NCBI GenBank assembly: GCA_049516875.1
Contig: JBEKSS010000001.1
Span: 352,001 to 416,000 of the forward strand
Direction of reading: 5' to 3'
DNA from: Candidatus Bathyarchaeia archaeon
GTDB lineage: Archaea; Thermoproteota; Bathyarchaeia; Bathyarchaeales; Bathycorpusculaceae
DNA: 64,000 bases
Shown here: piece after piece, positions 1 through 64,000 of the stretch
Layout of the letters: every line of letters begins with the position of its first letter
Position numbering within the stretch: the first letter of the stretch is position 1
The notes under the pieces: generated by a model
Databases searched by the model: none
What the model saw: only the letters and a program-made list of their open reading frames with translations
What the model was told of the DNA's origin: nothing
Translations under genes and position numbers: made by a program

Positions 1-1196
1 AACTTTGACGCGTCAACCTTGTACTTTCTGTGGAGATCTACAATGGTTAGGTCAGCGTCGTTTCCTTCTTTCAAGCGGCCTTTGTTTTTCAGTTTGAAGA
101 TTTCCGCGGGGTTTTCAGACATTAGTCTAACCACGTCGCCGATTGATATTCGTCCGCGTCGGACTTCGGTGAGGAGGAGCGGAAGCGTTGTCTCTAAGCC
201 GGGTATTCCGACTTTTACGTCCCAAACAGACTCTGCTTCTTTTTCTTTCAGAGTGTGGGGCGCATGATCCGAACCTATGACGTCGACCCAGCCGTTCTTG
301 ACAGCTTCCCACAAACCGTCAACGTCACTTTTATCACGCAAAGGCGGCATAGTCAGCGCCAAAGTTCCAACCCGTTTCAAATCCTTGGCGGACAGGAACA
401 GGTGATGAGGTGTTACTTCACACGTTATTGGCAGCCCGGACTTCTTGGCTTCAATTATTGCCTTAAACCCTGCTTCCGTGCTTACGTGACAAAAATGCAG
501 ATGCATGTCAGTCTGCTTTACAAGTTTCGACAAACGTTCGACAGCTTTAACTTCGACGTCCTCAGAGTGTGCCTTCAAGAAAGCATTGATGTCGTTCCGC
601 CCAGTGTGCTTGAACTTGTCCTTATTTCTCTTCAGAGTCTGCTCATCCTCTGCGTGAGTAGCCGTTAGAATTCCTAAGCTACCAGCAATTTTGAATGCGT
701 CTATAATAGCTTGGTCGCTGTGGATGTTCAGCCCGCCGACTTGTTCAGCCATGTAAAGTTTGAAGCCGACGGCATCTTCTCTTACAATTCCTTGGATTTC
801 CGAATTGTCTTTTGGAAATTCAGAATAGAAACCTACGTTCACCGAAATCTTTCTTTCAGCAATTCCAATTCTGTTTCTGAGAGTTTCAACGCTCATGGTC
901 ACTGGGTTGTTGTTGGGCATGTCGAAAACTGTTGTCATCCCGCCGGCCGCTGCCGCCGCAGTGCCGCTGTAAAAATCCTCTTTGTATGCCTTTCCCTCAT
1001 CTCGCAGATGCACATGCACATCGATCAAACCCGGCAGCACTAGGAGATTCTTCAAGTCAAACCTTGCATCTGACTTCGGCATGTTCGTTTCTCTGCCTAC
1101 CTTGAGAATCTTGCCGTCATCAATTGCCACGCTGCAATCCACTATCGTCTTATTCATGTAGGCCTTCGCGTTGATTAATACGAGGTCCACTATCAA
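1..1196 (-). CDS. pyrC: Dihydroorotase-family amidohydrolase, runs off the left edge
   Basis: Manual translation from TTG at 1196: MIVDLVLINAK...LPGLIDVHVHLRDEG...EDFYSGTAAAAAGGMTTVFDMPNN; not in the ORF track because it is truncated. Confidence 0.85.
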   Translation of the reverse strand, partial: MIVDLVLINAKAYMNKTIVDCSVAIDDGKILKVGRETNMPKSDARFDLKNLLVLPGLIDVHVHLRDEGKAYKEDFYSGTAAAAAGGMTTVFDMPNNNPVTMSVETLRNRIGIAERKISVNVGFYSEFPKDNSEIQGIVREDAVGFKLYMAEQVGGLNIHSDQAIIDAFKIAGSLGILTATHAEDEQTLKRNKDKFKHTGRNDINAFLKAHSEDVEVKAVERLSKLVKQTDMHLHFCHVSTEAGFKAIIEAKKSGLPITCEVTPHHLFLSAKDLKRVGTLALTMPPLRDKSDVDGLWEAVKNGWVDVIGSDHAPHTLKEKEAESVWDVKVGIPGLETTLPLLLTEVRRGRISIGDVVRLMSENPAEIFKLKNKGRLKEGNDADLTIVDLHRKYKVDASK

Positions 1197-1282
1197 ACCG
1201 CGACACCCTTTGTGCCTGAATAACATTCGACAATCCGTTAAAGGTTTGTCATTAGATTGCCGTTCCTTTCAGGTTTCGTACG

Positions 1283-1659
1283 TTTACGTAAGGTTCCTTC
1301 ACAATTTGGCTTGGGGTAAACGCGTGTCGTTGTGCGATTTTCAAGAGCTGTACCGTTATCTTGTGGATGATTTCGTCATTGAGTACTGTCGAAGACTTCA
1401 GAAGCGAGATTTCACAATGAAGAATGAGGACTTTTCAACGAACCGAAAGGGAAAGAGAGAATGCCTCAACGATTTCTTGACGCGCAATCTGACCAGAAGC
1501 TTGAACGAATACTTCCAGACCAAGGTTGAGATTCCCCGAATTAGAATGGGAAAGAAACAAGAAATTGAAACGTTAATCAATGAAGAAGCCTTACTACTTG
1601 CCAAATATCTGAGAAATGAAAGAGAAACGTGGAAACCAAGACTTTGTTCAGTTGATTGA
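1283..1659 (+). pseudogene. cas1: C-terminal remnant of a solo (casposase-like) Cas1
   Basis: YVRFLHNLAWGK..SLCDFQELYRYLVDDFVI matches the Cas1 GFLH...L..D..E..R..VD catalytic region; N-terminal part absent. Confidence 0.7.
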
Positions 1660-1697
1660 AGGCGCGCGTCAGGATGTAATGTGGGTCGGAAAAACAA

Positions 1698-2303
1698 ATG
1701 AGTTCAGTTAGTGATTGGCGGGTTACACCAAGAAGGAGTCGGAGTGAACTTCCGAAGGACATCACGCTTGACTTGAAAATAGATATTTTCCATGAACGCA
1801 TTGAGGGTTGGAAACTTGATATTGCAGACCAACTGATCAACGGCATCAAAGACGAAAAGGGTAACACAATAACAGAAGGCAATCCAAATGCGGGATATGC
1901 AGTTCTGGACATCATACTGAGCTACTTTGAAATGATCGCCAAGTATCAAGCTGGCTATCTAGGTATAAAGTCAAAACCGTACTTCAAAAAGGGAGTATGC
2001 ATGGTTTTCCCAGAATTGGAACGTGAAGACCCAAACTTGGTCGATATGCTGTTAGATACACTCTACTACGGTGCGCGCTGCGGGCTATATCATAACGGTC
2101 TTACTGACACTAGCATTTATCTGGAGGGCGGACGCCCACCAATAACTTTCCTGTCTGACGGGAAGGCGATTATAAATCCACATGAACTAGTTCTCGTAGT
2201 GAAGAGACACTTTGACAGTTACATAGAACAACTCAAAGACGTAAGAAATTTGGAACTAAGACAGAAATTTGAGAAAAGATTTGACGAAGATAATTCCCCG
2301 TAA
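1698..2303 (+). CDS. Hypothetical protein with HEPN-like RxxxxH motif
   Basis: 201-aa ORF, motif RCGLYH; lower GC than flanks. Confidence 0.6.
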   Translation: MSSVSDWRVTPRRSRSELPKDITLDLKIDIFHERIEGWKLDIADQLINGIKDEKGNTITEGNPNAGYAVLDIILSYFEMIAKYQAGYLGIKSKPYFKKGVCMVFPELEREDPNLVDMLLDTLYYGARCGLYHNGLTDTSIYLEGGRPPITFLSDGKAIINPHELVLVVKRHFDSYIEQLKDVRNLELRQKFEKRFDEDNSP

Positions 2304-2340
2304 GGTTTGGGTTTGGGAGTAAAGTTCTATCCAACCAACA
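2304..2340 (+). repeat. Hairpin repeat copy 1
   Basis: GGTTTGGGTTTGGGAGTAAAGTTCTATCCAACCAACA, starting right after the stop codon at 2303. Confidence 0.7.
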
Positions 2341-2400
2341 CCCAACCCGACCTAAAGAGACGAGGAAAAAAGAATGGAACTGACAGAAGATGAGGTGATT

Positions 2401-2715
2401 CTATTGGGCCTTTTTTAGCATTTCCAGAATTTCTTCGTTCTTGCTCACAATCTTTCTTTCCATTGTATTCCATGAGAGCCATGCCATCATGCATGGTTCC
2501 TTTTGGAGTTTTTGCATAGCGTCAAGACTCCCTTCGAACACCATGTATATTATGTGTTCTGGGAAGTCAGTCCATGAGCCAAGTAGCTTTATTCCCTGTT
2601 TCTTCGTCAGGCTGTCTATTGTAGATATGAATTCCAAAGTACTCTTCCGATGTTTCTCATGAAAAGCAGGGCAGTTGTCAGGAGTATGCCTACTTATATA
2701 CATGAATACTGGCAT
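2401..2715 (-). CDS. Small GYD/DUF3303-like protein
   Basis: 104 aa, HTPDNCP...GIKLLGSW..FPEH pattern; TATA-like TTTATAAA near 2738. Confidence 0.65.
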   Translation of the reverse strand: MPVFMYISRHTPDNCPAFHEKHRKSTLEFISTIDSLTKKQGIKLLGSWTDFPEHIIYMVFEGSLDAMQKLQKEPCMMAWLSWNTMERKIVSKNEEILEMLKKAQ

Positions 2716-2754
2716 AGTCCAACCTAATTCAGAATACTTTATAAATTTTATGGT

Positions 2755-2796
2755 GGGTTTGGGGTTTGGGGGTAAAGTTTTATCCCAGCCAACTTT
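2755..2796 (+). repeat. Hairpin repeat copy 2
   Basis: GGGTTTGGGGTTTGGGGGTAAAGTTTTATCCCAGCCAACTTT. Confidence 0.7.
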
Positions 2797-2864
2797 CGCA
2801 CCCGAGGATGCGGAGGTTCTATGCTACGTTTGAGACGGTGCGTTTGACGGATTGACTGTTTGCG

Positions 2865-5165
2865 TTACTGTGATGCCAATCTGATTTGTCTTTGTCCTTT
2901 GACTGCATCATAAATGGTTTTAACGGAGTAGCCGAAGGGACTGAGCATGTTGGCTGCTGATGTGTAGAGAAGAAGCAGGTACTTCTTGGTGTCCGAGTCC
3001 GTATTCTTCTCTATTAGCTCTTCTGCCAGAACTCTTCTTTCGTGACGTTTGTTTTTGGCGCTCGTGAAGAGGAACCTGACGTTCTTTCCTGCCGCAACCT
3101 CAGCTCCTTCTTTGATTAGTTGTTCGGCTGCGATGACTTGGCTGACCCGTTGCTTGTAGCTCTTCGGATCCTTCGACAAGTGTTTTGTTATTATCAGATC
3201 CCAGACTGAAACCTCGCCGTCCAGAAGCTTCTGCCTGTACTCTTTCAGCTCCTTCAAAGCGTCAGGAATCTTCTCGACAAATTCTTTCGAGTTTTTGGCC
3301 TCTGCAAGCACTTCCAACATTCTGGTCTGAGCACTGCACACAAATGGGGGAGTGTCTCTTCTTCTAACCTCCAGACCTCTTACCTTGATTTTGCCGCTCT
3401 CCATCACTCCGTAGTAACGGTTCAAAACACCCACGTTCGGATGCATTCTAGACGGAAGAAAAACAATCCAGTTATACCGACCCTCAAAACTCAGCGGAAT
3501 CCTCGTCTCCTCGCGTACCCGGCTGCACAATTCCTGATACTCCTCATCCGTTGCTCCTCTCTTCTTGAGCCAAAGCGAATCAACAATGCCGTGAACAATC
3601 CTGAATCCCTTTTCTTCGGCTATTCTTGACGCTCTCAGAAAGGCTTCTCTGCCGAAAGCGCAGACGCCTATGTGCCCGTCCACAGTGCCAAACCGTGCGT
3701 TTCTGTAGCCCAGGTAGCCGAAGCACGTGACGAGAATCCACTTCAGAGCCGTCTGCCGATTGTCGTAAACCTCCCTCAGCCTTTCATCCTCAGCCTCCGA
3801 CTTCAGCCTCTTGTAGAGCAGCCTCTTCGCGATCACGGGCTTCAGAGCCTTCGGAACGATTCCCACTTTTTTCTCGCAGATGTTGTAGCCCAGTTCTGGA
3901 ATGCGAAGCTTCGAGTCTGGACAGCACTTACACAGCACCGTTTCGGCAGAGATGTTGTTGTTAACCATCACCGTCGGGTACATAGAAGCAAAGTCAACCT
4001 CCCCAACATCGTCATGCACGCCCACCTCCGGCTCATAGACGAAGCCACCCTTATCCCCGACGAGCAGCTCAAAAGCAGACTTGAACGCCTCAGGAATACT
4101 CTTGTTCCTCGGAATCAACACGCCATCCTTCATAGCCTGATAAAACTGAATCGAAGACATGCTCGAACCTATCGACGAACGCGCAGCCGTGTGCAGCGAA
4201 ACCCTGCAAGTCCGCGCAATCTCAAACAACCCGTCCAGCCCACACTCGGCCAGGATAAACGTGTTCCTCTCGTCAACGTGAACCCTACCATACAAACGCC
4301 TCATCGGAGCCCTGTAAAAAGTGCGACCATAAGAGAAGAAAGTCCTTCCACGAACCTTCCTAGCAACAAGCGGCGTGCCTTCCCGACCCAAAACAAGCTT
4401 ATCCACAACCCCGTTAATCACCGCCCTCCGAACAAGGTAGACGAAAAGATACGAATCTCCACCCTTCGTAACAATAATATCTGGATCAAGCTCTTTAATC
4501 ACCTGCACGAATCGAAGCAACTTGTACTCCTCGTCGCCCGAATCGACGACTTCTCCGCCACCGCCTTGGCTCACCGTGATTCTGCTTACGGGATCGCTTG
4601 TCTTGGCAATCTTGCCCTGCTTGGCAACTTCCACGTCGATTCGCGAGATTCTCAAAGGCGGAATCGCGTAATCCACGCTTTCAGCCGAATCAAGCAGGCC
4701 ATACTTCAATCGGCCGCTCTCAGACTTGACGTCAACGAGCGCCAACGGAAAAACGTCACGATCGTAAAAGTACAGCTGCTCATGCTTCAAATCACAGTTA
4801 AAAACCTCGTACTGCAGGTACCTTCCAGACTTCAACACTCGACGAGTGAACGAAGACAGTCTTCTGCAGTCTTCGAGAACCACTTCGAGAACGTTGGACT
4901 CTTCGACGTCAGTTGCCTTCGCACGCCTTCGAACAAAATCCCAAGAAACAACCGCCCCGTCGTACGGAAGCTGAGCGGCAAGCCTCTCCAAGCCTTCCTC
5001 TTTTCCTGAAACGTAGATTGTGGGCTTGAAACTGTCCGTGAATCGCAGGCGTTCTCCGTTTTCACTTATAATCCAAACCGCAAACTCTCCCAGTTTGGAA
5101 GGGTATACGTCGAGTACCCAGCCCCTCACATGATCAGGGTTGAGCTGGCTTCTGTTTGACTGCAA
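2865..5165 (-). CDS. polB2: Family B DNA polymerase, PolB2 group
   Basis: DFASMYP (motif A), KWILVTCFGYLGY (B), HGIVDSLW (variant C), degenerate exonuclease domain, operon with iRadA and small ORF. Confidence 0.9.
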   Translation of the reverse strand: MQSNRSQLNPDHVRGWVLDVYPSKLGEFAVWIISENGERLRFTDSFKPTIYVSGKEEGLERLAAQLPYDGAVVSWDFVRRRAKATDVEESNVLEVVLEDCRRLSSFTRRVLKSGRYLQYEVFNCDLKHEQLYFYDRDVFPLALVDVKSESGRLKYGLLDSAESVDYAIPPLRISRIDVEVAKQGKIAKTSDPVSRITVSQGGGGEVVDSGDEEYKLLRFVQVIKELDPDIIVTKGGDSYLFVYLVRRAVINGVVDKLVLGREGTPLVARKVRGRTFFSYGRTFYRAPMRRLYGRVHVDERNTFILAECGLDGLFEIARTCRVSLHTAARSSIGSSMSSIQFYQAMKDGVLIPRNKSIPEAFKSAFELLVGDKGGFVYEPEVGVHDDVGEVDFASMYPTVMVNNNISAETVLCKCCPDSKLRIPELGYNICEKKVGIVPKALKPVIAKRLLYKRLKSEAEDERLREVYDNRQTALKWILVTCFGYLGYRNARFGTVDGHIGVCAFGREAFLRASRIAEEKGFRIVHGIVDSLWLKKRGATDEEYQELCSRVREETRIPLSFEGRYNWIVFLPSRMHPNVGVLNRYYGVMESGKIKVRGLEVRRRDTPPFVCSAQTRMLEVLAEAKNSKEFVEKIPDALKELKEYRQKLLDGEVSVWDLIITKHLSKDPKSYKQRVSQVIAAEQLIKEGAEVAAGKNVRFLFTSAKNKRHERRVLAEELIEKNTDSDTKKYLLLLYTSAANMLSPFGYSVKTIYDAVKGQRQIRLASQ

Positions 5166-5406
5166 CGAGTTCCTTCTCCAGACGCATTAGAGTCTTCTGC
5201 TGTTCCAGCAGGATGCACATGACCATCGACTCGAACACCTCGGGCCGCGTAGCGTTGCTTCCAGCCGAAGCGTGATTCCTGCACGCGTCAGTCATCCGTT
5301 CAAACGCCTCTCTGTCATCACTGCGCAAGGCCTTGGCAAACCCGTTCCAAGTCCGAATCTCCGTGTCTAAAGCAATCCGGTACGATTCAACCGTTTTCCC
5401 CATCAC
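5134..5406 (-). CDS. Small PolB2-associated protein (arCOG07300-like)
   Basis: MGKTVESYR...W.GF.KALR..DREAF; position between iRadA and polB2. Confidence 0.8.
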   Translation of the reverse strand: MMGKTVESYRIALDTEIRTWNGFAKALRSDDREAFERMTDACRNHASAGSNATRPEVFESMVMCILLEQQKTLMRLEKELVAVKQKPAQP

Positions 5407-6143
5407 ACACCACCTCTCACGAAATCGTCCAAAGTCAAATTCTCACATGGAAAATCAACACGTCCAAGCTTGAACAACGAATGCTTCTCGAGAGCAAACT
5501 GCTTGCCAAACGGGTACGTCCGCTTGTTCGTCACCGATATCGTGACGTTCGATCTTGCGCAAGCAACTGCGTGCAAGAAAGCACGGCGCCTAGAATAGGG
5601 GTGCGGCAAGCAAGTGGCAAGCACTATTGTGCCTTTCTTCTCGGCAAACTCGGAAACGTGAGCGCAGACCTGACTGAAAACCTCTCTGCTCTCGTCCGGC
5701 TTAATGTCCTTGTCGAGGTATAGTCCTTGAAAATCCGATATGATCACGAATTTCGCCTCATACTTGTCGATGGCTTCTTCGAGGCCGTCGAGGATTAGCG
5801 AAGTCATCTGGTGCATTGTGAACGCTCTTGAGATAAAGAATCGCTTAAGGATATCCTTCGGCCTGAGATGGTGCAGCCTAGCCAGCCGCGAAACCCTGTA
5901 CAGCCTGAACGTGTTTCCGCCGTCCACGAACACGACGCTTGATCCCAAGCCGCCCAACTGGCAGGGCAGACAAGCCCTAACAGCCAGAAGCGAAGACAAC
6001 GTCAAGACGTGTGGCAGGCCGTACATCACGGCGAAATCGCCCATCATGAACCCTGGGAACAGACTGTCTATGTTCTGCATGTTGAACGATAGCAAGGCTT
6101 GAGATGGAAGCGGCTTGATTAGGGTACTTTGCGCCAAAACCAT
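5403..6143 (-). CDS. Inactivated RadA-like protein
   Basis: RecA-fold segments VVFVDGGNTF and ISRAFTMHQ, no intact Walker A. Confidence 0.8.
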   Translation of the reverse strand: MVLAQSTLIKPLPSQALLSFNMQNIDSLFPGFMMGDFAVMYGLPHVLTLSSLLAVRACLPCQLGGLGSSVVFVDGGNTFRLYRVSRLARLHHLRPKDILKRFFISRAFTMHQMTSLILDGLEEAIDKYEAKFVIISDFQGLYLDKDIKPDESREVFSQVCAHVSEFAEKKGTIVLATCLPHPYSRRRAFLHAVACARSNVTISVTNKRTYPFGKQFALEKHSLFKLGRVDFPCENLTLDDFVRGGV

Positions 6144-6272
6144 TCACTTCCTCGAGTTAACAGGGATTAAGACACGGGCTTCCCTACACTTTTAACTGTT
6201 AGCCAGAAAAGTACGTCCATGAAAGGGGAGAGAGAAGAGTTAAAGTGAAGAAAGGCATGGAAAGCGCGCGCG

Positions 6273-6729
6273 GGAGACTCGTGGCGCTCGTGATTCTTTT
6301 AATGCGATGTTGAATTTTGGTTATCAGACGATTCTTTTTCCTGAGGTTTGGAAGGCTGTGAGCTATGCTGGGCTGGATTTCTATGCTGGATATTTACATG
6401 CTGATAGATCTGGAAAGCCTTCTCTTGTCTTGGATTTGATGGAGGAATTTCGCCAACAGCTTGTCGATCGGACCTTGGTGGGGCTGATCACAAGAAGCAT
6501 CATAAAACCTAACGAAATTTTGGCTACGGAAGCTGTTGAGGAAGGCCGAGTCTTGAGTAAGGATGTGGTTAAGGTTTTGTTGGCTAGTTTTCAGGAGCGT
6601 TTGGACAGTGAGGTGATGTTCAACGGTCAGAAAGGATCGTTGAAGAGCTTTATTTATTTGCAGGCACATTGTGTGGTGCGTTTTCTCTTGAAGGAAGCAG
6701 AGTATGTGCCCTTCTGTCTAGGATGGTAG
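6273..6729 (+). pseudogene. cas1: CRISPR Cas1 C-terminal fragment
   Basis: RGARDSFNAMLNFGY...GLDFYAGYLHADRSGKPSLVLDLMEEFRQQLVDR; homology starts at the GC run 6264-6272. Confidence 0.85.
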
Positions 6730-6779
6730 CTGTATGATAAAAAGAGAATTCTTTTTTTGTGTGTGCGGTTGTCAGGTGA

Positions 6780-7076
6780 TTGTTTTTGCGGTATGTTGTG
6801 ATTTATGATGTTTCGGATGATAATTTGCGGGCACTTGTTGCTGAGACGCTTAAGGATTATGGGTTGCAGCGGATTCAGTACAGTGGGTTCATGGGGGATC
6901 TTCGGCGGGATGAGTTGAACAGTTTGCTTGTGGACTTAAAGAATCTGATTAAGGATCTGGTTGAGAACGTTCTGCTTTTCTCTATGTGCGACAGTTGCTT
7001 GAAGGGAAAAAAAGAGGTAGGCAAGCCGAAGAAGTACCAGTTCAAGGAGGAGAAAGACAAGATTGCGTATTTTTAA
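6780..7076 (+). CDS. cas2: CRISPR-associated Cas2
   Basis: YVVIYDVSDD..R..VAETLKDYGLQRIQYSGF. Confidence 0.92.
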   Translation: MFLRYVVIYDVSDDNLRALVAETLKDYGLQRIQYSGFMGDLRRDELNSLLVDLKNLIKDLVENVLLFSMCDSCLKGKKEVGKPKKYQFKEEKDKIAYF

Positions 7077-7148
7077 TGGTGTATTGCTTGACAGTCGGTG
7101 CAAAACGTTTATGTATGCATTTGGTATCTATTGTATACGGTGGTTGTG

Positions 7149-7469
7149 TTGACGCTTAAGCCTTTGGCTGTAAGAGTGCCTGCAGAAGTGGAAAAAGAAA
7201 TTCGCGAAATCATTGAAGAAGAAAAGCTCGATAAAGCAACAGTAGTGAGGAACCTTCTTGAAATCGGCATAGCGGAATGGCGCAAGCAGACCGCGCTGGA
7301 ACTCTTGCAGAAAGGTAAAGTGACCTTTGCGAAGGCGGCCGAGACTGCAAGACTCTCTTTATGGGAGTTTGCTGACTTGGTGAAGCAGCGCAACGTCGAG
7401 TGGGTCCGCTACACGCCTGAAGAAGTTGAACGGGAGTTTAGTGAAGCGTCGGCGGCGAAGTGCAAGTGA
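7149..7469 (+). CDS. UPF0175 family predicted antitoxin
   Basis: ALELLQKGKVTFAKAAETARLSLWEF HTH with RHH-like N-terminus; start approximate. Confidence 0.8.
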   Translation: MTLKPLAVRVPAEVEKEIREIIEEEKLDKATVVRNLLEIGIAEWRKQTALELLQKGKVTFAKAAETARLSLWEFADLVKQRNVEWVRYTPEEVEREFSEASAAKCK

Positions 7470-7978
7470 AACCGCCAGTTTTCAATTCGACGCCCCTGAT
7501 TTACTTAACGAAGGCTGGGCTCAGCAGGGTTTTTGAGGGGTTGCAGGGTGAAAAGTTGACGTCGCCAGTTGTTAAGAGAGAGGTTGTTGATGAAGGCAAG
7601 CGCAGAGGCATTCCTGATGCGATTGTTTTGGATACGCTGTTTGTGAATGGAGTTTTCAAAGTTTGCGAACCTATGGATAAGAAGTTTTTGGCGAGGTTGT
7701 TGGAGACGCATGGGCTTCACTTGGCGGATGCTGAGGTTTTAACTATCGCTCGTGAACGTTCAGGAATCGCGGTGATTGATGATGAGGTGGCGAGGAAGAC
7801 TGCGAAGGTTTATGGTGTTGATTATGTTGGTTCGCCTTATGTTTTGATGCAGGCTGTCTGTGAAGGGCTTATTTCGAAAGCGAAGGCTAAGCAAGCTGTT
7901 AATGACATGGTTTCTGCGGGTTGGCATTGTAGCGTGGAGAGCTACGCGAAGATTATGGAAGCCTTAGAGAAACTGTAA
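7460..7978 (+). CDS. DUF3368 PIN-domain predicted toxin
   Basis: VFNSTPLIYL, V..EV, LHLADAEVL..A, IDD..AR..A; overlaps the antitoxin. Confidence 0.82.
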   Translation: MQVKPPVFNSTPLIYLTKAGLSRVFEGLQGEKLTSPVVKREVVDEGKRRGIPDAIVLDTLFVNGVFKVCEPMDKKFLARLLETHGLHLADAEVLTIARERSGIAVIDDEVARKTAKVYGVDYVGSPYVLMQAVCEGLISKAKAKQAVNDMVSAGWHCSVESYAKIMEALEKL

Positions 7979-7990
7979 GGGTTTTAAACG

Positions 7991-8480
7991 TTGGGCAAGT
8001 TTAGGGATGAATGGTTGAAGCGGCAACAGCGGTTGCCTGTTTCAGATATTGCTGAGTCTTTTGTCTCTGTTACTGATATCAAGCATTACGTTTATTGTCC
8101 CCGGTTGGTTTATTTTGATAGAGTTTTGCATGCGGCGCCAGTTTTTGGTTCTCAGCAAGAGGATAGTAAAGAATTGCATGAAGATTATGTTGCTAAAGAG
8201 CTCAGGAGAAAAGACGCAGTCTACTATTCGCCTGAGTTTGTTGGTGCCGAGAAGTTTTTGTTTACAACGTTGAGTTCTGGTGAGTTGGGGTTGCAGGGTA
8301 ACGTTGACTGCATAATCAAAACCGCGAAGGGCGAGTTTGTTCCTGTGGAGTACAAGAACATGAGCTCTGACGATGGCCCAGTTTGCATGGACCACAAGTA
8401 CCAACTCGTCGCCTACGCCTTGCTCATCGAAGAGAATTTTGGTACAATCGTTAAGCAGGGGTTTGTGAATTACATTATGG
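7991..8480 (+). pseudogene. cas4: Cas4, C-terminally truncated
   Basis: YVYCPR, G.VD, PVEYK, QLVAYALL present; C-terminal three-Cys Fe-S motif missing; frame runs on into unrelated sequence to 8623. Confidence 0.82.
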
Positions 8481-8543
8481 ACTCACAACACGATAGAGGA
8501 CAATACGACTGCGCGCGCTCGAGTCGCGGGGTGAGTCGCTCAG

Positions 8544-9221
8544 ATGAGGACAGAGATTTTTCCTTTTTCTCTTGGGTTCAACGACTGCTACATAATTCGA
8601 GAACAAGGCGTGATAATGATTGACGGTGGACCACCTAATAAGAAAATGGATTTAATCAAAGCGATGAAGGAAATCTCATTGAACCCTGAGAACATCAAGT
8701 TGATTGTCATAACTGATGGGCATCCAGACCACATTGGCTCTGCCAGAGACATCAAAGAACCCACAAAGGCGAAGATTGCAATGCACCGACTGGCAAAGGA
8801 TTGTCTTGAAACTGGAGAATGGAAAAAGATGCATACGCCTGGAGGGTGGATAGGCAGAAAAATGCTCGGTCGAGTTGTCACATGGTTTTATGGCGAGATT
8901 CCATCCGCTGAAGTTGAACTAGTTGTCGAAGATGATGGTCTGTCTTTGAAGGAGTATGGAATTTCTGGAAGAATTGTCTACACTCCTGGGCATACCATGG
9001 GTTCAGTTAGCGTGCTATTGGATTCTGGAGAGGCTTTTGTGGGAGACCTTGCAATGAACAAGCTTCCATTCAGGCTTGGCCCAGGGCTACCCACCGTTGC
9101 TGAAGACAGCGGTAAAGTCAAAGAAAGCTGGAGGAAATTACTGGAACTTGGGGCAACAACAGTCTATCCCGCACACGGAAAACCGTTCTCGGCCGAAGTA
9201 ATCAAGAAGGCTCTGAAGTGA
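8544..9221 (+). CDS. MBL-fold metallo-hydrolase
   Basis: TDGHPDHIG (first His replaced by Asp), TPGHTMGS, VGD, YPAHG. Confidence 0.85.
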   Translation: MRTEIFPFSLGFNDCYIIREQGVIMIDGGPPNKKMDLIKAMKEISLNPENIKLIVITDGHPDHIGSARDIKEPTKAKIAMHRLAKDCLETGEWKKMHTPGGWIGRKMLGRVVTWFYGEIPSAEVELVVEDDGLSLKEYGISGRIVYTPGHTMGSVSVLLDSGEAFVGDLAMNKLPFRLGPGLPTVAEDSGKVKESWRKLLELGATTVYPAHGKPFSAEVIKKALK

Positions 9222-9304
9222 TACATTAAAAGCATAAGCGCGCGCTGCGCATGTCTCGGTAAAATCAAGAACGCGCGAAGGAAGATTGCGTACGAGCGAG
9301 ATTT

Positions 9305-11365
9305 TCAAAGCCTGCGAGGGGAGTGCCAGAAACTCTCCATTTTTTCGCCACATTCAGATGGATTTCGCACGGTTATCATCTCTTTTTGATAGTAGCCTGG
9401 AAGTTGTCGTTTGATGTGAGGCTGGGTGACGCGTTCGTCCAGCATCGCTATGCATCCTCTGTCTTCTGCTGACCTGTGAACGCGCCCGCAAGCCTGAACG
9501 AGTCGCAGTATAGCTGGAGCAAAATATGCGTAGGTTCTCCCTTTCCCCGGAAACTGCTGTTCAAGATAATCGATGAGCGATTCTTCATAGACGTTCCATG
9601 TTGCCAACGGCAATCCCATAGTCACGACGCACTTGAGCACGTTGCCAGGGTAGTCCATTCCTTCACTCAGTTTGGCCCCCATGACTCCATAAAGAATATT
9701 GTTAGACGAGCTTCTCAGCTTCTCAATCACCTCATTTCTTCTCGTGCCCTGCTCCTCCATAATCATCCTTCTATTCGTCTTAATCAGCCTTGCAACTTCA
9801 TGCATCAGCCCGTAGCTCGTGAAGAAAAACGCCAAATTGCCCGGTGTAGCCCGCGAAATGGCTTCAACGTAGCTCTTCCATTTTTCAAGCATCACGTCCG
9901 TTCTCTTCTTAAACTCTGACGACACGTCCTCAGCTGCCAGTATGAGCCTGTTCTCCCTCGGAAAGGGAGAGTCAAACTCTTTCAGACAAACATTGTCCGA
10001 GCTGTAGAGCATCAGATCTCTGTAGACGGTTAGCGGAGACAGAAAACCGCTCATGAGAACTGCTCCTCTTGCTTGTCTCAGAACTGGATCGACGATTTCT
10101 CTTCCGTCGAAGCTTCTGACCTCCAAAGCAACCCGACGATTCCGATCTCTTTCAAGCAGATGCACATGTTTTGACCCAACATTGCTGAAAAAGCTCTCCA
10201 TGAACGTGCCGATTCGATAGTTGTAGCTCGAAATCCTCTCGGAACCAGACTCAAGCCGCTTCTTTTTCACGTATTCCCCATATTCCTGAAGGAGGCCCGC
10301 AACTTCAGGACCCGACGCACCATTGTTAGCCACAAACAAATCGCCGAGTTCTTGAGGGTTAAGCAGCCTCAGATCTTCAGCCTTCAAAATGGATTGCGCA
10401 CGTTGAAAAACCTCTTTTATGAGAACTCGCAGATGCTCCTTGACTGATCCAGACGATTCATGTTCGAAAGTCTCAGTTTCTTTCAAGGCTCTTTCAACCG
10501 TGCCCTCCGTCAACTGGTCGGAAAGCAATTCTCTGGCGAAGGTTGGCAGGTTGTGAGCCTCATCAACGATCAAGAAGACCTTGGAAAGGCCGACTCCGAA
10601 GCTCTTCAGTATCGACTCCCTAATCGCGGGATCGAAGGCGTAGTGGTACGTTCCGAGAAAAACGTTCGCCTTGGGCAGAACCCTCTTCAAGGCTTCGTAG
10701 GCGCAGAATCCTCTTCTGGACATGAACTCGACCGATTCTTCCGGCGCAAGGACTCTTCGCGCACAATCCAGAGCCAAATCTTCCGTCTCTCTTCTCCCTC
10801 TCAGAATGCTCATGTAGAATTTACAATAGGGCTTAGCGGAAGATTCGCAGTTCTCTTTCAGTCTCTTGCACTCTTCGAAAAAGTCAAAATACGACAGATC
10901 GCCCCTTGTCTTCAACGGACACATGTCTTGTTTGCTGAAGAAGGAAACACAGTAAAGATCTCTCGAGAGCGCCCTCAGCTCCTTGAGGTATATGTGCAGC
11001 TGGCTCCTGGTTCGGAAACAAATCATCAGCCTGTTTTCCCCGAGCTCAGGCAAAATCGCAAGCAGCGACGCAAGGGATTTGCCGATTCCACAAGGAGCGC
11101 TCCCAACAAAAATCTCCCTGCTCTTAACAGCTTTTGCGGCCTCCTGAACGAACTCCATCTGACCCCTTCGCATCTCATAGTTTTCAGGCAGCACGCCGCT
11201 CTTCGGAACCTTGGACTTCAGACTGTAGCCGCTTCTTCTGAGAAGCCCCGAAGCCTTACTCTTGGGCATCAAGAATGTCCCACAGTCGCTACAAAAACGA
11301 TTGTTCTTGTACTCTTCCGAAGAGTATATCTTACCACAGGTGCGGCAGACGTAAGACAGAGGCAA
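9305..11365 (-). CDS. XPD/Rad3/DinG-like Fe-S helicase with N-terminal Zn ribbon
   Basis: APCGIGKS, DEAH, Fe-S cysteines, SEGMDY, QACGRVHRS. Confidence 0.9.
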   Translation of the reverse strand: MPLSYVCRTCGKIYSSEEYKNNRFCSDCGTFLMPKSKASGLLRRSGYSLKSKVPKSGVLPENYEMRRGQMEFVQEAAKAVKSREIFVGSAPCGIGKSLASLLAILPELGENRLMICFRTRSQLHIYLKELRALSRDLYCVSFFSKQDMCPLKTRGDLSYFDFFEECKRLKENCESSAKPYCKFYMSILRGRRETEDLALDCARRVLAPEESVEFMSRRGFCAYEALKRVLPKANVFLGTYHYAFDPAIRESILKSFGVGLSKVFLIVDEAHNLPTFARELLSDQLTEGTVERALKETETFEHESSGSVKEHLRVLIKEVFQRAQSILKAEDLRLLNPQELGDLFVANNGASGPEVAGLLQEYGEYVKKKRLESGSERISSYNYRIGTFMESFFSNVGSKHVHLLERDRNRRVALEVRSFDGREIVDPVLRQARGAVLMSGFLSPLTVYRDLMLYSSDNVCLKEFDSPFPRENRLILAAEDVSSEFKKRTDVMLEKWKSYVEAISRATPGNLAFFFTSYGLMHEVARLIKTNRRMIMEEQGTRRNEVIEKLRSSSNNILYGVMGAKLSEGMDYPGNVLKCVVTMGLPLATWNVYEESLIDYLEQQFPGKGRTYAYFAPAILRLVQACGRVHRSAEDRGCIAMLDERVTQPHIKRQLPGYYQKEMITVRNPSECGEKMESFWHSPRRL

Positions 11366-11565
11366 CTATTTCACGATAACATATGCTTAGAGCTGTCAAC
11401 TTATACTTTGTTGGCATAGCGTGCTAGGTTGTCGCGCGCGCTTTCTTGGAGTTTTGTCCAAGTCGCCAAAAGAGATATTGAGCAAATACATTAGGGCTTA
11501 TCTTGAGTGAGTGAAATTCTGCAACAAGTTTTATCTTTCGTGGTTGGTTTGTTTAATGGGGCGTT

Positions 11566-11943
11566 ATGATGCCTTCATGGACTTGTCCGAACCCAAAATG
11601 CACGTATGACAAGAAGCTCGAGCCTGGACAGCATTGCCCACTATGCGGCGAAGAAGCAAAAGGGTTCAATTTCACCGAGTTTGGCGACATATTGAAAGAG
11701 AAGTGGAGCCTCAAAAAGTCGATAGCTAGATCCAAAGAACAAGAAGAAATCTTGGCGAGAATGAAGTTCTGCCCAAAATGCGGTTCAACAAACATCAATT
11801 TCCTCATCTTCTACCGCCCCTCCATCTGGAAATGCCTTGACTGCGGCTATCAAGGCGCCCTGATAGTAGAAGACGGCAAGGTTGCAGAAAAAATACGAAA
11901 ACGCTACCAGAAGCAACAAAGGAAAACAAAACTAGAATCCTAA
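11566..11943 (+). CDS. Double zinc-ribbon protein
   Basis: Four Cys pairs in 125 aa. Confidence 0.7.
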   Translation: MMPSWTCPNPKCTYDKKLEPGQHCPLCGEEAKGFNFTEFGDILKEKWSLKKSIARSKEQEEILARMKFCPKCGSTNINFLIFYRPSIWKCLDCGYQGALIVEDGKVAEKIRKRYQKQQRKTKLES

Positions 11944-12080
11944 TTCCTGTATGCACGAGCGCACGCCAACATGATTGATTGGGCAATCATTCCACGGAGC
12001 CGAAGCGTAGACGGACAAGAGCGCAAAATGGTGCGTTACACAAAAGTTTATAGACGCTTTCTGCTTCTGCTGAAGGGAAT

Positions 12081-13001
12081 ATGACTGCCCAGATTACAGA
12101 ATTCGCCAAGAAGCATTTGCCCGCCATCGTCAGTTTGTTGAATGATGAGTACAGAGATCACGATGAGTTCATTCCATTCGACGAAGGCAGAGTTCAGTCC
12201 GAAATCCGTAGTCGCCGTCTCAGGCTTCTTGTTGCAGAAGAGAACGGCAAGGTGCTAGGCCTCATCGGAACCCACTCTCACGAGAACTCGGAAGAACACG
12301 TTACTTGGCTTGCCGCGAGCAAAGGACAAAATCAGAAGGCCATTGAAAACATGCTCGTAAACGCCGCGGAAAAGAATGGCAAAGCCAGTGCTGTTCTGAT
12401 AATGATTGATGAAGGAAGCCCAAAAATAGCCGATTGGACCAAACGAGGCTACATATTGCAACCAGGCTTTCAGCGAATGTCCGCAAAACTCGACGGCCTA
12501 AGACCAATCCCAAAGGTTGACGAAGACACCAAACTTCGAAGCTTGAGAGCCGATGGGGAAGAACAGTTCGTTGAAGCTGTGAACAGAGGATTCGGATGGG
12601 AAAGGCTACAACGCGGAGACCTTGAAGTCTGGAAAGTCGAAGACCCACCGTTCACTGAGGAGTGGGTGCAGATCGCCGAGGTCAAAGGGAGGATCGTGTC
12701 GACTGTCGTGGCAAAGCCAGACACGGACGCAATGAAATATCTGCATCTCAACAGAGGTTATCTAGGTCCAGCAGCGACTCTGCCCGAATTTCGGAACAAA
12801 CACCTCGCCTCAGCCCTCACGGCTCGAGCGATGAATTTCCTATACAAAAAAGGAATGGACTCTGTGATATTGGGAACGTCGGAACAAAACGTCTCCTCGA
12901 TCGCTCTGCTGCGAAGTCTAGGCTTTCAGGTAGAAAATGTCAGGAAGATTCTGCGCAAAGAACCGGAAAAAACACGCCCGCCTACCGCACGCAGTCCTTG
13001 A
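12081..13001 (+). CDS. Tandem GNAT acetyltransferase
   Basis: ATLPEFRNKHLASAL acetyl-CoA motif, N..SIALLRSLGF. Confidence 0.85.
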   Translation: MTAQITEFAKKHLPAIVSLLNDEYRDHDEFIPFDEGRVQSEIRSRRLRLLVAEENGKVLGLIGTHSHENSEEHVTWLAASKGQNQKAIENMLVNAAEKNGKASAVLIMIDEGSPKIADWTKRGYILQPGFQRMSAKLDGLRPIPKVDEDTKLRSLRADGEEQFVEAVNRGFGWERLQRGDLEVWKVEDPPFTEEWVQIAEVKGRIVSTVVAKPDTDAMKYLHLNRGYLGPAATLPEFRNKHLASALTARAMNFLYKKGMDSVILGTSEQNVSSIALLRSLGFQVENVRKILRKEPEKTRPPTARSP

Positions 13002-13151
13002 TGCGAGAGCATAAGGAACAGTCTAGCTTCACTTTAACTCTGGTCTCTCCAACTTCTAAGAATGTCGTATTGACAAACTCCTTTTAACCTTCAAAACTCG
13101 CGTTTTCATTTAGATGACGCCTTCGCCAACAAAACAAGGAAGTTACAAAAC

Positions 13152-13373
13152 ATGAGGGATAGGCCACTCATAAACTATATCGTGGAAAACGGCAAGTTCA
13201 AAGATGACATGTTTGTGAACGTGACAATATGCAACATTCCTGAAAGCCTAGTCAGAGAGTTCTTGCGAACAGTCGTCAACCCCTCCTACCCTGGTGGAAT
13301 TAGTCAAGCAATTCAAGACTTAATGAAAAAAGAAACCCAAAAACAAAAGAAACTAGACACAGTGCTAGAATAG
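13152..13373 (+). CDS. Small hypothetical protein, RHH-like
   Basis: VNVTICNIPESLVREF...GGISQAIQDLM beta-helix-helix pattern. Confidence 0.45.
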   Translation: MRDRPLINYIVENGKFKDDMFVNVTICNIPESLVREFLRTVVNPSYPGGISQAIQDLMKKETQKQKKLDTVLE

Positions 13374-13440
13374 GCTTTTTGAAAACGCACGCTTTACAAG
13401 CTCGAAGATTGGTGGACTAATGCAATCGTTTTTTTGATCA

Positions 13441-14208
13441 CTAAACTTCCCTCCACCGTGCCTTGCTCTTCGCTATCATGAAGAGTGCGACTGCTACAGC
13501 CATTAGGACACCCCAATCGAGAACAATCGTCGCAAGCGGTAACGGCAGATACCCTCCAGCATTCTGAGCTAACTCTGCTGCATACGTAGTCGGAGAGAGA
13601 TAGGCCAAATATCTGTACGGAAGCGGAATGTAAGTAATCGGGTAGTAAACAGGCGGTATCGTCGAGAAAAGCGTCGAAATAAGCCTTGAAAACGCGAAGC
13701 TCTGAACTATGTCGCTGGAAAATGTTGAAAGCGTGTAGCCAATCGCCATTGAAGCAAGGAACATCAACAGAAGCACCCCGATCAACTCTAGAACTCCAAC
13801 AACGCTCAGGACCATAAAGTAGCTCGCGAGCAGAACGAGTACAATCAACGCGGGGATAGAGTAAACAATCTCCGAGATGGCGATTCCAACCATGTAGGTC
13901 AGCCAAGTGGTTGGAGAACTGACCACCATATCTTGAAGCTTGAAATCATTCTTCAGGTGTGAGAGATCCGCCTGGAGCGACATGCCGCTCGAGAACATAC
14001 TCATTATGAACGCGCCCTCAACGGCCTCTCCTATCAGGCTGCCGCGGCTTACGAACACTATTAGAACTAGGAAAGAGAGAGGGGAAAGAACAGTGTTGAT
14101 GAGGACAATCGGATAGTTCCTCATTTCATACAAGGAATTGACGAGTATCGCAGCCAGAATCTGGCTGAATTTACTCCTCTTCTGCGTCGAGCTCTTCTTG
14201 AACGCCGA
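13441..14208 (-). CDS. ABC-2 type permease
   Basis: Multiple TM helices, PPVYYP..LSPTTY; frame open up to a TCG at 14208 with GGAGG upstream; first canonical start at 14133. Confidence 0.8.
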   Translation of the reverse strand, partial: SAFKKSSTQKRSKFSQILAAILVNSLYEMRNYPIVLINTVLSPLSFLVLIVFVSRGSLIGEAVEGAFIMSMFSSGMSLQADLSHLKNDFKLQDMVVSSPTTWLTYMVGIAISEIVYSIPALIVLVLLASYFMVLSVVGVLELIGVLLLMFLASMAIGYTLSTFSSDIVQSFAFSRLISTLFSTIPPVYYPITYIPLPYRYLAYLSPTTYAAELAQNAGGYLPLPLATIVLDWGVLMAVAVALFMIAKSKARWREV

Positions 14209-15145
14209 CTGCTTTGCCTCCTTCTCGATTCACAAGATAGAAGAATATGTCGTCAAGCGATATCGGATTGATGGTAAACTTGAATCCGCCTTTGGAGAGT
14301 TCTCTTGAAATCCTGAACGCCTCTTCTTCTGCTGTGAGGATTCTGACGTAGCCATCCCTTCCCGTTACTATTTCGCCCTTCGAAAGCGCAAGAAAATCAG
14401 GCGCCGGTTTTGAGAGCAGCTTCATGCTGTAGTTGTAATTCACGCTTTGCCTCAAATCCTCGAGTGTTCCGATGCGGATCAGTTTGCCATGATCCAATAT
14501 GCCAATCTCATCAGCCAGCTGTTCCGCCTCTTCGAGATAATGTGTCGTAAGAAATGTGAACCGGTCCTTCCCAATTTCTTTGAGAATTTCCCAGAATTCT
14601 CTTCTTGAGATCGGGTCAAGTCCCGTCGTCGGCTCGTCCAAGAAAATTATTTCGGCTTCTGAGGAGAGGACCGTGGCAACCAAAACCTTTCTTTTCATTC
14701 CCCCAGAGAGCATGCGATTCAGAGTATTGGAGTATTCGCCGAGTCCGAGCCTTTCAAGCGACTCGGAGGCCCTCTGTTTTGCCTCAGCGTAGTCGAGTCC
14801 TCGCCAAAGAAGATATGACAGTACTGTTTGCATCGGTGTCATCCAAGGTATTGGTCTCGCTTCCTGGGGGACTATGGCAATTTTTTCTCTGAGCCTACGC
14901 GGTTCCTTTACGACATCTATGCCGTTTATGGTGGCCCTTCCAGATGTTGGTTCAAGCTCGGTTGCAAGAATACGAACGAGAGTGGTCTTTCCAGAACCGT
15001 TCCGGCCTATCAGCACAAAAATACCACGACACGGAATAGAGAAGCTCAGGGAGTCAAGCGCCTTAGTCTTGCTCTTGCCGTAGACCTTGACCAGATGATC
15101 ACACGTAATTAACTGAGAACTCTCTTCTGTTCTCCCATCCAACAT
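14171..15145 (-). CDS. ABC transporter ATP-binding protein
   Basis: GRNGSGKTT, LSGGMKRK, DEPTTGLD. Confidence 0.92.
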   Translation of the reverse strand: MLDGRTEESSQLITCDHLVKVYGKSKTKALDSLSFSIPCRGIFVLIGRNGSGKTTLVRILATELEPTSGRATINGIDVVKEPRRLREKIAIVPQEARPIPWMTPMQTVLSYLLWRGLDYAEAKQRASESLERLGLGEYSNTLNRMLSGGMKRKVLVATVLSSEAEIIFLDEPTTGLDPISRREFWEILKEIGKDRFTFLTTHYLEEAEQLADEIGILDHGKLIRIGTLEDLRQSVNYNYSMKLLSKPAPDFLALSKGEIVTGRDGYVRILTAEEEAFRISRELSKGGFKFTINPISLDDIFFYLVNREGGKAVGVQEELDAEEE

Positions 15146-15308
15146 GACTGTTGAATTTTTAGGCGCGCTGTTAACTCTTTCGGTTGACGAAACACAAGAC
15201 ATATGCTTCGTCTATCGACAAACGCGCTAAACACCGAATTCATGAACAGGCATAAGAGCTAAGCCATGTGGACTTCCCACGGTCTTTTGCGTGTCTGGGG
15301 AGTAATGA

Positions 15309-15869
15309 TTATTCGTAGAATATCAGTTGCTGTTCCTCGAGTATCCTGTGAAGCTTGTGCACGGCGTCATAGACGTCCTGTTCTCTTTTGGCTCCGGTGC
15401 AAACAAGGTTTCCGCTCGCAAACACCAGTATGACCACTTTGGGCTCGTCCATCCTGTAAATCAAGCCTGGAAACTGCTCCGGTTCATACATCGTTTTTCC
15501 AAGCTTGCTCACTGCCAGTTCCAAATCTATCTTTCCGCCTAAGCTTGCGGAAGCAACGATGTTCACAACCCTCAAGTCTGGCTTGCTGATGATGATTATT
15601 CCGCCCTTCTTCAGCTCCTTAACAACCGTCAAAACAGCCCTGCGCGCTTCCTTCTCCGATTTCGCTCCCGTGCAAACCATTTTACCAGAGCTAAAAATCA
15701 ACGTAGCCGTCTTCGGCCTCTTAAGCCTAAACACCAAGCCCGGAAACTGCTCCGGCCGATACTCCACCCCCGGATAACCCTTCACGATAGCGTTCAAGTC
15801 AACTCTCTGATTCAAAGTAGCAGACGCAACCACATTCTGAATATTGACGATAGCCTTGCTCTTCGACAT
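15309..15869 (-). CDS. tbp: TATA-box-binding protein
   Basis: Two repeats of N.VASA...Y.PEQFPGL..R...SG..VCTGAK. Confidence 0.97.
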   Translation of the reverse strand: MSKSKAIVNIQNVVASATLNQRVDLNAIVKGYPGVEYRPEQFPGLVFRLKRPKTATLIFSSGKMVCTGAKSEKEARRAVLTVVKELKKGGIIIISKPDLRVVNIVASASLGGKIDLELAVSKLGKTMYEPEQFPGLIYRMDEPKVVILVFASGNLVCTGAKREQDVYDAVHKLHRILEEQQLIFYE

Positions 15870-16130
15870 TAAACACAACTTCTTACAGTGAAGTGTGCAA
15901 ACACCTATTATAAACCCTTAGATCCAAGAGGTGCAGACTCCTCCCGGGAAACCATAGTATAAAGTGCCCGCCATGTTGAAAAACATCAAGAAAACTACAA
16001 AAAAATTTGCATAAATCAATTTCGTGTTCTACTGAAATTCTAGCAAGATACCCGAAAGCCGAACTTCACCGTACGAGCGAAACCCACCAGGGAGTAGACC
16101 TCGCGTGGTCCACACTCTGTTTCGCAAGCC

Positions 16131-16418
16131 CTACTCTTTTGTAAGAGCTATTTCCAACGTTGAAACATTCCGCGCCCTGTTTTCTCCTTCTCTCGGTGGC
16201 ATTTCCTCTGTTCCTATGGAGATTCTGCTTACTTTTAGGTCTTTTAGGAAGCGTCTTCTGGTTATTTCAGCTACGTCAACAGCTGTGGCAATTGCTCGGC
16301 CTCGCGCTTTCAAGATTACCTCCTTAGCATCGCCCGCGGACAGTCTTGTGATAACTGCCAGAACATAGTCCATCGGTGTTTTGCTTCCAACGAAAACGAT
16401 TCCTGATTTTTCCGACAT
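16131..16418 (-). CDS. albA: DNA/RNA-binding protein Alba
   Basis: VFVGSK.PMDYVLA...KARGRAI.TAVDVAE...NVSTLEI. Confidence 0.96.
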
Positions 16419-16531
16419 TTTTCATCACTCTTTTCATCATTTATTGTGTGTGTAACGTTGCCGTGTTTCTTCTCGTCCTTCAACAACAGAACGCTACTGT
16501 CCTATACTACGCATACTTCCTTATAAAGCGA

Positions 16532-17071
16532 TCAAGTAACAGAACGCACTTCTTTCTTAGACTTCTCGAATGCTTTTTCTCTCCACTTCCTTTTCCAGCT
16601 TTTCCATCCTGTCTTCACGAGTTTTTCTCTCAGTTCAGGTCTTTCCCCAACCCATTCCAGAAGTGTCCAGAAGCGCCTCTCATCTTCCAGCGTTTCCGCT
16701 GGCACTCCTACTTCAACACACCATCTTATGTAGCCTCTTTCAACCATCTCTTGGAGTTCGCCTGTGATTTCCACTTCTTCGACCTTGAATCCCCGGTCTC
16801 GCAAGCGTCCACGTACGCTGGAAAGAACGTATCCAGAGCAGACCTTAAAGCGGGTTTCCAAATCAGGCCGCATAACCTCAACGATCTCATCAGCAATCTT
16901 CACTGCGTCATCCAGATACTTTTTATTCTCGAAGTTCGGCGGCTGGAAGGACGAGACAGGGATCCTGCGTTCCATGTACCGACGGTCTGGAGGCTTGAGG
17001 GCACCGATTACTACGCCCAAGATAAGGTCTCCCCATCCAGCATCATCTATCAAGATATCCTTTCTGGACAT
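16532..17071 (-). CDS. Hypothetical protein with RNase HII-like N-terminus
   Basis: ILIDDAGWGDLILGVVIG resembles GIDEAGRG; start uncertain. Confidence 0.6.
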   Translation of the reverse strand: MSRKDILIDDAGWGDLILGVVIGALKPPDRRYMERRIPVSSFQPPNFENKKYLDDAVKIADEIVEVMRPDLETRFKVCSGYVLSSVRGRLRDRGFKVEEVEITGELQEMVERGYIRWCVEVGVPAETLEDERRFWTLLEWVGERPELREKLVKTGWKSWKRKWREKAFEKSKKEVRSVT

Positions 17072-17270
17072 AAACCGATTCAACCCCATAACCCAACCAC
17101 CGAAGATCCTTGACAAACCTACTCTTACAAGCTGTTTGATGCAAACTATAGTGCTTTTTACACTTCCCACATATCTAATTGCAAACTTTCTGATATAGAA
17201 TTTATCTCACTTTGTCCAGCGTATGTCCGCACTAGTGCGCAGTAACCGGAGTCAAGCAACACGCGCGAGC

Positions 17271-17422
17271 AGACAAAGATTTAATTCCCTATTCTGACTA
17301 TTTGAGTGTGGTGATTGCGTTGGGCATGGGAAGCGCTAAGAAGAAACCAATGACTAAAAAGGAAAGAGAGGAGAAAAGAAGAAAGCACAAGGAGAAACAA
17401 TTGAAGAAGTAGTCTCAATTGT
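17271..17422 (+). repeat. ~150-bp duplicated unit, copy 1 (promoter plus micro-ORF)
   Basis: Near-identical to 32571-32717. Confidence 0.9.
17320..17412 (+). CDS. 30-aa Lys/Arg-rich micro-protein
   Basis: TTG start after GGTGA, TTTAAT box upstream; MGMGSAKKKPMTKKEREEKRRKHKEKQLKK*. Confidence 0.6.
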   Translation: MGMGSAKKKPMTKKEREEKRRKHKEKQLKK

Positions 17423-17579
17423 AGCGTGCTTGCGTGTTCCTAAAATGGTTAAAAATGTTTTTTTCTTTTTTAGAAGTTTGGGTATGCGAAAACACAACTT
17501 CTTGTAGGATCTGCCGGAGCTCCCATGATTTGGCGCGCGTTAAAGAGAGTTTGCAATGAACTTGACTTTTGGCGTTGCA

Positions 17580-18434
17580 TCAGACATCAAAAGTCAGTTC
17601 TGAGCCTACAAAGCAATCGTGAACTACTTGTGGTCCGAATCTGGCTCTCAGTTGCTCGATTGCGTCGTCTCCCGTGCAGTGATTTAGATACAGCGTGGGA
17701 GTCCCGTAGTCTTTCTCCAAAACGTCGGCGACGTGATCCACATCTTCCTTTGAATATTCCAACATGTGGGTGCCTCCGACTATTGCCTCAATTTTCCTCC
17801 CAAAGAGCTTAGTAGCTTTTGCACACGTATTCAGTAATCCAGCGTGGCAACAGCCGGTTATTAAGACCAGCCCAGTCTTTGCTTGCAGAATTAGTGATAG
17901 GTCATCGATTACGTCGTCGTGCTCGCGCCGCCCATTCACTTGGTGAAACACATTTTTGGCGATACCAGGCTTTTGCGGTCGTTCGGCGATTGGGATTTCA
18001 CCGGTGGTGTAGAGGTTAGGCAGGACTTCTGTTGGTTCCCTTGCCGGCTGAAAAGCCATTCTCTCAGCGAGTTTCGGAGGCAGCCTGGGCAATTCCCCTC
18101 GGAAGTAGAATAGCCATATCTTAACGAATTTGGGTTCTGATACAGCAGGGTGTGCAATGACCGGAAGCGGTGTCTTCACGGTTCTAGCTTCGAGCAGTCC
18201 TGGCAATCCTCCTGTGTGGTCGCGGTGACCGTGTGAAAGCACTAGTTTGTCTACCTCGTCAACGCTTATCCCGAGTGCTCGGATGTTATTCATGAGTATC
18301 TTGCCTTTGTATCCAGCATCAAAGAGCACTTTTTTCTCGCAGAAAGTTATGTGAAAGCAGTCACCCCACCCGCCCTTCAAACCCTTGTCAGGCAAAACTC
18401 TGTCGTTGTAGACATTCACTATTTTGGCATTCAC
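17580..18434 (-). CDS. MBL-fold hydrolase, COG1237-like
   Basis: LSHGHRDHTGG, TGCCHAG, GGTH, NHCTG. Confidence 0.88.
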   Translation of the reverse strand: MNAKIVNVYNDRVLPDKGLKGGWGDCFHITFCEKKVLFDAGYKGKILMNNIRALGISVDEVDKLVLSHGHRDHTGGLPGLLEARTVKTPLPVIAHPAVSEPKFVKIWLFYFRGELPRLPPKLAERMAFQPAREPTEVLPNLYTTGEIPIAERPQKPGIAKNVFHQVNGRREHDDVIDDLSLILQAKTGLVLITGCCHAGLLNTCAKATKLFGRKIEAIVGGTHMLEYSKEDVDHVADVLEKDYGTPTLYLNHCTGDDAIEQLRARFGPQVVHDCFVGSELTFDV

Positions 18435-18648
18435 AACCTTCCCTCCTCAAAAATACTGACCAAGTTTCGTAATATGAAATGGGTTTAAATTTGATCCCGC
18501 CTCTTTTCAATTTCGAAGAACATGGCATGCCCCCGTGCGGGCAACGTAATCATTCACCTCTGGTATCTGTGAGGCATTTGAGGTATATTATATGTGCTGT
18601 AGCGCGCGGTTGGATGAATGCTAGAGGCTGTTGACCGGGGAGCAACGG

Positions 18649-18960
18649 TCAGTCTTTTCCGGAAACGAAGATCAATCCCTCTGCCTTGGGTTTTCTAGGC
18701 GGCTTGATCTTCCAATCGGGGTAGCACTTGATCTCCTTGAAGCCAGTCACCTGAAGATAGTGAAGATGTTCCAGTAGGTGAAGAGTCGCCTGCGTTCGCG
18801 GTCCCGAAAGACATGTGTGCCATCGGAAGCCTCGATCACGCTCGTTTCCTGCCACCAAGCCACACCATGAACTGGGTCAAAGTCTTGAACTCGATCTACA
18901 TTCGTGTATCGCATGCCGGGAGCATGTTTCCTGAACATGATATCCTTGATGGATTAACTT
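18649..18960 (-). pseudogene. C-terminal fragment of a class I SAM methyltransferase-like gene, frameshifted
   Basis: Two overlapping frames join to ...RERRRLFTY...YLQVTGFKEIKCYPDW...LIFVSGK; begins at the GC run 18963. Confidence 0.55.
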
Positions 18961-19299
18961 GAGCGCGCGCTTCTTTGCGCGCGCGATAGAACTTGTCTCT
19001 GCTGAGATGGTTTCTTAATCCTTCAAATCCCCGTTTCAGGAGCTTCGAGTCGTTCTTTGTCACATTGAAGCGCGCGCAGCATCTCTATTTGCTTTCAACT
19101 GGCGAAGTTGGGGGCGCTGTGGGAAGGCTGCGTGGGGGGGAGTAGCAAAAATGTTTGCAGCCTTCGCTTGCGCTCTTTCTCCCTTCTCCAATACTATTAC
19201 GAGTGCAAGGTGAAAAAGCTTTTCTCAAAGAGAAGCTGCAGTTTTGTATAGATTGATTCAAACACTTGGTGAAAGTCAACAAAGAGTGCGCGTTTGGCG

Positions 19300-19452
19300 C
19301 TAAGACGGCTTGCCGATGCTTGCCAACTCATCGGCAACATCGTTTAGCCCCAGTTCTTCGAGTTTGGCTCTTGTTGGCCAACCTGTTTTTACATCCCAGC
19401 CACGCAGCTCATGGTACCTGTCTTTAAGTGCTTCAAATTTAGCCTTATCTCT
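19300..19452 (-). pseudogene. Aldehyde:ferredoxin oxidoreductase C-terminal fragment
   Basis: Manual translation DKAKFEALKDRYHELRGWDVKTGWPTRAKLEELGLNDVADEL. Confidence 0.8.
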
Positions 19453-19552
19453 CGATCGCGGAAGATTCACTTTTTATAACGTGCCCGCGCTAAGCTTTGT
19501 TGGAGTTTCCAACAAATATGAAACATAAAATGGGTTTTGTTGCTTGAACGAC

Positions 19553-19933
19553 TTAACTGGTCTCTGTGTCTTCCAGACTTGACGCTTCAGCCATTATCTC
19601 GGCGTCTTTGACGCTTGTCTTTCTGTTTGTCGCCTTCAGAACCATTCGTGCTCTCCATCCGCATTCTCCGCATTCAAACTTTGGCGGAAGTATCCCCATG
19701 TTACCCCACAAGTCGCCACTCATGGCTCCTACCCTACGAACCTTGGGACTTTTGCACTCTGGACAGATTTGCACATCAACGTATTTGCCCTCCTTCTCAA
19801 GCTCGTCCAAAACCTCAACTAGCTCATGGAACGTGTAACTCTCAAGCTTCTCTTCTTCGAGAGGGACAGACTGCTTCCTTTTCTTCTTCTGTTTTTGTTT
19901 TTGAAGCTCTTCTTCTTCCACAGAAAACTCCAC
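19553..19933 (-). CDS. Zinc-finger hypothetical protein
   Basis: CPECKS...ECGECGW; same motif layout as the C-terminal finger of 11566-11943. Confidence 0.7.
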   Translation of the reverse strand: MEFSVEEEELQKQKQKKKRKQSVPLEEEKLESYTFHELVEVLDELEKEGKYVDVQICPECKSPKVRRVGAMSGDLWGNMGILPPKFECGECGWRARMVLKATNRKTSVKDAEIMAEASSLEDTETS

Positions 19934-20014
19934 TCAACTGCCACTTAACTAGAGATGGAACGAATGTGATAAACATTCCTTCGGTGCACGACGTTGCGTT
20001 CACACGATTTCAGA

Positions 20015-20051
20015 TGCTGGTTGGACAAAACTTCACCCCAGAACCCAAACC
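20015..20051 (-). repeat. Hairpin repeat copy 3
   Basis: Reverse strand GGTTTGGGTTCTGGGGTGAAGTTTTGTCCAACCAGCA. Confidence 0.65.
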
Positions 20052-20366
20052 GTTACGTAAGTCGGCGAAACTTCTTAACGTCTCCGTTGAGCGCGTTTGT
20101 GGATGCTTGTTACTCCACATTCTCTAAAAAGGTGTTAATAAGGTGGCAAGACAGAGTGAAGTTAAGACTAGCAGTTTGATTGAAAAAGGAAAAACTAGGA
20201 AGAAAAGACGATGAAAAGATCTGCCAAGAAACTAGCGAGAAAGAAACGATTCTTAAAAAGAATGAAGAACAGAAGAATGTGGAAACACGGAAAGAAACCC
20301 CTGAAGGCCTGAAAAATGGGCCCGTCTACTCACTTTGTTTTTTCCATTTAACCCGCGTTTTTGGGC

Positions 20367-20768
20367 TTATTTTTCAATCATCGTTGGATGAACAAGTTGG
20401 CGACAGTGAGGGCAATGCACCAAAGCCTTGGTTCCACTCGACCTCCAATCCTTGTGGCAGAACGGGCATCGATACCACACGACCTTCCCAGGCAGAAAAA
20501 TTCGTTGTACGCTCAAGGCATACAATATGACCCCTGAAATGAGCATAACATCGCCTAAAACGACAAGGTATACAAGTTTGAATTCGAGACTACGAACAGA
20601 ACCCAGGTTTTCCGTCCAAAGAAGCGTTAGAAAAGTTGAAAAAGGCTCTCTGGCCGACGAAACCTGCGGCCAAGTCTTCCAAAGCGTAGCCAAAAGGGCA
20701 GCCATTCCCACTAGACATAAGAGTAGACTGAGGGCATACGCGGACTTCTGCCTACGAAGAACCTTCAT
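20367..20768 (-). CDS. Two-TM membrane protein with C-terminal Zn ribbon
   Basis: Two hydrophobic segments, CPFC...CPHC. Confidence 0.7.
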   Translation of the reverse strand: MKVLRRQKSAYALSLLLCLVGMAALLATLWKTWPQVSSAREPFSTFLTLLWTENLGSVRSLEFKLVYLVVLGDVMLISGVILYALSVQRIFLPGKVVWYRCPFCHKDWRSSGTKALVHCPHCRQLVHPTMIEK

Positions 20769-21130
20769 CTTGAACTCTCTGCTTCAGCTCTGCCACTCTT
20801 GTTTTATTAGATTTATGAAGCCTATGTACAAACAACAAATCTATATTCGACCGACCCGACAGTCTTGAAATACGACCTGATTCATTGCCACTTTGTCAAT
20901 GGACCAGTGAGACAATCATGGGAGAAAAAGTACCCATCAGCTTTGAACTGAACTTCGAATGACACCAAAGAAAAGCGTGGTCACACCACGCACCCGACAG
21001 TTCGCAACTGCCATCCAAAAACTATATTTCCAACATTGCACACCCTCATGCAATACAGTTGTACATAATGGGGCTGTGCTGGCTCCGAGAGATTCTGTGA
21101 AAAGGATGGCTGAGTGAGGTTGTGCTCCGA

Positions 21131-22096
21131 ATGATTCCGGTTGAAATCTCTGACGTCAGAAAATCGTACGGCGATCTGAAGGCCGTTGATGGAGTTTCCT
21201 TCTCGGTTAACGAGGGCGAAGTTTTCGCTCTTGTCGGCCCGAACGGCGCGGGTAAGACAACGCTGATAGAGATAATGGAAGGTTTGCGGAAACGAGACGA
21301 AGGTGCGGTAAAGGTGCTCGGTCTTGATCCGTGGGAAAACAGCTACGTGCTCCACAGGAGAATCGGGGTGATACCCCAGGACTTCACGTTCTTTGACAAA
21401 GCAAACCCGAGGGAGGCGGTGAAATACTACGCAGATCTCTTCGGTGTCACCGTTGACCCAGACGCGATCTTGAAAGAAGTCTTGCTGGACGATTCAGTCC
21501 GTGTCCTCTTCGAGAATCTTTCAGGAGGGCAAAAGCAGAAGATGGGTCTCGCGCTCGCGCTCGTGAATAACGCTGAGCTTCTGTTCCTCGACGAACCAAC
21601 CACGGGACTTGATCCGAACGCGAGAAGAGCTGTCTGGGACGTGATAAGGGGGTTGAAGAGTAAGGGCAGGACGGTGATTTTGACCACTCATTACCTTGAT
21701 GAGGCTGAGCAGCTTTCCGACAGAGTCGCCATCATGAATCACGGACATGTAGTGGCCATGGGAACCACTGAAGACATCATTGAAACTCACGGTTCGGGCG
21801 AAAGGCTGGAAGTCCACGGAACAGAGAAGCTAGCTGCCTACGTCAGGGCCAACACGGATCTGAAGACTGAATACAACGGCAAGGGTTTGATTAGCATAGC
21901 TATCAATCAAAAACACGATGCGTTAGCAGCCTTAACGGCCATCGAGCAGTCAGGGCTCGACTGGCATGATATTCACACACGCCGTGACAGTTTGGACGAC
22001 GTTTTTGTCAAACTTGTGAGCGGAACGATTGATGAGCACGGCGAGATCAGAGTTGAAAATGTAAGTGATAATTCACGTAATCAGCGGAGGCGCTAG
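21131..22096 (+). CDS. ABC transporter ATP-binding protein
   Basis: GPNGAGKTT, LSGGQKQK, DEPTTGLD. Confidence 0.93.
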   Translation: MIPVEISDVRKSYGDLKAVDGVSFSVNEGEVFALVGPNGAGKTTLIEIMEGLRKRDEGAVKVLGLDPWENSYVLHRRIGVIPQDFTFFDKANPREAVKYYADLFGVTVDPDAILKEVLLDDSVRVLFENLSGGQKQKMGLALALVNNAELLFLDEPTTGLDPNARRAVWDVIRGLKSKGRTVILTTHYLDEAEQLSDRVAIMNHGHVVAMGTTEDIIETHGSGERLEVHGTEKLAAYVRANTDLKTEYNGKGLISIAINQKHDALAALTAIEQSGLDWHDIHTRRDSLDDVFVKLVSGTIDEHGEIRVENVSDNSRNQRRR

Positions 22097-22101
22097 GACG
22101 A

Positions 22102-23196
22102 ATGCCAAGTGCAAGAAGAATCGTGTCTGACCTTCGCGTATTCGGTCGCGGATACCTAAGAAATGCGGCAGGACTGTTCTTCGGCCTAATTTTCCCAGTC
22201 ATCCTCATACTCATCTTCGGCGCCATTTTCCAAAGCGGCTTTTCCGGCACGATAACACTCTACGTTCAAAACCACGACACTGGCCCTGTCTCCAACTCTT
22301 TCCTAGGCAACCTTACCCAAACAGGCACGGTTAGCCTGGTAAATGTGAGTAATTCTGAAAACTTTTCTCAATACCTCTCAGCTCATTCTGCCTCCGACGG
22401 AATAATCATCCCCGCAGATTTCTCGGCGAACTACATCAACGGCACGCCCTTCAACGTGACACTCTACGGCAACCCCACCCAGAGCTCCAGCCAAGTCGTG
22501 AGCGGAACGGTCAATGGAGTAATAAACGGGTTTAACCTTGGACGTTACGGCGGTTCACCAATCATCGGCGTAACGCAGACTACAGCCAACTCTCAAGTGA
22601 CCAAGTACATCGATTTCCTAGTTCCAGGCCTCATCGGTTTCGCGATACTCATCAGCCCCATGTTTTCCCTCGTAAACATATCCTCCGAGTACAAGAGAAT
22701 AAAACTCTTCAAACAGCTGTCGTTGACTCCGCTTACCAAGATGGAGTGGCTAGCCTCCAAGGTACTTTTCTACATCCTCCTCTCATCGGCGTCATTCTTG
22801 TTGATGACTGCCGTGGGCGTCATCGCTTTTGGCGCACACATCGCGCTCTCACCGTGGCTGGTACCGTTCCTAGTGCTGGGCCCGATGTTCTTCGCTTCGC
22901 TGGGCATGCTGGTGGGAACCATCTCAAAGAGCACCGAAACAGCCAGCGTCGTCGGAAACGTCATAACCTTCCCCATGATGTTCCTCTCCGGCACCTTCTT
23001 CCCAATCAGTCTCATGCCCACGTACCTGCAGGCTTTCGCACACGTCCTGCCACTGTTCTACATCGTCGACGGACTCAACGGCGTCATGATATACAACAAC
23101 TATGCACAGGTCACACTGGACCTCGTCGTGGTCGCGGTAATCACTGTTGTTGCCTTTGTAGCAGCAGCCAGACTATTCAAGTGGAGAGAAGACTAG
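22102..23196 (+). CDS. ABC-2 permease
   Basis: YIDFLVPG, FPMMFLSGTFFP. Confidence 0.9.
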   Translation: MPSARRIVSDLRVFGRGYLRNAAGLFFGLIFPVILILIFGAIFQSGFSGTITLYVQNHDTGPVSNSFLGNLTQTGTVSLVNVSNSENFSQYLSAHSASDGIIIPADFSANYINGTPFNVTLYGNPTQSSSQVVSGTVNGVINGFNLGRYGGSPIIGVTQTTANSQVTKYIDFLVPGLIGFAILISPMFSLVNISSEYKRIKLFKQLSLTPLTKMEWLASKVLFYILLSSASFLLMTAVGVIAFGAHIALSPWLVPFLVLGPMFFASLGMLVGTISKSTETASVVGNVITFPMMFLSGTFFPISLMPTYLQAFAHVLPLFYIVDGLNGVMIYNNYAQVTLDLVVVAVITVVAFVAAARLFKWRED

Positions 23197-23263
23197 CCTC
23201 AGAAACAAGCACCCACTAGTCGTCGGATCAAGTTGAGCAGAGACAAAACAAGATAAGATTTTC

Positions 23264-23998
23264 TCAGCCAAGGCCTTTGTTTCCAAACAGACCTTGGTGG
23301 GTGAACGCCTCCGAATCACGGCGCACTCTCAGGCTTTTAACCGGTGCAGAGACGGGGTATCCCAGACGGAAGACAAAGGCAGTCTTCATGTATTCAGGGA
23401 CATTGAGAATTCGCTTCACCTCTTTCTCCACGGGGTTCGCGCTGAAGACACTCAACACCTGAACGCTAATCCCCAAAGACTGGGCCATGAGCCACATGTT
23501 CTCCATAACACAACCCAGGCTCATAATTCCCAAAACATCCCCCTCTGAAGCAGGAGCCCTCTTCCTAGCATCATAAACCACGATCAGCAGCACCGGACTA
23601 CCTCTAATCCTCTGGTTCAGGGGCGAAGGCCTGCTCTCACGAACGGCTTTGTCCAGCCTAGTAGGGTCCCTCCAATCGGACGGAAACACGGTGCCGAGGA
23701 TTCCAACCTTCTTTTGAAGTAACTCCTCTTCCGAGAACGAGAGCTGCTGATAGTTCTCTCGGATGAACGCTTCCGAAACACGAGATTTTATGTTTCCTAT
23801 CCTTTCCAGAAGCTCTTTATCATCAACGACGAGGATCTCGAAGTTCTGCATGTTGTGAGGTGTTGGCGCCCAACGCGCCGCCTCGATGATCTGCCTCAGG
23901 TTCTCCTTAGCCACTGGGTGATTCCGGTCGAAAGGAACTCTTGTGGACTGTCTTTGCTGGATGATTTTCAGGAGATCAGTCATGACGATCATGTCCAT
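23264..23998 (-). CDS. Nitroreductase family protein
   Basis: RQSTR, AARWAPTPHNMQ, ENMWLMAQSLG, LGYP. Confidence 0.88.
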   Translation of the reverse strand: MDMIVMTDLLKIIQQRQSTRVPFDRNHPVAKENLRQIIEAARWAPTPHNMQNFEILVVDDKELLERIGNIKSRVSEAFIRENYQQLSFSEEELLQKKVGILGTVFPSDWRDPTRLDKAVRESRPSPLNQRIRGSPVLLIVVYDARKRAPASEGDVLGIMSLGCVMENMWLMAQSLGISVQVLSVFSANPVEKEVKRILNVPEYMKTAFVFRLGYPVSAPVKSLRVRRDSEAFTHQGLFGNKGLG

Positions 23999-24010
23999 CC
24001 AGCACGCGTG

Positions 24011-24757
24011 TTAGGAGTTTGCGTCGGCTCTTCTCTTCATCCAGTCGTGTGCAAGAATTTCTGCTTCTCCGCTTTCTATTCCTTCCAGTATCTTCTGCGC
24101 CACATATTCTGCGGTATCAGCTGGAAACGGGCCGGTGCCTTCTTGTTCCCTTTCATCAGGAATGGAGTCTTTAATGGTGTTTTTCTCGAAATTTGTGAGC
24201 GTCATGTACGGGTACACGACGCTGACGATGATGTTGTCTTTCTTTAATTCTTCCCTTGCAGTCAAGCTAATGCTGGCAAGCGCTCGTTTTAACGATGAAT
24301 ATGCGCCGTTTTCCGGCAAATACATCAGCGCAGTGCCAGAACTGATGTTGATAATCGTTCCTCCACCCTGTTTCCTCATGATGGGGATGACTTGCTGCAT
24401 GGCAACAAGAGGGCCGACCACGTCTAAGTCAAAAATACGACGAAAAGTGTCAACGTTAGTCTTCTCTACCGGAGCATCATATCCCTGACCCGCACAATTG
24501 ATTAGAACGTCAATCCTCCCCAAGTGCTCCACCGTTTCCGTAATCATCCTTTCGATTTCAAAAACCTTTGTCATATCAGCGGGAACTGCCAACGAGTTCG
24601 GAAGCTCAGCTGACAGTTGCTCCAACCTCTCCTTTGAGCGGGAGACAAGAGCCAGTTTCGCGCCTTGCTTAGCAAGAAGTCTCGCGGTCGCAAGACCGAT
24701 ACCTGAAGAAGCGCCAGTGACAATAACAACCTTATCTCGAACGTTCACAAAAACCAC
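24011..24757 (-). CDS. SDR oxidoreductase
   Basis: TGASSGIG, NCAG, YSSLK. Confidence 0.92.
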   Translation of the reverse strand: MVFVNVRDKVVIVTGASSGIGLATARLLAKQGAKLALVSRSKERLEQLSAELPNSLAVPADMTKVFEIERMITETVEHLGRIDVLINCAGQGYDAPVEKTNVDTFRRIFDLDVVGPLVAMQQVIPIMRKQGGGTIINISSGTALMYLPENGAYSSLKRALASISLTAREELKKDNIIVSVVYPYMTLTNFEKNTIKDSIPDEREQEGTGPFPADTAEYVAQKILEGIESGEAEILAHDWMKRRADANS

Positions 24758-25026
24758 TCCTTACTCTTCGGCCCGTACCGGTCTCCTTGACTTCACAGCT
24801 TCAACAACAAAACCCGTGGACACAATTCCACCGCATTAGACACGCCGCCAAGAACTATAAAAGAATTCCTTCTTCAAACCCAAAAACGTGCAGCGCACAC
24901 CCCAACCCCAAAGGTCCATGAACCCGTCACAAACCAAAGCAAAAGCCAAACTCCAAGAATCCAGCACGCCCCAAACTCACGACCCACCTCCAACAAACAC
25001 GAGCAGACGTCATCACCCTTTTGACA

Positions 25027-25064
25027 CTCAAAGAAATCACGGATTGAGCACTCAAACACAAGGA
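25027..25064 (-). repeat. 38-bp repeat, exact inverted copy of 28519-28556
   Basis: CTCAAAGAAATCACGGATTGAGCACTCAAACACAAGGA. Confidence 0.9.
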
Positions 25065-25075
25065 TTGCGCCGTGT

Positions 25076-25978
25076 TCATGTTTTCTTGGGTTCGGGTGCT
25101 TTCAGCTTGAGGATGTCTGCGATGTTGGCTTTGGCGTCTATCTTGGGGGTGATTTTTCCTGTGCGGGACGTGAAGAGTGTGGTTACTCCGGGTCCGTGGC
25201 CTGCTGACACGCAGTTTGTGTGGACGACGATGCCGACGGAGACGGCGCCCTGTCTGTAGATTCGCCCGAACGAGTGGTCCGCGTCCGTGATGGCCACTAG
25301 GTCGCCTAGCCTTAGGCTGTCGAGCTTGTACTGTTTTATGGCTTTTTCGTCGAAGAGCTGGATGTCGTAGTCTCCGGAGTACGTGTTGTCTGAGCCGAGT
25401 CCTGAACCCATGATGGCGGCTGGAACCACATGCGTCACCGGTACCTCCAGCTTGTCCGCTTTCCCTTTGGGGTTGAGGGCTTCGAGGAACCGCGGATCCA
25501 TGTTCATGACGGTTACGTCTCGGAAGTCCAGGAGCTTCAGGCCGACGCCGTAGGCTTTTACGAGGAACTTATCGCCGAGCATCAGCTTCTCCATGACTTT
25601 GGGCTGAACGTCCACGAGGACGTGTTCTATGCCACCGTGCTTGCCCGTGACGACGCCCTTGGCGCCCTTCGCCTCGCCCGTGACCACGATGGCCTCGTTT
25701 CCAACGCATGAAAGCACGTTGAACGCGACGTTCGCGCCCTGCCCGAACCGGACATCGTTCTCCTTGTTCTCGACACTCACGCCGGGCTCTACGTGGTCAG
25801 CCTCCCACCCGCAGGCCGGATCGCCAACTCTTACGTTGTAGGTGATGCCGCCGACGCCGGGCAAGACCAGGGGGTGGCCCTGAGCGGAAATCCTGTAAAC
25901 ACCCCTGCCGAAAACTGGGCTGACTGCCTCACCGAAAACGGAAAGTTTGACCAGCCTGTCAACGTTGGTCCTCAGCAT
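25076..25978 (-). CDS. DUF4438-like conserved protein
   Basis: MLRTN..RLV...GGITYNVRVGD...DHVEPGVS...GKHGGIEHV...AGHGPG; GGAGG upstream. Confidence 0.8.
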   Translation of the reverse strand: MLRTNVDRLVKLSVFGEAVSPVFGRGVYRISAQGHPLVLPGVGGITYNVRVGDPACGWEADHVEPGVSVENKENDVRFGQGANVAFNVLSCVGNEAIVVTGEAKGAKGVVTGKHGGIEHVLVDVQPKVMEKLMLGDKFLVKAYGVGLKLLDFRDVTVMNMDPRFLEALNPKGKADKLEVPVTHVVPAAIMGSGLGSDNTYSGDYDIQLFDEKAIKQYKLDSLRLGDLVAITDADHSFGRIYRQGAVSVGIVVHTNCVSAGHGPGVTTLFTSRTGKITPKIDAKANIADILKLKAPEPKKT

Positions 25979-26169
25979 CAACACATTCCTCCCGTCAGAG
26001 TGACTGCATCCATAAGTGGAGGCATATAAGATTTGGCGCGCATCGCGAGGAGGAAAGGCTCTTTTGTGCTCTTTATCTGGTGTTAGCAAGTCTTAAATTA
26101 GACCTTATCTTTTCTGTTGAGTGAACTCAAATCTCTTCGAAGCATGAGTTGACTGCGTGGCTGAACAAC

Positions 26170-26757
26170 ATGTCTGAAATCGGGTTAAGACCTAAGATGC
26201 TGGTCAAAGACGTCATGAGCAGCCCAGCGATAACTATAGAAGAAAACGCGTCTGCAAACCGTGTCGCAAAGCTTATGGAAAAACACGATTTGGGCTGCGT
26301 AATAGTGACCTCCAACGATGGAAAACCAATCGGAATAATAACCGAGAGAGATCTCGTCCTGAGAGTGCTGGCCAAGAACGCCAAGCCAGACACGCTCGAG
26401 GCCAAGGAAGTCATGACGTCGCCTCTTATCACCATAGAGCCTGACGCGACGATAACCGAGACGGCTAGAAGAATGAGCAGGCTGAACATTAGAAGGTTGG
26501 GAGTCGTGTACAGGGGGCAGCTCGTCGGCATAATCTCGAGCAAGGACGTGCTCGGCGTCATGCCTGAACTGCTTGAAACGATCCAGGAGAAAGCCCTCAT
26601 AGAGAGCGAGAACATGGCTGAGCAGGAGCACGAGGAATCCGCTCCGCTTGCGGGTAACTGCGACCACTGCGGAGTCTGGTCCGACAGCCTGACAGAGGTC
26701 AACGGCGAGTTCCTCTGTGAAGACTGCAAGGTTGAGCTTGAAGAGAGCGAGGAGTGA
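26170..26757 (+). CDS. CBS-pair protein with C-terminal Zn ribbon
   Basis: GIITERD; GNCDHC...LCEDC. Confidence 0.88.
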   Translation: MSEIGLRPKMLVKDVMSSPAITIEENASANRVAKLMEKHDLGCVIVTSNDGKPIGIITERDLVLRVLAKNAKPDTLEAKEVMTSPLITIEPDATITETARRMSRLNIRRLGVVYRGQLVGIISSKDVLGVMPELLETIQEKALIESENMAEQEHEESAPLAGNCDHCGVWSDSLTEVNGEFLCEDCKVELEESEE

Positions 26758-27548
26758 GAGGAGATCTTTTGCGTGTCAGAGAAATCATGGATGGAAAGCA
26801 TCCGGCCATCTACATGGATGAGCTCGCCACAAAAGCCCGTGCGATGATACGCGACTTCAACCTTAGAATTCTGCCCGTGACGGATGGGGACAAGAGGCTG
26901 CTTGGAAAAGTTTCCAGGCGCGACGTGATGATCATATCCTCGTCCAAGTCTTCGATTCTTGTCAAGGGATTGATGACCGCTGCAAAGCACGTGGCAATGG
27001 TCGATGATGACGTGATGGCAACGGTTAAGACCATGCTCAGAGTGGACGTGTGGTGTGCGCCGGTTGTCACCTCATCTCAGGACGGAACTTACCGGGGAGT
27101 GTTGGGGCTGGAGAGCTTCATAGAGAAGCAGATCGAGACGAGTCCTGAAAAGTTCGCGACAGAGGTCGGGGAGATAATGACCAGGGACGTTGTGACGTGT
27201 TCGCCGGAAGACGGGGTTGAGCGCATCTGGCGCCTGATGCAGGAGAGGCGTTTCGCCGGTCTGCCGGTGGTGAAGAACGGCAAGCTGGTGGGCATCGTGA
27301 CGCACAAGGATCTGCTGCAAAGCGGCGCTGTTCTGCCGACGTTTGAGTCTAAGAAGGGACGTTTTTCGCCGAGAATCTCGTCGGTGATGAAGGCGAACCT
27401 CGTGGCCGTGGAACCTTCGGTGAAGGCGATTAGGGTGGCCAAGGTTATGGTTTCCAAGGACATTGGAAGAGTTCCGGTTAAAGATGAGGGCGGCAGGCTT
27501 GTGGGTATTGTTGACCGCGAGGACATTGTTCGCCTGACGGTGAAATAG
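26754..27548 (+). CDS. Four-CBS domain protein
   Basis: Repeated LPVV/LVGIV CBS motifs. Confidence 0.88.
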   Translation: MRGDLLRVREIMDGKHPAIYMDELATKARAMIRDFNLRILPVTDGDKRLLGKVSRRDVMIISSSKSSILVKGLMTAAKHVAMVDDDVMATVKTMLRVDVWCAPVVTSSQDGTYRGVLGLESFIEKQIETSPEKFATEVGEIMTRDVVTCSPEDGVERIWRLMQERRFAGLPVVKNGKLVGIVTHKDLLQSGAVLPTFESKKGRFSPRISSVMKANLVAVEPSVKAIRVAKVMVSKDIGRVPVKDEGGRLVGIVDREDIVRLTVK

Positions 27549-27559
27549 GGGGAGAACGT

Positions 27560-28468
27560 TTGAGCAGGGAGGGTTTCAGGAGGAGGATAAGGGGGAGGGG
27601 TCCCATGGACTTGAAGGTTCATCGGGCGAAGAAGCGTGACGGCGAAATCTTGACCGTGGCGAAGAGTCCGGTTGTGATGGTGGCGCCGACCACGCCGGTT
27701 TACGATGCGATTCAGTTGATGGCGAAGAAGGGTTTTCGTCGGTTGCCGATAGCCAACGCGGGAACCAGGCATTTGGAGGGGATAGTGACGGCCATGGACA
27801 TCGTTGACTATTTGGGCGGGGGCAGTAAGTTTGAGATGGTTCGGCGGAGGTTTGGTGGGAACTTTTTCAAGGCGATTAACGAGCCGGTAAGGCTGGTGAT
27901 GACACAGGACGTGGTGTCGGTGAGGACGTCTGCGAAGATAAGCGAGGCGATTGGGAGGATGAAGGAGTCGAACTTGGGCGGGTTGCCGGTGGTGGATGAT
28001 GAGGGCAGCGTGAAGGCGATAATCACTGAACGGGACATTGCGAACCTTTTCGCTGACAGGACGAGCGGCGTGAAAGTCGCAGAGCTGATGTCGGAAAAAG
28101 TTATCACGGCGTTGCCGAAGACGACGATTTTCGAGGCGGAGAGGACGATGGCGACGCAGGGCTTCAGGAGGCTGCCGATAGTGTCGGACGGCAGTGTGGT
28201 GGGTATAATAACGGCGATGGACATCGTGCGGTTCTTCGGCTGCGGAGAAGCGTTTGCCTATCTGCGTTCTGGGACCATAATACAGGTTCTGAACAACCCT
28301 GCGCTTGAGATAGCATCGAAGACGGTTGTAACGGTGGAGCCGGACTTGGATGTGGGACAGGCGGCGAAGGTTATGCGGGAGAAGAACATTGGCGCCATGC
28401 CCGTTGTGCAGAACGGAAAACTCGTTGGCATAATTACGGAAAGAGACTTTTTCAAGATAATCGAGTGA
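27560..28468 (+). CDS. Four-CBS domain protein
   Basis: GFRRLPI twice, LVGIITERD. Confidence 0.88.
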   Translation: MSREGFRRRIRGRGPMDLKVHRAKKRDGEILTVAKSPVVMVAPTTPVYDAIQLMAKKGFRRLPIANAGTRHLEGIVTAMDIVDYLGGGSKFEMVRRRFGGNFFKAINEPVRLVMTQDVVSVRTSAKISEAIGRMKESNLGGLPVVDDEGSVKAIITERDIANLFADRTSGVKVAELMSEKVITALPKTTIFEAERTMATQGFRRLPIVSDGSVVGIITAMDIVRFFGCGEAFAYLRSGTIIQVLNNPALEIASKTVVTVEPDLDVGQAAKVMREKNIGAMPVVQNGKLVGIITERDFFKIIE

Positions 28469-28500
28469 ACCGTTTCCAATAGCCTGTGAGGCTTCAGATG

Positions 28501-28712
28501 CTCATGTTGGGTTTCGAGTCCTTGTGTTTGAGTGCTCAATCCGTGATTTCTTTGAGCCTCAAAACATTGTTCTAGCATGTTGGTTTGAAGCTTTTTTACT
28601 CAATTCCGCGAGGTTTTTGAGTGTCAAAAGTTTCGGCATGCTGAGTTTCTCATGTTAGAGTTGGCATTCTTGTGTTTGAGTACTCAATTCGTGATTTTTT
28701 TGAGGCTCAAAC
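28501..28712 (+). repeat. Three degenerate tandem copies of the CTCAA-N12/13-TTGAG repeat
   Basis: Copies at 28519-28556 and 28667-28704 (34/38 identical), degenerate copy near 28599-28625. Confidence 0.8.
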
Positions 28713-28785
28713 AGGGTTGACGTGAAAATAGATATATAAAGCTGCATGTTCATTGTTGTTGTAGGATGGTTTAGGAGTAAGAAGG

Positions 28786-29082
28786 TTGCCGTTTAAGCGT
28801 AAGAGTCGTGGTAGGTCTAAGGGTGGTAAGGGCAGCAGCGGTTCTGTTCAGTGTGCCAGTTGCGGAGCGATGGTGCCGCGGGACAAGGCGAAGAAGGTTA
28901 CGAAGAGGCTTTCTTTCGTTGATTATGCCTTGGCTAAGGAGTTGCGGCAGAAGGGCACGTACATTGCCGTGCCGTCTGACACGAAGTACTACTGCGTCTC
29001 ATGTGCGGTGCACCGCGGAGTCGTGAAGGTTAGGGCTGAGAACGAGCGTCGCATTCGCACGAGGCCCGGAAGAAGATTTTAG
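28786..29082 (+). CDS. rps26e: Ribosomal protein S26e
   Basis: VQCASCG..VPRDKAKK...YYCVSCAVH.GVVKVR. Confidence 0.95.
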   Translation: MPFKRKSRGRSKGGKGSSGSVQCASCGAMVPRDKAKKVTKRLSFVDYALAKELRQKGTYIAVPSDTKYYCVSCAVHRGVVKVRAENERRIRTRPGRRF

Positions 29083-29693
29083 CTTTCAGTTTCCTTTTTC
29101 TTTGTTTTGCCGTAAACGTGGAGGCTTCTCTGCAGGACGGTCAGGTTTGAGAACACCGCGAGCAGAATTATGCCCGCGTTCATCACCGTCGTCGGCTGCC
29201 AAAACAGGGCCGTCAAGCTTGCCGCGAGCAGTATGATGATGCGTTCGGCTCTTTCTGCCAAGCCGACGGATTCCATCTTGATTCCGGCCGCTTCGGCCCT
29301 TGCACGACTGTAGCTGACGAGCAGGGAACCAACAATTGCGATCATGCCCCACAGAGGGTAGCACAGGCCGCCCAGGATTATGCCGATGTAGACGGCAGCG
29401 TCAGCGTATCTGTCTAGCACGGAGTCTAGAAAGCCGCCGAAAACCGTTGCCTGCCCGTAGAGCCTCGCGACTATTCCGTCCAGCGCATCGCAGAAGCCTG
29501 ATAGGAGAAGCAGAACGGTGGCGAGCAGGAGATAGAGCAGCTGGTTCTGCCATTCTGCATAGGTGAGGGCTGAGAGGAAAGCCAGTGCGGTACCGATGCC
29601 GGTGATGATGTTAGGAGTCAAACCTATCCGGTGGGCTGCTCTTGCCTCGGCCGCAAGCATCTGCTGGACTTTCTGCTTCAGTTTCGTGAGCAT
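29079..29693 (-). CDS. CDP-alcohol phosphatidyltransferase (archaetidylinositol phosphate synthase-like)
   Basis: DALDGIVAR...GGFLDSVLDRYAD. Confidence 0.9.
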   Translation of the reverse strand: MLTKLKQKVQQMLAAEARAAHRIGLTPNIITGIGTALAFLSALTYAEWQNQLLYLLLATVLLLLSGFCDALDGIVARLYGQATVFGGFLDSVLDRYADAAVYIGIILGGLCYPLWGMIAIVGSLLVSYSRARAEAAGIKMESVGLAERAERIIILLAASLTALFWQPTTVMNAGIILLAVFSNLTVLQRSLHVYGKTKKKETES

Positions 29694-29767
29694 TCGCGGC
29701 TGTTTCTCCAGCACGCATTTATTTAAGCTGCAGTTATGTAAAGGAGTTAGGTTTAAAGGTGTTTGGA

Positions 29768-30061
29768 ATGATTGACGTCACGACGGTTAAGATTGACGGC
29801 AAGGCTTGCTTAGGGTTGAAAGTTGATTTACCCGAGAGCCCACCCTTGCTATTGATGGTGGCGGAGAAAGGCTTCGTGATGTGCGGCTTCCTGAACATTG
29901 AAGCCGCTGAAAGACTGGGCGTAGCCGCCGCCATGGTCAGCGGAGTGAAAACCTTTGAAGACGTACTCAACGCACAGGTCAAGGCTGTAACGACCAAAAC
30001 GAAGAATTCGGGCGTCGAGGTCGGAATGAAAGGTTCCGAAGCCCTGAAGCATATGTTCTAG
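29768..30061 (+). CDS. YunC/DUF1805 family protein
   Basis: KGFVMCGFLNIEAAERLG.AAA.VSGVKT. Confidence 0.85.
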   Translation: MIDVTTVKIDGKACLGLKVDLPESPPLLLMVAEKGFVMCGFLNIEAAERLGVAAAMVSGVKTFEDVLNAQVKAVTTKTKNSGVEVGMKGSEALKHMF

Positions 30062-30175
30062 AATTCTGTATCCGACGGCTTTTTGGATAGTCATGGCAAC
30101 TCCCTCTTCCGAGTCTCAGCGCCCTAATCTTGTATCTGCAAATTCCTTCACGCACGCCTTGATTTGCGCGCGCGC

Positions 30176-30709
30176 TAAGATGGTTGAGCCGTCCGGAGCC
30201 ATCCATCTGAAGAAGTAGTATGGGAAGACTGTTGTGTCGTTCCAGAGCATTTTCTGCGTCAGAAAGAATTCCATGCTGGATTTTCTCATTATCTGGGGCA
30301 GAGTGCAAGCGTAACCGAACGAGTCGGGAAACCATGCAACCTTCACGTCAACGTTGAACCTTTCCCAAAAGTATCTTTTCCCATAAAGGAACTGTCTTAC
30401 GAAGGATTCACCGGAAGGCATGTTGCCGTCAGGTTCAACCCATGTCCCGCCAACGGTCTCCCAACGTCCCTCCTCCACCCTCTTCTTCACTTTCTCGAAG
30501 GTTTCAGGGTACTTCTCCTCCAACCACTTATAGTATTGAGCGCTGCTCTGGCAGAAGCAGAAGTCATGATATTTCTCCATCAGTCTGAGGATCGTTTCAC
30601 AGGTATCGTGAAAGACCTCGATTGTTTCGCTGAATGTCCATAACCACGCGGCGTCCAAATGGCTGTGCCCTAAGAAGTAACATGTTCTACCGACATTTTT
30701 TGAGCCCAT
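30176..30709 (-). pseudogene. GH38 alpha-mannosidase N-terminal fragment
   Basis: GHSHLDAAWLW, GGTWVEPD, PDSFGY, FRWMAPDGS, then breaks at the GC run 30166-30175; full-length GH38 enzymes are far longer. Confidence 0.88.
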
Positions 30710-30856
30710 TTTGTCCCTTCAATGCCTTCGTACGCGGTTATAGCATAACATGTATTGTTATAAACGCTTTAGCATGATGTAGGACGCGCCTTCTCCATCG
30801 ATGTGAGGTTTATAAGAACCGAAATCGAGAGGCACCCATATCGAGAGAGTGTTGCG

Positions 30857-31465
30857 TTGTCTAAGAAGAAGCTTCTGGATGCTGTTGCCTCGGACGTCGT
30901 GGTTTGCACAAAGTGTCCGCTCTGGAAATCTCGCAAGAACGCGGTTCCTGGCGTGGGAAATCCCCGAAGCCGGATAATGTTCATTGGGGAGGCTCCGGGC
31001 GCGTCAGAGGATGCTAAAGGTGAACCCTTTGTGGGGATGGCGGGCAAATTCCTCGACGCACTCTTGTCACAGATAGGATTCTCAAGAGAGCAGGTTTTTA
31101 TCACAAACGTTGTGAAGTGCAGGCCGCCCGGAAACCGTCAGCCCAAGCCTCTGGAGATTGAGACTTGCACGCCATATCTGGACAGGCAGGTGCTGATCAT
31201 TCGGCCAAAATTCGTTGTTACGCTTGGCAGTCATTCGACATCCTATGTTTTCTCAAAGGCAGTGTTGCCCTTCAACAGTATAACACAAGTCCGCGGAAAA
31301 ATGTATAAGGCAACCATTCTAGGCTTGCAGCTGGGAGTCTTCCCAGTGTTCCATCCAGCGTCAACTCTCTACAATCCACAATACAAGGAAATTCTGGAAG
31401 ATGATTTTCAACTGTTGAAAACGAAATTGTCGAAGGCTCACTCAGGCGTCACCAATAGGTGTTAG
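30857..31465 (+). CDS. udg: Family 4 uracil-DNA glycosylase
   Basis: CTKCPL, IGEAPG, TNVVKCRPP.NR, FHPAS. Confidence 0.93.
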   Translation: MSKKKLLDAVASDVVVCTKCPLWKSRKNAVPGVGNPRSRIMFIGEAPGASEDAKGEPFVGMAGKFLDALLSQIGFSREQVFITNVVKCRPPGNRQPKPLEIETCTPYLDRQVLIIRPKFVVTLGSHSTSYVFSKAVLPFNSITQVRGKMYKATILGLQLGVFPVFHPASTLYNPQYKEILEDDFQLLKTKLSKAHSGVTNRC

Positions 31466-31577
31466 CTAGCTTGCAAGACTGCCTGCATCCTTGACGAGTT
31501 CTTCGAACTTTTTGTAGGTCTGGGAAGCGCAGGCGTTGAGAACCCGCAACATCTTATGTTCATATTGTGAGCCGCTA

Positions 31578-32348
31578 TTATGCGGTTACTTGCGGTGGCG
31601 GGCGGACTGGTCTGCCAAGTTTTCTGCGGAGCGCGATGCGATACAGCTTTCTCAAACATTTCACAAGTCGCTCGACGCTAGGCAAGCTGGAGTATATGAT
31701 TGGGATTCGGTCATACTCTGCTAGTCGTGTCGAATACTCGTCCGGCTGAGCGCCGTGAAAGACAACTACGCGTGGTTTCAGGTTGCTGATGCGAACGATA
31801 AGCATGGGGGATATGCCGTTTTCTATGTTTGTGAATATCAAGGCTCGCTCTGTTGTTGCTCCGAAAAGCTGTGAGAACTCTGAGCCTGAGAGTGTTTCAA
31901 CGGCTCTCTTGCTGTCGACTACGGTGTAACCGTTAACCTCCTTGACGTATGTGTCTGGGCATGCGACGGTTTTGCCTTCTATGGCTTTGCACAGGTACTC
32001 CACTCTTACGGGTATTGGGAATTCGCGTAAGTCTATTATGGCGTTGCTTGGTGAACTCGTGAGCTTGGCGAACTCGTGGAGGAAGCGACCGCCTCTTTCT
32101 TCGTCGATTTTGAGTAGAGCCCACACAAACCTTCGCACGAACTTTGTACCGGGGCTCGGTCGCCTGCCGCTTTCATAGTCGCTTATCACAGAAGACGAAA
32201 CCATCATTTTGTCCGAGAGATGCACCTGTGAAACGGCGAAGAGTTCACGCCATTTCCTCATTGTTGCGCCGGGTTTGCTTGAGAGAATTATTTCGCCTGC
32301 AATTCTTCTTGCCAAGACAGAATCACGAAGACTCGGAGAAGCAGCCAT
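31578..32348 (-). CDS. Archaeal XRE-type HTH regulator (COG1709-like)
   Basis: IAGEIILS..PG..MRKWRE.F...SVISDYESGRR. Confidence 0.82.
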   Translation of the reverse strand: MAASPSLRDSVLARRIAGEIILSSKPGATMRKWRELFAVSQVHLSDKMMVSSSVISDYESGRRPSPGTKFVRRFVWALLKIDEERGGRFLHEFAKLTSSPSNAIIDLREFPIPVRVEYLCKAIEGKTVACPDTYVKEVNGYTVVDSKRAVETLSGSEFSQLFGATTERALIFTNIENGISPMLIVRISNLKPRVVVFHGAQPDEYSTRLAEYDRIPIIYSSLPSVERLVKCLRKLYRIALRRKLGRPVRPPPQVTA

Positions 32349-32570
32349 TGAAGTTCGACCTTTCCAACTCGGCAGGTTTCCCTAAGAACTGCGTGCCCTA
32401 TAAAAACCTATATGCACATTAGAAACAATGGCTAGCGCAAGCTGTTAGGCTTATTACGAACCTATTAGGTTACCAAACCAGCGTTGAATTAGGTTGTCAC
32501 ATCTCTACGCGCTCTGCAAAGGACGCGCGCTCTTTCTAGGTGGAAATTGAATGCTCTTTCAGCTTGGATT

Positions 32571-32717
32571 AGACAAAAATTTAATTCCCTATTCTGATTA
32601 CTCGAGTGTGGTGATTGCGTTGGGCATGGGAAGCGCTAAAAAGAAACCAATGACTAAAAAGGAAAGAGAAAAGAAAAAAGCACAAGGAGAAACGATTAAA
32701 GAAGTAGTCTCAATTGC
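32571..32717 (+). repeat. ~150-bp duplicated unit, copy 2; micro-ORF frameshifted
   Basis: Matches 17271-17422 with a 5-nt deletion in the purine run. Confidence 0.9.
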
Positions 32718-32849
32718 AGAGCGCGCGAGACTTTGCCTCTGCAGGTCTTGGAGCTTTCTTGTCTTGGCTGCTGCGCGCGGTGTTTTTAAACGTTCCTTTG
32801 TGGGATTGCCCCACAATCCCTTCCCTTTCAAAATCTCTAAACGGTCCTC

Positions 32850-33143
32850 TCACAGATGCTTTTCACTTCTCTTTTTGCGAGGCTTGTGCAGTATGAAAGT
32901 GTGGCCTCGAACATCGATTAGGGCGGATTCTGTTTGTTGAGCTATTTTTAACGCGATGTCTTTGGGGCTCTCATCCTTAAGCGCGCTATTTAATATTTGG
33001 ACTTTCACTATTCTCCTTTTCCCCAACTGCCTAGAAATCTCTTTCATCGTCTGCAGCGACGCCCCCTCCTTACCAACCCATATTGTTGGCTTCTCTAAGC
33101 TTAGCTCACGTTTCATTCGATTCTTGGCCTTGGACGATATCAT
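32850..33143 (-). CDS. YhbY/CRM RNA-binding protein
   Basis: KPTIWVGKEG...IVKV.IL...DVRGHTFIL. Confidence 0.88.
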   Translation of the reverse strand: MISSKAKNRMKRELSLEKPTIWVGKEGASLQTMKEISRQLGKRRIVKVQILNSALKDESPKDIALKIAQQTESALIDVRGHTFILHKPRKKRSEKHL

Positions 33144-33161
33144 GTTTCCTCCTCCGCTCTT

Positions 33162-33465
33162 TCAGTACTTGGTTAAACCATTTACATCCAGATAGTACAA
33201 TGGAGCTTCTAAGACATAAGCAATAGCTTCATCCACAAACTCATTCAGTTCTCTAGGTGTCTTATTACCTTCGGACCATTGAGGAATATCATAATCAACT
33301 GAATGTGTGATCTCAGTTTGAATGTGCGCGCCAGAGTGGCTGAAAATATCGAAGAAGCATGCAAGCTTCTGGAAGGTGGGCTTGAATACGTACGTGAGAT
33401 CGACGAAAAAAGAGTCTTCCCCAAACGCAAATAATGAGAAATCAGAATGAGGCCTCCGGTGTTTG
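33162..33465 (-). pseudogene. Unidentified C-terminal gene fragment
   Basis: Protein-like tail (NEFVDEAIAYVLEAPLYYLDV) with no plausible start; bounded by the GC run at 33470. Confidence 0.35.
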
Positions 33466-33504
33466 TAGTGCGCGCGCGATGGGTTAAATGTTACTCGAGT
33501 AACT

Positions 33505-34104
33505 GTGTACGTGCGCACTGGAGAGAACCCATGTGTGCCTAGGCTTAGTTTTTGGACAGCAGGCCTATTCGCGCTCATTGCAGGTGTAGTCTCTTTGTTT
33601 GGGTTTGAAATCAATGAATCATCCAAGGGTAGGAGAACAGGCATCTTTTGGTGGGGCTTGATAATTTTTGGTCTAGCTTTATCATGGTTATTTGGGGTTC
33701 TTTGGTCTGGAGTCTTTCCTGGAGCCACAATTCTCAACATAAGTTCAAGTTTAGGATCCCTATATGGCATCGTACAGATTGTGGCCAGTCTTGTTTTCTT
33801 ATTTGTCGGATTCCGTATGATGAAGGGAGCGACCGTAAGAGACAACCAAACCTACTCGGCACTTGAACCAGGAATATTTGCACTGGAGTCTTACTTGAGT
33901 CAAAGGAATTACAGGTCCTTGGTTTACTTGTTAGCTAGTGTAGTAATCCACGTTTGGGCATTAGAGGGTGGCAGTAACATTGACTTTCTGATAATGCGTA
34001 TCAACTTTGTGGGATTGATACTTCTCTTGATTCTCTATGGTCCGCCTAGCATGTATATGGAGGTTGGTTTAACCCGGCTTCTATTCTGCCATATGCTTTG
34101 TTAG
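33505..34104 (+). CDS. Hypothetical membrane protein, possibly a fragment or chimera
   Basis: Several hydrophobic segments, low GC. Confidence 0.35.
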   Translation: MYVRTGENPCVPRLSFWTAGLFALIAGVVSLFGFEINESSKGRRTGIFWWGLIIFGLALSWLFGVLWSGVFPGATILNISSSLGSLYGIVQIVASLVFLFVGFRMMKGATVRDNQTYSALEPGIFALESYLSQRNYRSLVYLLASVVIHVWALEGGSNIDFLIMRINFVGLILLLILYGPPSMYMEVGLTRLLFCHMLC

Positions 34105-34215
34105 TGTTTGGTCTTTTCGCAGAACTCTTCATAGTCTGCGAATTCTTCATCAGCGTGATGAATCTAGCAAGCAGAACACGAAAGCTGGAATCCCTCAATT
34201 CCATAGAGTAGCGCG

Positions 34216-35109
34216 CTAGACAAGGAAGATTATGAAGACTCCTGCAACAATCATTATTGAACCCATGACATTCTTGACGTTGACCTTTTCATGCAAGAGT
34301 AGGATGCCTGCCAAGGTTGAAAAAAGGGGTGTAGCTGATGATATTGGAACAGCCCGAGATTGCAAGGTGTCTATGAAGCTAATGGACAGGAGAAACCAGC
34401 CCAGCCCAAGCGCCACAATTCCACCAGCAATCAGCGTGACCACTGTTCTTCTTCGCATTTTCAGAAAACCCAAACCCCTGTCCACAATGGGAGCAGAGAT
34501 CGCGAAGGAAACCGCGATTGTCAAAATTCTTATCGTGTTGATGGCGAACGCATCGCCTAAGTTCGGTGTTTCCTTCACAGCCAGACCCATCATCGCTATA
34601 CTCACAGACCACAACAAAGCTGTTGCAAGAGCCACAGCCAAGCCTCTGCCCAAGACCTTTTTCTGCGCATCCAACGTGTCTTTTTCTCCTTCTAGGCTCA
34701 AAAGCCATATTCCTAAGACTATGACAACAGCTCCAAGAGCCACAGACCACGTGATGGGTTCGCCTGCTAAAAGGGCAACCCACAGAAGATTGAAAAGCGG
34801 ATAGGTGCACGTCACCGGGACGGCCCGGGTGACGCCAATCATTTTCAGACTGATCATGTACAAAGTGTCGCCCAAACCTAAGCCGATAATGCCGCTGACA
34901 CCGGCAAGAACAACGACATTTGTGGGCAGACTAGCTAAGACTCCAAGCATGCCGGTGGCAACCAAAAAGGCAAGTAGAACAGCGCTGGTCAGCGTTAAGC
35001 GAACGATGTTAGCCGAAACAGGTTTAGTCTCTGATAATGCCTTTCTGTAGAGCAGGGCCGACACCGTCCAACTGATAGCCGCTCCTAGAGCTGCAAATTC
35101 GCCTATCAT
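34216..35109 (-). CDS. EamA/DMT transporter
   Basis: About 10 TM helices, two EamA repeats. Confidence 0.88.
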   Translation of the reverse strand: MIGEFAALGAAISWTVSALLYRKALSETKPVSANIVRLTLTSAVLLAFLVATGMLGVLASLPTNVVVLAGVSGIIGLGLGDTLYMISLKMIGVTRAVPVTCTYPLFNLLWVALLAGEPITWSVALGAVVIVLGIWLLSLEGEKDTLDAQKKVLGRGLAVALATALLWSVSIAMMGLAVKETPNLGDAFAINTIRILTIAVSFAISAPIVDRGLGFLKMRRRTVVTLIAGGIVALGLGWFLLSISFIDTLQSRAVPISSATPLFSTLAGILLLHEKVNVKNVMGSIMIVAGVFIIFLV

Positions 35110-35190
35110 TTTCCTGAGCCTTTAGGCAAGATTCTGCTTGAAGCTGTTAAATAGCTAACGTCTAAAATAAGGTTGAATGGTGTTGCATCG

Positions 35191-35868
35191 ATGCAAATAG
35201 GCGTTAGCTGGAGTGCTGATGTCCTTTCTAGGTTTTCAGAGCTTGCCATATGCGTCGGGATAATCACTGGAATCTGCAATCAAGAGGATGATGAGCAGCT
35301 GTGCCAGCTCAAGAAGACAGCATATGAAGAAGTTAGAGCAAAACACAGTGTTGACGCGTTGAAAGACAACTCGACAGTGAGAGCCTACAGAGACTTCTAC
35401 TGGAAGCTTGACATCGACCCCACGAAAACACGGCCTTCAGGCGAGGCTTTGCTGCGCAGGGTGCTGAACGGAAACGATCTGCCAAGCATATCCTCGGTCG
35501 TCGAACCGTACAATTTGGCCTCAATGCAAACTATAATTCCGATCAGTGGGTTTGACAGAGGTCTCCTGAACCCGCCGCTCCACGTACGCTTTGCAAGGAA
35601 CGAGGCTTTCACCGGAATCGGAATGAACAAGCCGATGTTTCTAACCGAGAAAATGCTCGTCTTGACGGACGAGAAATAGGTCCTATGCATCTACCCCTAC
35701 CGCGATTCTGACCTCACAAAGATTACTGTGCAAACGCAAAATGCGGTGATAGTCGGATATGGAGCACCAAGAATAGGACAAGGACAATTGAAAGCGGCTG
35801 TGGAAAAGACGCTGGAATACGTCAGAAGCGTTTCTGGCGGAGAAGTGGAATCAGTAAAGGTTTTCTGA
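35191..35868 (+). pseudogene. B3/B4 (PheRS-beta-like) domain protein with in-frame TAG at 35677-35679
   Basis: IDPTKTRPSGEALLRR; frame continues after TAG as VLCIYPYRDSDLTKIT to TGA at 35868. Confidence 0.8.
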
Positions 35869-35892
35869 TAGATTCGCTAGCGCATAGAGGCA

Positions 35893-36327
35893 TCAGGTTA
35901 GGTTGCTGCTGGAATAGTACAGGAAGGGCAATGCGAGCAGAATTGTGCTGCGTCCTCGTGTTGTCAGGGAATATTTCACTCTTAATGGTGGACCTTGTTC
36001 CACCGACCTTTTGACATACCCGTACTGGTCCAGACCTTTCAGCTTGTCAGACAACGTGCGAGAGTTCACGCTGAGAATCTTCTTCATCTCGCCGAAGCCT
36101 GTCGTCTCCCTCAGGAACAGGATGTAGAGTATTTGGAGACTCCATTTTTGAGACAGCAAGCTGAAGCTCTCTTCGAGACTCTTTATGGTCTCCCTCATGT
36201 CGTCCAAACCGAGTCTTTGGTTCCGGAATATTTCGTTGAGTGTTTCCTCTATGCCTCTAAGGTTGATTTTCATGCGGGACTCAACTAGTCTGCGAAGTTC
36301 ATCGCTTAGCACTGTTTTTGAGTTCAC
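35893..36327 (-). CDS. HxlR/DUF24 winged-helix regulator
   Basis: KWSLQIL...VNSRTLSDKLK.L...PLRVKYSLT.RG. Confidence 0.88.
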   Translation of the reverse strand: MNSKTVLSDELRRLVESRMKINLRGIEETLNEIFRNQRLGLDDMRETIKSLEESFSLLSQKWSLQILYILFLRETTGFGEMKKILSVNSRTLSDKLKGLDQYGYVKRSVEQGPPLRVKYSLTTRGRSTILLALPFLYYSSSNLT

Positions 36328-36423
36328 GCTTGCACACTCAGTGTGTGAGTACCTACTTCACGGTTTATAAGGTTTAACTCTTAAATCTAGTGTGCAAAAC
36401 ACACCGAACCAGCCGGTGACACG

Positions 36424-36972
36424 ATGAACCCGTCTGCAAAGAAGTTGATAGGCATCGTCAAAGAAAGAATGTCAGTTCTTCAGGGAACGGCCCACTCCTA
36501 CGGGCACGTTGACCGAGTCGTGAAGATCGCTACCATTCTGGCTGAGAAAGAACAAGCCGACACGGAACTTGTGAAGACAGCAGCCCTTCTACACGATATA
36601 GGACGCGCGGTCGGAGAACCACACAACGAAACAGGGGCAAAACTTGCAGGCGAAATTCTGAAGCAGTCAACGAACTATCCGCAAGAAAGAATCAGAAGAA
36701 TTGTCAAAATAGTACTGCAGCATCCCATCGCCTTCAGAGACAAATTGGAAACTCTGGAGGAAAAGGTAGTGTGGGACGCAGACAAAATAGACTTGTTAGG
36801 AGTGATAGGCATCGCTAGAGTGTTTCACTGGCTTGGCAAAAAACCGTTTGAGACCGCGGTCGACACCTGTTTTGAAGATTTGAAACCAATCTACAGTTTG
36901 TTGAATACACCTTCCGCCCAAAAAATCGCAGAAGAAAGATACGAAGAACAATCGCTGCCTTGTCAGCTTTGA
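36424..36972 (+). CDS. HD-domain phosphohydrolase, probable 1-nt frameshift near the C-terminus
   Basis: H...H..RV, LLHDIG, DADKID; alternative frame TIAALSALKEEL ends at 37010. Confidence 0.8.
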   Translation: MNPSAKKLIGIVKERMSVLQGTAHSYGHVDRVVKIATILAEKEQADTELVKTAALLHDIGRAVGEPHNETGAKLAGEILKQSTNYPQERIRRIVKIVLQHPIAFRDKLETLEEKVVWDADKIDLLGVIGIARVFHWLGKKPFETAVDTCFEDLKPIYSLLNTPSAQKIAEERYEEQSLPCQL

Positions 36973-37080
36973 AAGAAGAGCTTTCAACTGAGGATCTGAG
37001 AACCACCTGAAGTTGCTGAGAGCGTTGCGAAATCAAAAGAGTTTTTAGCGCTACACACGAGTAGAAAGAGGTGTTTAAAC

Positions 37081-37875
37081 TTGTCTTTCCGCGCCGGAAT
37101 GGCTCAGACCGCAAAGGAGAAAGAATCCAACATCGTCCTAGCCTTTGACTTTCCGTTCGAAAAACCCGAAAACCGCAAGAAACTCTTTTCCAAAGCAGAA
37201 CAGCTCTTGGAAGCGGTACATCCATACTTGTGCGCTGTGAAATTCAACCACCATCTGGTTCTTCCTCTAGGCACGTTTGACGGCGTTCAAAAGCTCGTAG
37301 GAAAGGCCCAGAACGAGGGATTGATGACCATTATGGACTGCAAGGTGAATGACATCGGCGCAACAAACCAAGCTATCGCAGAGTACTATTACGCGGCAGG
37401 ATTCGACGCGTTGATAGCCAATCCTTTCATAGGATGGGAAGAAGGGTTGAAACCGATTTTTGAAGTTGCAGGCAGACTGCATCGCGGTGTAATTCTACTC
37501 GTTTACATGAGCCATAAAGCAGCAGTAGAAGGATACGGACAAACAATCGTCGATGCTGAGACTGGAGGGAAAATGCTTCAGTACGTTTCGTTTGCAAGAA
37601 AGACTCTGAAATACGGTGCAGACGGCGCGGTTGTCGGCGCTACGTATCCCGAAAAAATAAGGGAAGTGCACGAGATACTCGGCGAAAAAATTCCGATATA
37701 TTCTCCGGGAATAGGAGCCCAAGGCGGAACAGCCCAAGCTGCCCTAATGGCTGGTGCAACTTACCTTATCGTCGGACGAGAGATAACGCTTGCCGAAAAC
37801 CCTGCTGAAGCAGCAAAGAAAGCTAGGGATATTGTAAGACCTGCCAAGTGGAGTTCTCCTAGACGTTCATCATAA
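37081..37875 (+). CDS. pyrF: Orotidine-5'-phosphate decarboxylase
   Basis: DCKVNDIGATN, VVGATYP, SPGIGAQGG, IVGREI. Confidence 0.92.
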   Translation: MSFRAGMAQTAKEKESNIVLAFDFPFEKPENRKKLFSKAEQLLEAVHPYLCAVKFNHHLVLPLGTFDGVQKLVGKAQNEGLMTIMDCKVNDIGATNQAIAEYYYAAGFDALIANPFIGWEEGLKPIFEVAGRLHRGVILLVYMSHKAAVEGYGQTIVDAETGGKMLQYVSFARKTLKYGADGAVVGATYPEKIREVHEILGEKIPIYSPGIGAQGGTAQAALMAGATYLIVGREITLAENPAEAAKKARDIVRPAKWSSPRRSS

Positions 37876-37905
37876 GTCTTTGTGCTCGGGTTGACCAACT
37901 GGAGT

Positions 37906-38562
37906 CTAACCTGTTCTTTTTTGTGCGAGAATGACGTATCCTCTCACCCAGTTCCTATGATAATAGCTTGTAAAAGTGTCTTCTTCAAAGTGGATTACAT
38001 GGAAGTTCTTCAGAAGATCGAGTATTTCTTTACGGGTGAAGTGATGACCGAAATGGAGAATCCTTCCAGTTTCATCCTTCACCGCGATTGTGCCTGACTC
38101 GCCTGTGACTCTTGCATCGATTCTGTACCTTTTTGCGTAAACAGGGTTTTTCCATGTTCGAGCAAACTCTTCAACGAAGATGTAACCATGCTTTTTGAGA
38201 ATCCTATACACCTCGTTGAGTATTCTGGGTCTCTCAGACTTTGAAACTAGAGTGAGGACGCCCAGCATCGTGGCCGCATCGAAGGAAGAATCAGGGAAGC
38301 ACAGGTTTCTGGCATCGTTGAGTAGGAAGTCTATTTCTCCGTTAACGCCTCGCGGTTTTGACCCCTCTTGCGCTATTCCTATCTGAGTCCTATCAACGTC
38401 GACGCCGACAACGTTGAAACAATTTTCGTGAAGGAAGAAACAGGTCCTTCCATAACCACAACCGACTTCCAAAACTTTCTTTGCTGAACCGTCTTTGATT
38501 ACATTGACAAGCCTTGTGGGCAAGGGAATGGTGTAAAGCTTCCTTTCGCCGCAAGATTTCAT
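37906..38562 (-). CDS. Class I SAM methyltransferase
   Basis: VLEVGCGYGR, FPDSSFD. Confidence 0.88.
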   Translation of the reverse strand: MKSCGERKLYTIPLPTRLVNVIKDGSAKKVLEVGCGYGRTCFFLHENCFNVVGVDVDRTQIGIAQEGSKPRGVNGEIDFLLNDARNLCFPDSSFDAATMLGVLTLVSKSERPRILNEVYRILKKHGYIFVEEFARTWKNPVYAKRYRIDARVTGESGTIAVKDETGRILHFGHHFTRKEILDLLKNFHVIHFEEDTFTSYYHRNWVRGYVILAQKRTG

Positions 38563-38711
38563 CTTCCACGTCTTTCCCAAAGCTCTTTCTTCAGCAAATC
38601 CCTCACTGAAGACCTGATTGCCGAACTCCTGCTTGGATACATGTTCGCTCTAACAAGCTCATCCAAACCTTCCAAATAAGCTTCGGGCAACAACACCGTT
38701 ACAAGTTTCAA
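38559..38711 (-). CDS. CopG/RHH regulator
   Basis: KLVTVLLPEAYLEGLDELV...YPSRSSAIR..VRDLL. Confidence 0.88.
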   Translation of the reverse strand: MKLVTVLLPEAYLEGLDELVRANMYPSRSSAIRSSVRDLLKKELWERRGR

Positions 38712-38873
38712 CCTGCTTCCCCCTAAACATGTTATGCATATAACATGCACCAAATATAAGATTTGACCCAAAACTCAAAGGTCATTCTTCAAGCGCGCGC
38801 AGTTGAAACCATGCCGTTGAGCGGCAAATGCGCAAATCATAAAAAAGAAATCAACTAACAGTCTACAAAGGTT

Positions 38874-40085
38874 GTGATATCAGTGGAATCTTTCTCCCCG
38901 AAGACATTTGTCGAGACCGCAATCGCAAGGATGAAGCGGAACATCGGCAATGAGAAGGCGTTGGTAGCTGTTTCTGGAGGGGTAGACAGCACGACATGCG
39001 CCGTGTTGACGCACAAAGCGGTTGGTGAAAATCTTGTTTGTGTGATTTTGGACGATGCTTTCATGCGACTAGGTGAACCGGAGCATGTTGCCGAAACGCT
39101 GTCAAAATCGCCATTCAATGTGCCTGTGAAAATAGTCAATGTTCGCGACCGTTTCATGCAGGCGATGAAGGGACTGAGGGACGCTGAAGAAAAACGCAAA
39201 GCGTTCCGCGAGACCTTCTATAAGGTTTTGAGCGAAACAGCCAAGAACGAAGGCTGCAAAATCCTAGTCCAAGGCACCATACGCGCCGACGTAATCGAAA
39301 CTGTAGGAGGCGTGAAAACTCAGCACAACGTTTTGGAACAGATGGGCATAAACCCGTTGCAAAAGTTTGGCTTCAAAGTTGTTGAACCCCTGCTGCCGCT
39401 GTTCAAAGAACAGGTCAGGATAGTTGCAAGGCATTTAGGGCTGCCGACAGAGTTTTCCGAACGGCAACCTTTTCCAGGGCCAGGCTTGTCAGTTCGGGTG
39501 GTAGGAGAAATTCGTCCAGACAAACTGGAAATCCTGAAGACGGCCACAACCATGGTTGAACACGAGCTTGCGGTTCACAAGCCCGGACAGTATTTTGCAG
39601 TGATCGTCGACAACGAAGAAGCCCCGCAGACTTCAAGGGCCCTGCATGTTCAAGAGACCGTTGCACATCTTCTCAACGTCCCATCGAGAAACGTTCACGT
39701 CAAAGTCTTCGCGGACAGGGCTACTGGCGTTGAGGGTGGCAAGAGGCGTTACGGTGAGGTAGTCGGCATAAAAGTTCAGACAATGGATGGTAGGCTTCAT
39801 CAAACGGGCATTCAGAACCTTGTTTCAGTTCAGGCAAGGATAATCACTGAAAACCCGCCGGTAGCAAGAGTTTTCTACGCAGTGAAAGATTCAGGTCAAA
39901 AAAAGCCCTATGTCATAGGCATAAGGTCTGTGCAGACAAAAGACTTTTTGACGGCGGAAGTTTCGGAGATACCTTGGACAACGTTGGACAAGATTGGGGA
40001 AGAAATCGTTGAACAATGCGCGGACGTGTCAACGGTCTACTATGATGTTACTCCCAAGCCGCCTGCAACAATCGAAATGGAATAG
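38874..40085 (+). CDS. guaAB: GMP synthase ATP-pyrophosphatase subunit B
   Basis: SGGVDS, VKTQHNV, RQPFPGPGL, YDVTPKPPATIE. Confidence 0.92.
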   Translation: MISVESFSPKTFVETAIARMKRNIGNEKALVAVSGGVDSTTCAVLTHKAVGENLVCVILDDAFMRLGEPEHVAETLSKSPFNVPVKIVNVRDRFMQAMKGLRDAEEKRKAFRETFYKVLSETAKNEGCKILVQGTIRADVIETVGGVKTQHNVLEQMGINPLQKFGFKVVEPLLPLFKEQVRIVARHLGLPTEFSERQPFPGPGLSVRVVGEIRPDKLEILKTATTMVEHELAVHKPGQYFAVIVDNEEAPQTSRALHVQETVAHLLNVPSRNVHVKVFADRATGVEGGKRRYGEVVGIKVQTMDGRLHQTGIQNLVSVQARIITENPPVARVFYAVKDSGQKKPYVIGIRSVQTKDFLTAEVSEIPWTTLDKIGEEIVEQCADVSTVYYDVTPKPPATIEME

Positions 40086-40138
40086 CCCACGCTAGAAAGG
40101 TATAAAACCTCTTGGACATTCTACAGTGATGAAAAGCC

Positions 40139-40465
40139 ATGTTCCGCGTAAGAGTGAACAAGATAGAATCCATACGAGACATTGACGGCAACCTTGGAAA
40201 ACGCATAGAACTGATTGAAGACAGGGAAATACCGAAATTCGTGGTTAGACCGCAAACCGAAGAGGCCAAGATGGTGCAAGACGTGATGCAGGCTTTACAA
40301 CAGCAGCTGCCGATGTTCCCCATGAGAACGGACGTAACGATCCCAAAAATAATCCTGTTCTTGACCGAGCAAGAGTGCGAGAGCCTGGGAATCGAGTTCG
40401 ACGTGAACCAAATCTACGAAATAGCTCTTGAAAGCCAGACATTGAAGTTCATGAAAACTGCATAA
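40139..40465 (+). CDS. Arcadin-1-like protein
   Basis: Resembles crenarchaeal arcadin-1 as recalled: IELIEDRE...QQLP...PKIILFLTEQE.E.LG..FDV...EI. Confidence 0.7.
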   Translation: MFRVRVNKIESIRDIDGNLGKRIELIEDREIPKFVVRPQTEEAKMVQDVMQALQQQLPMFPMRTDVTIPKIILFLTEQECESLGIEFDVNQIYEIALESQTLKFMKTA

Positions 40466-40778
40466 TCTCTTTTCTAACTTGCCTCAAGGCTTGATGTTTT
40501 GGATGGAAAGACAGAACAAACATCATGTTCCTTAAGGTCATGTAGACTTCTTCCATGTTGGATTGACCGTTGTTGCTGCAGTATATCGGGATAGGCTCTT
40601 CGTCGCCTGTCTTGTAGTAAACATAGATCGGCGTGAAACTCTTTCTGAAAGTCTTGATTTCAAAGCTCAGCTTCAAGAGCCTGGCCATCTTCTCAGCAGC
40701 TATGCTGACAGGCTTCAATCTCTTTTGGCTGAAAGAAGAAGCGTAGACAAACAGTTTTCCGCTGGAACATTCTAGCAT
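40449..40778 (-). CDS. Hypothetical protein
   Basis: 109-aa ORF with plausible composition. Confidence 0.65.
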   Translation of the reverse strand: MLECSSGKLFVYASSFSQKRLKPVSIAAEKMARLLKLSFEIKTFRKSFTPIYVYYKTGDEEPIPIYCSNNGQSNMEEVYMTLRNMMFVLSFHPKHQALRQVRKEIMQFS

Positions 40779-40883
40779 GTTCGACGCCCACGAATCAACG
40801 CGGCGCGAACTGCATTTAAGACAGGTGTTGCAGCAACACGTTTACGCGGTGGAGAGAGATAGGTAAAAGTGAATGCTTGAGCG

Positions 40884-41168
40884 GTGAATCCATTGAAAGT
40901 CAGAGTGCATGTTTTCGTAAGCGGCAGGGTTCAGGGAGTGTTTTTCAGATCTGAAGCCATGCATGATGCAAGAAAACGCGGCGTAACGGGTTGGGTTCGC
41001 AACCTGCCAGATGACAGGGTTGAGGCTGTTTTTGAGGGGGAAGAAGAAAACGTGCAGAAGCTTTTGGAATTCTGTAGGCGAGGGCCGCCCGGAGCCAAGG
41101 TCACAGATACAGACGTGACCTTGGAAAGCTATTCTGGAGAGTTCAGAGACTTTGAAATAAGATATTAG
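40884..41168 (+). CDS. acyP: Acylphosphatase
   Basis: SGRVQGVFFR, GWVRNLPD.RVE. Confidence 0.95.
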   Translation: MNPLKVRVHVFVSGRVQGVFFRSEAMHDARKRGVTGWVRNLPDDRVEAVFEGEEENVQKLLEFCRRGPPGAKVTDTDVTLESYSGEFRDFEIRY

Positions 41169-41200
41169 AAGAGAAATTCATGCTTGGAAAGTCGCTACGC

Positions 41201-41623
41201 TCAGGTTCTTTTCTTTGGCACTCTGAAGTGTGAGGCTTTTCCAGCGCTTACGTAGTCTCCTCCAGCACCGCGTACAACTGAAGCGATTTTTGAGAAGTTG
41301 TCTGAACCTAGAAACTGCCGCGGTTTTATCATGATGTAGTCCTCTTTCTCCTCAAAGCTCAGCAGGTTCTCCAAGTCTTCTGGAAACATCATCTTCACGT
41401 CCTCTATCACTTTTGATTTTTCTTGAGGCTGGGGCGCTCCTGCTACGGGCTGAGACAATGCCGGTGCTGGATGCGCTGCTATTGGCTGAGTAATCTGTGA
41501 GACAGCCAGAGATTTCAAAGATGCTGAAACCTGCCGCAAATCCTCCATGATGCCGTTCATTATCAGAACAAGTTCGTCGACTCTCTTGGTCAGAGCTTCG
41601 ATTTTTTCTTTATCCGCGCTCAT
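41201..41623 (-). CDS. Hypothetical coiled-coil protein
   Basis: N-terminal heptads, Pro-rich linker, globular C-domain. Confidence 0.7.
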   Translation of the reverse strand: MSADKEKIEALTKRVDELVLIMNGIMEDLRQVSASLKSLAVSQITQPIAAHPAPALSQPVAGAPQPQEKSKVIEDVKMMFPEDLENLLSFEEKEDYIMIKPRQFLGSDNFSKIASVVRGAGGDYVSAGKASHFRVPKKRT

Positions 41624-41706
41624 ATGCCTTCTTCCTTACAAATCCCTAATACTTAACGCATTTATTAATGGTTTTTGACTCTTCCAGCAATTCGGATAGC
41701 GCGCGC

Positions 41707-42062
41707 TATCTTTCTTCATGCCGCGCTTAATCATTTTCTCTATAGGCAATGCAAGTGTATTTTTGAAAAAACCGATTTTGGCATCAACATTATATTTCCC
41801 ACTTTCACTCAACAAATTCCCTTCTGTAGGCTTGCACTTGTTTGTCTTCACTGACAGCCTGCCCTACGCACTTCAATATCCAACCTGTGAAGGACAGTGT
41901 CTCACCTGTTTTCTCTTTGTAACTGCGCATGTACTCGCGAGCTTTAGTTACGTCAAGTTCAATCAACCCATAAACACGATTCTTCACAGCGGCATTGTCA
42001 AGGAACTCATTGCCCCATCCGCGATTTTTCCTTATTTCTTGATAAGTTCCTATCTGGTCCAA
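41707..42062 (-). pseudogene. 2-oxoacid dehydrogenase E2-like acyltransferase N-terminal fragment
   Basis: GLIELDVTKAR...GETLSFTGWILKCVGQAV; frameshifted, ends at the GC run 41699-41706. Confidence 0.65.
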
Positions 42063-42169
42063 TATTTATGCCGGCTTAAGCGTGTCTGACAATAATAATC
42101 GAGAGTGATGGTAAAAGAATTTTCGCCCGAACTTGCTTTGAACGTACAAGCACTACTGAGACCACGTTA

Positions 42170-43138
42170 TTAGAGCAAGAATTTGCCAAGAAGAAGAATT
42201 ATGGACATGATGCTGTAGGTTTGGGTAACCAGCATTATCCACTGGGGATTGTGCGCAGACAAGCTCACAATATCCTCAGCCACATAGCTTTGACCGTTTG
42301 AGGACACGTATTCTTTGGAAAGAAAGTAGAGCTTCTTGAATTTTCCCAGAACGAACAGGACGACAACTGGTATGGCGAGCAGGAAAACGCTCAACCATGC
42401 GTGCTGGTCATAGGTCCACTCAAGAAGGAAGGCTGCCCCTGTGAGTACGGCGCCGGCTGCAAGCAGTACGATGCCGAGGAACGAAGCCCTAACAAGTCCC
42501 AGCCGCACCGTCATCGTCTCGATGTTCATCGCTTTGTCTCCGAAGTAGTCTCGGATCTCGGTAGGTATTATCACGCCATAGACTGTCGAGGCGAGCCCTG
42601 CAAGGGAAAGGAGAAAGAAACGGTTGATTCCAGAAGCAAAAGTATGGTACGCAAACATCACTGGAAACACAGCTAAGACTAGAATAAGCGTGACCGGCGC
42701 CACCCAAGACCTAGACTTCAACCGCAAAGGTGGGGCAGAGTAGGCATATCCCAAAGAAATCCCAGCTACCCACATCAGGAGCAGGATAGGCTTTTCTTGG
42801 ATAAACATAAACAGAGAAACAAGAACCAGGGCAAAAACAAACTCGGCAACCAACAATGCTTTCAGCCGTTTTTGTCCCAAAGAATCCAGAGCGTGGACCA
42901 GCTGCCTCTTGCGGTCGTCCTTCAGGTCTAGTTCATAATCAGAAAGGGTGTTTGCCTGTGCTCCGATAGCAGAACTGAGGTTTATTATGGCGAAAGAGAG
43001 AACCACCAAGATTACTCCGTTGATCAAACTTAGAGGCGGACTGGCGCCCCAAGCAAGTCCCATGATAAGCGAACCTAAATTCGGGAGGAGAAACTCCGCC
43101 CTGGAAACGGTGGCAAGCAATTTCACGCTTTCAAACAT
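42170..43138 (-). CDS. UbiA family prenyltransferase
   Basis: N..SDYELD, YSAPPLRLK, EIRDYFGD. Confidence 0.85.
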   Translation of the reverse strand: MFESVKLLATVSRAEFLLPNLGSLIMGLAWGASPPLSLINGVILVVLSFAIINLSSAIGAQANTLSDYELDLKDDRKRQLVHALDSLGQKRLKALLVAEFVFALVLVSLFMFIQEKPILLLMWVAGISLGYAYSAPPLRLKSRSWVAPVTLILVLAVFPVMFAYHTFASGINRFFLLSLAGLASTVYGVIIPTEIRDYFGDKAMNIETMTVRLGLVRASFLGIVLLAAGAVLTGAAFLLEWTYDQHAWLSVFLLAIPVVVLFVLGKFKKLYFLSKEYVSSNGQSYVAEDIVSLSAHNPQWIMLVTQTYSIMSIILLLGKFLL

Positions 43139-43275
43139 TCTTGTCCCAACGCCTAACAAAGGGGGCCACAGTCAAAAACGTACTTTCAAAGCTTGCATTA
43201 TAATTACCTTTTGTATGCATTTATTAATGGTTCTTGACTCTTCTGGTAACCTGAAGAACTGGGTGCGCGCCACGC

Positions 43276-44313
43276 TTGATCGAGATTGACGGAAGCGAAA
43301 AAAGTGGAAGCGGCACGATTCTGAGGATGGCCGTCGCCCTATGCGCGATAATTGGGCAGCCGTTGCACATCTACAACATCAGAGAGAACCGTCCGCAGCC
43401 AGGTTTGAAGCCTCAGCATTTGGAAGCTGTTCTGACAGCCGCTAAGCTCTGTGACGCCGAACTGGAAGGTGCGAAAGTCGATTCACGGGAGCTTTGGTTC
43501 AGGCCTAAAGAAGTAAAAGGCGGCAAGGTCGAAGCTGAAATCGGCACTGCCGGAAGCATCTCAATGCTTCTCATGACAGTGCTCCCCATGTGCGCCTATG
43601 CCAAGAACGCTGTGCACCTGCACATTTCCAAAGGCGGAACGGATGTTACCCATTCGCCGACCATCAATTATATGCGCTTCGTCCTTTTGCCGACACTTCA
43701 ACGCATGGGACTGAACGCTGTTCTGACCGTTCACAAGTACGGCTACTATCCCAAAGGAAATGGCGAGGTGACAATAGATGTGACACCTTGCAAGTCCCTG
43801 AAAGCTTTGAGCCTAGAGACTTTTGGCAACGCCAAAGCGATAAAGGGAGTCTCAGTCTGCACATTCCTTGCTGACAGAAAAGTTGCTGAACGCCAAGCAA
43901 GAGCGGCGAACGAGTACCTGGGCGAAAGAGGCTACAAGGCTAACATCCAGATAATAAATGACACCTCGAACCCACTACAAAAGGGCAGTTCCATCGTCTT
44001 GTGGGCCGAGTCTGACACCAACGCTATTCTAGGAGCAGACGCTATCGGCGAACTGAGAAAAACAAGCGAAACAGTTGGAACCGAAGCAGCCGAGAAACTC
44101 CATGCAGAAATCATTGACAAACCCACGGTTGACGCCCACCTAGCTGACCTGCTTGTTCCATACGTAGCCCTGGCCCACGGCAAGTCAACTTATCTTACGC
44201 GGTCTCTTACCGAACATTCGCAGACAAACATCTGGCTTGCCAAAAAAATATTGAATGTAAAGTTTGTTCTTGAAAAGAAAGATGGACTATACAAGCTGGA
44301 GAAAGTTGGTTGA
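43276..44313 (+). CDS. rtcA: RNA 3'-terminal phosphate cyclase
   Basis: IDGS..SGSG.ILR, PGLKPQH, GGTDV, GYYPKG.G, VDAHLAD. Confidence 0.95.
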   Translation: MIEIDGSEKSGSGTILRMAVALCAIIGQPLHIYNIRENRPQPGLKPQHLEAVLTAAKLCDAELEGAKVDSRELWFRPKEVKGGKVEAEIGTAGSISMLLMTVLPMCAYAKNAVHLHISKGGTDVTHSPTINYMRFVLLPTLQRMGLNAVLTVHKYGYYPKGNGEVTIDVTPCKSLKALSLETFGNAKAIKGVSVCTFLADRKVAERQARAANEYLGERGYKANIQIINDTSNPLQKGSSIVLWAESDTNAILGADAIGELRKTSETVGTEAAEKLHAEIIDKPTVDAHLADLLVPYVALAHGKSTYLTRSLTEHSQTNIWLAKKILNVKFVLEKKDGLYKLEKVG

Positions 44314-44339
44314 ATTATGGCAATCGGCTTAGCGCGCGC

Positions 44340-44719
44340 TGATGACGGCTTTGATCACCTTCTCTAATCTCGTACATTCCTCGAGGACCCAGGCCTAAGG
44401 ACGGTTCATCTAGTATTAGGATCGGAGGATCGTACAGCAACGCTTGGGCTAATCCAAGTCTCTGTTTCGTTCCGCGAGAAAACTTGGCTATTCTAGTGTT
44501 TGCCCATTCGGAAAGTTTAACGGTTTCAAGCACCTCGCTATTCTGGGTTTCAAGCTTTGAAAGGCAATGCCGCGAAGCCTGCCAACATAGCCCAAGACTT
44601 CATTTGGAGTCAGATAAGAATAGAACTCTGGCGTTTCCACCATGGCACCAACGTTCTCAAGGGCTTTAGTTGATTCTCTAATCGCGTCATGCCCGTTGAT
44701 ATAGACCTTTCCTCTTGTA
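44340..44719 (-). pseudogene. ABC ATPase, downstream part of a split gene
   Basis: TRGKVYINGHD...VETPEFY...FSRGTKQRLGLAQAL..DPPILILDEPSLGL. Confidence 0.8.
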
Positions 44720-44748
44720 GATACTGTCCACTTAATCGGGATGGATGA

Positions 44749-45080
44749 CTATTTGACTATTTCCAATAATTCGTATGGACGCAATATTCTAATCTTGTTT
44801 GCATCTTGAATTTCCTTTCGATTCTCCTTAATCAGAAAATGTCTTTGATCCAGCGTCAAAAATACGTCACATGAACGAATCGCAAAAGAGAGATGAAGTG
44901 CATCGGGTATTGGAAGAAATGTATGCTTGAAAAGAAGGTCAATCACAGAATCTTCATCAATTTCATAGCTTCTTATTCTGAAGCCGACCTTTTCTAGTAG
45001 ATAGTCTGTGAATGTAGCCAGATTTTCGATAATTGCTCTTTTGGTATTTTCTTCTTTGATTTTGAAGCCATTCGCAGTAG
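44749..45080 (-). pseudogene. PIN-domain C-terminal fragment
   Basis: PDALHLSFA...CDVFLTLD..HF. Confidence 0.6.
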
Positions 45081-45117
45081 CTCGCCGTGACCCACCAGCA
45101 TTTGCACACGCGCTTAC

Positions 45118-46689
45118 TTATCCTAAGATTTTTTCTACCTCTTCCTTATCCGCATCAGTAACATAGCTAATACCTGATGCCTTTGCAGTTTCAGGAGTTA
45201 AAGCAACGATATCGTCTCGAGTGATGTATCGAACCGTGAATTTTCTGGCACCACACATTAATTGCTTTAATCCTTGGATCAGCCTCTGATTATAAGTATA
45301 AAGGCCCATCGCGCCTGTGGGTAAGTCCTTGAACTTTTTTCCAAACTTCTTCTTTAGTCTGCTCGCTTCGATAAAGGTTGCCTCGATGGTGTTTCCATAT
45401 CTTCCATAGTATATAGGTAGATTTCCTTCCGTAATCCCCCGACCTACGTTTTTACCTACCATCGCTGCGGTGAGTGGAGCTCTGGCCATACCCACAGCTT
45501 TGACGTAGGGTGCACCCAGAGCCAGTGCCTTGAAGATGTGATCTTCCATTGTAATGCCTCCCGCAAACGCTATGTCAGGTACGTATTCTCCCTTCTTCGC
45601 CAGTCTATCTGCATATTGATACGTCAAGGACCATATTTCTACGCTGGGTATTCCCCATTCGTTCATCATACGCCAGGGGCTCATCCCTGTTCCACCACCA
45701 GCGCCATCGATGGTAAGTAGGTCAATTCTTGCTAAGGACGAAAATTTCACTGCTCTTGCCACATCTGCTGGTCTGTAAGCGCCCGTCTTCAGGAAAACGT
45801 GCTTAGCACCTAAGCTTCTGAGCTCTTTTACTCTACTGAGGAAGGTCTCTTCGGTAACCATGCCCACTCTGGAATGTCTTTCAAACTCTTTGAAATGTCC
45901 CGCCTTAAATGCTTCAATAATGTCTGGATTTTCGGGATCAGGGAGAACTATGTATCCTCTTCTCTTTAGAAGCTGAGCTTTTTCCATATCCTTAATTTTA
46001 ACTTCACCACCTATGTCTTTAGCTCCTTGACCCCATTTTAGTTCAACGGCATCCACTTCTAAATCCGAAATGGCATACTCATGGACGCCGAGTCGTGTAT
46101 CTTCTATGTTGGCTTGAACAACAATAGCGCCGTAGCCTTCTTCTCTCCATTCTTTGTAAGTTTTCACCCTATATTCCAGTTCTGGAGAATGAATCACTTT
46201 TCCATCGTTGAATTTTGACTCCGCATCCATGCCACATACATTTTCACCAATTACTTGCATGGTCCCTGATATTGCCGCACCGATTGCCAGCTCTCTCCAA
46301 TTGTCGAGGGCGATTTTTGTGGATCCAAGTGCGCAGGTGAACCATGGAACTTTCAGTCTTATGCCTTTACCTTGACCGATTTTGGTTTCTAAGTCAACGT
46401 TGGGAAATATAGCTTTGTCACTATCGGCTTCGATGCCGACAGCTCCCACGGTTGTTCCCATAATGTTGAAGTGGGAGAGGTCTATAGGATAGTTCTTTTG
46501 AGATGCGGTGGTTATAACTCCGAAAGGCGCCGGGTATATGATTTCGCCGCCTCTTATTGCAGATTTGGCAACTTCGCAAGGACCTGGGCATCCATCTATG
46601 CATGTAACGCAGAGTCCGCTGACTGGACATGGATCCGTTCTATTCTTGGTCAGGGTTGCCGGGCTTGCATTTGGTTTGGAATAGCTCAT
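45118..46689 (-). CDS. FMN-binding glutamate synthase family protein
   Basis: ELKWGQGAK.IGGE, DGAGGGTG, AGG, KALALGA; N-terminal Cys cluster. Confidence 0.88.
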   Translation of the reverse strand: MSYSKPNASPATLTKNRTDPCPVSGLCVTCIDGCPGPCEVAKSAIRGGEIIYPAPFGVITTASQKNYPIDLSHFNIMGTTVGAVGIEADSDKAIFPNVDLETKIGQGKGIRLKVPWFTCALGSTKIALDNWRELAIGAAISGTMQVIGENVCGMDAESKFNDGKVIHSPELEYRVKTYKEWREEGYGAIVVQANIEDTRLGVHEYAISDLEVDAVELKWGQGAKDIGGEVKIKDMEKAQLLKRRGYIVLPDPENPDIIEAFKAGHFKEFERHSRVGMVTEETFLSRVKELRSLGAKHVFLKTGAYRPADVARAVKFSSLARIDLLTIDGAGGGTGMSPWRMMNEWGIPSVEIWSLTYQYADRLAKKGEYVPDIAFAGGITMEDHIFKALALGAPYVKAVGMARAPLTAAMVGKNVGRGITEGNLPIYYGRYGNTIEATFIEASRLKKKFGKKFKDLPTGAMGLYTYNQRLIQGLKQLMCGARKFTVRYITRDDIVALTPETAKASGISYVTDADKEEVEKILG

Positions 46690-46690
46690 A

Positions 46691-47365
46691 TTATTTCTCC
46701 TCCTTTTGTACACATGCTCCACATGATTCTAAAGTACACATGACTTGGTCATACTTTCCTAAACACTGTGGGGTTATTACAAGACAAGAGTTGCAGAGTT
46801 CTCCGGGAGACTTGACCCCACGACACTGCAAGTCTACTACGGGACAAATATACATGCAGGCTCCACAGTTGCGGCAGATTTCACTGGCCGTACGGAAGGG
46901 CGTGACCACTTCTCTTTTTTGGCCTCTGCCCGCGAAACCTATGGCTCCGCTTCTCATCTGTTCGGCGCACATCCTTACACATAAGCCACATAGGATGCAG
47001 TCTTCATTTTCCATCTTGAATCTAACTTGCTCTAATCCCATCTGTGAGGCTAAGTCTTGCAAGGTCTTAGAGTTGGGGCATCTGGCAAGTAATAGTTCCA
47101 GTATCAGTTTTCGCCCTTTCATCACTTTTTCAGAATGTGTTTTCACTTTTATCCCTTCTTTAACTGGATAAAGGCAAGACGCTACCAGTCTTACCCTTCT
47201 TCCGTCTTCAACCTCCACCGTGCATAGGCGGCAAGCGCCGTAAGGGGTTAACTCATCGTGGTGGCAGAGAGATGGAATACTAATCCCATAGAACCTGGCA
47301 ATTTCAAGTATTGTAGAGCCTTCTTCGGCTTGAGCCTTCACTCCATCAATAATGAGGTTTACCAT
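46691..47365 (-). CDS. NuoG/HydA N-terminal-like Fe-S protein without a catalytic domain
   Basis: IPSLC, GACRLC.VE, CILCGLCVRMC, CRNCGACMYICP. Confidence 0.85.
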   Translation of the reverse strand: MVNLIIDGVKAQAEEGSTILEIARFYGISIPSLCHHDELTPYGACRLCTVEVEDGRRVRLVASCLYPVKEGIKVKTHSEKVMKGRKLILELLLARCPNSKTLQDLASQMGLEQVRFKMENEDCILCGLCVRMCAEQMRSGAIGFAGRGQKREVVTPFRTASEICRNCGACMYICPVVDLQCRGVKSPGELCNSCLVITPQCLGKYDQVMCTLESCGACVQKEEK

Positions 47366-47377
47366 CTCACTCACTTC

Positions 47378-49234
47378 CTATTTGACTGATATGGCCTGAA
47401 ATGGGCAAGCATCTCGACAGATACCACATCTAATGCATTTGGCGGGGTCAATCGTGTGAGTCAAACCATATGCGTCGATGGCCTGTTGAGGACAGAGTTT
47501 TAAACAGGCACCGCATCCTGTGCATTTGTCTTCAAGGATGACAAACGTAATCAGGTCCCTGCAAATTCCAGCTGGGCACTTTTTATCTCTAATGTGGGCG
47601 GCATATTCATCTCCAAAATACCTGAGAGTTGACAAAACTGTATTTGGAGCTGTTTGACCAAGACCGCAAAGAGAAAAGTCTTTGACCATCCTCGCTAAGT
47701 CTTGGAGAAGTTCCAGATCTTCTTCCCCAGCCTGACCCTTGGTTATCTTAGTCACGATCTCAAGCATCCTTTTGATTCCCTCACGGCAGGGGACACATTT
47801 ACCACAAGATTCATTCTGTAAGAAGTCGAGAAAATATCGAGCCAAATCAACCATGCATGTGTCTTCGTCCATCACTATCATGCCGCCGGAGCCCATCATG
47901 GAGCCGGCTTCGGTTAACTTCTCAAAGTCGACAGTTAGGTCGAGTAATTCTTCAGGTATGCAGCCACCTGAGGGGCCACCGGTCTGTACGGCCTTAAACC
48001 TCTTGCCTTTCGTTATTCCTCCGCCTATGTCGTAAACAATCGTCTTAAGGGGGGTTCCCATTTGTATTTCGACGAGACCAGTGTTGTTAACCTTTCCAAC
48101 AAGAGAGAAAATGCCTGTTCCCTTGCTGTTCTCCGTCCCCATTTTTACATACCAGTCTGTGCCATTGTTAATAATCAAAGGCACATTGGCCCAGGTCTTA
48201 ACGTTATTCAAATTAGTTGGCTGATTCCACAGCCCACGCTCGACTGTGTGAACATATTTTGCTCTGGGCTCGCCCATTTTGCCTTCTATGGAGGCCATCA
48301 ACGCAGAAGATTCACCGCAGACAAACGCACCAGCACCCCGATTTATCTTGATGTCGAAGTCAAATCCAGAATTGAATATGTTGTTGCCTACGAATCCGTA
48401 TTCTCGTGCTTGGTCTATTGCCGTCTGGAGGTGCTTTAATGCCAGTGGATATTCTGCGCGAACGTATAAATATCCTTGATTCGCTCCTATAGCATAGGCT
48501 CCAATTATCATCCCTTCGAGAATGCTATGAGGATTCGCTTCCATGAGGCTTCTATCGCTAAAGGCACCTGGATCACCTTCATCTCCGTTTCCAATTACAA
48601 ACTTAACGTCTCCATGGGCTTCCTTGCAAGACCTCCATTTTCTTCCAGTTGGGAAGCCGCCTCCGCCAAGACCGCGTAACCCTGATTTTTCAATTGTATC
48701 AATGATTTCTTCGCAAGACATGGTTGTAGTAGCCTTTGCAAGAGCTTGATAACCGCCAATAGCAATGTAGTCAAGTATGTTTGTGGGGTCGATTCGTCCA
48801 TTGTTAGCAAGAACCAGCCTTGTCTGTTTTTTGTAGAAAGGAACTTCGTGCTCATACAAGGCTTTTTGACCTGTTATTGGATCTATATAAAGAAGGCGAT
48901 CAACAACCTCGCCATTGAGGAGAGTTTTTGAAACGATATCAGGAACATCACTCGGCTTTACTTTTTGATAAAAGATCTCTTTTGGTCCTATAACGATGAC
49001 AGGCCCTCTTTCGCAGAAGCCATGACATCCGGTTTGCTTGCAGTCTGCCTTGATTTCTAAACCTTGCCTCTCAATTTCATCCTTGAAAGATATCATAACA
49101 TTTGCGCTACCACGCGCTCGGCAACCAGTTCCGAGGCATACTCTTACACAAGGCTTATTGGGATCTCTCATTTGCACTAGCGAGTTTCGAAGAGAACCGA
49201 GCTCTTGAGTGGTTCTAATCTTTTTCATTCTCAC
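47378..49234 (-). CDS. NuoF/HydB-like NADH-binding flavoprotein
   Basis: SGLRGLGGGGFPTG, NGDEGDPG, ESCGKCVPCREG, C-terminal 2x[4Fe-4S]. Confidence 0.92.
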   Translation of the reverse strand: MRMKKIRTTQELGSLRNSLVQMRDPNKPCVRVCLGTGCRARGSANVMISFKDEIERQGLEIKADCKQTGCHGFCERGPVIVIGPKEIFYQKVKPSDVPDIVSKTLLNGEVVDRLLYIDPITGQKALYEHEVPFYKKQTRLVLANNGRIDPTNILDYIAIGGYQALAKATTTMSCEEIIDTIEKSGLRGLGGGGFPTGRKWRSCKEAHGDVKFVIGNGDEGDPGAFSDRSLMEANPHSILEGMIIGAYAIGANQGYLYVRAEYPLALKHLQTAIDQAREYGFVGNNIFNSGFDFDIKINRGAGAFVCGESSALMASIEGKMGEPRAKYVHTVERGLWNQPTNLNNVKTWANVPLIINNGTDWYVKMGTENSKGTGIFSLVGKVNNTGLVEIQMGTPLKTIVYDIGGGITKGKRFKAVQTGGPSGGCIPEELLDLTVDFEKLTEAGSMMGSGGMIVMDEDTCMVDLARYFLDFLQNESCGKCVPCREGIKRMLEIVTKITKGQAGEEDLELLQDLARMVKDFSLCGLGQTAPNTVLSTLRYFGDEYAAHIRDKKCPAGICRDLITFVILEDKCTGCGACLKLCPQQAIDAYGLTHTIDPAKCIRCGICRDACPFQAISVK

Positions 49235-49698
49235 CCTGCACCCGCTTTTAGAACACTACGAACTTTCGTTGGCGTCATTTTGTCAAAATAGCGTTCTCCG
49301 ACAACTATAACTGGAGCCAGCGCACAAGCACCAACACAATGAACCGATTGAAGACTAAATGTGCGATCAGATGTCGTTTCACCGTCTTTTATACCCAGCT
49401 CTTTTTCCACAGACTCAAGAACTCTGGGAGAACCTCTAAGGTAGCAGGCAGTTCCCAGACATACACGAACGAGGTGCTTGCCACGAGGGGTTAGGTGGAA
49501 TGCATCATAAAATGAAGCTACACCGTAGACCTGAATCATCGGAACACCAAGTTTTTCAGAAACATGTTTTAACGCCCACGCTGGAAGATAAGCGAACAAA
49601 TTTTCAGTTTCTTGCAATATCATTATCAACGCTGACTTTTCATAAGAATAACTTCTGATAATCTCGTTGACCTTGTACTCAGAAGCCCTTTCAGCCAA
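49231..49698 (-). CDS. NuoE/HydC-like [2Fe-2S] subunit
   Basis: VCLGTACYLRG, CVGACALAP. Confidence 0.92.
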   Translation of the reverse strand: MAERASEYKVNEIIRSYSYEKSALIMILQETENLFAYLPAWALKHVSEKLGVPMIQVYGVASFYDAFHLTPRGKHLVRVCLGTACYLRGSPRVLESVEKELGIKDGETTSDRTFSLQSVHCVGACALAPVIVVGERYFDKMTPTKVRSVLKAGAG

Positions 49699-49774
49699 GT
49701 TTCATGGCACCTCTCAAGTCAATTATCTGCTCCTAATGTTGCTGGAAGTGAGGATCTTTTGAAGCCTTGGCATC

Positions 49775-50092
49775 TCAACTTCTGGAAACTCTCTTTATAC
49801 CTTTGAAACTTAGGGGAGCTTCTTCCGGAATCTCCTCAGCAAACATTATTTCGTAGACATCCTTTGAGGCACACTTAGGACACTCCAAAGATCTGTACCT
49901 ACATGTTTGACAATTTTCGGATTCGGTACCAATTCGAAGACTAAGATCCTCAGTTCCCTCTTTATGCCCAACAACCAATCCAACGAGTTCAATCCATGTG
50001 TTTCCGCAACTAGCACAACTAACTCTCTTCTTGATCAACTCCCCTTCCCCCCCTCTGTTTTCAATTTCCTTAACAATTTCTGTGACTTTCAA
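49775..50092 (-). CDS. Zn-ribbon hypothetical protein
   Basis: CASC, CQTC, CPKC. Confidence 0.6.
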   Translation of the reverse strand: MKVTEIVKEIENRGGEGELIKKRVSCASCGNTWIELVGLVVGHKEGTEDLSLRIGTESENCQTCRYRSLECPKCASKDVYEIMFAEEIPEEAPLSFKGIKRVSRS

Positions 50093-50312
50093 ACAACATC
50101 AAACATCTTAAGCATATTATTGAGCTATTTAACGCTTTCGTTCGACAAAGTCCAAAATTAATGGATATTGCAAGATAAGCGAGAACGAGATACTTACAAT
50201 GTCGAAAAAAGAGAGATAGGCATCATCTTGTTCTTCCGACATCATAAGGTTCCAAGGCAAAAATGGTATATTTTTTAAACTGTGAACACTAATTTCACAT
50301 AGGCGGCGTACA

Positions 50313-50792
50313 TTGACCACGAAAATAAAAATTGATGAGATTGATGTGAACATCATTAGGGCTTTACAGAAGGACGCACGTGCCAATTTTGCAGATATAG
50401 CAAGAAACTGTGACGTGTCAACAGATACCATAAGTAAACGATTCAGAAAGATGAAGAAAGCCAACATTATCAGAGGGACGACGATACTGTTGAACCCAAA
50501 AAGCTTCGGCTATGATTGCGTTGCGAGCTTTGGTATTCGCGTCGATTATCCACACGTAGAGGATGTTGTTGACTTTATCGAAAAGATACCAGAAGTAGTT
50601 TTCTGCAATCCATCTCTGGGCAGACACAACATATTCGCAATAGCAGTACTGAAAAATGTTGGCAGGTTGAGTCAAGTGAAGGAATCCATACAAGGACATC
50701 CCATGGTTAGGGAGGTAGCCGCCAGCATCTGGGTCGATGAGATACTGTTATGTCCAGAAAACTTCGAATTCGAACAGGTAAAAAAGAAGTGA
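50313..50792 (+). CDS. Lrp/AsnC regulator
   Basis: IDEID..II.ALQKDAR..FADIA. Confidence 0.9.
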   Translation: MTTKIKIDEIDVNIIRALQKDARANFADIARNCDVSTDTISKRFRKMKKANIIRGTTILLNPKSFGYDCVASFGIRVDYPHVEDVVDFIEKIPEVVFCNPSLGRHNIFAIAVLKNVGRLSQVKESIQGHPMVREVAASIWVDEILLCPENFEFEQVKKK

Positions 50793-50798
50793 CAAGGA

Positions 50799-51272
50799 AT
50801 GGATAAAATAGACCTTGCTATAATTGATAAGCTAACTGATGATGCTCGCACGTCTTTCAGAGAGATTGCAAAGGAACTTGGTATTTCACCGGACACTGTG
50901 ATAAATAGATATGCTGCACTGCAAAAAGAGGGCGTAATCCGAGGATCCACAATCGTAATCAACCCGAAGAAAGTTGGTTATCAAGCCATGGCCGTATTTA
51001 TGATCGATATCTCGCCTGCACACATCATGGCGACTGAAGTTACTCCAGCCGATTCTTCAATAATCTTAGATAAGCTGATTCAGATGCCAAACATAATCGT
51101 GGCTACAAAGAGTGTTGGAGACCACGACTTATTGGCTATTGGTGTAGCTATAGATTTTGAACATTTGATTAAACTGAGAGATTATATCGCAAAAATACCC
51201 GGTGTTAAAGATATTCAAGTATCATTCTGGGTCGAAAGAACAGAACTTTGCCCCAAATACTTCGTAATTTGA
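50799..51272 (+). CDS. Lrp/AsnC regulator
   Basis: MDKIDLAII..LTDDARTSFREIAKELG. Confidence 0.9.
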   Translation: MDKIDLAIIDKLTDDARTSFREIAKELGISPDTVINRYAALQKEGVIRGSTIVINPKKVGYQAMAVFMIDISPAHIMATEVTPADSSIILDKLIQMPNIIVATKSVGDHDLLAIGVAIDFEHLIKLRDYIAKIPGVKDIQVSFWVERTELCPKYFVI

Positions 51273-51583
51273 GCAATTTGAGCAGAATGTAAGTTGAAAA
51301 CTTGAACCGGTATTTGTACCTTTCTTCATGACCTTAGGTATTTTTTTCTTACTGGTAAACGTATGTTCAATTTTCAACCTCCACCTACAAAATCTCGAAT
51401 TAACCTTCTTTTACTGAAACAAGCCCAACATAAGCCTGAAATTCAAGTGCGGGGGTCGGACCCCCACCCAACTTTACCGGTAAAAATATGTTAAATATAT
51501 GCCTGGCGAAAATTCGATGCTCTACCGAGCTATCAACAAACCCAAGTCACGTGGTCGTTCAACTCTCGTTTTTGAAATGGGGG

Positions 51584-51745
51584 CTAGGGGAAGATTCCCC
51601 TTTCATCTGCAACATCTGTTGCCTTGGAAACAGCGAAAACAAACGCTGCATTTCTCATATCAAGGTTGTAGTTTTTAGCGGTATCCATAATATTATTATA
51701 AGCGGTAGCCATTTTCTTTTGAAGCTTTTCTTTAACTTTCCTTAA
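51584..51745 (-). pseudogene. Glutamate dehydrogenase C-terminal fragment
   Basis: Manual translation KVKEKLQKKMATAYNNIMDTAKNYNLDMRNAAFVFAVSKATDVADERGIFP*. Confidence 0.75.
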
Positions 51746-51801
51746 CAGAAAACTTCAAGGTCATCGCAAAGACTTCTTGGGTAACTTAACTTAGCAGAAC
51801 C

Positions 51802-51974
51802 CCTCTTGTAGGCCAGATTAGACTGCACAGAATTTTGATTGTCGTGGATTTTCCCGCACCGTTTGGACCTAGAAAACCAACTCAGTGCCCACTGTCTATT
51901 TTCAAACTCAAATCGTTGGGAGCCAGAATCTTACCATAGTATTTGGTTAAACCTTCCGTGACTATAGCTTCCAT
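51802..51974 (-). pseudogene. ABC ATPase, N-terminal part of the split gene
   Basis: MEAIVTEGLTKYYG...[28 protein letters not shown], with an internal TGA. Confidence 0.82.
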
Positions 51975-52103
51975 GAACCCGTCTCCAAACCATAGTTGAT
52001 CTTGCACCGATAAATGGTTAAGTCTTGGCTAGTAGACCATGGAACATATAAATGTTTATTTTCTGCCTAACAATAGCGTTTGCAAGTCAAAGGAAAAAAT
52101 CAA

Positions 52104-52892
52104 ATGAACAGCTTTGCCCGTAAAAAACTCATTCGAGAATACTATTCAAAAAGATCCAAGGATTATGATCGGCAGAAAAGCAGAACTTGGAAGTCGAGTC
52201 AAGGTTTTGGAAATGAAGTTTTTGACGAACTGCTAACGGCTTTGAAAGGGTTTAGAAACAGACTCCTGCTGGAAGTAGGCGTGGGAAGTGGCAGAAACGC
52301 GTTACCCCTGCTTGAAAAAGTCAAACCGCAGCTTATAGGACTGGACCTGTCAAAGGAAATGCTGAAACATGCAAAAACAAAAATGTCCTCCTTCAAAGAC
52401 TGTCTTGACTTGATCCTGGCTGACGGCGAACATTTGCCTTTTGTGAACCATGCTTTTGATGCGCTCATCTGCATGAGCACGATGCACTATTTCGCGTCTC
52501 CGGCGAGAGTCCTACAGAGATTCAGAAACGCGCTCAAAGAAAACGGAACGCTTGTGTACGGGGATTTGACAGTTCACGAAACGGATAATCAAGGATTCTT
52601 TGAAGGACTAGAGAGAACCCTGTCTAAAGCCCATACAAGATACTATAAACCATCACAGATAAAGACGCTCATTAAGAAACAAGGACTCCACATATCAAAG
52701 ATGAAAACGGTTGCCTACCGAAAAACCTACAGCGCTTTAATGGAAGACAAGGGACAGTACTTCAGAGTCACGCCCGAAACGCTTCACAAGTACATAGGAG
52801 GAGCCAACGCAGAGTCAAAGGAACAATATACATTAACCAGCACGGAGATGACCCTGTTTTACACGGTGATCACAACGAAAAAAGAAAACTGA
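52104..52892 (+). CDS. Class I SAM methyltransferase
   Basis: LEVGVGSGR, GLDLSKEML, LPF...FD. Confidence 0.85.
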   Translation: MNSFARKKLIREYYSKRSKDYDRQKSRTWKSSQGFGNEVFDELLTALKGFRNRLLLEVGVGSGRNALPLLEKVKPQLIGLDLSKEMLKHAKTKMSSFKDCLDLILADGEHLPFVNHAFDALICMSTMHYFASPARVLQRFRNALKENGTLVYGDLTVHETDNQGFFEGLERTLSKAHTRYYKPSQIKTLIKKQGLHISKMKTVAYRKTYSALMEDKGQYFRVTPETLHKYIGGANAESKEQYTLTSTEMTLFYTVITTKKEN

Positions 52893-52906
52893 AACCACGT
52901 GATCCT

Positions 52907-53974
52907 ATGAAAAAGTCAGCATGCATCAAAACTCCTAAGCAAGACGGTGAGAAAACCCTAACCCTAGCCAACAAGCTCGGAATGATCAACAAAGACTTAG
53001 AAATTCAACGAGACGAAAAATTCATCTACATCCCACTGACCAAGCGGCCATCAACGGAAGAAATGAAAATTCTCAAACAACAAGTGGCAGGCTGCAAAGT
53101 TTCAGTTCACTCTTTTCCAGAAAGAAAGAAACCGAGAATGTCACTTGCTCAGCTTCTTGAGGATAAGCTTCCACCACATCTGTTGGCCAGCTTGCCCCGC
53201 GCCATAGACTTCGTCGGCGACATAGCCATAGTTGAGGTTCCTCCGGAGCTTGACGCGTACAAACCTGCCATCGGCGAGGCAATTTTGAAAACGAACCGAA
53301 AAGTGGGCACGGTGCTTGCCAAGGCGGGAGCAGTGGGCGGGACCTACCGTTTAAGGGAGTTCACCGTAATAGCAGGCGAACCCAAAACCGAGACCATCCA
53401 CAAGGAATACGGATGCCAGTACTATGTGGACGTAGCCAAAGCCTTCTTTTCGCCGCGACTTTCATTCGAACATCGCAGAGTAGCATCGCTGATAGAGGAA
53501 GGCGAGACAGTTGTTGACTTATTCGCAGGAGTTGGACCTTTCTCGATACAAATCGCCAGAAATCATCAAAACGCAACAGTCTATGCTGTGGATGTGAACC
53601 CAGACGCAGTTGAATGTCTCAAGAAGAACATAAGGATCAACAGGGTCACGGGCAGGGTTCATCCCATCCTGGGAAATGCGAGACAAGTCGTCAAGAACAG
53701 GCTTTCTGGCGTTGCTGACCGTGCAATCATGAATCTGCCTGAAAAAGCCATCGAGTTTGTCGATGTAGCCTGCGAAACCATCAAGCCTTCAGGAGGTAAA
53801 GTGCACTTCTACGGCTTCGTCAACAAGCCTGATTCTTTAGAAAACCTCAAGGATCTCTTTGCGGACGCTGTTAAAAAGTCTGGAAGATATGTAGAGAAAA
53901 CATCGTTTTCGAGACTTGTCCGTGAGACAGCCCCGTACGAGTGGCAAGCAGTCTTAGACGTCAGAATCTGTTAG
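52907..53974 (+). CDS. Trm5/TYW2-family tRNA methyltransferase
   Basis: FFSPRLS.EH.R, DLFAGVGPF, DVNPDA, IMNLP. Confidence 0.9.
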   Translation: MKKSACIKTPKQDGEKTLTLANKLGMINKDLEIQRDEKFIYIPLTKRPSTEEMKILKQQVAGCKVSVHSFPERKKPRMSLAQLLEDKLPPHLLASLPRAIDFVGDIAIVEVPPELDAYKPAIGEAILKTNRKVGTVLAKAGAVGGTYRLREFTVIAGEPKTETIHKEYGCQYYVDVAKAFFSPRLSFEHRRVASLIEEGETVVDLFAGVGPFSIQIARNHQNATVYAVDVNPDAVECLKKNIRINRVTGRVHPILGNARQVVKNRLSGVADRAIMNLPEKAIEFVDVACETIKPSGGKVHFYGFVNKPDSLENLKDLFADAVKKSGRYVEKTSFSRLVRETAPYEWQAVLDVRIC

Positions 53975-54063
53975 CCCTCCAGTTTAGGACGTTGGAATCG
54001 CACGATTTCAAATGGCCACTCACGTACATGTTGAATGGCTGAAAACTCGCCTGTGAGCACATG

Positions 54064-54498
54064 TCAGGCTTCTACTGTCAGTGTGATTTTTGCTTTCTGT
54101 GCTGGGTTCTTGAGTTTCTGGATGAGACTTCTTGACAAGTCGGCTGCTGCTTTGTCTGCCTTGACCGCCAACGTTCGGCTGCAAATGTAGCCACTTTTCC
54201 TCACAACCATCTCAGTCGGATGAACTAAGGTTAGATGTGCACTTCCAAAGGCATTCACCACTTCGGCTATTCCTCCCGCTTCGACAAGAATAGTCAGTCG
54301 AGCATTTTCTCTGCGCAGTTTTTCTTTGAACTCGGTGCTCAGATTGGGCATAGCTTTGTCTGCTGACACCGCGACGATGCAGTCGCCTCTTCTTGACAGA
54401 TCATCGTTTTTTGTGAATTCCAAGGTTGTCGGATGAATGGCTTGAATGTTCCTGTGCCCTTTGGCAAATATGACTTCTTTCAATTCGGCAGCGGGCAA
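54064..54498 (-). CDS. DUF371 family protein
   Basis: AKGH.NI.A.HPTTLEFTK...GDCIVAV.ADK. Confidence 0.85.
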   Translation of the reverse strand: MPAAELKEVIFAKGHRNIQAIHPTTLEFTKNDDLSRRGDCIVAVSADKAMPNLSTEFKEKLRRENARLTILVEAGGIAEVVNAFGSAHLTLVHPTEMVVRKSGYICSRTLAVKADKAAADLSRSLIQKLKNPAQKAKITLTVEA

Positions 54499-54499
54499 A

Positions 54500-55465
54500 T
54501 TATTCTAGAACCTCTATTGAGTCGACTTTTCCGTCGCCGTTCAGGTCAAAGCCCTGAATGACCTTTGCGTAGGACTCCTCCCCGCTGTAGCCTTTCAGAG
54601 TTTTCTGCCAGTAGTCTGTCAGTGCTAGCACGCAGGCCTTCGTGCCCACCGCCTTGTTCCCGGCTAAAACTATAACTCGCTTGTTCCTGTCCCACGGGTT
54701 GACAACTTTTGCCACGACTCCGACCGCATCTTCCGTGTAAACGCGTCCAGTTTTTTTGGAGATTAAACCGCCAAGAAGGAAGCCTTCCTCTGAAGCTCGC
54801 ATGTTAAACCTGATAGGCAGACACTCGTTTACTTCTTCTGCAAGCAGGTTCGTTCCAGGCCCCCCTACGAGTATCAGGTTGTTTCTTTCCTCCTTCTCAG
54901 CCTTAACGTCTACATCGAGTTTTATCGCGAAGTCTTCAGGGGGCTTAACGAACTGCCCCAGAAAGAAGGCTAGATGAGAAGCGTAGTGGCCATCTCTCGC
55001 GCTTGTTTTGAACGGCCCGTGCGGTGTTGGACTGCCCACAACTATTTTCCCATCAAACGTCCCGTCTTTCCTTACGAACTCTCTAAAGAATTTCTGGATT
55101 TGTTCTTCCATGCCCAACAGTGAGAGTTTCTTAATCGTTCTGTACTCCCGTGGAAGCTCGATTCCAAACGCTGGCGCGGCTACCTTGTAATACTTGGCTA
55201 TTGCCCCCTTTTTCTCCTCTTCTCTTGCTACGATTATGGCTCCTGCCCTGAAGAGTTTTCTGATGTGATAGTAGACCTTCTGCTCATGGATGCCCAGTTT
55301 TCTGGCTATTTCCAGAGGGTACATCTCCTTTTCAGAAAGCATGATCAATATTTTCCAACTTAGCGCGTTCAAGATTAGCTTGAGCTTCTGCGGGTCATTG
55401 ACTAACGCTATGTCTTTGACCATCTGTGTCTGATTATCTTCGCGAAGCAGCAGGCTTTTGTCCAA
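54500..55465 (-). CDS. ArsR-like HTH protein fused to an S-layer-like C-terminal domain
   Basis: YPLEIARKLGIHEQKVYYHIRKL; NLILVGGPGTN; divergent from glmS. Confidence 0.75.
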   Translation of the reverse strand: MDKSLLLREDNQTQMVKDIALVNDPQKLKLILNALSWKILIMLSEKEMYPLEIARKLGIHEQKVYYHIRKLFRAGAIIVAREEEKKGAIAKYYKVAAPAFGIELPREYRTIKKLSLLGMEEQIQKFFREFVRKDGTFDGKIVVGSPTPHGPFKTSARDGHYASHLAFFLGQFVKPPEDFAIKLDVDVKAEKEERNNLILVGGPGTNLLAEEVNECLPIRFNMRASEEGFLLGGLISKKTGRVYTEDAVGVVAKVVNPWDRNKRVIVLAGNKAVGTKACVLALTDYWQKTLKGYSGEESYAKVIQGFDLNGDGKVDSIEVLE

Positions 55466-55727
55466 GGTTGTTCCTAACCATAAACGCACATCCATTATTA
55501 AAAATTTTGTTATGGTAAGCGCATAGGAAGCTCACTTGAGTTCCGAGCACGGCAAAAGACCATTATGGAATATTTTTTAACACTCCTCGAGAATTCATGA
55601 TAGTCACTGAATTAAGTTATGGAAAAACCTTGTAAACCATTTTTAGAGCTAAAAGATTTCTCCTAAAAATGCTTATTAGAGCAACAGTCATCGAATTGTG
55701 GTCATCAATAAGCATTGAGGTCTAGAG

Positions 55728-57557
55728 ATGTGCGGCATATTCGGTTGCGTCTTAAAAGAAGGAAACGCTGCGCCGCTGATACACGCAGCTTTGAAAAGAC
55801 TTGAGTACCGTGGCTACGACTCAGTTGGCATAGTCACCCTACATGACGGCAAACTCTACATGAAGAAAGACCAGGGAAAAATAGATGACGTCCACAGAAT
55901 TCACAATTTGGACAATTTGCCGGGCAGCTTGGGCATTGGGCATACAAGATGGGCAACACACGGCGCCCCTCTGCAAGTTAACGCCCATCCTCACGTTGAT
56001 TGCAGCGGACGGATAGCCGTTGTTCACAACGGCATCATAGAGAATTTTGCCGAATTGAAAACGGAGCTTGAGAATCGCGGGCACGTTTTTAAGTCCAAAA
56101 CCGACACAGAAGTGATATCCCACCTCATCGAGGAAAGCCTCAAGAACAACCCCAACCTGAGCCTCGAGAACGCCGTTCTAGAAGCGGTAAAAAGGCTTGA
56201 CGGGTCATATGCAATCGCCGTCGTCTCCACGAGCGAGCCCAGCAAGATAATCTGCGCCAGAAATGAAAGCCCACTCGTAATCGGAGTCAACCAGGGCGCG
56301 GTCTACTTTGGTTCCGACATTCCAGCGTTCCTGCCCTTGACAGACAAGGCAATTGTTGTTGACGACGGTGAACTTGTCATGCTTTCACTGGAAGGAGTGG
56401 AAATCAAGAAGATTGCTGACTCAAAAGTTGTTAAGCGCGAGCCGAAAATCATCGATTGGACCCCTGAAATGGCGGTCAAACAAGGCTATCCGCACTTCAT
56501 GATTAAAGAGATCCATGAACAGGCCGAATGCTTAAGAAACACGCTGAGGGTACAGGAGCACTACGCTGATCTGATGGCTACTTTTCTTGACCGTGCACGA
56601 GAAGTGTACCTGGTCGCATGCGGAACATCTTATCATACTTGCTATGCGGCCTCGTACATGTTCTCCAAACTTGCTTTCTTGCCAACCTATCCAGTCATAG
56701 CCTCTGAGTTCACAGAACAGCACGGCAAGTCCGTCAACATCGACAGCACCATCTTAGCCGTGAGTCAATCAGGCGAAACCGCGGACACCTTGGCTGCGGT
56801 GAACACCGCCAGGCAAAGGGCAGCAACGATTCTAGGATTGACTAACGCCATCGGTTCAACGTTAACGCGGGTTGCGCGAGTCTACATCGGCCAACAGTCA
56901 GGCCCAGAAATCGGAGTGGCTGCAACCAAAACATTCACGTCGCAACTTTCAGTCATGGCTCAGCTGGCCCTGAGACTTGCAAAGAAAAGAGGCAAGGTTT
57001 CACAGGACGAGATGGACTATTTGGCCGAAAGACTGTGCAAACTGCCGGACACGGTGCAAACGATAATTGACACACAGGAAGAAAAGGCGAAACGAATAGC
57101 GAAAAAATACAAGGACAAGAAAGATTTCTTCTTCCTCGGACGTGGAATCAGCACGGCAACGGCTTTTGAAGGCAGGCTTAAACTAATGGAAATAGCCTAC
57201 GCGCCTGCAATAGCCTTTCCAGCAGGAGAAAGCAAACACGGCCCGATAAGCCTCATAGAACCGGGTTTCCCAGTGGTGTTCGTGTGTCCAAACGATGATA
57301 CCCATAAAACGTTGATAGGCAACATAATGGAAATGAAAGCCCGAGGAGCCTCAATAATCGCCGTCGTAGAAGAGGGAGATGAAGAAGTCAAAAGCCTCGT
57401 TGATGATTACATGGAAGTGCCTAAGGGCATTCCAGAGGTGCTCTCCCCGATAGCGTTCATCGTCCCACTTCAGCTGATGGCATACTACATGGCTGTTGAA
57501 AGAGGCTACAACCCAGACATGCCTAGAAACCTAGCAAAATCAGTCACGGTGAAATAG
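55728..57557 (+). CDS. glmS: Glutamine-fructose-6-phosphate aminotransferase
   Basis: MCGIFG, GHTRWATHG, SQSGETAD, PRNLAKSVTV. Confidence 0.97.
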   Translation: MCGIFGCVLKEGNAAPLIHAALKRLEYRGYDSVGIVTLHDGKLYMKKDQGKIDDVHRIHNLDNLPGSLGIGHTRWATHGAPLQVNAHPHVDCSGRIAVVHNGIIENFAELKTELENRGHVFKSKTDTEVISHLIEESLKNNPNLSLENAVLEAVKRLDGSYAIAVVSTSEPSKIICARNESPLVIGVNQGAVYFGSDIPAFLPLTDKAIVVDDGELVMLSLEGVEIKKIADSKVVKREPKIIDWTPEMAVKQGYPHFMIKEIHEQAECLRNTLRVQEHYADLMATFLDRAREVYLVACGTSYHTCYAASYMFSKLAFLPTYPVIASEFTEQHGKSVNIDSTILAVSQSGETADTLAAVNTARQRAATILGLTNAIGSTLTRVARVYIGQQSGPEIGVAATKTFTSQLSVMAQLALRLAKKRGKVSQDEMDYLAERLCKLPDTVQTIIDTQEEKAKRIAKKYKDKKDFFFLGRGISTATAFEGRLKLMEIAYAPAIAFPAGESKHGPISLIEPGFPVVFVCPNDDTHKTLIGNIMEMKARGASIIAVVEEGDEEVKSLVDDYMEVPKGIPEVLSPIAFIVPLQLMAYYMAVERGYNPDMPRNLAKSVTVK

Positions 57558-57737
57558 CCAACCCAACACTGATATAAGCTCGTCAGACCAGCTTCCTAGT
57601 CAAGGTGAGAAGGCTTGGAAGGATGACAAAAACTGCTGAGGTTCGATCCCCTGCCTCAGCTCCTCTCCTCGAAAAACGGTGCAATCGTGTTCTTTGCAAA
57701 CCGCGACCTGCTAAATGTCACGGAAGGTTCTTTAGAG

Positions 57738-58010
57738 TCATTGTGGAAACTGCCGCCACGCCTGTACGATGCATCTTGAAATGTCGTCTTGAGCGATTGG
57801 TTTCTGACGCAAGTATGTCTCGGCGTTTTTCAATCTGGAAGCAATCTTCAATGGTTCACCGTACATTCCTATGCCCATCCTCGTTAATCTCAACGTGGCG
57901 GCTAACCCCTCATACTCTGGCTTCTCAAGAATCAACTCTTCAAGAAGATCAAGTCTGCGGATTATCTGGTCAAGTTTCTTGCTCAGCTCTTCTGCACTGG
58001 AAGCAAAGTT
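57738..58010 (-). pseudogene. Probably truncated coiled-coil/HTH-type hypothetical gene
   Basis: [19 protein letters not shown]...[10 protein letters not shown] then abrupt end. Confidence 0.4.
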
Positions 58011-58275
58011 CTCTTTCCGGCTCAAATTCTTCCTGCTTCTCAAATGTGATTGATTTACATAGTTATTCCATTGTTTAAATGGTTGACTACACAAAAATGT
58101 CCCAAGCATAACAGACGTTCCCGGCGCAATCATCAATTCATGTCAACAACAGCTTTTGTCAATGAAAAAATCTGTTTTGAAGACTCAACGTAGCGTTGTT
58201 TCTTATTCTGCGTCTTATTTTCAAATGCAAATGTGTTAATAACTCAGTTCGTGAATGTCTATTATGGTGCTTCAA

Positions 58276-58982
58276 GTGGAAGGAAGTGAGTGGGAGAAAC
58301 TCATTCAAAACCTGACGAGGGAAGGCATCCTGCGGTCTCCGAAGGTGATCGAAGCAATGCGCTCCGTTCCGAGGGGAAAATTCCTCCCAGAAAACATGCG
58401 TTCCTACAGCGCGACGGACACGCCGCTTCCGATTGGTTTCGGGCAGACGGCTTCGGCGCCACATAGCCTCGGCGCAGCTCCGAGACTAGGCGAAACATGG
58501 TTTCAATCATGAATGAAGCCCTGCAGTTGGAAGTAGGCCACAAAGTGTTCGAAGTCGGAGCGGGTTCAGGCTGGCACGCCGCCACGATAGCGGAGCTTGT
58601 TGCGCCTAGCGGCGCTCCAAGAAGCGAATACGGCCACGTCTACACAATGGAAATCGTTCAGGACTTGGCAGATTTTGCAAGAAAAAACATCATGAAAGCG
58701 GGGTACGGCGACCGCGTGACGATAATCAGCGGCGACGGCTCACTGGGTTACCCAGAAAAGGCCCCCTATGACAAGATATTAGTGACGGCTGCGGCCCCAG
58801 ATATTCCGAAACCGCTCATCGACCAGTTAAAATCGGGCGGCATCATGCTAATCCCAGTTGGGAACGCATCTCTGTTCCAAAACCTGATGAAAATCACTAA
58901 AACAGACGCAAAAATCAAGCAGGAAAACCTGGGGGGAGTGGCCTTCGTACCACTCGTAGGAAAACACGGCCACAGATTTTAG
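58276..58982 (+). CDS. pcm: Protein-L-isoaspartate O-methyltransferase, interrupted by a 32-nt intron-like insert
   Basis: PLPIGFGQTASAPH / MVSIM..ALQL...EVGAGSGW...GDGSLG...APYDKI.VTAAA; removing 58463-58494 gives one 224-aa frame. Confidence 0.92.
58463..58494 (+). other. Candidate BHB-type mRNA intron
   Basis: Helix CGCC/GGCG, bulges ACA and AAA, inner stem TAGCCTCGG/CCGAGACTA. Confidence 0.8.
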
Positions 58983-59020
58983 CGAAACTCTGAGTTCTTT
59001 TCTTCCAAATGGACGTATGA

Positions 59021-60322
59021 TTATTGGATTCCTAGTTTATCCCTGTATGCTTCTAGGTCTAGCCAACCGTGTCCGCTGATGTTCACGCATATTGTTTTCT
59101 CCACGCCTGCCTTTTCAGCCTTGAGCGCTTCGTCAATTCCTGCCCTCACAGCGTAGCTAGACTCCGGTGCAGGCAACCACCCTTCAGTCTGAAGGAACAC
59201 CCTTGCAGCCTCAAAAATCGATTTCTCATCAACCGGATAGCTAACTGCCTTAACAATGTTGTGCTTTCTCAGCAGGCTAATAATTGGCCCGGCTGCGTGG
59301 TACCGCAAACCGTCAGCCCTGATGGGCATCATTTCAGACTTGTGACCTAGAGTGTACATCTTCAGGAGAGGAGTGTGTTCACCCACGTCGCCGAAGTCAT
59401 ACTTGTACTCTCCCTTCACAAGGTTCGGCGCAGCCGCCGACTGTGCTGCCAAGAACTCACATTTTCGCTTGCCCTTCAAGACCTCGCCTATGAAGGGAAG
59501 AGCGATTCCGCCGAAATTGGAACCTCCTCCCAAACAGCCGACCATCAAGTCAGGCTTCTCATCAACCATGTCAAACTGCTTAATCGTTTCAAGCCCAATC
59601 ACCGACTGTTGCGTCATAACATGGTTCAAAACTGAACCCAAACAGTAGACGCTGTTCTCATGCGCCTCCGTGTACTCCAACCCTTCAGAAATCGCGATAC
59701 CCAATGAGCCTGGACTCTTCGGATTCTTGGAGAGTATTTCTCTGCCCATCTGGGTCTCCTTGCTGGGTGAGGCAAAAACCTTCGCGCCAAAAAGCTTCAT
59801 CAAAGTTTTCCTGTCGGTCTTCCAGTCATAGACGGATCTAACCCAGAAAACCACGCACTCAAGGTCCAGAAGCTTGGCAGCGTAAGCGAGCGCCGTTCCC
59901 CACTGGCCAGCACCCGTTTCAGTGCTCAACGTCGTCTTGCCCTCTTTCATCGCGTAGTAAGCCTGCGCAATCGCCGTGTTAGTCTTGTGCGAACCCGTCG
60001 GAGATAAGTCCTCACGCTTGTAGAACAGCTTAACCTTCTTCAACCCTAGACTTTTCTCCAACCGTTTTGCACGGTAAAGCGGTCTCGGCCGGCCCATGTG
60101 AATGTACAGTTCACGAATGTCTTCAGGAATCGAAATCCAACTCTGACTTGACATCTCCTGCCCGAGACACTCTTTAATCATGGTCCTGCCCAGGTACTCC
60201 ATCCGCGAAGGACCCGTTTCAGGCTCCTTCGGAGGGGGAAGCGGCTCGGGCAAGTCGGGCATAATATTGTACCATTTAGTAGGAAACTCGTCTATCGGCA
60301 GAGCAATCTGATCAGGTTTCAT
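59021..60322 (-). CDS. trpB2: TrpB2-type tryptophan synthase beta chain
   Basis: SPTGSHK.NTA, TETGAGQWG, GGGSNF, GLRYH. Confidence 0.92.
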   Translation of the reverse strand: MKPDQIALPIDEFPTKWYNIMPDLPEPLPPPKEPETGPSRMEYLGRTMIKECLGQEMSSQSWISIPEDIRELYIHMGRPRPLYRAKRLEKSLGLKKVKLFYKREDLSPTGSHKTNTAIAQAYYAMKEGKTTLSTETGAGQWGTALAYAAKLLDLECVVFWVRSVYDWKTDRKTLMKLFGAKVFASPSKETQMGREILSKNPKSPGSLGIAISEGLEYTEAHENSVYCLGSVLNHVMTQQSVIGLETIKQFDMVDEKPDLMVGCLGGGSNFGGIALPFIGEVLKGKRKCEFLAAQSAAAPNLVKGEYKYDFGDVGEHTPLLKMYTLGHKSEMMPIRADGLRYHAAGPIISLLRKHNIVKAVSYPVDEKSIFEAARVFLQTEGWLPAPESSYAVRAGIDEALKAEKAGVEKTICVNISGHGWLDLEAYRDKLGIQ

Positions 60323-60393
60323 AACCGTTCACCGTTTTGGGAAGCCTATAGTATAAAGAGTGGCGAATTAAAGATTTCTGCTGGCCGCTGAGA

Positions 60394-61428
60394 CTATCTG
60401 AACCATTTCTCCAGCGTCGTCTTCCCCTTTTCTTTTGTAATACCCTTTTGCATTTTTTCTAAAGCTTTTCGAACTCGGTCTTCCGAAAAATCTCTTCCTC
60501 TGCAAATGAAATCTACCACGCCCTCCACGTCGGGCTCTCGCCACTCCAGCCTGTAGCTGTCCGTCACCTTCGGACGCAGAAAAATCTCTCTGATTCTTTG
60601 AGGTTCAACCGGAAACTCTGCGTTTTCCACATGAACAACGGCTTTCTCCAAGGTTTCATATTCTTTAATCAATTTCAAGGCAGTTTTCGGCCCTAAACCC
60701 TTGATCCCGTCAGGGTTGAAGTCAGTTCCAATCAGTATGCCGACGTCAACCAGCTGCTCATAGGTTATCCCGCACTCGTTCAGAACCTGCTGCAGCTCAA
60801 CCACTTCAGGCACGACGTCAATATAGATGTTCTTGCTCGGCAACTTTCTTCTACCCGAAATGGTGATGTTCCTCACAAACCTGGGAGCACCGAACAGCAG
60901 GCTGTCATAGTCTTGGCTTGCGCAGTAGTCAGTGTCTCCACGCTTGGCCAGATGCGCAGCCTGAGCTTCTCCTTCACTTGGCGCCTGAATCCACGGGACC
61001 CCCATCAAACCCAGAAGCCGCTTGCTGTCTTCCGTCATGTAATCCTTCAAGTGCGACGTGGCCTGTGCGTACATCCTTGCCTCCTCAGGCTTCCCCGCCC
61101 TCAACGCCTGCTCATACCTAACAGCAGCCTCCTCCTTCACCCTCATCCGCCGCTTAATCTCCACCTCCTTAAGAGCTGGCGGCGCCCCGTCAAAAACGTA
61201 AACAGGTTTTATCCCCAGCTCCACCAAGTTGCTGGTCCGATAAAGCAATCCGCTCAAGTGGCTCGTCACCCTTCCGCTGCTGTCCTTCAACGGCGTGCCG
61301 TCAGGCTGGCGAATAATGGCCAAAAACTGGTAAAGAGCGTTGTAAGCGTCTATGGCGATGGATTTGCCGCCTAAATCCTCAAGCTTGACAACCGTTTTGG
61401 GAACGAGGTCACGAAGGTTTACTCCCAA
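60394..61428 (-). CDS. fen: Flap endonuclease 1
   Basis: IDAYNALYQFL, APSEGEAQ, SQDYD, GTDFN, C-terminal PIP-like TLEKWF. Confidence 0.96.
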   Translation of the reverse strand: MGVNLRDLVPKTVVKLEDLGGKSIAIDAYNALYQFLAIIRQPDGTPLKDSSGRVTSHLSGLLYRTSNLVELGIKPVYVFDGAPPALKEVEIKRRMRVKEEAAVRYEQALRAGKPEEARMYAQATSHLKDYMTEDSKRLLGLMGVPWIQAPSEGEAQAAHLAKRGDTDYCASQDYDSLLFGAPRFVRNITISGRRKLPSKNIYIDVVPEVVELQQVLNECGITYEQLVDVGILIGTDFNPDGIKGLGPKTALKLIKEYETLEKAVVHVENAEFPVEPQRIREIFLRPKVTDSYRLEWREPDVEGVVDFICRGRDFSEDRVRKALEKMQKGITKEKGKTTLEKWFR

Positions 61429-61542
61429 AAACATCCCTTTTCAATATTGGCGGAGAACTGAAATAATAAAGTTGCGAAAGCTGAATCACAGAGGATATAA
61501 GCTAGTCTTACAATTACAGAACCGTCACCGAGGACGTTCATC

Positions 61543-61731
61543 ATGACTGAAAGAGCAGCAACGTTAACGTTGGTCACGTGTACAAGCTGCGGCAAACCCA
61601 TCCCGCCGGGTGGGGAAGCAACCAAGTTCATGTGCCCAAACTGCGGAGAAATCCAGATAAAACGCTGCAGAAAATGCCGCAAATTCGGCCGCCCCTACAA
61701 GTGTCCGAAGTGCGGTTTCATCGGTCCATAA
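61543..61731 (+). CDS. DUF1610 Zn-ribbon protein
   Basis: CTSCG...[25 protein letters not shown], upstream of EF-1beta. Confidence 0.9.
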
Positions 61732-61755
61732 AACGAAATGGAGAACGTGTTGAAA

Positions 61756-62031
61756 ATGGGTTCTGTGATAGTCACGTACAAGGTTTTTCCAATCGACATA
61801 ATAAACGATTTTGGTCCCATGAAAAAGAAGCTTGAAGCAAGCTTGCCCGCTTCCGCGTCCGTCGACGGGTACGGGGAAGAACCTGTGGCATATGGCCTGA
61901 AGGCCTTGCTGGTTCAAGTCAAGTTTCCAGAAGACCAGACAGGCCTGGTTGACGAATTCGAGAAGAAGCTGGAGACGATGGAAGGAGTAAGCCAAGCGCA
62001 AACGCTTATGGTGCGCAGAACAAGCAGATAG
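61756..62031 (+). CDS. ef1b: Elongation factor 1-beta
   Basis: YKVFP...EEPVAYGLKAL...EGVSQ. Confidence 0.9.
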   Translation: MGSVIVTYKVFPIDIINDFGPMKKKLEASLPASASVDGYGEEPVAYGLKALLVQVKFPEDQTGLVDEFEKKLETMEGVSQAQTLMVRRTSR

Positions 62032-62110
62032 CTACTAACCTTTGGTTAACACATTTATATAGGAACACGCTTTTGTTTCGAAACGTAAAATCGTTATGGA
62101 AGGATTCTAG

Positions 62111-64000
<1,890 letters not shown>

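Follow-up and report, generated by a model that had tools for sequence, protein, structure and literature searches.

The attC sites of integrons are recognised by their folded structure and vary in sequence. Integron arrays hold gene-sized units between repeats, mostly in one orientation, with a content that varies between strains and includes some defence genes. In the REP/BIME and RAYT systems, short imperfect palindromes are present in tens of extragenic copies on both strands, often past the 3' ends of genes and clustered locally, and CRISPR arrays are built of direct repeats of around 37-40 bp near cas genes. Apart from the recognition and the sequence variability of attC sites, the repeat that we describe here, M1, shares these traits with the respective systems. 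Casposons and Cas1-solo genes (Krupovic et al. 2014, PMC4046053) show a multicopy cas1 outside CRISPR-cas with transposase-like decay, and so does the cas1 family found at this locus. The available portions of PMC6393860, PMC10848311 and PMC11697101 mention neither M1 nor a solo cas1 of Bathyarchaeia, and their supplements may list such genes.

The locus belongs to a soil archaeon of the Bathyarchaeia (G000; genome of 2.43 Mb, 97% complete) and lies near the start of the stretch of 64,000 nucleotides that was analysed, hereafter the window. The initial annotation saw in it a possible gene-cassette array linked to Cas1, in which single genes separated by a hairpin repeat follow the remnant of a solo cas1. 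All the elements of this finding fall inside positions 1249-9256 of the window, which form an 8-kb strain-specific mosaic island that is absent from the congeners G004 and G002. In both of them, the counterpart of the window up to 1248 runs after 56 nt into the counterpart of the window from 9257 onwards. The island is flanked by an amidohydrolase gene on one side and by an XPD-type helicase gene on the other. The former (3-1226, minus strand; Pfam Amidohydro_1, E 9.7e-26), a conserved gene, anchors the island on its left, and window 1-1248 is conserved in 4 out of 4 congeners at 78-86% identity, the homology ending at 1248.

Regarding the content of the island, the first element is the cas1 fragment (1282-1659, plus strand), and directly past its stop codon there is a (GC)n run (1662-1668), one of around 1100 such runs, which are mostly intergenic. 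The next gene (1698-2303, plus strand) encodes 201 aa and belongs to an uncharacterised but widespread family with 98 homologues at E <= 1e-3; the Pfam, NCBIfam, PHROGs and PADLOC profiles gave no match to the protein, and its Atlas structure model has a pTM of 0.86. The first copy of the repeat, R1 (2304-2345, plus strand), starts at the base directly after the TAA stop codon of this ORF and consists of a G/T-rich arm, a core with 2 mismatches and a C/A-rich arm. It is followed by a 104-aa gene on the minus strand (2401-2715), which has paralogues on contigs C4 and C14 (38-45% identical), a weak DUF3303 match (E 0.06) and its own A/T-rich box at 2738-2750, that is, 23-35 nt upstream of the ATG. 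The second copy, R2 (2756-2795, plus strand), has an exact core and is spaced 453 nt from R1, the two being 89% identical over 27 aligned nt. Thus, the initial annotation had drawn this part correctly: the 201-aa gene, the repeat right after its stop codon, the opposite 104-aa gene with a TATA-like box and a second repeat around 450 bp further on.

Next comes a three-gene PolB module on the minus strand (2865-6249; Pfam and NCBIfam profile matches), with the genes for a family-B DNA polymerase (2865-5165), a 90-aa protein (5134-5406; phrog_30126, E 1.5e-7) and a RadA/Rad51-like ATPase (5403-6143). The module is 79% identical to G003:C7:2849-6222, a different genomic place where it is flanked by genes whose G000 counterparts are on contig C2. 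Further on (6307-9221, plus strand), profile matches revealed decayed CRISPR adaptation and accessory genes: a CRISPR-type cas1 3' fragment (6307-6729), cas2 (6780-7076), a UPF0175 gene (7098-7469), a DUF3368 gene (7460-7978), a cas4-like gene (7991-8623) and an MBL hydrolase gene (8544-9221). No CRISPR array was found in G000 by a k-mer scan of the genome, nor in the window by two repeat finders, and the Rfam and tRNA scans of the window gave no matches. M1 itself differs from a CRISPR array, since the 453-nt spacing holds a gene and not a spacer of tens of nucleotides, and its copies are dispersed on both strands.

The fragment at 1282-1659 (coding frame 1282-1656) matches NCBIfam TIGR00287 (profile positions 219-324 of 327, E 8.9e-7) and Pfam Cas_Cas1 (PF01867; positions 215-281 of 283, E 9.5e-5, with 22.1 bits just below the cut-off of 22.3), which confirms the Cas1-like C-terminal fragment claimed before. 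Moreover, it shares 59% identity with part (residues 220-337) of a complete Cas1 of 341 aa (G000:C9:118082-119107), a paralogue that scores above both cut-offs (127.6 bits with Pfam and 125.5 bits with TIGR00287). The CRISPR-type piece at 6307-6729 is only 27% identical to this solo Cas1, in agreement with the divergence that had been pointed out between the two cas1 pieces of the island. The fragment covers residues ~220-337 of the 341, a complete Cas1 with N-terminal and catalytic domain is absent, and the start of the neighbouring gene at 1226, 56 nt upstream, leaves no space for the N-terminal two thirds. The solo status assigned to the fragment holds as well; in a close relative there is neither cas2 nor an array within 8 kb. 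Judging by these matches, the fragment is a genuine 3' remnant, i.e. a pseudogene, of a multicopy solo-cas1 family.

This family has 11 full-length copies in 8 of the 41 genomes, plus dozens of pieces. It decays mostly to 3' ends and is sometimes met in provirus-like contigs. Among the 3' pieces there are three inverted pairs, the arms of which terminate at the cas1 stop codon or close to it, as read to the base for one of the pairs. We also considered the 3' end of cas1 as a terminal inverted repeat of full-length elements and rejected it: unlike in a casposon, no inverted partner was found in 10 of the 11 full-length contexts (7-20 kb), and in one there is a marginal 18-nt inverted match. 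Across 22 copies there was no conserved sequence downstream of the cas1 stop codon. A family-B polymerase gene 1.2 kb away from the cas1 piece of the window is reminiscent of a casposon; however, the PolB module moves separately, and blastp found no homologue of this PolB among all the ORFs of the 11 full-length solo-cas1 neighbourhoods. The solo Cas1 also departs from casposons in being 341 aa long and terminating with the Cas1 domain. Compared with the PDB, it is at a similar distance from several Cas1 structures (best 4n06, E 3.4e-12). The Pfam, PHROGs and PADLOC profiles yielded no confident names for the genes adjoining solo cas1. Judged by eye, two recurrent neighbours look like a P-loop ATPase and a primase-like protein.

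M1 is around 40 bp long and is composed of a 12-nt G/T-rich arm, a nearly invariant 17-nt core (GGGGTAAAGTTTTATCC) and a 10-nt C/A-rich arm. Only positions -12 to +27 around the core have a high information content, and the core carries ~29 bits; the arms vary in length and type and grade into variable low-complexity sequence, and the ends are not sharp. A 23-nt pattern matched twice in the window and never in 100 shuffles, and a sequence model of the repeat gave E values of 6e-10 and 1.5e-11 for the two window copies. A third, weaker copy (20016-20051, minus strand) lies in DNA without counterpart in the congeners. The whole of G000 contains 54 copies at <=2 mismatches on both strands (22 exact, 16 with one mismatch and 16 with two), and the reversed-pattern control of the core had no matches. 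M1 was found in 13 of the 41 related genomes, all 13 from one family, and in none of the 16 genomes of the other families of the order; within the same family, 12 of the 24 other genomes searched have it. The exact core is also present in 11 IMG/VR contigs, 7 of them with typical arms. We examined a link between M1 and (GC)n runs too and discarded it, since a run is found no more than 60 nt away from 17% of the copies, which is also the share for random intergenic sites.

The imperfect palindrome of R1 and R2, which was called a hairpin repeat in the initial annotation, is visible in the sequence. Nevertheless, the arms do not covary: 65.6% of the cells are paired versus 66.3% after shuffling, 351 of 500 shuffles being as high, the covariation score is 0.160 versus 0.165 in shuffles, and the self-versus-cross fold test gave p = 0.93. 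Actually, pairing of the outer stem is seen in no more than about half of the copies. The palindrome therefore stands, but there is no support for a hairpin maintained by selection. This separates M1 from attC sites, as M1 is invariant in sequence and has no structural covariation.

The copies of M1 are clustered, 38 of the 54 having a neighbour within 3 kb versus 6.4 expected. Neighbouring copies are spaced by 437-2513 nt, with one or two genes in between, and 18 of the 25 neighbouring pairs have the same orientation and 7 the opposite one (two-sided binomial ~0.04). In addition, all 20 copies examined from G002 and G004 are, by our reading, at synteny breaks, none of them inside a two-sided homology block, and a homology block ends within 100 nt of M1 in 10 of the 20. 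In the two cases read base by base, M1 is the point at which a shared module loses its homology. The spacing, the co-orientation and these two readings speak for M1 as a recombination site for gene-sized modules, similar to an integron or a CRISPR array, where the enzyme would be solo Cas1 or another recombinase. So do the multicopy, fragment-rich and transposase-like nature of solo cas1 and its proximity to M1. Three of 8 solo-cas1 loci lie within 1 kb of M1, compared with 3.5% of random positions (p = 0.002), and in 9 of the 14 solo-cas1 contexts of G000 and G041 the 3' end of cas1 is followed by an M1 (<=3 mismatches) at a distance of up to 2 kb. The full-length solo cas1 of G003 and that of a close relative are flanked by 4-5 M1 copies in the same orientation (5/5 and 5/6), and 3 of the 7 IMG/VR contigs with genuine M1 also hold a solo-cas1 3' piece. 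As an example of the flexible-genome setting of M1, one IMG/VR contig has portal and terminase genes and, after them, a 3' piece of cas1, a gene with a Shedu domain, M1 and a gene with a TIR domain.

However, several results go against a recombination site. Copies of a genuine MITE family of G000 (190 bp, 11 copies, sharp inverted ends) and of the sister motif M2, described below, are found within 1 kb of M1 in 3 of 11 and 6 of 24 cases, about as close as cas1, and therefore the link is to variable DNA in general and not to Cas1. M1 has the same orientation as cas1 in 5 cases and the opposite in 4. The arms of neighbouring copies are not more alike than those of distant ones (mean Hamming distance 17.3 versus 16.8, p = 0.72), and thus neighbouring copies are not duplications made at insertion. 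The lack of pairing covariation counts against it as well. The phyletic patterns do not match either: G008 and G030 have a full-length solo cas1 and no M1 was found in them at <=1 mismatch, while G005, G007, G010 and G022 have M1 and no solo cas1 was found. The model scan detected no M1 copy at the other island junctions, and there is none within 1.5 kb of the G041 homologue of the 104-aa gene. Regarding other recombinases, tyrosine-recombinase genes or pieces are present near some M1 copies (e.g. 143 nt from C1:186297), but of the 10 PF00589 matches in G000 none is in the island of the window, the nearest being C1:429592, and those near other M1 clusters are at no fixed end. Thus, a tyrosine recombinase at the head of a one-orientation array was not encountered, and, in contrast to an integron, the M1 clusters have no integrase fixed at one end, and their genes run in either direction with their own promoter boxes. 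Altogether, we regard a recombination-site role as quite improbable. The array-like clusters foreseen in the initial annotation, with gene-sized spacing and mostly co-oriented pairs, are real, although their repeat is not local, given the 54 copies throughout the genome on both strands; likewise, its linkage to cas1 was found, although not as something peculiar to cas1.

M1 could also be a mobile repeat of a miniature, selfish kind, similar to REP elements or MITEs, which is copied in trans into intergenic DNA and has no necessary function for the flanking genes. This would agree with the near-identical copies in at least 9 genera of the family, with the imperfect palindrome on both strands, with the true MITEs present in the same genome and with the 9 of 54 copies located within 3 kb of a contig end. 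It would also agree with the distribution of the intergenic copies (19 tandem, 10 convergent and 6 divergent), which is near the length shares of these regions. Nevertheless, M1 has neither sharp ends nor a target duplication; its arms fade gradually, in contrast to the 190-bp MITE. The Y1 transposase of the RAYT type (PF01797) had no match in the 97%-complete G000, whereas control genomes were matched in 6 out of 14. A bare insertion of 40 bp in collinear DNA was never seen, since M1 was accompanied by other unshared DNA wherever we compared, and M1 is related to M2, which is itself fixed before genes. Furthermore, unlike in REP, it is the centre that is conserved in M1 rather than the stem, this centre resembles a promoter box, and M1 is confined to variable DNA. 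A selfish repeat is thus unlikely in our opinion, although less so than a recombination site.

The position of M1 relative to the genes brings in another possibility, namely that it is mainly a 3'-end element of transcripts (a terminator or a stabilising hairpin), transcribed from either side. In these counts the gene map comes from a crude longest-ORF caller, and 17 of the 54 copies are inside called ORFs, mostly short doubtful ones. M1 is nearer to the 3' ends of genes (median 80 nt) than to the 5' ends (median 143 nt), and for 28 of the 54 copies a stop codon precedes the repeat by no more than 100 nt on one side or on both. The three genes that terminate beside R1 or R2 all have their stop codons 12-79 nt before the repeat, and the G/T-rich arm with T runs is the leading arm on both strands. 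However, the outer stem, paired in around half of the copies, does not covary, no T run follows it, and termination does not need an invariant core of 17 nt. We consider this role hardly probable, to about the same degree as the recombination site. The gene neighbours of M1 are mixed, which counts against the explanation that we prefer below: it also adjoins some housekeeping genes, namely those of seryl-tRNA synthetase, TFE-alpha and TrmO.

By eye, the core of M1 resembles promoter sequences. The upstream regions of G000 tRNA genes have boxes of the form CCGAAAG-CTCTAAAT, to which the M1 core is similar as judged by eye, and M1 has a sister motif, M2 (GCGGAAAAGTTATAGC), with the same layout of arms and core and ~23 of 33 positions in common, also by eye. 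A hybrid between M1 and M2 is present at C14:7873. M2 occurs at a fixed distance before genes, it precedes paralogous genes, and there is a sense gene within 150 nt for 17 of its 24 copies and an antisense gene for 4. One variant of M1 is likewise exactly 25 nt upstream of the ATG of a 272-aa methyltransferase-like ORF. These likenesses would place M1 near the archaeal BRE/TATA promoters and the highly conserved promoter sets of some mobile genomes. Unlike ordinary promoters, however, most M1 copies have no sense gene: among the 38 copies with <=1 mismatch, only 8 have one within 150 nt downstream and 22 face the 3' end or the body of an antisense gene. Actually, R1 points into the 3' end of the 104-aa gene and R2 into that of PolB. 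The spacing from M1 to the downstream start is variable, from +25 to more than +140 nt. This scarcity of sense genes, the unfixed spacing and the ~29 bits of the core, far above what a basal promoter needs, speak against a plain promoter. M1 may still give rise to non-coding transcripts despite the few sense genes downstream.

Thus, the explanation to which we incline, by a small margin over its being wrong, is that R1 and R2 are copies of M1, a dispersed promoter-like element of ~40 bp in the variable parts of the genome. Its descriptive part is very probably correct: M1 is dispersed in the flexible genome of one family of Bathyarchaeia, i.e. integrated elements, proviruses and variable accessory or defence islands, and the locus is a mosaic island. 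The gene-sized modules of this island are of differing origins: the dead 3' end of a multicopy solo cas1, a pair of accessory genes, the PolB module, which can relocate, and the wreck of a CRISPR adaptation locus. That M1 is a promoter-derived regulatory signal is more tentative, and we would give it somewhat less than an even chance on its likeness to M2 and to the tRNA boxes. The core would be read by basal factors or by a dedicated DNA-binding protein, and M1 would mark off the modules, either by acting as a promoter (outward or antisense) or as a boundary or termination site after the 3' ends of genes. Since its sequence is identical in many places, it would also offer a ready recombination junction by which the modules are reshuffled. 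Under this dispersed-element explanation, the Cas1 remnant would not be the builder of the arrangement, and would adjoin M1 because both belong to one mobile gene pool.

M1 is dispersed and the Cas1 piece is one of many decayed remnants, and therefore a Cas1-built gene-cassette array at this locus is unlikely. The proposal that the repeat is a local cassette boundary made by Cas1 does not agree with a dispersed element, a dead Cas1 piece and mismatched phyletic patterns. The most far-reaching version would be that the M1 clusters are an archaeal counterpart of cassette platforms, whose gene-sized modules, defence genes included, are inserted or swapped at M1 by an integrase of the solo-Cas1 family, the cas1 3' pieces being the ends of non-autonomous relatives of a new Cas1 transposon without polymerase; we find this reading very improbable.

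Bathyarchaeia are abundant and uncultured, and to our knowledge the regulation and reshuffling of their genomes are poorly understood. If the ordinary reading is true, M1 is a useful annotation without a new mechanism. M1 could also serve as a marker of the proviruses and variable islands of these archaea. The solo-cas1 family, multicopy, mostly reduced to 3' remnants and without polymerase or terminal repeats, informs about the life of Cas1 integrases outside CRISPR. Finally, a 40-bp signal that is conserved base by base across genera at the borders of mobile modules would be a handle on the expression, insulation and exchange of these modules.

The source genome (G000) is assembled as 2.43 Mb in 20 contigs, and the window covers G000:C1:352001-416000. 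At the site, what the initial annotation observed was confirmed. A Cas1-like frame lies at 1282-1656 and matches both TIGR00287 (E 8.9e-7) and Pfam Cas_Cas1, the latter at profile positions 215-281 of 283 (E 9.5e-5; 22.1 bits for a cut-off of 22.3). The 201-aa ORF (1698-2303) follows, and the first repeat copy, R1 (2304-2345), starts one base past its stop codon; the 104-aa ORF (2401-2715), on the opposite strand, has an A/T-rich box 23-35 nt ahead of its ATG, and the second copy, R2 (2756-2795), is found 453 nt beyond the first. The two repeat matches compare with 0 in 100 shuffles, and their sequence-model E-values were 6e-10 and 1.5e-11, so they greatly exceed chance. A scan of the window with this model gave only three copies, these two and a weaker one at 20016-20051.

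The repeat, here called M1, had been described as a hairpin repeat of a possible local array. M1 is not confined to this site but a genome-wide element: its core, GGGGTAAAGTTTTATCC, occurs in 54 copies on both strands of G000 at ≤2 mismatches, 22 of them exact and 16 each with one or two mismatches, whereas the reversed-pattern control gave no match. The per-position profile delimits about 40 bp, in which a nearly invariant centre of 17 nt is preceded by a G/T-rich arm of ~12 nt and followed by a C/A-rich arm of ~10 nt, with no conservation outside them. Regarding the hairpin, the arms of the same copy folded with a mean of -10.8 kcal/mol versus -12.1 for left and right arms of different copies (p = 0.93), so that self-pairing was no better than cross-pairing. 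When the 17-pair hairpin was evaluated in an alignment of 27 copies, 65.6% of the cells were paired versus 66.3% in shuffled data, and 351 of 500 shuffles reached at least the observed level; the covariation score was 0.160 versus 0.165 for the shuffles, that is, there was no covariation. Thus, M1 is not a selected hairpin, and its arms share a composition (G/T then C/A, on either strand) rather than being pairing partners.

A sample of 41 genomes around G000 included 13 with M1 at ≤1 mismatch. The four other genomes of the genus were all positive, as were 12 of the 24 other genomes of the family, across at least 9 genera; none of the 16 genomes representing other families in this order carried it. 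The exact 17-mer was present in 11 IMG/VR contigs, 7 of them with typical arms; the other four (30-37% G+C, flanks unrelated) were taken as chance matches. We are confident that M1 is a dispersed element of the family's mobile gene pool and that the window shows one mosaic island.

This island can be delimited by comparison with the congeners G004 and G002, where 56 nt separate the amidohydrolase gene (window 3-1226) from the sequence starting at window 9257 in G000, which adjoins an XPD-type helicase gene. This junction means that window 1249-9256 is an 8-kb strain-specific island, and its parts have separate histories. The block at 2874-6249 (family-B polymerase, a 90-aa protein of phrog_30126 and a RadA-like ATPase) is flanked in the congener G003 by genes located on another contig in G000, so its chromosomal place differs between both genomes; it matches G002, G004 and G001 only partially, at 64-70% identity, and a fragment copy is on G000:C14. 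The related genome G041 carries, 8 kb apart, the cas1 fragment's closest relative (84% nucleotide identity) and a 104-aa gene homologue (79%), the latter with no M1 within 1.5 kb. Window 6307-8623 is a decayed CRISPR adaptation locus (a cas1 3' fragment, cas2 and a cas4-like gene) enclosing a UPF0175/DUF3368 gene pair, and a k-mer scan of the whole assembly found no CRISPR array. The multicopy element at 15310-16544, probably an insertion sequence, recurs in each of the four congeners in many copies of 79-88% identity. Throughout G000, intergenic DNA is hugely enriched in alternating GC runs (GCGCGC 1412 times, GCGCGCGC 447 times), with 61-68% of them in the intergenic 14.6% of the genome; other GC-rich palindromes occur 300-570 times, mostly in genes. 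In the window the alternating runs are at 1662-1668, 6264-6272, 8511-8518, 9238-9245, 9272-9277 and 11433-11441, one of them at the right junction of the island.

The setting of M1 is likewise variable, mosaic DNA. By our own reading of 20 copies fetched from G002 and G004, none was within a block homologous to G000 that continued on both sides, and for 10 of them a homology block ended ≤100 nt from M1. Base-by-base reading of two cases showed a module shared at 96-98% identity that stops at M1, with unrelated sequence beyond. On one IMG/VR contig M1 stands between Shedu-domain and TIR-domain genes, beside portal and terminase genes; this stretch (L109 1720-7997) is head-tail virus-like and also holds a solo-cas1 3' piece. 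M1 copies are clustered, since 38 of the 54 have a neighbour within ≤3 kb (300 random placements averaged 6.4, with at most 16). Spacings in clusters are 437-2513 nt, except for two near-adjacent pairs (27 and 57 nt), and 18 of 25 neighbouring pairs share the same orientation.

The cas1 fragment at 1282-1656 belongs to a family standing apart from CRISPR-cas. G000 has a full-length member of this family (341 aa, C9:118082-119107), which scores above the cut-offs of both Cas1 profiles. In a relative whose solo cas1 is 86% identical in protein, neither cas2 nor an array was found within 8 kb of the gene. Of the 41 genomes, 8 contained full-length copies, 11 in all, and dozens of pieces were counted besides (7 in G000, at least 7 in G041), mostly 3' ends with varying 5' break points; this bias may partly reflect detection, as no other part of the protein is as well conserved as the C-terminus. 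The 11 full-length copies have differing neighbourhoods, in which a few unnamed families recur; the window polymerase has no homologue in any of them, and at 10 of the 11 there was no inverted partner of the cas1 end. Three inverted pairs of 3'-end pieces, with 3' ends outward and arms of 89-132 nt that are 71-74% complementary, were seen at L115 4167-4509 (G020:C8), L116 1751-4088 (G020:C58) and L100 3205-6793 (G041). In the first, the arms are merely 79 nt apart and each stops at the cas1 stop codon; the three pairs resemble the termini of a non-autonomous element. G000 also has a 190-bp MITE family of 11 copies (for instance C9:105334-105514, C1:320458-320641 and C15:4336-4522) with sharp inverted ends starting TAGCGCGCATG; one of the copies lies directly against a solo-cas1 fragment's stop codon.

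The proposed tie between the repeat and solo Cas1 stood as proximity but not as a specific association. Three of the 8 cas1 loci of G000 are ≤1 kb from M1, versus 3.5% of random positions (p = 0.002); in G000 and G041 together, M1 (≤3 mismatches) was ≤2 kb downstream of the cas1 3' end in 9 of 14 contexts (same orientation 5, opposite 4), and 3 of the 7 genuine IMG/VR M1 contigs carry a cas1 3' piece. However, M1 is similarly linked to unrelated markers of variable DNA, being ≤1 kb from 3 of 11 MITE copies and from 6 of 24 copies of M2, a second dispersed motif. The phyletic patterns differ as well: full-length solo cas1 is present in G008 and G030, where no M1 was detected at ≤1 mismatch, and conversely G005, G007, G010 and G022 carry M1 but yielded no solo cas1. 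As for the Cas1-linked gene-cassette array, gene-sized spacing, the bias in orientation and the ending of modules at M1 speak for M1 being a cassette-recombination site. Against Cas1-made cassettes, the arms of neighbouring copies are no more alike than those of distant copies (p = 0.72), so they are not the fresh target duplications that Cas1-type insertion would leave. We regard such a site as improbable, and a punctuation signal is the best reading; the array idea keeps a small probability on account of these array-like features and the odd solo cas1 biology.

According to a crude longest-ORF map made for this analysis, the intergenic regions holding M1 are of the tandem type for 19 copies, convergent for 10 and divergent for 6, approximately the length shares of these types; a further 17 copies are inside called ORFs, mostly short and doubtful, and 2 at contig edges. 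Gene 3' ends are closer to M1 than 5' ends (medians 80 and 143 nt), and R1 and R2 are both aimed at 3' ends, those of the 104-aa and polymerase genes. We consider a terminator role of M1 improbable. Taking M1 in the direction GGGG to TATCC, only 8 of the 38 copies with ≤1 mismatch have a sense gene ≤150 nt downstream and 22 face an antisense gene. Among 20 adjoining genes scanned with Pfam, 9 had no match; the named ones include GNAT enzymes, methyltransferases, a wHTH regulator, RidA and an MBL hydrolase, and seryl-tRNA synthetase, TFE-alpha and TrmO are also neighbours. M1 is often between long strand-asymmetric low-complexity tracts of up to 97 nt, C-less on the 5' side and G-less on the 3' side (for instance, in G000, C4:14200-14348, C9:89184-89268, C9:105832-105907 and C8:563-636); by our own tally, about 20 of 55 such tracts ≥45 nt are within 100 nt of M1.

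M1 looks like a promoter-derived signal in its sequence, because by eye it resembles boxes upstream of the tRNAs of G000, such as CCGAAAG-CTCTAAAT, shares its layout with M2 and has one variant 25 nt ahead of the ATG of a methyltransferase-like ORF. M2 (GCGGAAAAGTTATAGC, 31 copies at ≤2 mismatches) has a similar arm and core arrangement, agrees with M1 by eye at ~23 of 33 positions, and lies at a fixed distance ahead of paralogous genes, including GNAT acetyltransferases; its downstream gene is in sense in 17 of 24 copies and in antisense in 4. A hybrid of M1 and M2 is at C14:7873. Yet most M1 copies are badly sited for driving a coding gene. Another reading, a selfish mini-repeat, we consider unlikely. 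The promoter-derived punctuation signal is a reading that we propose tentatively. M1 would then be a dispersed signal punctuating the mobile gene pool of this Bathyarchaeia family, and in the window island its two copies would flank a small gene by happenstance, beside a dead piece of solo cas1.

Follow-up and report, generated by a model that had tools for sequence, protein, structure and literature searches.

In an uncultured Bathyarchaeia archaeon, and in relatives scattered over its order, the short palindrome GCGCGCGC occurs hundreds of times in non-coding, fast-changing DNA, frequently at the very point of a gene truncation or a DNA insertion. The runs are specific in their word and in their location, they turn over fast and they are enriched at junctions, and at two polarised deletions the run is new sequence. 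Tentatively, with somewhat less than even confidence, we read them as filler that is written at repaired breaks and afterwards decays neutrally.

The window, that is, the whole 64-kb stretch of DNA that was analysed, belongs to the genome G000. A run was defined as a maximal alternating G/C stretch, and was called long at 8 nt or more. The original prediction of 12 long runs was confirmed by a search for maximal runs in the window (12/12 present), and the ten shorter runs that it named were all found, at 6 to 7 nt. Seven 6-nt runs that it had not listed start at 2073, 9272, 15163, 15642, 32981, 33326 and 36604. The conserved block, said to lack long runs, is free of them from 45 to 64 kb, and no run of at least 6 nt lies beyond 44339. 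The estimate of about one run per window by chance was close to the mean of 1.17 (maximum 5) obtained from 300 order-3 Markov simulations of 64 kb. Over the whole genome there are on average 10.4 runs of at least 8 nt per 64 kb, with at least 12 in 34% of 29 windows; in run number the window is typical of its genome, not special. The long runs, two of the short ones and the island that holds the first three are as follows, none with a strand assigned.

1249..9256: 8-kb island, specific to G000 and missing in G004, with three long runs inside
6264..6272: GCGCGCGCG run (9 nt) where a Cas1 C-terminal fragment (ORF 6307-6729) is truncated on its 5' side
8511..8518: GCGCGCGC run (8 nt); Cas4-like homology ends 17 nt before it and the MBL gene starts 26 nt after it
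9238..9245: GCGCGCGC run (8 nt), 11 bp inside the right edge of the 8-kb island
11433..11441: CGCGCGCGC run (9 nt), 16 nt beyond the end of a 92.7%-identity G004 block, where synteny then jumps
18963..18970: GCGCGCGC run (8 nt) in gene-free DNA within segment 16544-25094, unaligned to G002 or G004
18977..18985: GCGCGCGCG run (9 nt), 6 nt past the run at 18963..18970
19070..19077: GCGCGCGC run (8 nt) in an unaligned gene-free stretch within 16544-25094
30166..30175: (GC)5 run (10 nt) at the junction where a GH38 N-terminal fragment (minus-strand ORF 30116-30709) is cut off on its 3' side
33470..33478: GCGCGCGCG run (9 nt) within the 1.8-kb segment 32412-34214, absent from G002 and G003
34211..34216: GCGCGC run at the exact right junction of segment 32412-34214, between …GTAGCGCGC and TAGACAAGG
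38793..38800: GCGCGCGC run (8 nt) in a collinear, well-aligned divergent spacer without a breakpoint
41699..41706: GCGCGCGC run (8 nt) at the left junction of the 1.5-kb insertion 41695-43216, which holds a UbiA-family gene
43265..43270: GCGCGC run, newly arisen at a place where G001 reads GCGGAGAT and the other three congeners read GCGAACCT
44332..44339: GCGCGCGC run (8 nt) at which homology to four congeners and two other populations stops

The G000 genome contains 416 runs of at least 8 nt, and GCGCGCGC is its top-ranked over-represented 8-mer, with 447 sites against about 31 expected from an order-3 model. Exact 8-nt runs were found 212 times in the phase GCGCGCGC and 28 times in the phase CGCGCGCG, and 10-nt runs 48 times in the G-first/C-last phase against 8 in the other. 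The numbers of runs from 6 to 12 nt were 503, 204, 240, 112, 56, 5 and 1. Microsatellite slippage or a generic Z-DNA tract predicts phase independence and a smooth length tail, and is contradicted by the 212 to 28 bias and by these length counts. Plain Z-DNA, which figures among the mechanisms of the original prediction, and slippage also leave the flank preference unexplained. The flanks are A/T, often TA, which stands on the left of 85/261 runs and on the right of 78/261 despite a genome-wide depletion of the TA dinucleotide. This preference on both sides, and the intergenic, dispersed and patchy occurrence of the runs, would suit a tiny mobile element, for instance footprints left when a TA-targeting transposon excises, or a REP-like element spread by its own dedicated transposase. 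We regard such an origin as very unlikely. No sequence beyond about 2 nt of flank is common to the runs, the extension of the palindrome around them equals the expectation for independent half-sites, no Y1/RAYT transposase matched in G000 (PF01797), none of 50 multi-copy gene families was tied to runs after correction, and the births of runs are not simple insertions at TA.

The word is abundant, with the same phase bias, in all five independent assemblies of the genus, and the flanked 10-mer AGCGCGCGCT is abundant relative to its reversed control in 30/301 genomes of the order. It is a lineage-specific word with a patchy distribution among relatives. The claim of an over-represented palindrome like HIP1 is supported both by the 8-mer ranking and by this distribution. 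An artefact of assembly, binning or amplification could be suspected, since G000 is a metagenome-assembled genome of 20 contigs with 5.4% estimated contamination, but it is effectively refuted by the recurrence of the word and its bias in the other assemblies and across the order, by the runs that G002 and G004 have in common at orthologous places, and by contigs of other studies. These independent metagenome contigs span the junctions of the window, with 0 to 16 differences, and the junctions are therefore real and not chimeras.

By the calls of our own crude gene finder, 81% of runs lie outside genes. Their density is flat, near 0.8 per kb, over spacer lengths and types. In three genomes compared with their congeners, the density of runs in unalignable non-coding DNA was 6 to 11 times that in alignable non-coding DNA, in agreement with the proposed tie to variable DNA; unalignable DNA is also simply unconstrained, so that this enrichment alone does not show a link to breaks. 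Turnover is rapid: at about 84% identity 0/22 aligned observations were conserved runs, and at 93.6% identity 4/13 were. Several births could be followed. A 10-bp insertion in G002 splits GAAG from CTTC, and in collinear DNA there are rewritten patches of 4 to 10 bp. About half of the births observed involved substitutions only. At the site of the 38793 run, with the flanks conserved on both sides, G002, G003 and G004 read GAAACAGCAC, GAAAGAGCAC and CAAGATTGAG, respectively. The non-coding excess was about 330 for one-off variants, roughly the same as the excess of about 290 for the perfect word, transitions being the most enriched.

These last observations bear on the proposal that the runs are an iterated palindrome of the HIP type, in which a modification or repair bias, or selection for protein binding, drives near-matches to GCGCGCGC in free DNA. 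The link to junctions would then be a secondary effect of the youth of junction DNA and its freedom from constraint. The substitution-only births and the enriched one-off variants fit such a process. So does the likeness to HIP1 (GCGATCGC) and the alternate HIPs of cyanobacteria, which are GC-rich palindromic octamers, top over-represented words, lineage-specific, patchy and provided with an extended flank consensus (Elhai 2015, PMC4390886). That paper also describes a cognate DNA methyltransferase where the word is frequent, whereas here the C5 methyltransferase family PF00145 was above cut-off in 0/5 genus genomes and Vsr was absent from G000; N4/N6 methyltransferases are present but not genus-specific (PF01555 in 28/31 genomes). 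Genes are nearly devoid of runs, and the sites are unconserved, whereas HIP1 sites are evolutionarily conserved according to Rodriguez-Cruz et al. 2026 (PMC13756078). A ratchet of single-base steps would not give the clean 4 to 10-bp insertions, nor the filler seen where deletions were joined. We consider this reading unlikely.

Junctions provide the evidence for the link to breaks. Of 59 runs in gaps, 14 have a homology boundary at 20 bp or less, compared with 4 to 7% under random placement. When placement was limited to non-coding positions, 6/21 runs were within 20 bp of a boundary against 7.6% expected (p = 0.004), an approximately four-fold enrichment in a small sample (21 runs) with boundaries taken from BLAST; the predicted enrichment at synteny or homology boundaries is thus upheld. 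The original interpretation is supported in part, but its stronger wording, that runs mark breakpoints, is not supported in general. In its favour are the boundary enrichment and the 7/12 long window runs that take junction positions (gene truncations, insertion edges, synteny breaks), but 15/21 of the non-coding gap runs, about 70%, are more than 20 bp from a detectable boundary, a run occurs within 20 bp of the edge at only 3/42 clean insertion loci, and the run at 38793 is collinear. Integron-like cassette sites, which would bound each inserted gene, were rejected on the same 3/42 count, the MBL gene being a single case.

Several junctions are base-exact, including two deletions with run-free intact alleles. 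The first is that of GH38. The fragment, correctly described as ending at a run, covers profile positions 2-173 of 270, and the intact gene of G003 encodes 868 aa. DNA homology to G003 begins at 30179, right after GCGCGCGCGC-TAA, and at the break the intact G003 allele passes from GGGCGAG to GATGG with the run absent. The second is in G001, which is without a methyltransferase gene present in the other four genomes and has in its place a 26-bp junction ending in ACGCGCGCGC; in G000 both endpoints of this deletion are run-free. Since neither intact allele has a run there, the repair brought the run in, and it did not stand there beforehand. Microhomology between pre-existing runs, one form of the end-joining mechanism originally proposed, fails for both deletions, and end joining that adds filler fits best. 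Extra bases that the unrearranged allele lacks are present at these two junctions and at the UbiA insertion. The latter is found in G000 only and is missing in G001 to G004; the local sequence at its run, GATAGCGCGCGCTATC, is a 16-bp palindrome, and two independent contigs, X8 record 31 and X4 record 14, run across the junction. The junction at 34211 was defined by alignment with G002 and G003, whose empty sites measure 21 to 23 bp. Elsewhere in G000 (C1:424033-424073), a 40-bp gap with a run stands where G002 and G004 carry about 551 bp.

Further junctions lie at the left of the window. The cas1 fragment does begin at a run: its ORF corresponds to Cas1 profile positions 191-283 of 283, Cas1-like residues follow in frame directly 3' of the run at 6264, and on the left flank homology to G003 stops at about 6249. 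In ORF 7991-8623 the Cas4/PD-(D/E)XK match stops at residue 168 (profile positions 2-112 of 160). The description of the MBL gene (8544-9221) as flanked by the runs at 8511 and 9238 is confirmed. The island around them encodes a PolB paralogue, a RadB-like protein, the Cas1 fragment, Cas2, DUF3368, the Cas4-like fragment and the MBL protein. To its right, block 9257-11417 corresponds to G004:C1 102243-104403, and the block after it (11523-11927) to 84324-84730. Two assignments were not sustained. The 'E2-like' and 'ABC' fragments matched no Pfam family at E up to 0.1 in 10 stop-to-stop frames of 18652-19525, and the methyltransferase gene said to be a fragment starting at a run (37906-38580) looks full length, its start being 213 nt from 38793.

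The runs might instead be the cause of the breakpoints, an alternative that goes back to the original prediction. Alternating GC tracts would then be fragile or recombinogenic, because of Z-DNA, a site-specific nuclease or a cycle of cutting and religation, and deletions and insertions would start at them. In G004, which lacks the 8-kb island, the empty site already has a run, CAA-CGCGCGCGC-TAAAATC, at the place matching the island edge in G000, and two other populations (X8 record 32 and X13 record 8) lose their match to the window at 44331, diverging exactly at 44331/44332. The short empty-site gaps hold four run records in 1,078 bp, two of which are one G000 locus, leaving three distinct runs. 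Such fragility is compatible with the boundary enrichment, and could cycle with the writing of scars. We nevertheless judge it improbable, for no run stands at the break in the intact GH38 allele or at the endpoints of the G001 deletion in G000, the edges of 39/42 clean insertion loci are free of runs to a distance of 20 bp, and fragility leaves the origin of more than 400 runs and their 212 to 28 phase bias unexplained.

Under the filler reading, we infer that a break came before each run and that the run was synthesised at the ends, being neither copied nor selected. A simple re-join would leave a few rewritten bases, ends joined after DNA loss would leave a run at a deletion or gene-truncation junction, and capture of other DNA would leave a run at an insertion edge. 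The even length and the G-first/C-last phase would reflect two tails, each starting with G, which presumably then paired. Runs would accumulate in non-coding DNA because insertions are tolerated only in such unconstrained DNA, and would later be lost by mutation, since nothing maintains them. Several observations count against this reading: 15/21 runs are off-boundary, 39/42 clean insertions are run-free within 20 bp of their edges, the substitution-only births are equally explained by biased repair or selection, and the A/T (TA) flank preference is unaccounted for.

The trait is not determined by Ku-LigD. G000 has an end-joining operon encoding Ku, the LigD Prim-Pol and a ligase-phosphoesterase, the sole end-joining kit present, and the polymerase domain of bacterial LigD has terminal-transferase activity (PMC8656161). 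Among 301 genomes, Ku was present in 16/30 motif-rich and 75/271 other genomes (odds ratio 3.0, p = 0.006, ignoring kinship). However, it is missing in motif-rich G206 (104 sites, 100% complete) and G244 (63 sites, 98% complete) and, within the genus, was not found in G001 (168 sites) and G003 (253 sites), while in genus g29 it is present in 53/69 genomes that have 0 to 14 sites each. Ku-LigD is neither sufficient nor needed for the trait. Dependence of the filler on Ku-LigD, the one system examined, is not supported.

It is possible, though doubtful, that some Bathyarchaeia have a transferable DNA-end 'suturing' activity, which adds a defined self-complementary (GC)n tail so that any ends pair and ligate. 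If so, suturing would be a sequence-defined form of end joining with a readable scar at every repaired break, and would both drive and record gene loss, truncation and capture in these genomes. Our literature searches found no description of such GC-run scars, and no polymerase is known to write defined alternating GC filler, nor did these searches bring one to light.

Among known systems, filler at end joins is represented by the N-additions of TdT and Pol mu and the templated insertions of Pol theta. Like these, runs occur as extra bases exactly at deletion or insertion junctions without a counterpart in either parent, in a genome with a Ku-LigD operon, and they are commoner at junctions than in matched DNA (6/21 against 7.6%, a small sample); known filler is variable or copied from nearby DNA, whereas the filler seen here is a single defined word, self-complementary and with a preference in its flanks. 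REP, BIME and REPIN elements are also short, intergenic, palindromic, dispersed and strain-variable in number. Their imperfect stems are conserved, they are about 20 to 40 bp long and they have RAYT transposases; they were rejected as a model for runs of only 6 to 10 bp whose flanks are unconserved past about 2 nt, in a genome (G000) without Y1/RAYT. DNA uptake sequences of Neisseria and Pasteurellaceae share the short, genus-specific word over-represented by an order of magnitude; they are stable and enriched in the core genome, and were rejected on the enrichment of runs in accessory or unalignable DNA (6 to 11 times) and on their instability (0/22 conserved). The GC clusters of yeast mitochondria resemble the runs as GC-rich palindromic non-coding insertions associated with rearrangement and deletion junctions. 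Those clusters are mobile, 30 to 50 bp long and specific in sequence to their class, whereas a run consists of nothing but 6 to 10 bp of alternating G and C. A role as an uptake signal has been proposed for HIP1 (PMC13756078). Unlike the HIPs, the runs described here turn over fast, lie mostly outside genes, are concentrated in unalignable DNA and include multi-base insertions at junctions, with no C5 methyltransferase above cut-off in the five genus genomes and no Vsr in G000.

All twelve long GC runs of the original prediction (a GC run is a maximal alternating G/C tract, called long when it is at least 8 nt and named here by its start position in the window) were found, each being 8 to 10 nt in length. 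The ten shorter runs predicted with them were present too, together with seven further 6-nt runs, and the conserved end block proved to be free of runs as expected, with no GC run of at least 6 nt in the window past 44339. Because 300 order-3 Markov simulations gave a mean of 1.17 and a maximum of 5 long runs per 64-kb window, the number found is far above chance. The flanks of the runs in the window have no sequence in common, and therefore, the GC runs are not a dispersed repeat element. A similar density was found over the whole assembly of the source genome, G000 (2.43 Mb in 20 contigs, where the window is C1:352001-416000), which contains 416 GC runs of at least 8 nt, a mean of 10.4 per 64-kb window, and the window is typical of the genome in this respect. 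The most over-represented 8-mer of G000 is GCGCGCGC, with 447 sites against about 31 expected (order 3). The GC runs of 6 to 12 nt numbered 503, 204, 240, 112, 56, 5 and 1, respectively, and this length distribution is unlike that of a microsatellite.

The runs have a defined phase and preferred neighbours. Among the maximal runs of G000, GCGCGCGC occurred 212 times and CGCGCGCG 28 times, and at 10 nt (GC)5 occurred 48 times and (CG)5 8 times. The base at -1 was A in 72% of the runs and that at +1 was T in 64%. TA was the most frequent dinucleotide beside the runs (85/261 on one side and 78/261 on the other); as a side observation, TA is depleted in the genome (observed/expected 0.585), yet is the favoured neighbour of GC runs. 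A footprint left by a mini-transposon would agree with these TA flanks, but with little else, and this explanation fits poorly. The left and right flanks were mutually independent, and the extension of the palindrome into them equalled the shuffled expectation for independent half-sites, which speaks against a hairpin or fold-back origin, and this origin was rejected.

When dinucleotide and palindromic tetranucleotide repeats were scanned for enrichment in non-coding DNA, only (GC)4 (22-fold) and (GATC)2 (about 10-fold) were prominent, and (AT)4 was enriched by only 1.2-fold. A model in which a 5'-overhang cut (R^GCGCY or ^GATC) is filled in and blunt-joined, so that the overhang is duplicated, was rejected for (GC)n. 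The apparent depletion of AGCGCT in non-coding DNA (0.57) arose because the runs inflated the expectation, and with the runs masked, 206 sites were observed against 202 to 256 expected. The observed births of runs are further evidence against this model, as their ancestors had no GCGC. For (GATC)n, the fill-in model may hold: GATC is avoided (0.60 to 0.66) while (GATC)2 is enriched about 10-fold. In separate observations, GATC is the most avoided 4-mer palindrome both in non-coding (0.60) and in coding DNA (0.66), the enrichment of tandem (GATC)n in non-coding DNA holds genome-wide in all four phases with a cluster at G000:C2:78000-90500, and some of the copies adjoin GC runs.

The location of the runs was analyzed with gene calls from a self-trained ORF and codon-usage finder, which is crude and assigned 2,318 genes to 80% of G000. 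Long runs were located in spacers in 324 of 416 cases and within called genes in 80, while spacers make up 19% of the bases. The density was even, 0.74 to 0.85 per kb, over spacers of 51 to 800 bp, and convergent, divergent and tandem spacers carried runs in proportion to their bases. A promoter or terminator signal was rejected, since a positioned element would not give this evenness across spacer lengths and types. A slight excess of runs was detected 10 to 40 nt past stops, and a deficit in the 40 nt preceding starts.

The runs turn over rapidly between related genomes. Contig C1 of G004, C5 and most of C4 of G002, and parts of G001 and G003 were aligned with G000 (G001 to G004 are four congeners). 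In aligned blocks of about 76 to 88% identity, 0 of 22 aligned run observations were shared between G000 and the congeners, the 22 being observations, in which one site can recur (38793 was counted three times). Between G002 and G004 (93.6% identity over 133 kb), 4 runs were common and 9 were not. Among the differences were substitutions of one base, patches of 4 to 10 bp that had been rewritten, and a clean insertion of 10 bp that splits GAAG|CTTC. One-off variants in non-coding DNA had a summed excess of about 330 (with transitions most enriched), which was about equal to that of the perfect word (about 290). This estimate is rough because runs inflate the Markov expectation; it roughly fits a word that is made perfect and then decays neutrally. 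A palindromic word of the cyanobacterial HIP type, shaped by biased repair or selection, accounts for the births by substitution alone and for the flank consensus, but it fails on the multi-base insertions, the filler at junctions and the absence of conservation.

In the part of G000 that is comparable with G002 and G004, aligned non-coding DNA contained 3 runs in 40.0 kb (0.075 per kb) and unaligned non-coding DNA contained 20 in 23.6 kb (0.85 per kb; p = 1e-6), although DNA that fails to align is also under the least constraint. The corresponding densities in aligned and unaligned non-coding DNA were 0.15 and 1.26 per kb for G004:C1, 0.08 and 0.55 for G002:C5, and 0.19 and 1.37 for G002:C4. 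A practical use of GC runs is to point out variable DNA and the edges of pseudogenes in these MAGs. It was also observed that G002 nearly lacks the distal half of the 387-kb contig G004:C1 (205000-387461), in contrast to the 93.6% identity of the two genomes elsewhere. With 1.26 runs per kb of its unaligned non-coding DNA, this half had the highest density seen, and it represents either an accessory region of very large size or a difference in binning.

At base level, individual runs were assigned as follows.

6264: Cas1 fragment; recognisable residues in the Cas1 frame begin directly past the run, and the ORF covers profile positions 191-283 of 283.
8511: run 17 nt past the end of Cas4-like homology.
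9238: run 11 bp within the right end of an 8-kb island missing from G004; the empty site of G004 carries a run too.
11433: run 16 nt past a block of 92.7% identity, after which synteny jumps.
18963, 18977, 19070 and 33470: runs within G000-specific DNA, away from edges.
30166: junction of the GH38 fragment; homology to an intact 868-aa gene of G003 begins at 30179, right after GCGCGCGCGC-TAA.
34211: exact right junction of a 1.8-kb segment absent from G002 and G003.
38793: counter-example; run in place of about 10 bp in a collinear, well-aligned spacer.
41699: left junction of a 1.5-kb segment unique to G000 and absent from all four congeners.
44332: homology to each of the four congeners stops here, and two other populations have contigs whose match ends at 44331.

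The predicted bounding of the Cas1 and GH38 fragments by runs was thereby confirmed, and the intact GH38 gene of G003 has no GC run at the place matching 30166. The long runs of the window comprise seven at junctions, four inside variable DNA and one collinear rewrite. Two loci outside the window also have runs at deletions: a methyltransferase gene kept by the other four genomes is lost from G001, where the 26-bp junction ends in ACGCGCGCGC, and a 40-bp gap with a run at G000 C1:424033-424073 faces about 551 bp in G002 and G004.

Other features were seen at these loci. The insertion at 41699 is accompanied by a duplication of about 39 bp of promoter region. The direct copies, at 41656-41694 and 43217-43256, flank the 1.5-kb UbiA-family insertion and cover the TATA-like promoter region upstream of an RNA 3'-phosphate cyclase gene, and therefore, the UbiA-family gene and the cyclase gene each retain a copy. 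Within the 1.8-kb G000-specific segment, 32634-33092 is probably multi-copy, since independent contigs from three sequence runs stop at about 32617-32633 and resume at about 33081-33093, with higher depth between. The island at 1249-9256, absent from G004, encodes a third-type PolB paralogue (2865-5165, minus strand), Cas2 (6780-7076), RadB/Rad51-like, DUF3368 and MBL-fold proteins, a Cas1 C-terminal fragment and a Cas4-like fragment; no terminal inverted repeats were found for it, and it resembles the remains of a CRISPR adaptation module next to a polymerase. A dispersed repeat at about 28640-28720 has 38 oriented copies genome-wide. Its conserved core of about 70 nt surrounds TTGAGTACTCAA, a second inverted repeat of small size is present, and contigs from metagenomes accumulate and break off at this place. 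The repeat is unassociated with GC runs (4 of 38 copies within 200 bp) and may be a small RNA or a miniature mobile element. Neither an Rfam family nor a tRNA was found in the window.

The association with junctions was examined statistically over 126 pairs of neighbouring collinear blocks. Gaps of at least 100 bp held 59 runs, and 14 of these lay within 20 bp of a gap edge, against 4 to 7% for random placement, a control that is biased by gene interiors. Under a stricter control, using non-coding positions and unique G000 gaps, 6 of 21 were near an edge against 7.6% (p = 0.004). Only three clean insertion loci, among 15 in G000 and 27 in the congeners, had a run within 20 bp of an edge, so that the runs are not general marks of junctions as originally proposed. 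The junctions themselves were verified in independent data. The stretch 36000-45000 is partly present in 20 public sequence runs from 15 studies, and contigs of other studies bridge 30166, 34211, 38793 and 41699-43265 with 0 to 16 differences; only stretches of the window that such contigs cover were taken as evidence here. An assembly artefact is ruled out for practical purposes by these bridging contigs and by the same word in five independent assemblies of the genus.

The best fit to these observations is that a GC run is filler added when broken DNA ends are joined. Such joining would account for the new sequence at polarised deletions, the runs at insertion edges, the small deletion-insertions in collinear DNA, the confinement to DNA that tolerates insertions, and the absence of conservation. 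If a tail starting with G were added to each 3' end and two tails then paired, the product would have the G-first, C-last, even-length phase. Alternatively, the runs may be fragile sites, at which DNA breaks. The run in the empty site of G004 and the strain breakpoint at 44331 are explained in this way, but the origin of the runs is left unaccounted for, and the intact alleles of two deletions have no run; fragility could cycle with the writing of filler. Taken together, the observation of the original prediction stood and was extended to the genome and the order, while its interpretation as HIP1-like breakpoint marks is only partly supported.

The word is shared within the genus and patchy beyond it. 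GCGCGCGC was counted at 168 to 646 sites in each of the five genomes of the genus, where it exceeded the reversed word by the same factor of two, and in other genera of the family, 13 of 14 had 0 to 30 sites. A survey of 301 genomes of the order, using the flanked 10-mer AGCGCGCGCT with the reversed word as a control, gave 30 motif-rich genomes (at least 10 sites). Within single genera, the counts were 53 against 1 to 3 (g11), 92 against 7 to 9 (g38), and 104, 21, 10 and 3 (g46); in a genus of another family (g78), they were 121, 91 and 4. Because the trait is patchy even inside genera, its genetic determinant should be discoverable by comparative genomics, and then testable by expression in a model host.

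Outside the window, G000 encodes a full set of end-joining proteins in one operon.

G000:C9:90883-93943, minus strand: LigD-type Prim-Pol (285 aa), Ku (269 aa) and a 466-aa ATP-dependent ligase that carries a 3'-phosphoesterase domain. A DUF72 gene adjoins them.

Terminal-transferase activity has been reported for LigD polymerase domains (PMC8656161). Ku was present in 91 of the 301 genomes, mostly of two genera, and in 16 of 30 motif-rich against 75 of 271 other genomes (odds ratio 3.0, p = 0.006, uncorrected for kinship). It was absent from the motif-rich genomes G206 (104 sites, 100% complete) and G244 (63 sites, 98% complete), and was not found in G001 and G003, both of which have GC runs. 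Conversely, 53 of 69 genomes of the genus g29 have Ku, yet 0 to 14 sites apiece. From the motif-rich genomes without Ku and the g29 genomes with Ku and few sites, Ku-LigD is neither needed nor enough for the trait. Among other candidates, searches of G000 gave no C5 methyltransferase, Vsr, Y1/RAYT transposase or Prim-Pol PF09250, and reverse transcriptase was found in none of 31 genomes including G000. A family-X polymerase palm was not found in G000 by a weak search, in which the family control was below the cut-off in 14 of 14 control genomes. N4/N6 methyltransferases occur widely, outside the genus as well. The PolB paralogue of the island was rejected as the determinant, as motif-poor genomes have orthologues of 57 to 63% identity and the motif-rich G106 has only paralogues of about 27%. 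None of 50 multi-copy gene families tested beside runs was significant after correction (best raw p 0.003 and 0.007).

If the runs are repair scars, they would be a natural record of where chromosomes break and how often they are rejoined in an uncultured archaeal lineage, and would also suggest a chemistry of end joining in which the filler is a defined sequence, of which the literature searched held no description. If they are instead a HIP-like word, this would be the first archaeal case as far as that literature shows, and the unconserved sites would constrain theories of how such palindromes originate. The search, covering the literature outside most subscription journals and supplementary files, gave no account of GCGCGCGC runs in archaea or Bathyarchaeia, or of a defined archaeal junction filler; the feature is real and has no earlier description there. 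The closest described phenomena are the cyanobacterial HIPs and the filler DNA at end-joining junctions. The GC runs differ from the former in conservation, location and mode of birth, and from the latter in being one defined word.

Follow-up and report, generated by a model that had tools for sequence, protein, structure and literature searches.

A transposase-less cargo element with IS6-type ends in an ABC ATPase pseudogene of a Bathyarchaeia genome

We identified a 7,082-bp element (positions 44720-51801) in a 64,000-nucleotide stretch of DNA (the window) from an uncultured peat archaeon, Candidatus Bathyarchaeia, represented by a metagenome-assembled genome (MAG) with 97.5% completeness and 5.4% estimated contamination. 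The element lies within an ABC ATPase gene and carries seven intact genes. It is very probably a cargo transposon without a transposase that resembles mobile insertion cassettes (MICs) and derives from a divergent IS6-like family common in Bathyarchaeia. An empty site in a relative, the seamless alignment of the interrupted gene to an intact homolog, and a family of terminal inverted repeats (IRs) linked to IS6-type transposases support the same reading in a preliminary description of this DNA, which had proposed a transposase-less transposon with IS6-type ends and a target duplication inside an ABC ATPase gene.

The 10-nt sequence CCTCTTGTAG is directly repeated at 44711-44720 and 51802-51811, as first described. 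Whether the duplication comprised 9 or 10 bp had been left undecided. Because related elements show 9-bp duplications, the element is taken to begin at the tenth repeated base, a G, and the true target duplication is 9 bp (CCTCTTGTA, left copy at 44711-44719 and right copy at 51802-51810). When the interval and one copy of the repeat are excised, the minus-strand reading frame continues as ...LIWPTRG|KVYINGHD..., which reproduces the reported rejoining. The 10-nt repeat by itself is not above chance, as 1,247 pairs of identical 10-mers lie 1-15 kb apart in the 64-kb window. The significance of the insertion instead rests on the empty site, the rejoined gene, and the IR family.

The preliminary description had suggested a search for an empty ABC allele in relatives, and one is present in L003 (= G437), from the same genus. 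Positions 11433-11490 of L003 match window positions 44662-44719 at 84.5% identity, and positions 11482-11539 match window positions 51802-51859 at 84.7%. These matches share 9 nt, leaving a single, unoccupied copy of the target. Contigs from four of four independent metagenome runs (four studies) cross both junctions, and the transposase-less structure is identical in all of them. No second copy of the 7-kb element was found at another site. The insertion into the ABC ATPase gene is real.

The flanking ABC halves belong to one gene rather than to different genes, an outcome that would have spoken against the insertion. The N-terminal part (51802-51974, minus strand) includes a Walker A motif and aligns with an intact ABC ATPase from a genome of another genus, G300, over residues 7-36 and 38-63. 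The C-terminal part (44315-44719, minus strand) starts at residue 64 of this homolog, with 41 of 60 residues identical. Together the halves cover residues 7-63 and 64-123, with no gap at the 63|64 junction, and both are likewise adjacent in G298. The gene is a decayed pseudogene, with an in-frame TGA at 51882-51884 and two or more frameshifts in its C-terminal half; it ends near residue 190, where it is cut by the 3' end of rtcA. It was probably already decaying before the insertion, since the empty-site relative also has only an ABC fragment. Among relatives, the interval between rtcA and trm5 varies from nearly 0 to 5 kb and differs in its contents.

The left terminal IR, GATACTGTCCACTTAATCGGGATG (44720-44743, plus strand), is of a 'CCAC' subtype. 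A search of the ends against the genome itself recovered a twin of this IR, identical at 23 of 24 positions, at C7:182117. In G364, this repeat encloses a 1,167-bp cassette that has a 9-bp duplication, and over 23 nt the left IR agrees fully with the IRs of a transposase-bearing element in G469. The right end is an IS-derived terminus (51737-51801, minus strand) whose last 22 nt (51780-51801) form a 'TAAG'-subtype IR that reads inward GGTTCTGCTAAGTTAAGTTACC and is 21/22 identical to IRs of the G364 cassette. The 66-nt right end (window positions 51737-51802) has counterpart ends in two genomes of the same genus, G437 (87% identity) and G459 (84%). As initially noted, the element's two 16-nt ends agree with each other at 10 of 16 positions. 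Only 13 of 22 positions of the left end fit the main family consensus, and the tip of the right end carries a C, where 34 of the 36 family ends listed have a T. The left and right ends belong to two different IR subtypes.

Cognate ends, also called for in the preliminary description, bound a family of elements in Bathyarchaeia. With up to 3 mismatches allowed, the IR pattern is present in 19 of 111 family genomes (the reversed pattern, used as a control, gave 2 hits), and the search yielded seven inverted IR pairs. The IRs of relatives are at least 22 nt long, near perfect, and begin with GG or GA; tips in the family read GGTTCTG, GGTACTG, or GATACTG. Family members fall into three size classes: 332-462-bp miniature inverted-repeat elements (MITEs), 1.2-1.9-kb transposase-less cassettes, and 5.0-6.6-kb transposase-bearing elements. 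Of the 11 paired elements examined, 8 have a duplication of exactly 9 bp (the window element, L223, L224, L225, L227, L228, L252, and C7:2816-4055 of the same genome); the repeat is imperfect in L226 (8/9) and L229 (7/9) and is absent from the transposase-bearing G469 element. The 9-bp duplications differ in sequence across the 8 sites.

These ends flank elements with IS6-type transposases in relatives, which bears out the initial comparison to IS6-type termini. L223 (5,031 bp) and L224 (6,522 bp) each encode a central IS6-family transposase that matches NF033587 over positions 1-202 of 202 with 129 and 127.9 bits, just over the cut-off of 125. Between L223 and L224, the transposases are 86% identical, and the passenger genes around them differ. 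The 'CCAC'-type G469 element (6,593 bp) encodes a transposase that is 48% identical to both. All three contain a DDE_Tnp_IS240 domain (Pfam accession PF13610; E 5e-20, 2e-20, and 4e-20). The transposases of relatives combine a zinc ribbon, a helix-turn-helix (HTH), and an IS6/IS240-type DDE domain; in alignments, a K lies seven residues after the E in a VERLHGTLK stretch. Their closest annotated plasmid relatives are labeled 'IS6 family' or 'ISCpe7 family' and share 28-29% identity over 86-89% of the protein; the plasmid collection contained no annotated IS6 transposase with at least 30% identity.

Transposase-bearing elements carry 4-6 further ORFs, with passengers on both sides of the transposase. 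Passengers of L223, L224, and G469 include toxin-antitoxin-like, restriction-modification-like, and MORC-like ATPase genes. Two cassettes with the same ends lack a transposase: L225 (1,912 bp), with dCTP-deaminase-like cargo, and L252 (1,167 bp). No plain IS-sized copy was found among the IR pairs.

The cargo was first described as having no transposase. Consistent with this, Pfam and NCBIfam scans of all ORFs of at least 100 aa revealed no transposase domain in any cargo ORF, and tblastn and HMM searches of the genome for transposases gave no match within 44720-51801. The 97.5%-complete assembly likewise contains no intact cognate transposase, only fragments at C8:37777-38007 (70% identity, one TGA) and C7:3807-4055 (60%); C12 holds an N-truncated copy of a SWIM-type transposase. 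Current mobility of the element is doubtful, because the assembly offers no intact enzyme of this kind.

Inside the left end lies a remnant ORF (44749-45114, minus strand) with no credible start codon, which is weakly PIN-like (Pfam accession PF01850, E 0.092, 13.8 bits) and has no NCBIfam hit. Variant copies and loose ends at 44720 in one metagenome run (X6) suggest that the left-end module is also present in another context. Four minus-strand genes follow. They encode a 534-aa glutamate-synthase FMN-domain protein (45118-46722; Pfam accession PF01645, E 1.3e-14), the best relatives of which are 82-89% identical at the amino acid level and come from other Bathyarchaeia; a 227-aa 2Fe-2S/4Fe-4S subunit that domain scans liken to the N-terminus of NuoG or HoxU (46691-47374); a 618-aa NuoF-like flavoprotein with thioredoxin-like 2Fe-2S and 2x4Fe-4S extensions (47378-49234; TIGR01959, 454.6 bits, below the cut-off of 558.65); and a 155-aa NuoE/HoxE-like 2Fe-2S protein (49231-49698; Pfam accession PF01257, E 2.4e-49).

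The block continues with a gene for a Cys-rich, zinc-ribbon-like protein of 105 aa (49775-50092, minus strand; no Pfam or NCBIfam family at E<=0.001) and two tandem genes that domain scans assign to Lrp/AsnC regulators (50313-50792 and 50799-51272, plus strand). In G403, G466, and G090, the zinc-ribbon-like gene is linked to two Lrp genes, and the Lrp/AsnC pair is conserved at 66-76% amino acid identity. At 51349-51539, one copy of a roughly 190-nt dispersed repeat contains a GC hairpin and a degenerate stretch resembling a tRNA 3' half. Abutting the IS-derived right terminus is a C-terminal glutamate dehydrogenase (GDH) fragment (51587-51754, minus strand; NF040817 GdhA_Arch positions 366-417 of 419, E 1e-11). 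The truncated GDH gene noted at the right end is thus present, but it is a 56-residue remnant inside the element, not outside it.

Several comparisons address the origin of the cargo. The whole block from the glutamate-synthase-like gene (GltB) to the second Lrp gene is colinear with a G403 contig at 79% nucleotide identity, without a gap. No cargo gene has a match in the four same-genus genomes searched, and NuoE- and NuoF-like genes were not found elsewhere in the genome itself. By these comparisons, the cargo is foreign to the genus and native elsewhere. The GDH fragment as a query recovered no other GDH match in the genome, and no donor locus with a full-length GDH gene beside the cargo block was found. 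None of 10 other cargo-gene loci scanned has an IR-flanked four-gene operon; L084 and L085 offer 7-10 kb on each side, and most others are short or cut contigs. The cargo had been called AT-richer, and the direction holds, but the difference is modest (43.6% GC versus a genome mean of 47.2%, SD 2.0; 5.4th percentile of 2,302 equal-size windows). The label 'nitrogen-assimilation module' is unproven, since the glutamate-synthase-like protein has the FMN domain only (PF01645) and the GDH piece is a remnant.

The element could alternatively have arrived as an autonomous IS6-like insertion with its own central transposase, which a later internal deletion removed in place, so that it was never mobilized in trans. 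A central transposase is present in each of the three large relatives that have these ends, and the PIN-like and GDH remnants inside the two ends imply internal rearrangement at some time. However, no transposase remnant was found inside the element, the cargo block is gaplessly colinear with the G403 contig, and the four metagenome runs agree on the transposase-less structure. In addition, L225 and L252 lack a transposase and have intact 9-bp duplications, so mobilization in trans seems to occur in the family. We consider loss in place unlikely.

Recurring inverted ends with a fixed 9-bp duplication of unrelated sequences at 8 sites are a signature of DDE transposition. They argue against a genomic island inserted by a site-specific (tyrosine or serine) recombinase, in which case the crossover would have used the direct repeat as its core and the IS-like ends would be coincidental. 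The variability of the rtcA-trm5 interval and the tRNA-like stretch in the cargo repeat would fit such an island, but no integrase lies in or beside the element, and the insertion interrupts a protein gene rather than a tRNA. This origin is very improbable. The many 10-mer pairs in the window and the contamination estimate for the MAG could also point to a chance repeat or a chimeric contig with no mobile element, a reading ruled out by the empty site, the exact rejoining at residues 63|64, the IR family with its 9-bp duplications, and the four independent runs that cross both junctions.

In the favored explanation, a MIC-like cargo transposon, the ends would be recognized by a DDE transposase of about 300 aa with the zinc ribbon, HTH, and IS6/IS240-type catalytic domain of the relatives, supplied by another copy or by a gene since lost from the element. 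The transposase would join their 3' tips, with a 9-bp stagger, to a target in the ABC ATPase gene, which would by then have been decaying, and gap repair would produce the duplication of CCTCTTGTA. The cargo may have originated as a chromosomal block of another Bathyarchaeia lineage (the NuoE/NuoF/FeS/glutamate-synthase-FMN operon, the zinc-ribbon gene, and the two Lrp/AsnC genes) that became mobile on coming between the ends of two related elements. The left side would comprise a 'CCAC'-type end with a PIN-like passenger remnant, and the right side a 'TAAG'-type end joined to the 3' portion of a GDH gene. We infer mobilization in trans and this route of capture; the chemistry could be cut-and-paste or IS26-style cointegrate formation and resolution. 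Weighing against this explanation are the dissimilarity of the two ends, the failure to find a second copy or a donor locus with a full-length GDH gene, the missing intact transposase in the assembly, the chance that the element lost a transposase of its own after insertion, the imperfect analogy to classical IS6 elements, and the missing duplication in G469.

Gene exchange in uncultured Bathyarchaeia is barely known, and one vehicle now has defined ends, a duplication length, and candidate transposases. It appears to have brought a block of seven redox and regulatory genes into this lineage, and none of the four sequenced congeners has that block. Elements bounded by these ends in relatives contain restriction-modification-like, dCTP-deaminase-like, MORC-like, and toxin-antitoxin-like genes, and the IR family is therefore a useful marker for accessory and defense genes in Bathyarchaeia MAGs. 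With slightly less than even confidence, we propose that Bathyarchaeia harbor an undescribed IS6-related group that serves as a general gene shuttle. This group would be marked by duplications of 9 bp, by two or more subtypes of roughly 22-bp IRs, and by a zinc-ribbon DDE transposase in a central position between passenger genes; its autonomous forms would carry defense genes. It would also pair ends of different copies around chromosomal DNA, creating transposase-less metabolic-operon cassettes that reach 7 kb and pass from one lineage to another.

No new principle is involved, as cargo cassettes bounded by IS ends are already known in bacteria. MICs consist of transposon ends around cargo genes without a transposase; examples are MIC231 of Bacillus cereus, derived from IS231, and the qnrD and qnrS2 mic elements. 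The window element similarly has IS-type IRs around genes unrelated to transposition, shares these IRs with a transposase-encoding family (the right end with G364, the left with G469), and is flanked by the duplication typical of its parent family; its mobilization in trans is likewise presumed. It differs in being archaeal and far larger (7.1 kb and seven intact genes, four of which form an operon), in having ends of two IR subtypes, and in holding gene fragments broken during assembly of the element.

IS6 elements such as IS26, IS257, and archaeal members have short, near-perfect terminal IRs that begin with GG, and they transpose by replicative cointegrate formation. Their IR tips have the form GG..CTG, which the tips of the present family resemble; among relatives the IRs begin with GG or GA, and the two ends of the window element agree at only 10 of 16 positions. 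The transposases of relatives also match the IS6 model NF033587 over its full length, just above the cut-off, and the autonomous relatives have the IS6/IS240-type transposase, with an HTH, a DDE domain, and K or R after the E, that the window element lacks. Their layout fits that of a longer, zinc-finger-bearing IS6 clade (ISCpe7-like), for which a 2021 review describes a zinc ribbon, HTH, and DDE domain (PMC7986276). According to the same review, classical IS6 elements duplicate 8 bp of the target and mobilize cargo that lies between IS copies in direct orientation, and members are about 700-900 bp long, at most about 1.76 kb, with one ORF; one passenger-carrying member (ISDsp3) and two MITEs are listed there (PMC7986276). 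The 9-bp duplication is a trait of the present family, in contrast to these 8 bp, and the transposase-bearing relatives reach 5,031, 6,522, and 6,593 bp with passengers on both sides, compared with about 800 bp (PMC7986276). Cargo here lies between inverted 22-bp ends, not direct whole IS copies, and identity to annotated IS6 transposases in the plasmid collection is below 30%. The mechanistic analogy to IS6 is thus imperfect, given the 8-bp duplications and direct IS copies of the classical elements. With the present family, the IS6 group comes to include large elements rich in passengers and cassettes with a 9-bp duplication.

L223, L224, and G469 resemble transporter IS (tIS) or unit transposons in combining IRs, one transposase, and passengers; their transposase is central, with cargo on both sides, and the window element has no transposase. 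IS26-type pseudo-compound transposons and translocatable units likewise provide an IS6-family route for moving cargo genes. They require whole IS copies in direct orientation and leave 8-bp repeats (PMC7986276), whereas the window element has 22-65 bp of IS end on each side, in inverted orientation, with a 9-bp repeat.

We identified a 7,082-bp element (44720-51801) with IS6-type ends and cargo inside an ABC ATPase gene. It derives from a divergent IS6-like family and carries cargo but no transposase, and the preliminary description of it was essentially correct. The window (G000:C1:352001-416000) belongs to a 2.43-Mb genome in 20 contigs, and its rtcA gene (43276-44313, plus strand) has its nearest relatives in MAGs labelled Candidatus Bathyarchaeia. 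Downstream of rtcA lie ABC ATPase remnants on the minus strand, and beyond these are plus-strand genes for a class-I methyltransferase (52080-52892) and trm5/tyw2 (52907-53974). No tRNA or known RNA was detected at the insertion site (ARAGORN; Rfam at E ≤ 0.1). The rtcA-trm5 interval (44314-52079 in the window; compared with L003-L027) differs in content from relative to relative: trm5 directly follows rtcA in some, a methyltransferase gene is present in others, G300 has an intact ABC ATPase and a permease, and the two closest genomes have 2.8-5 kb of unrelated genes.

The direct repeat CCTCTTGTAG is present, as first described, at 44711-44720 and 51802-51811. Taken alone, a 10-mer repeat with this spacing carries no significance, since the window contains 1,247 pairs of identical 10-mers 1-15 kb apart; the other evidence gives it weight. 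The G that the repeat shares with the element is the first base of the terminal inverted repeat (IR) in all family members. The element therefore starts at 44720 and the target duplication is the 9-bp CCTCTTGTA; of the two lengths originally entertained, 9 bp stands and 10 bp does not.

The N-terminal portion of an ABC ATPase, including Walker A, is encoded on the minus strand at 51802-51974, where a TGA interrupts the frame at 51882-51884; the minus-strand piece below 44719 continues the same protein. Relative to the intact 316-codon ABC ATPase frame of G300 (locus L238), the first piece corresponds to residues 7-36 and 38-63 and the second starts at residue 64, with a gapless junction; the two halves are thus one gene rather than parts of different genes. 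The C-terminal part has at least two frameshifts and ends near residue 190 at the rtcA end, identifying the gene as a pseudogene.

The ABC halves are adjacent in G300 and G298, and an empty allele exists within the genus. Locus L003 (G437:C5) carries the closest rtcA relative (87% at the amino acid level). Its positions 11433-11490 match window 44662-44719 (84.5%) and its positions 11482-11539 match window 51802-51859 (84.7%). These matches overlap by 9 nt, so L003 has a single target copy where the window has two, 7 kb apart; a whole-genome search of G437 returned the same match pair. G437 retains just ~107 nt of the ABC gene, so this gene was probably already decaying before the insertion. 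The insertion thus probably need not have inactivated it.

At least half of the sampled words of the left junction were found in 12 metagenome runs. We checked the contigs of four runs (X5-X8), each from a different study and not flagged as a possible source. Both junctions are crossed by contigs in all four (records 1 and 8 of X5, 9 and 14 of X6, 17 and 23 of X7, 27 and 28 of X8), and X6 record 14 (7,218 nt) has zero differences to the window. The precise empty allele, which the preliminary description proposed to seek in reads as well as in relatives, was absent from the contigs of these four runs. The only long joint (44331 to 52065, in X5) comes from a more abundant relative whose flanks have other letters.

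Both ends recur in the host genome. The first 23-24 nt inside the repeat at the left end recur at C7:182117, and the last 22 nt of the right end, read inward, resemble ends at C3:219193, C8:36935, C7:2816 and C9:106189. We searched for the main IR consensus GATACTGTTAAGTTAAGTTACC, to which the right end ('TAAG' subtype) belongs, in 111 same-family genomes at up to three mismatches. Matches occurred in 19 of these genomes (2 hits for the reversed pattern used as a control). Seven inverted pairs were identified, enclosing 332, 346, 348 and 462 bp (the size of miniature inverted-repeat elements, MITEs), 1,912 bp, 5,031 bp and 6,522 bp. Their flanking duplications are exact over 9 bp in five cases, 8/9 in one and 7/9 in one.

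The left IR GATACTGTCCACTTAATCGGGATG ('CCAC' subtype) agrees with the main consensus at 13 of 22 positions, the first 8 nt being identical, and is present in 2 of the 111 family genomes at up to three mismatches. A 'CCAC' IR in G364:C10 bounds a 1,167-bp cassette that contains one unknown 273-codon ORF and is flanked by a 9-bp duplication (CTCTCAATA), and an exact-pattern scan of a species-representative collection added two further 'CCAC' records. When partner ends were sought in the host genome through recurrence of the 9-bp flank, none was found for C7:182117 or C8:36935, and the single recurrence for C3:219193 had no IR-like end. The same search revealed a 1,240-bp derivative at C7:2816-4055 with a 9-bp duplication (CAGCTGATC), which contains a membrane-protein ORF of 161 codons and ~80 codons from the 3' end of a transposase gene. 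Its right tip (GGTACTGT), at the margin of the transposase remnant, is IR-like over just the first 8-9 nt. This suggests that the first ~8 nt of an end matter most and that the tip alone may serve.

Two of the inverted pairs enclose a central transposase of ~300 aa. L223 (G404:C156:10104-15134, 5,031 bp) also contains HicB-like, DarG-like and aspartic-protease-like ORFs, and L224 (G408:C31:3566-10087, 6,522 bp) contains a 911-aa N6-methylase/restriction-like protein and unknown ORFs. Both transposases match the NCBIfam IS6 model end to end (129 and 127.9 bits, respectively; cut-off 125), have a Pfam DDE_Tnp_IS240 match and carry an N-terminal IS1/IS1595-type zinc ribbon. They are 86% identical to each other, yet the passenger genes differ. 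In a plasmid collection, the best annotated relatives of the ~300-aa transposase are labelled 'IS6 family' and 'ISCpe7 family'; identity to these is 28-29% across 86-89% of the length, and all 220 matching transposase records are below 60% identity. A third pair, L225 (G364:C6:42933-44844, 1,912 bp), has an anti-phage dCTP-deaminase-like gene and no transposase.

The 'CCAC' subtype also bounds a transposase-bearing element. In the complete chromosome G469, two perfect, inverted 23-nt 'CCAC' IR copies enclose 6,593 bp (L259, G469:C1:1264999-1271591). At the centre is an IS6-type transposase gene (PF13610, E 3.6e-20) whose product shares 48% identity with the L223 transposase; the passengers are a methylase-Mrr fusion, a HATPase_c_3 (MORC-like) protein and unknown ORFs. 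A target duplication is absent at these IRs. As each subtype bounds transposase-bearing elements (G404 and G408; G469), both ends of the window element are bona fide ends of IS6-like transposase-bearing elements, of two sister subtypes. At positions 600-650 of L259, a second IS6-like tip (GGTTCTGTCAAG...) lies 26 nt inside the left IR, possibly reflecting nested or tandem ends. The passengers of L223, L224, L225 and L259 include defence-type genes: the HicB-like and DarG-like ORFs, the 911-aa protein (which has a weak MADS2 hit), the dCTP-deaminase-like gene, and the methylase-Mrr fusion with the MORC-like ATPase.

A profile search of the host genome with NF033587 returned one match, an N-truncated 212-aa ORF (C12:39809-40444; 77 bits) that belongs to a different, SWIM-bearing type of ~380 aa. 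These transposases (L164-L192 and the C12 copy) have an N-terminal SWIM zinc finger and occur in 87 of the 401 sampled Bathyarchaeia genomes, frequently as multiple copies. We rejected this type as cognate: no convincing IR pair surrounds 29-30 of its loci, with inverted repeats not found within 1.5 kb on either side, and the transposases inside IR-bounded elements are ~300 aa and 34-38% identical to the C12 copy. The cognate ~300-aa type is represented in the host genome by C-terminal fragments only: a 70%-identical one with one TGA at C8:37777-38007, and a 60%-identical one at C7:3807-4055 (within the 1,240-bp derivative). Because the assembly is 97.5% complete, an intact copy may be unassembled.

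The cargo had been described as metabolic and free of a transposase, and indeed comprises a redox operon and regulators. Minus-strand genes encode a glutamate-synthase FMN-domain protein (Pfam accession PF01645, 534 aa), a 2Fe-2S/4Fe-4S protein (227 aa), a NuoF-like protein (618 aa), a NuoE-like protein (155 aa) and a Cys-rich protein (105 aa); two Lrp/AsnC regulators are on the plus strand. Using each cargo protein as a query, we identified proteins of the four-gene operon at 80 bacterial and archaeal loci: GltB-like (80 loci), FeS (71 loci), NuoF-like (67 loci) and NuoE-like (63 loci). In the host genome, NuoE- and NuoF-like genes are confined to the element, and the FMN-domain protein has one paralogue (C7, 49% identical). 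PF01645 is the sole glutamate-synthase-family match of the 534-aa protein. The amidotransferase and GXGXG domains of glutamate synthase have no Pfam match in it, and so the proposed 'nitrogen-assimilation module' remains a guess. The operon is similar to the NuoE/NuoF-type (HydBC/Bfu-like) modules in passages of PMC9304861, and these passages name no glutamate-synthase-type module in such a combination.

The operon's closest counterparts occur in other Bathyarchaeia (72-83% nucleotide identity). The whole block (FMN-domain gene through second Lrp gene) is colinear on a 5.8-kb contig of G403 (79% nucleotide identity), and the zinc-ribbon gene and two Lrp genes recur together in G466 and G090. 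Cargo-gene matches were found in none of four same-genus genomes (best candidates scored, up to seven per genome). No convincing IR motif flanks the operon at 10 loci with cargo genes in other genomes, where several contigs are short or cut and two loci (L084 and L085) have 7-10 kb on each side; none is present at the same-genus rtcA loci L003 and L004. The element is AT-richer, as first noted, with a GC content of 43.6% compared with 47.2% for the genome (5.4th percentile). Its colinearity elsewhere, absence from the four same-genus genomes, lack of IRs at the other loci scanned and low GC indicate that the block belongs natively to some lineages and entered this one as part of the element. 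In L083, an IR-like 16-mer at position 3077 (minus strand; two mismatches, no CTG core) lies 18 nt past the stop of the closest FMN-domain homologue and points into the operon; the contig ends too early on the opposite side for a partner, and the match is probably due to chance.

The junctions within the element point to a composite origin. On the right, IS-derived sequence makes up the outer 65 nt and adjoins the last ~50 codons of a glutamate dehydrogenase (GDH) gene that points into the element. The 66-nt right end (51737-51802, one base being target duplication) has counterparts among the ends in G437 (87% identity) and G459 (84% identity). The GDH gene reported beside the right end is thus truncated as described, and it adjoins the IR from inside the element. 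Had an IS simply inserted into the GDH gene, the GDH piece would lie outside the IR; the junctions therefore resemble deletions or illegitimate joins. With the GDH fragment as query, no other GDH was found in the host genome, and a donor locus with full-length GDH beside the Lrp pair is absent in G403, G466 and G090. At the left end, 28 nt separate the IR from a weakly PIN-like ORF, which faces it with its 3' end and lacks its 5' part. Run X6 has variant contigs over 44761-45027 as well as loose ends that start exactly at 44720, so the community sampled there also contains the left-end module in a different context. Deletion or illegitimate joining may have linked the chromosomal block to the interiors of two different elements on either side of it.

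The window also contains a copy of a dispersed ~190-nt repeat (51349-51539), with copies that are 70-77% identical. Others in the host genome are at C8:375-536, C8:3340-3494, C8:9466-9547, C7:171821-171942, C7:167935-168041, C4:54769-54907 and C9:19633-19673, and the repeat is present in many related genomes. It has a GC hairpin core and a TATA-like stretch, and better copies show a tRNA-like T-arm, acceptor 3' strand and CCA. One copy adjoins tRNA-Leu(GAG). No Rfam family matched the repeat, the neighbouring tRNA-Leu alone scoring at two other copy loci, and ARAGORN called no tRNA in the other copies. Contig depth over the repeat is very high in all four metagenome runs, with loose ends at 51451 and 51486-51492.

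These findings bear on how gene flow operates in uncultured archaea. A literature search returned no relevant paper on IS6 insertion sequences in Bathyarchaeia. The window element works like a mobile insertion cassette, in which transposon ends surround cargo without a transposase. MIC231 is such a cassette. Passages of PMC7986276 describe IS6 elements as ~800 bp long with 8-bp repeats, mention two MITEs and one passenger-gene member (ISDsp3), report longer clades with an extra zinc finger or extra N-terminal domain, and attribute cargo transfer to directly repeated IS copies. The Bathyarchaeia family shares the transposase type and tip motif of IS6 as described there. In contrast to those IS6 elements, it produces a 9-bp duplication, is larger, carries many passengers on both sides of the transposase and forms cassettes bounded by inverted ends.
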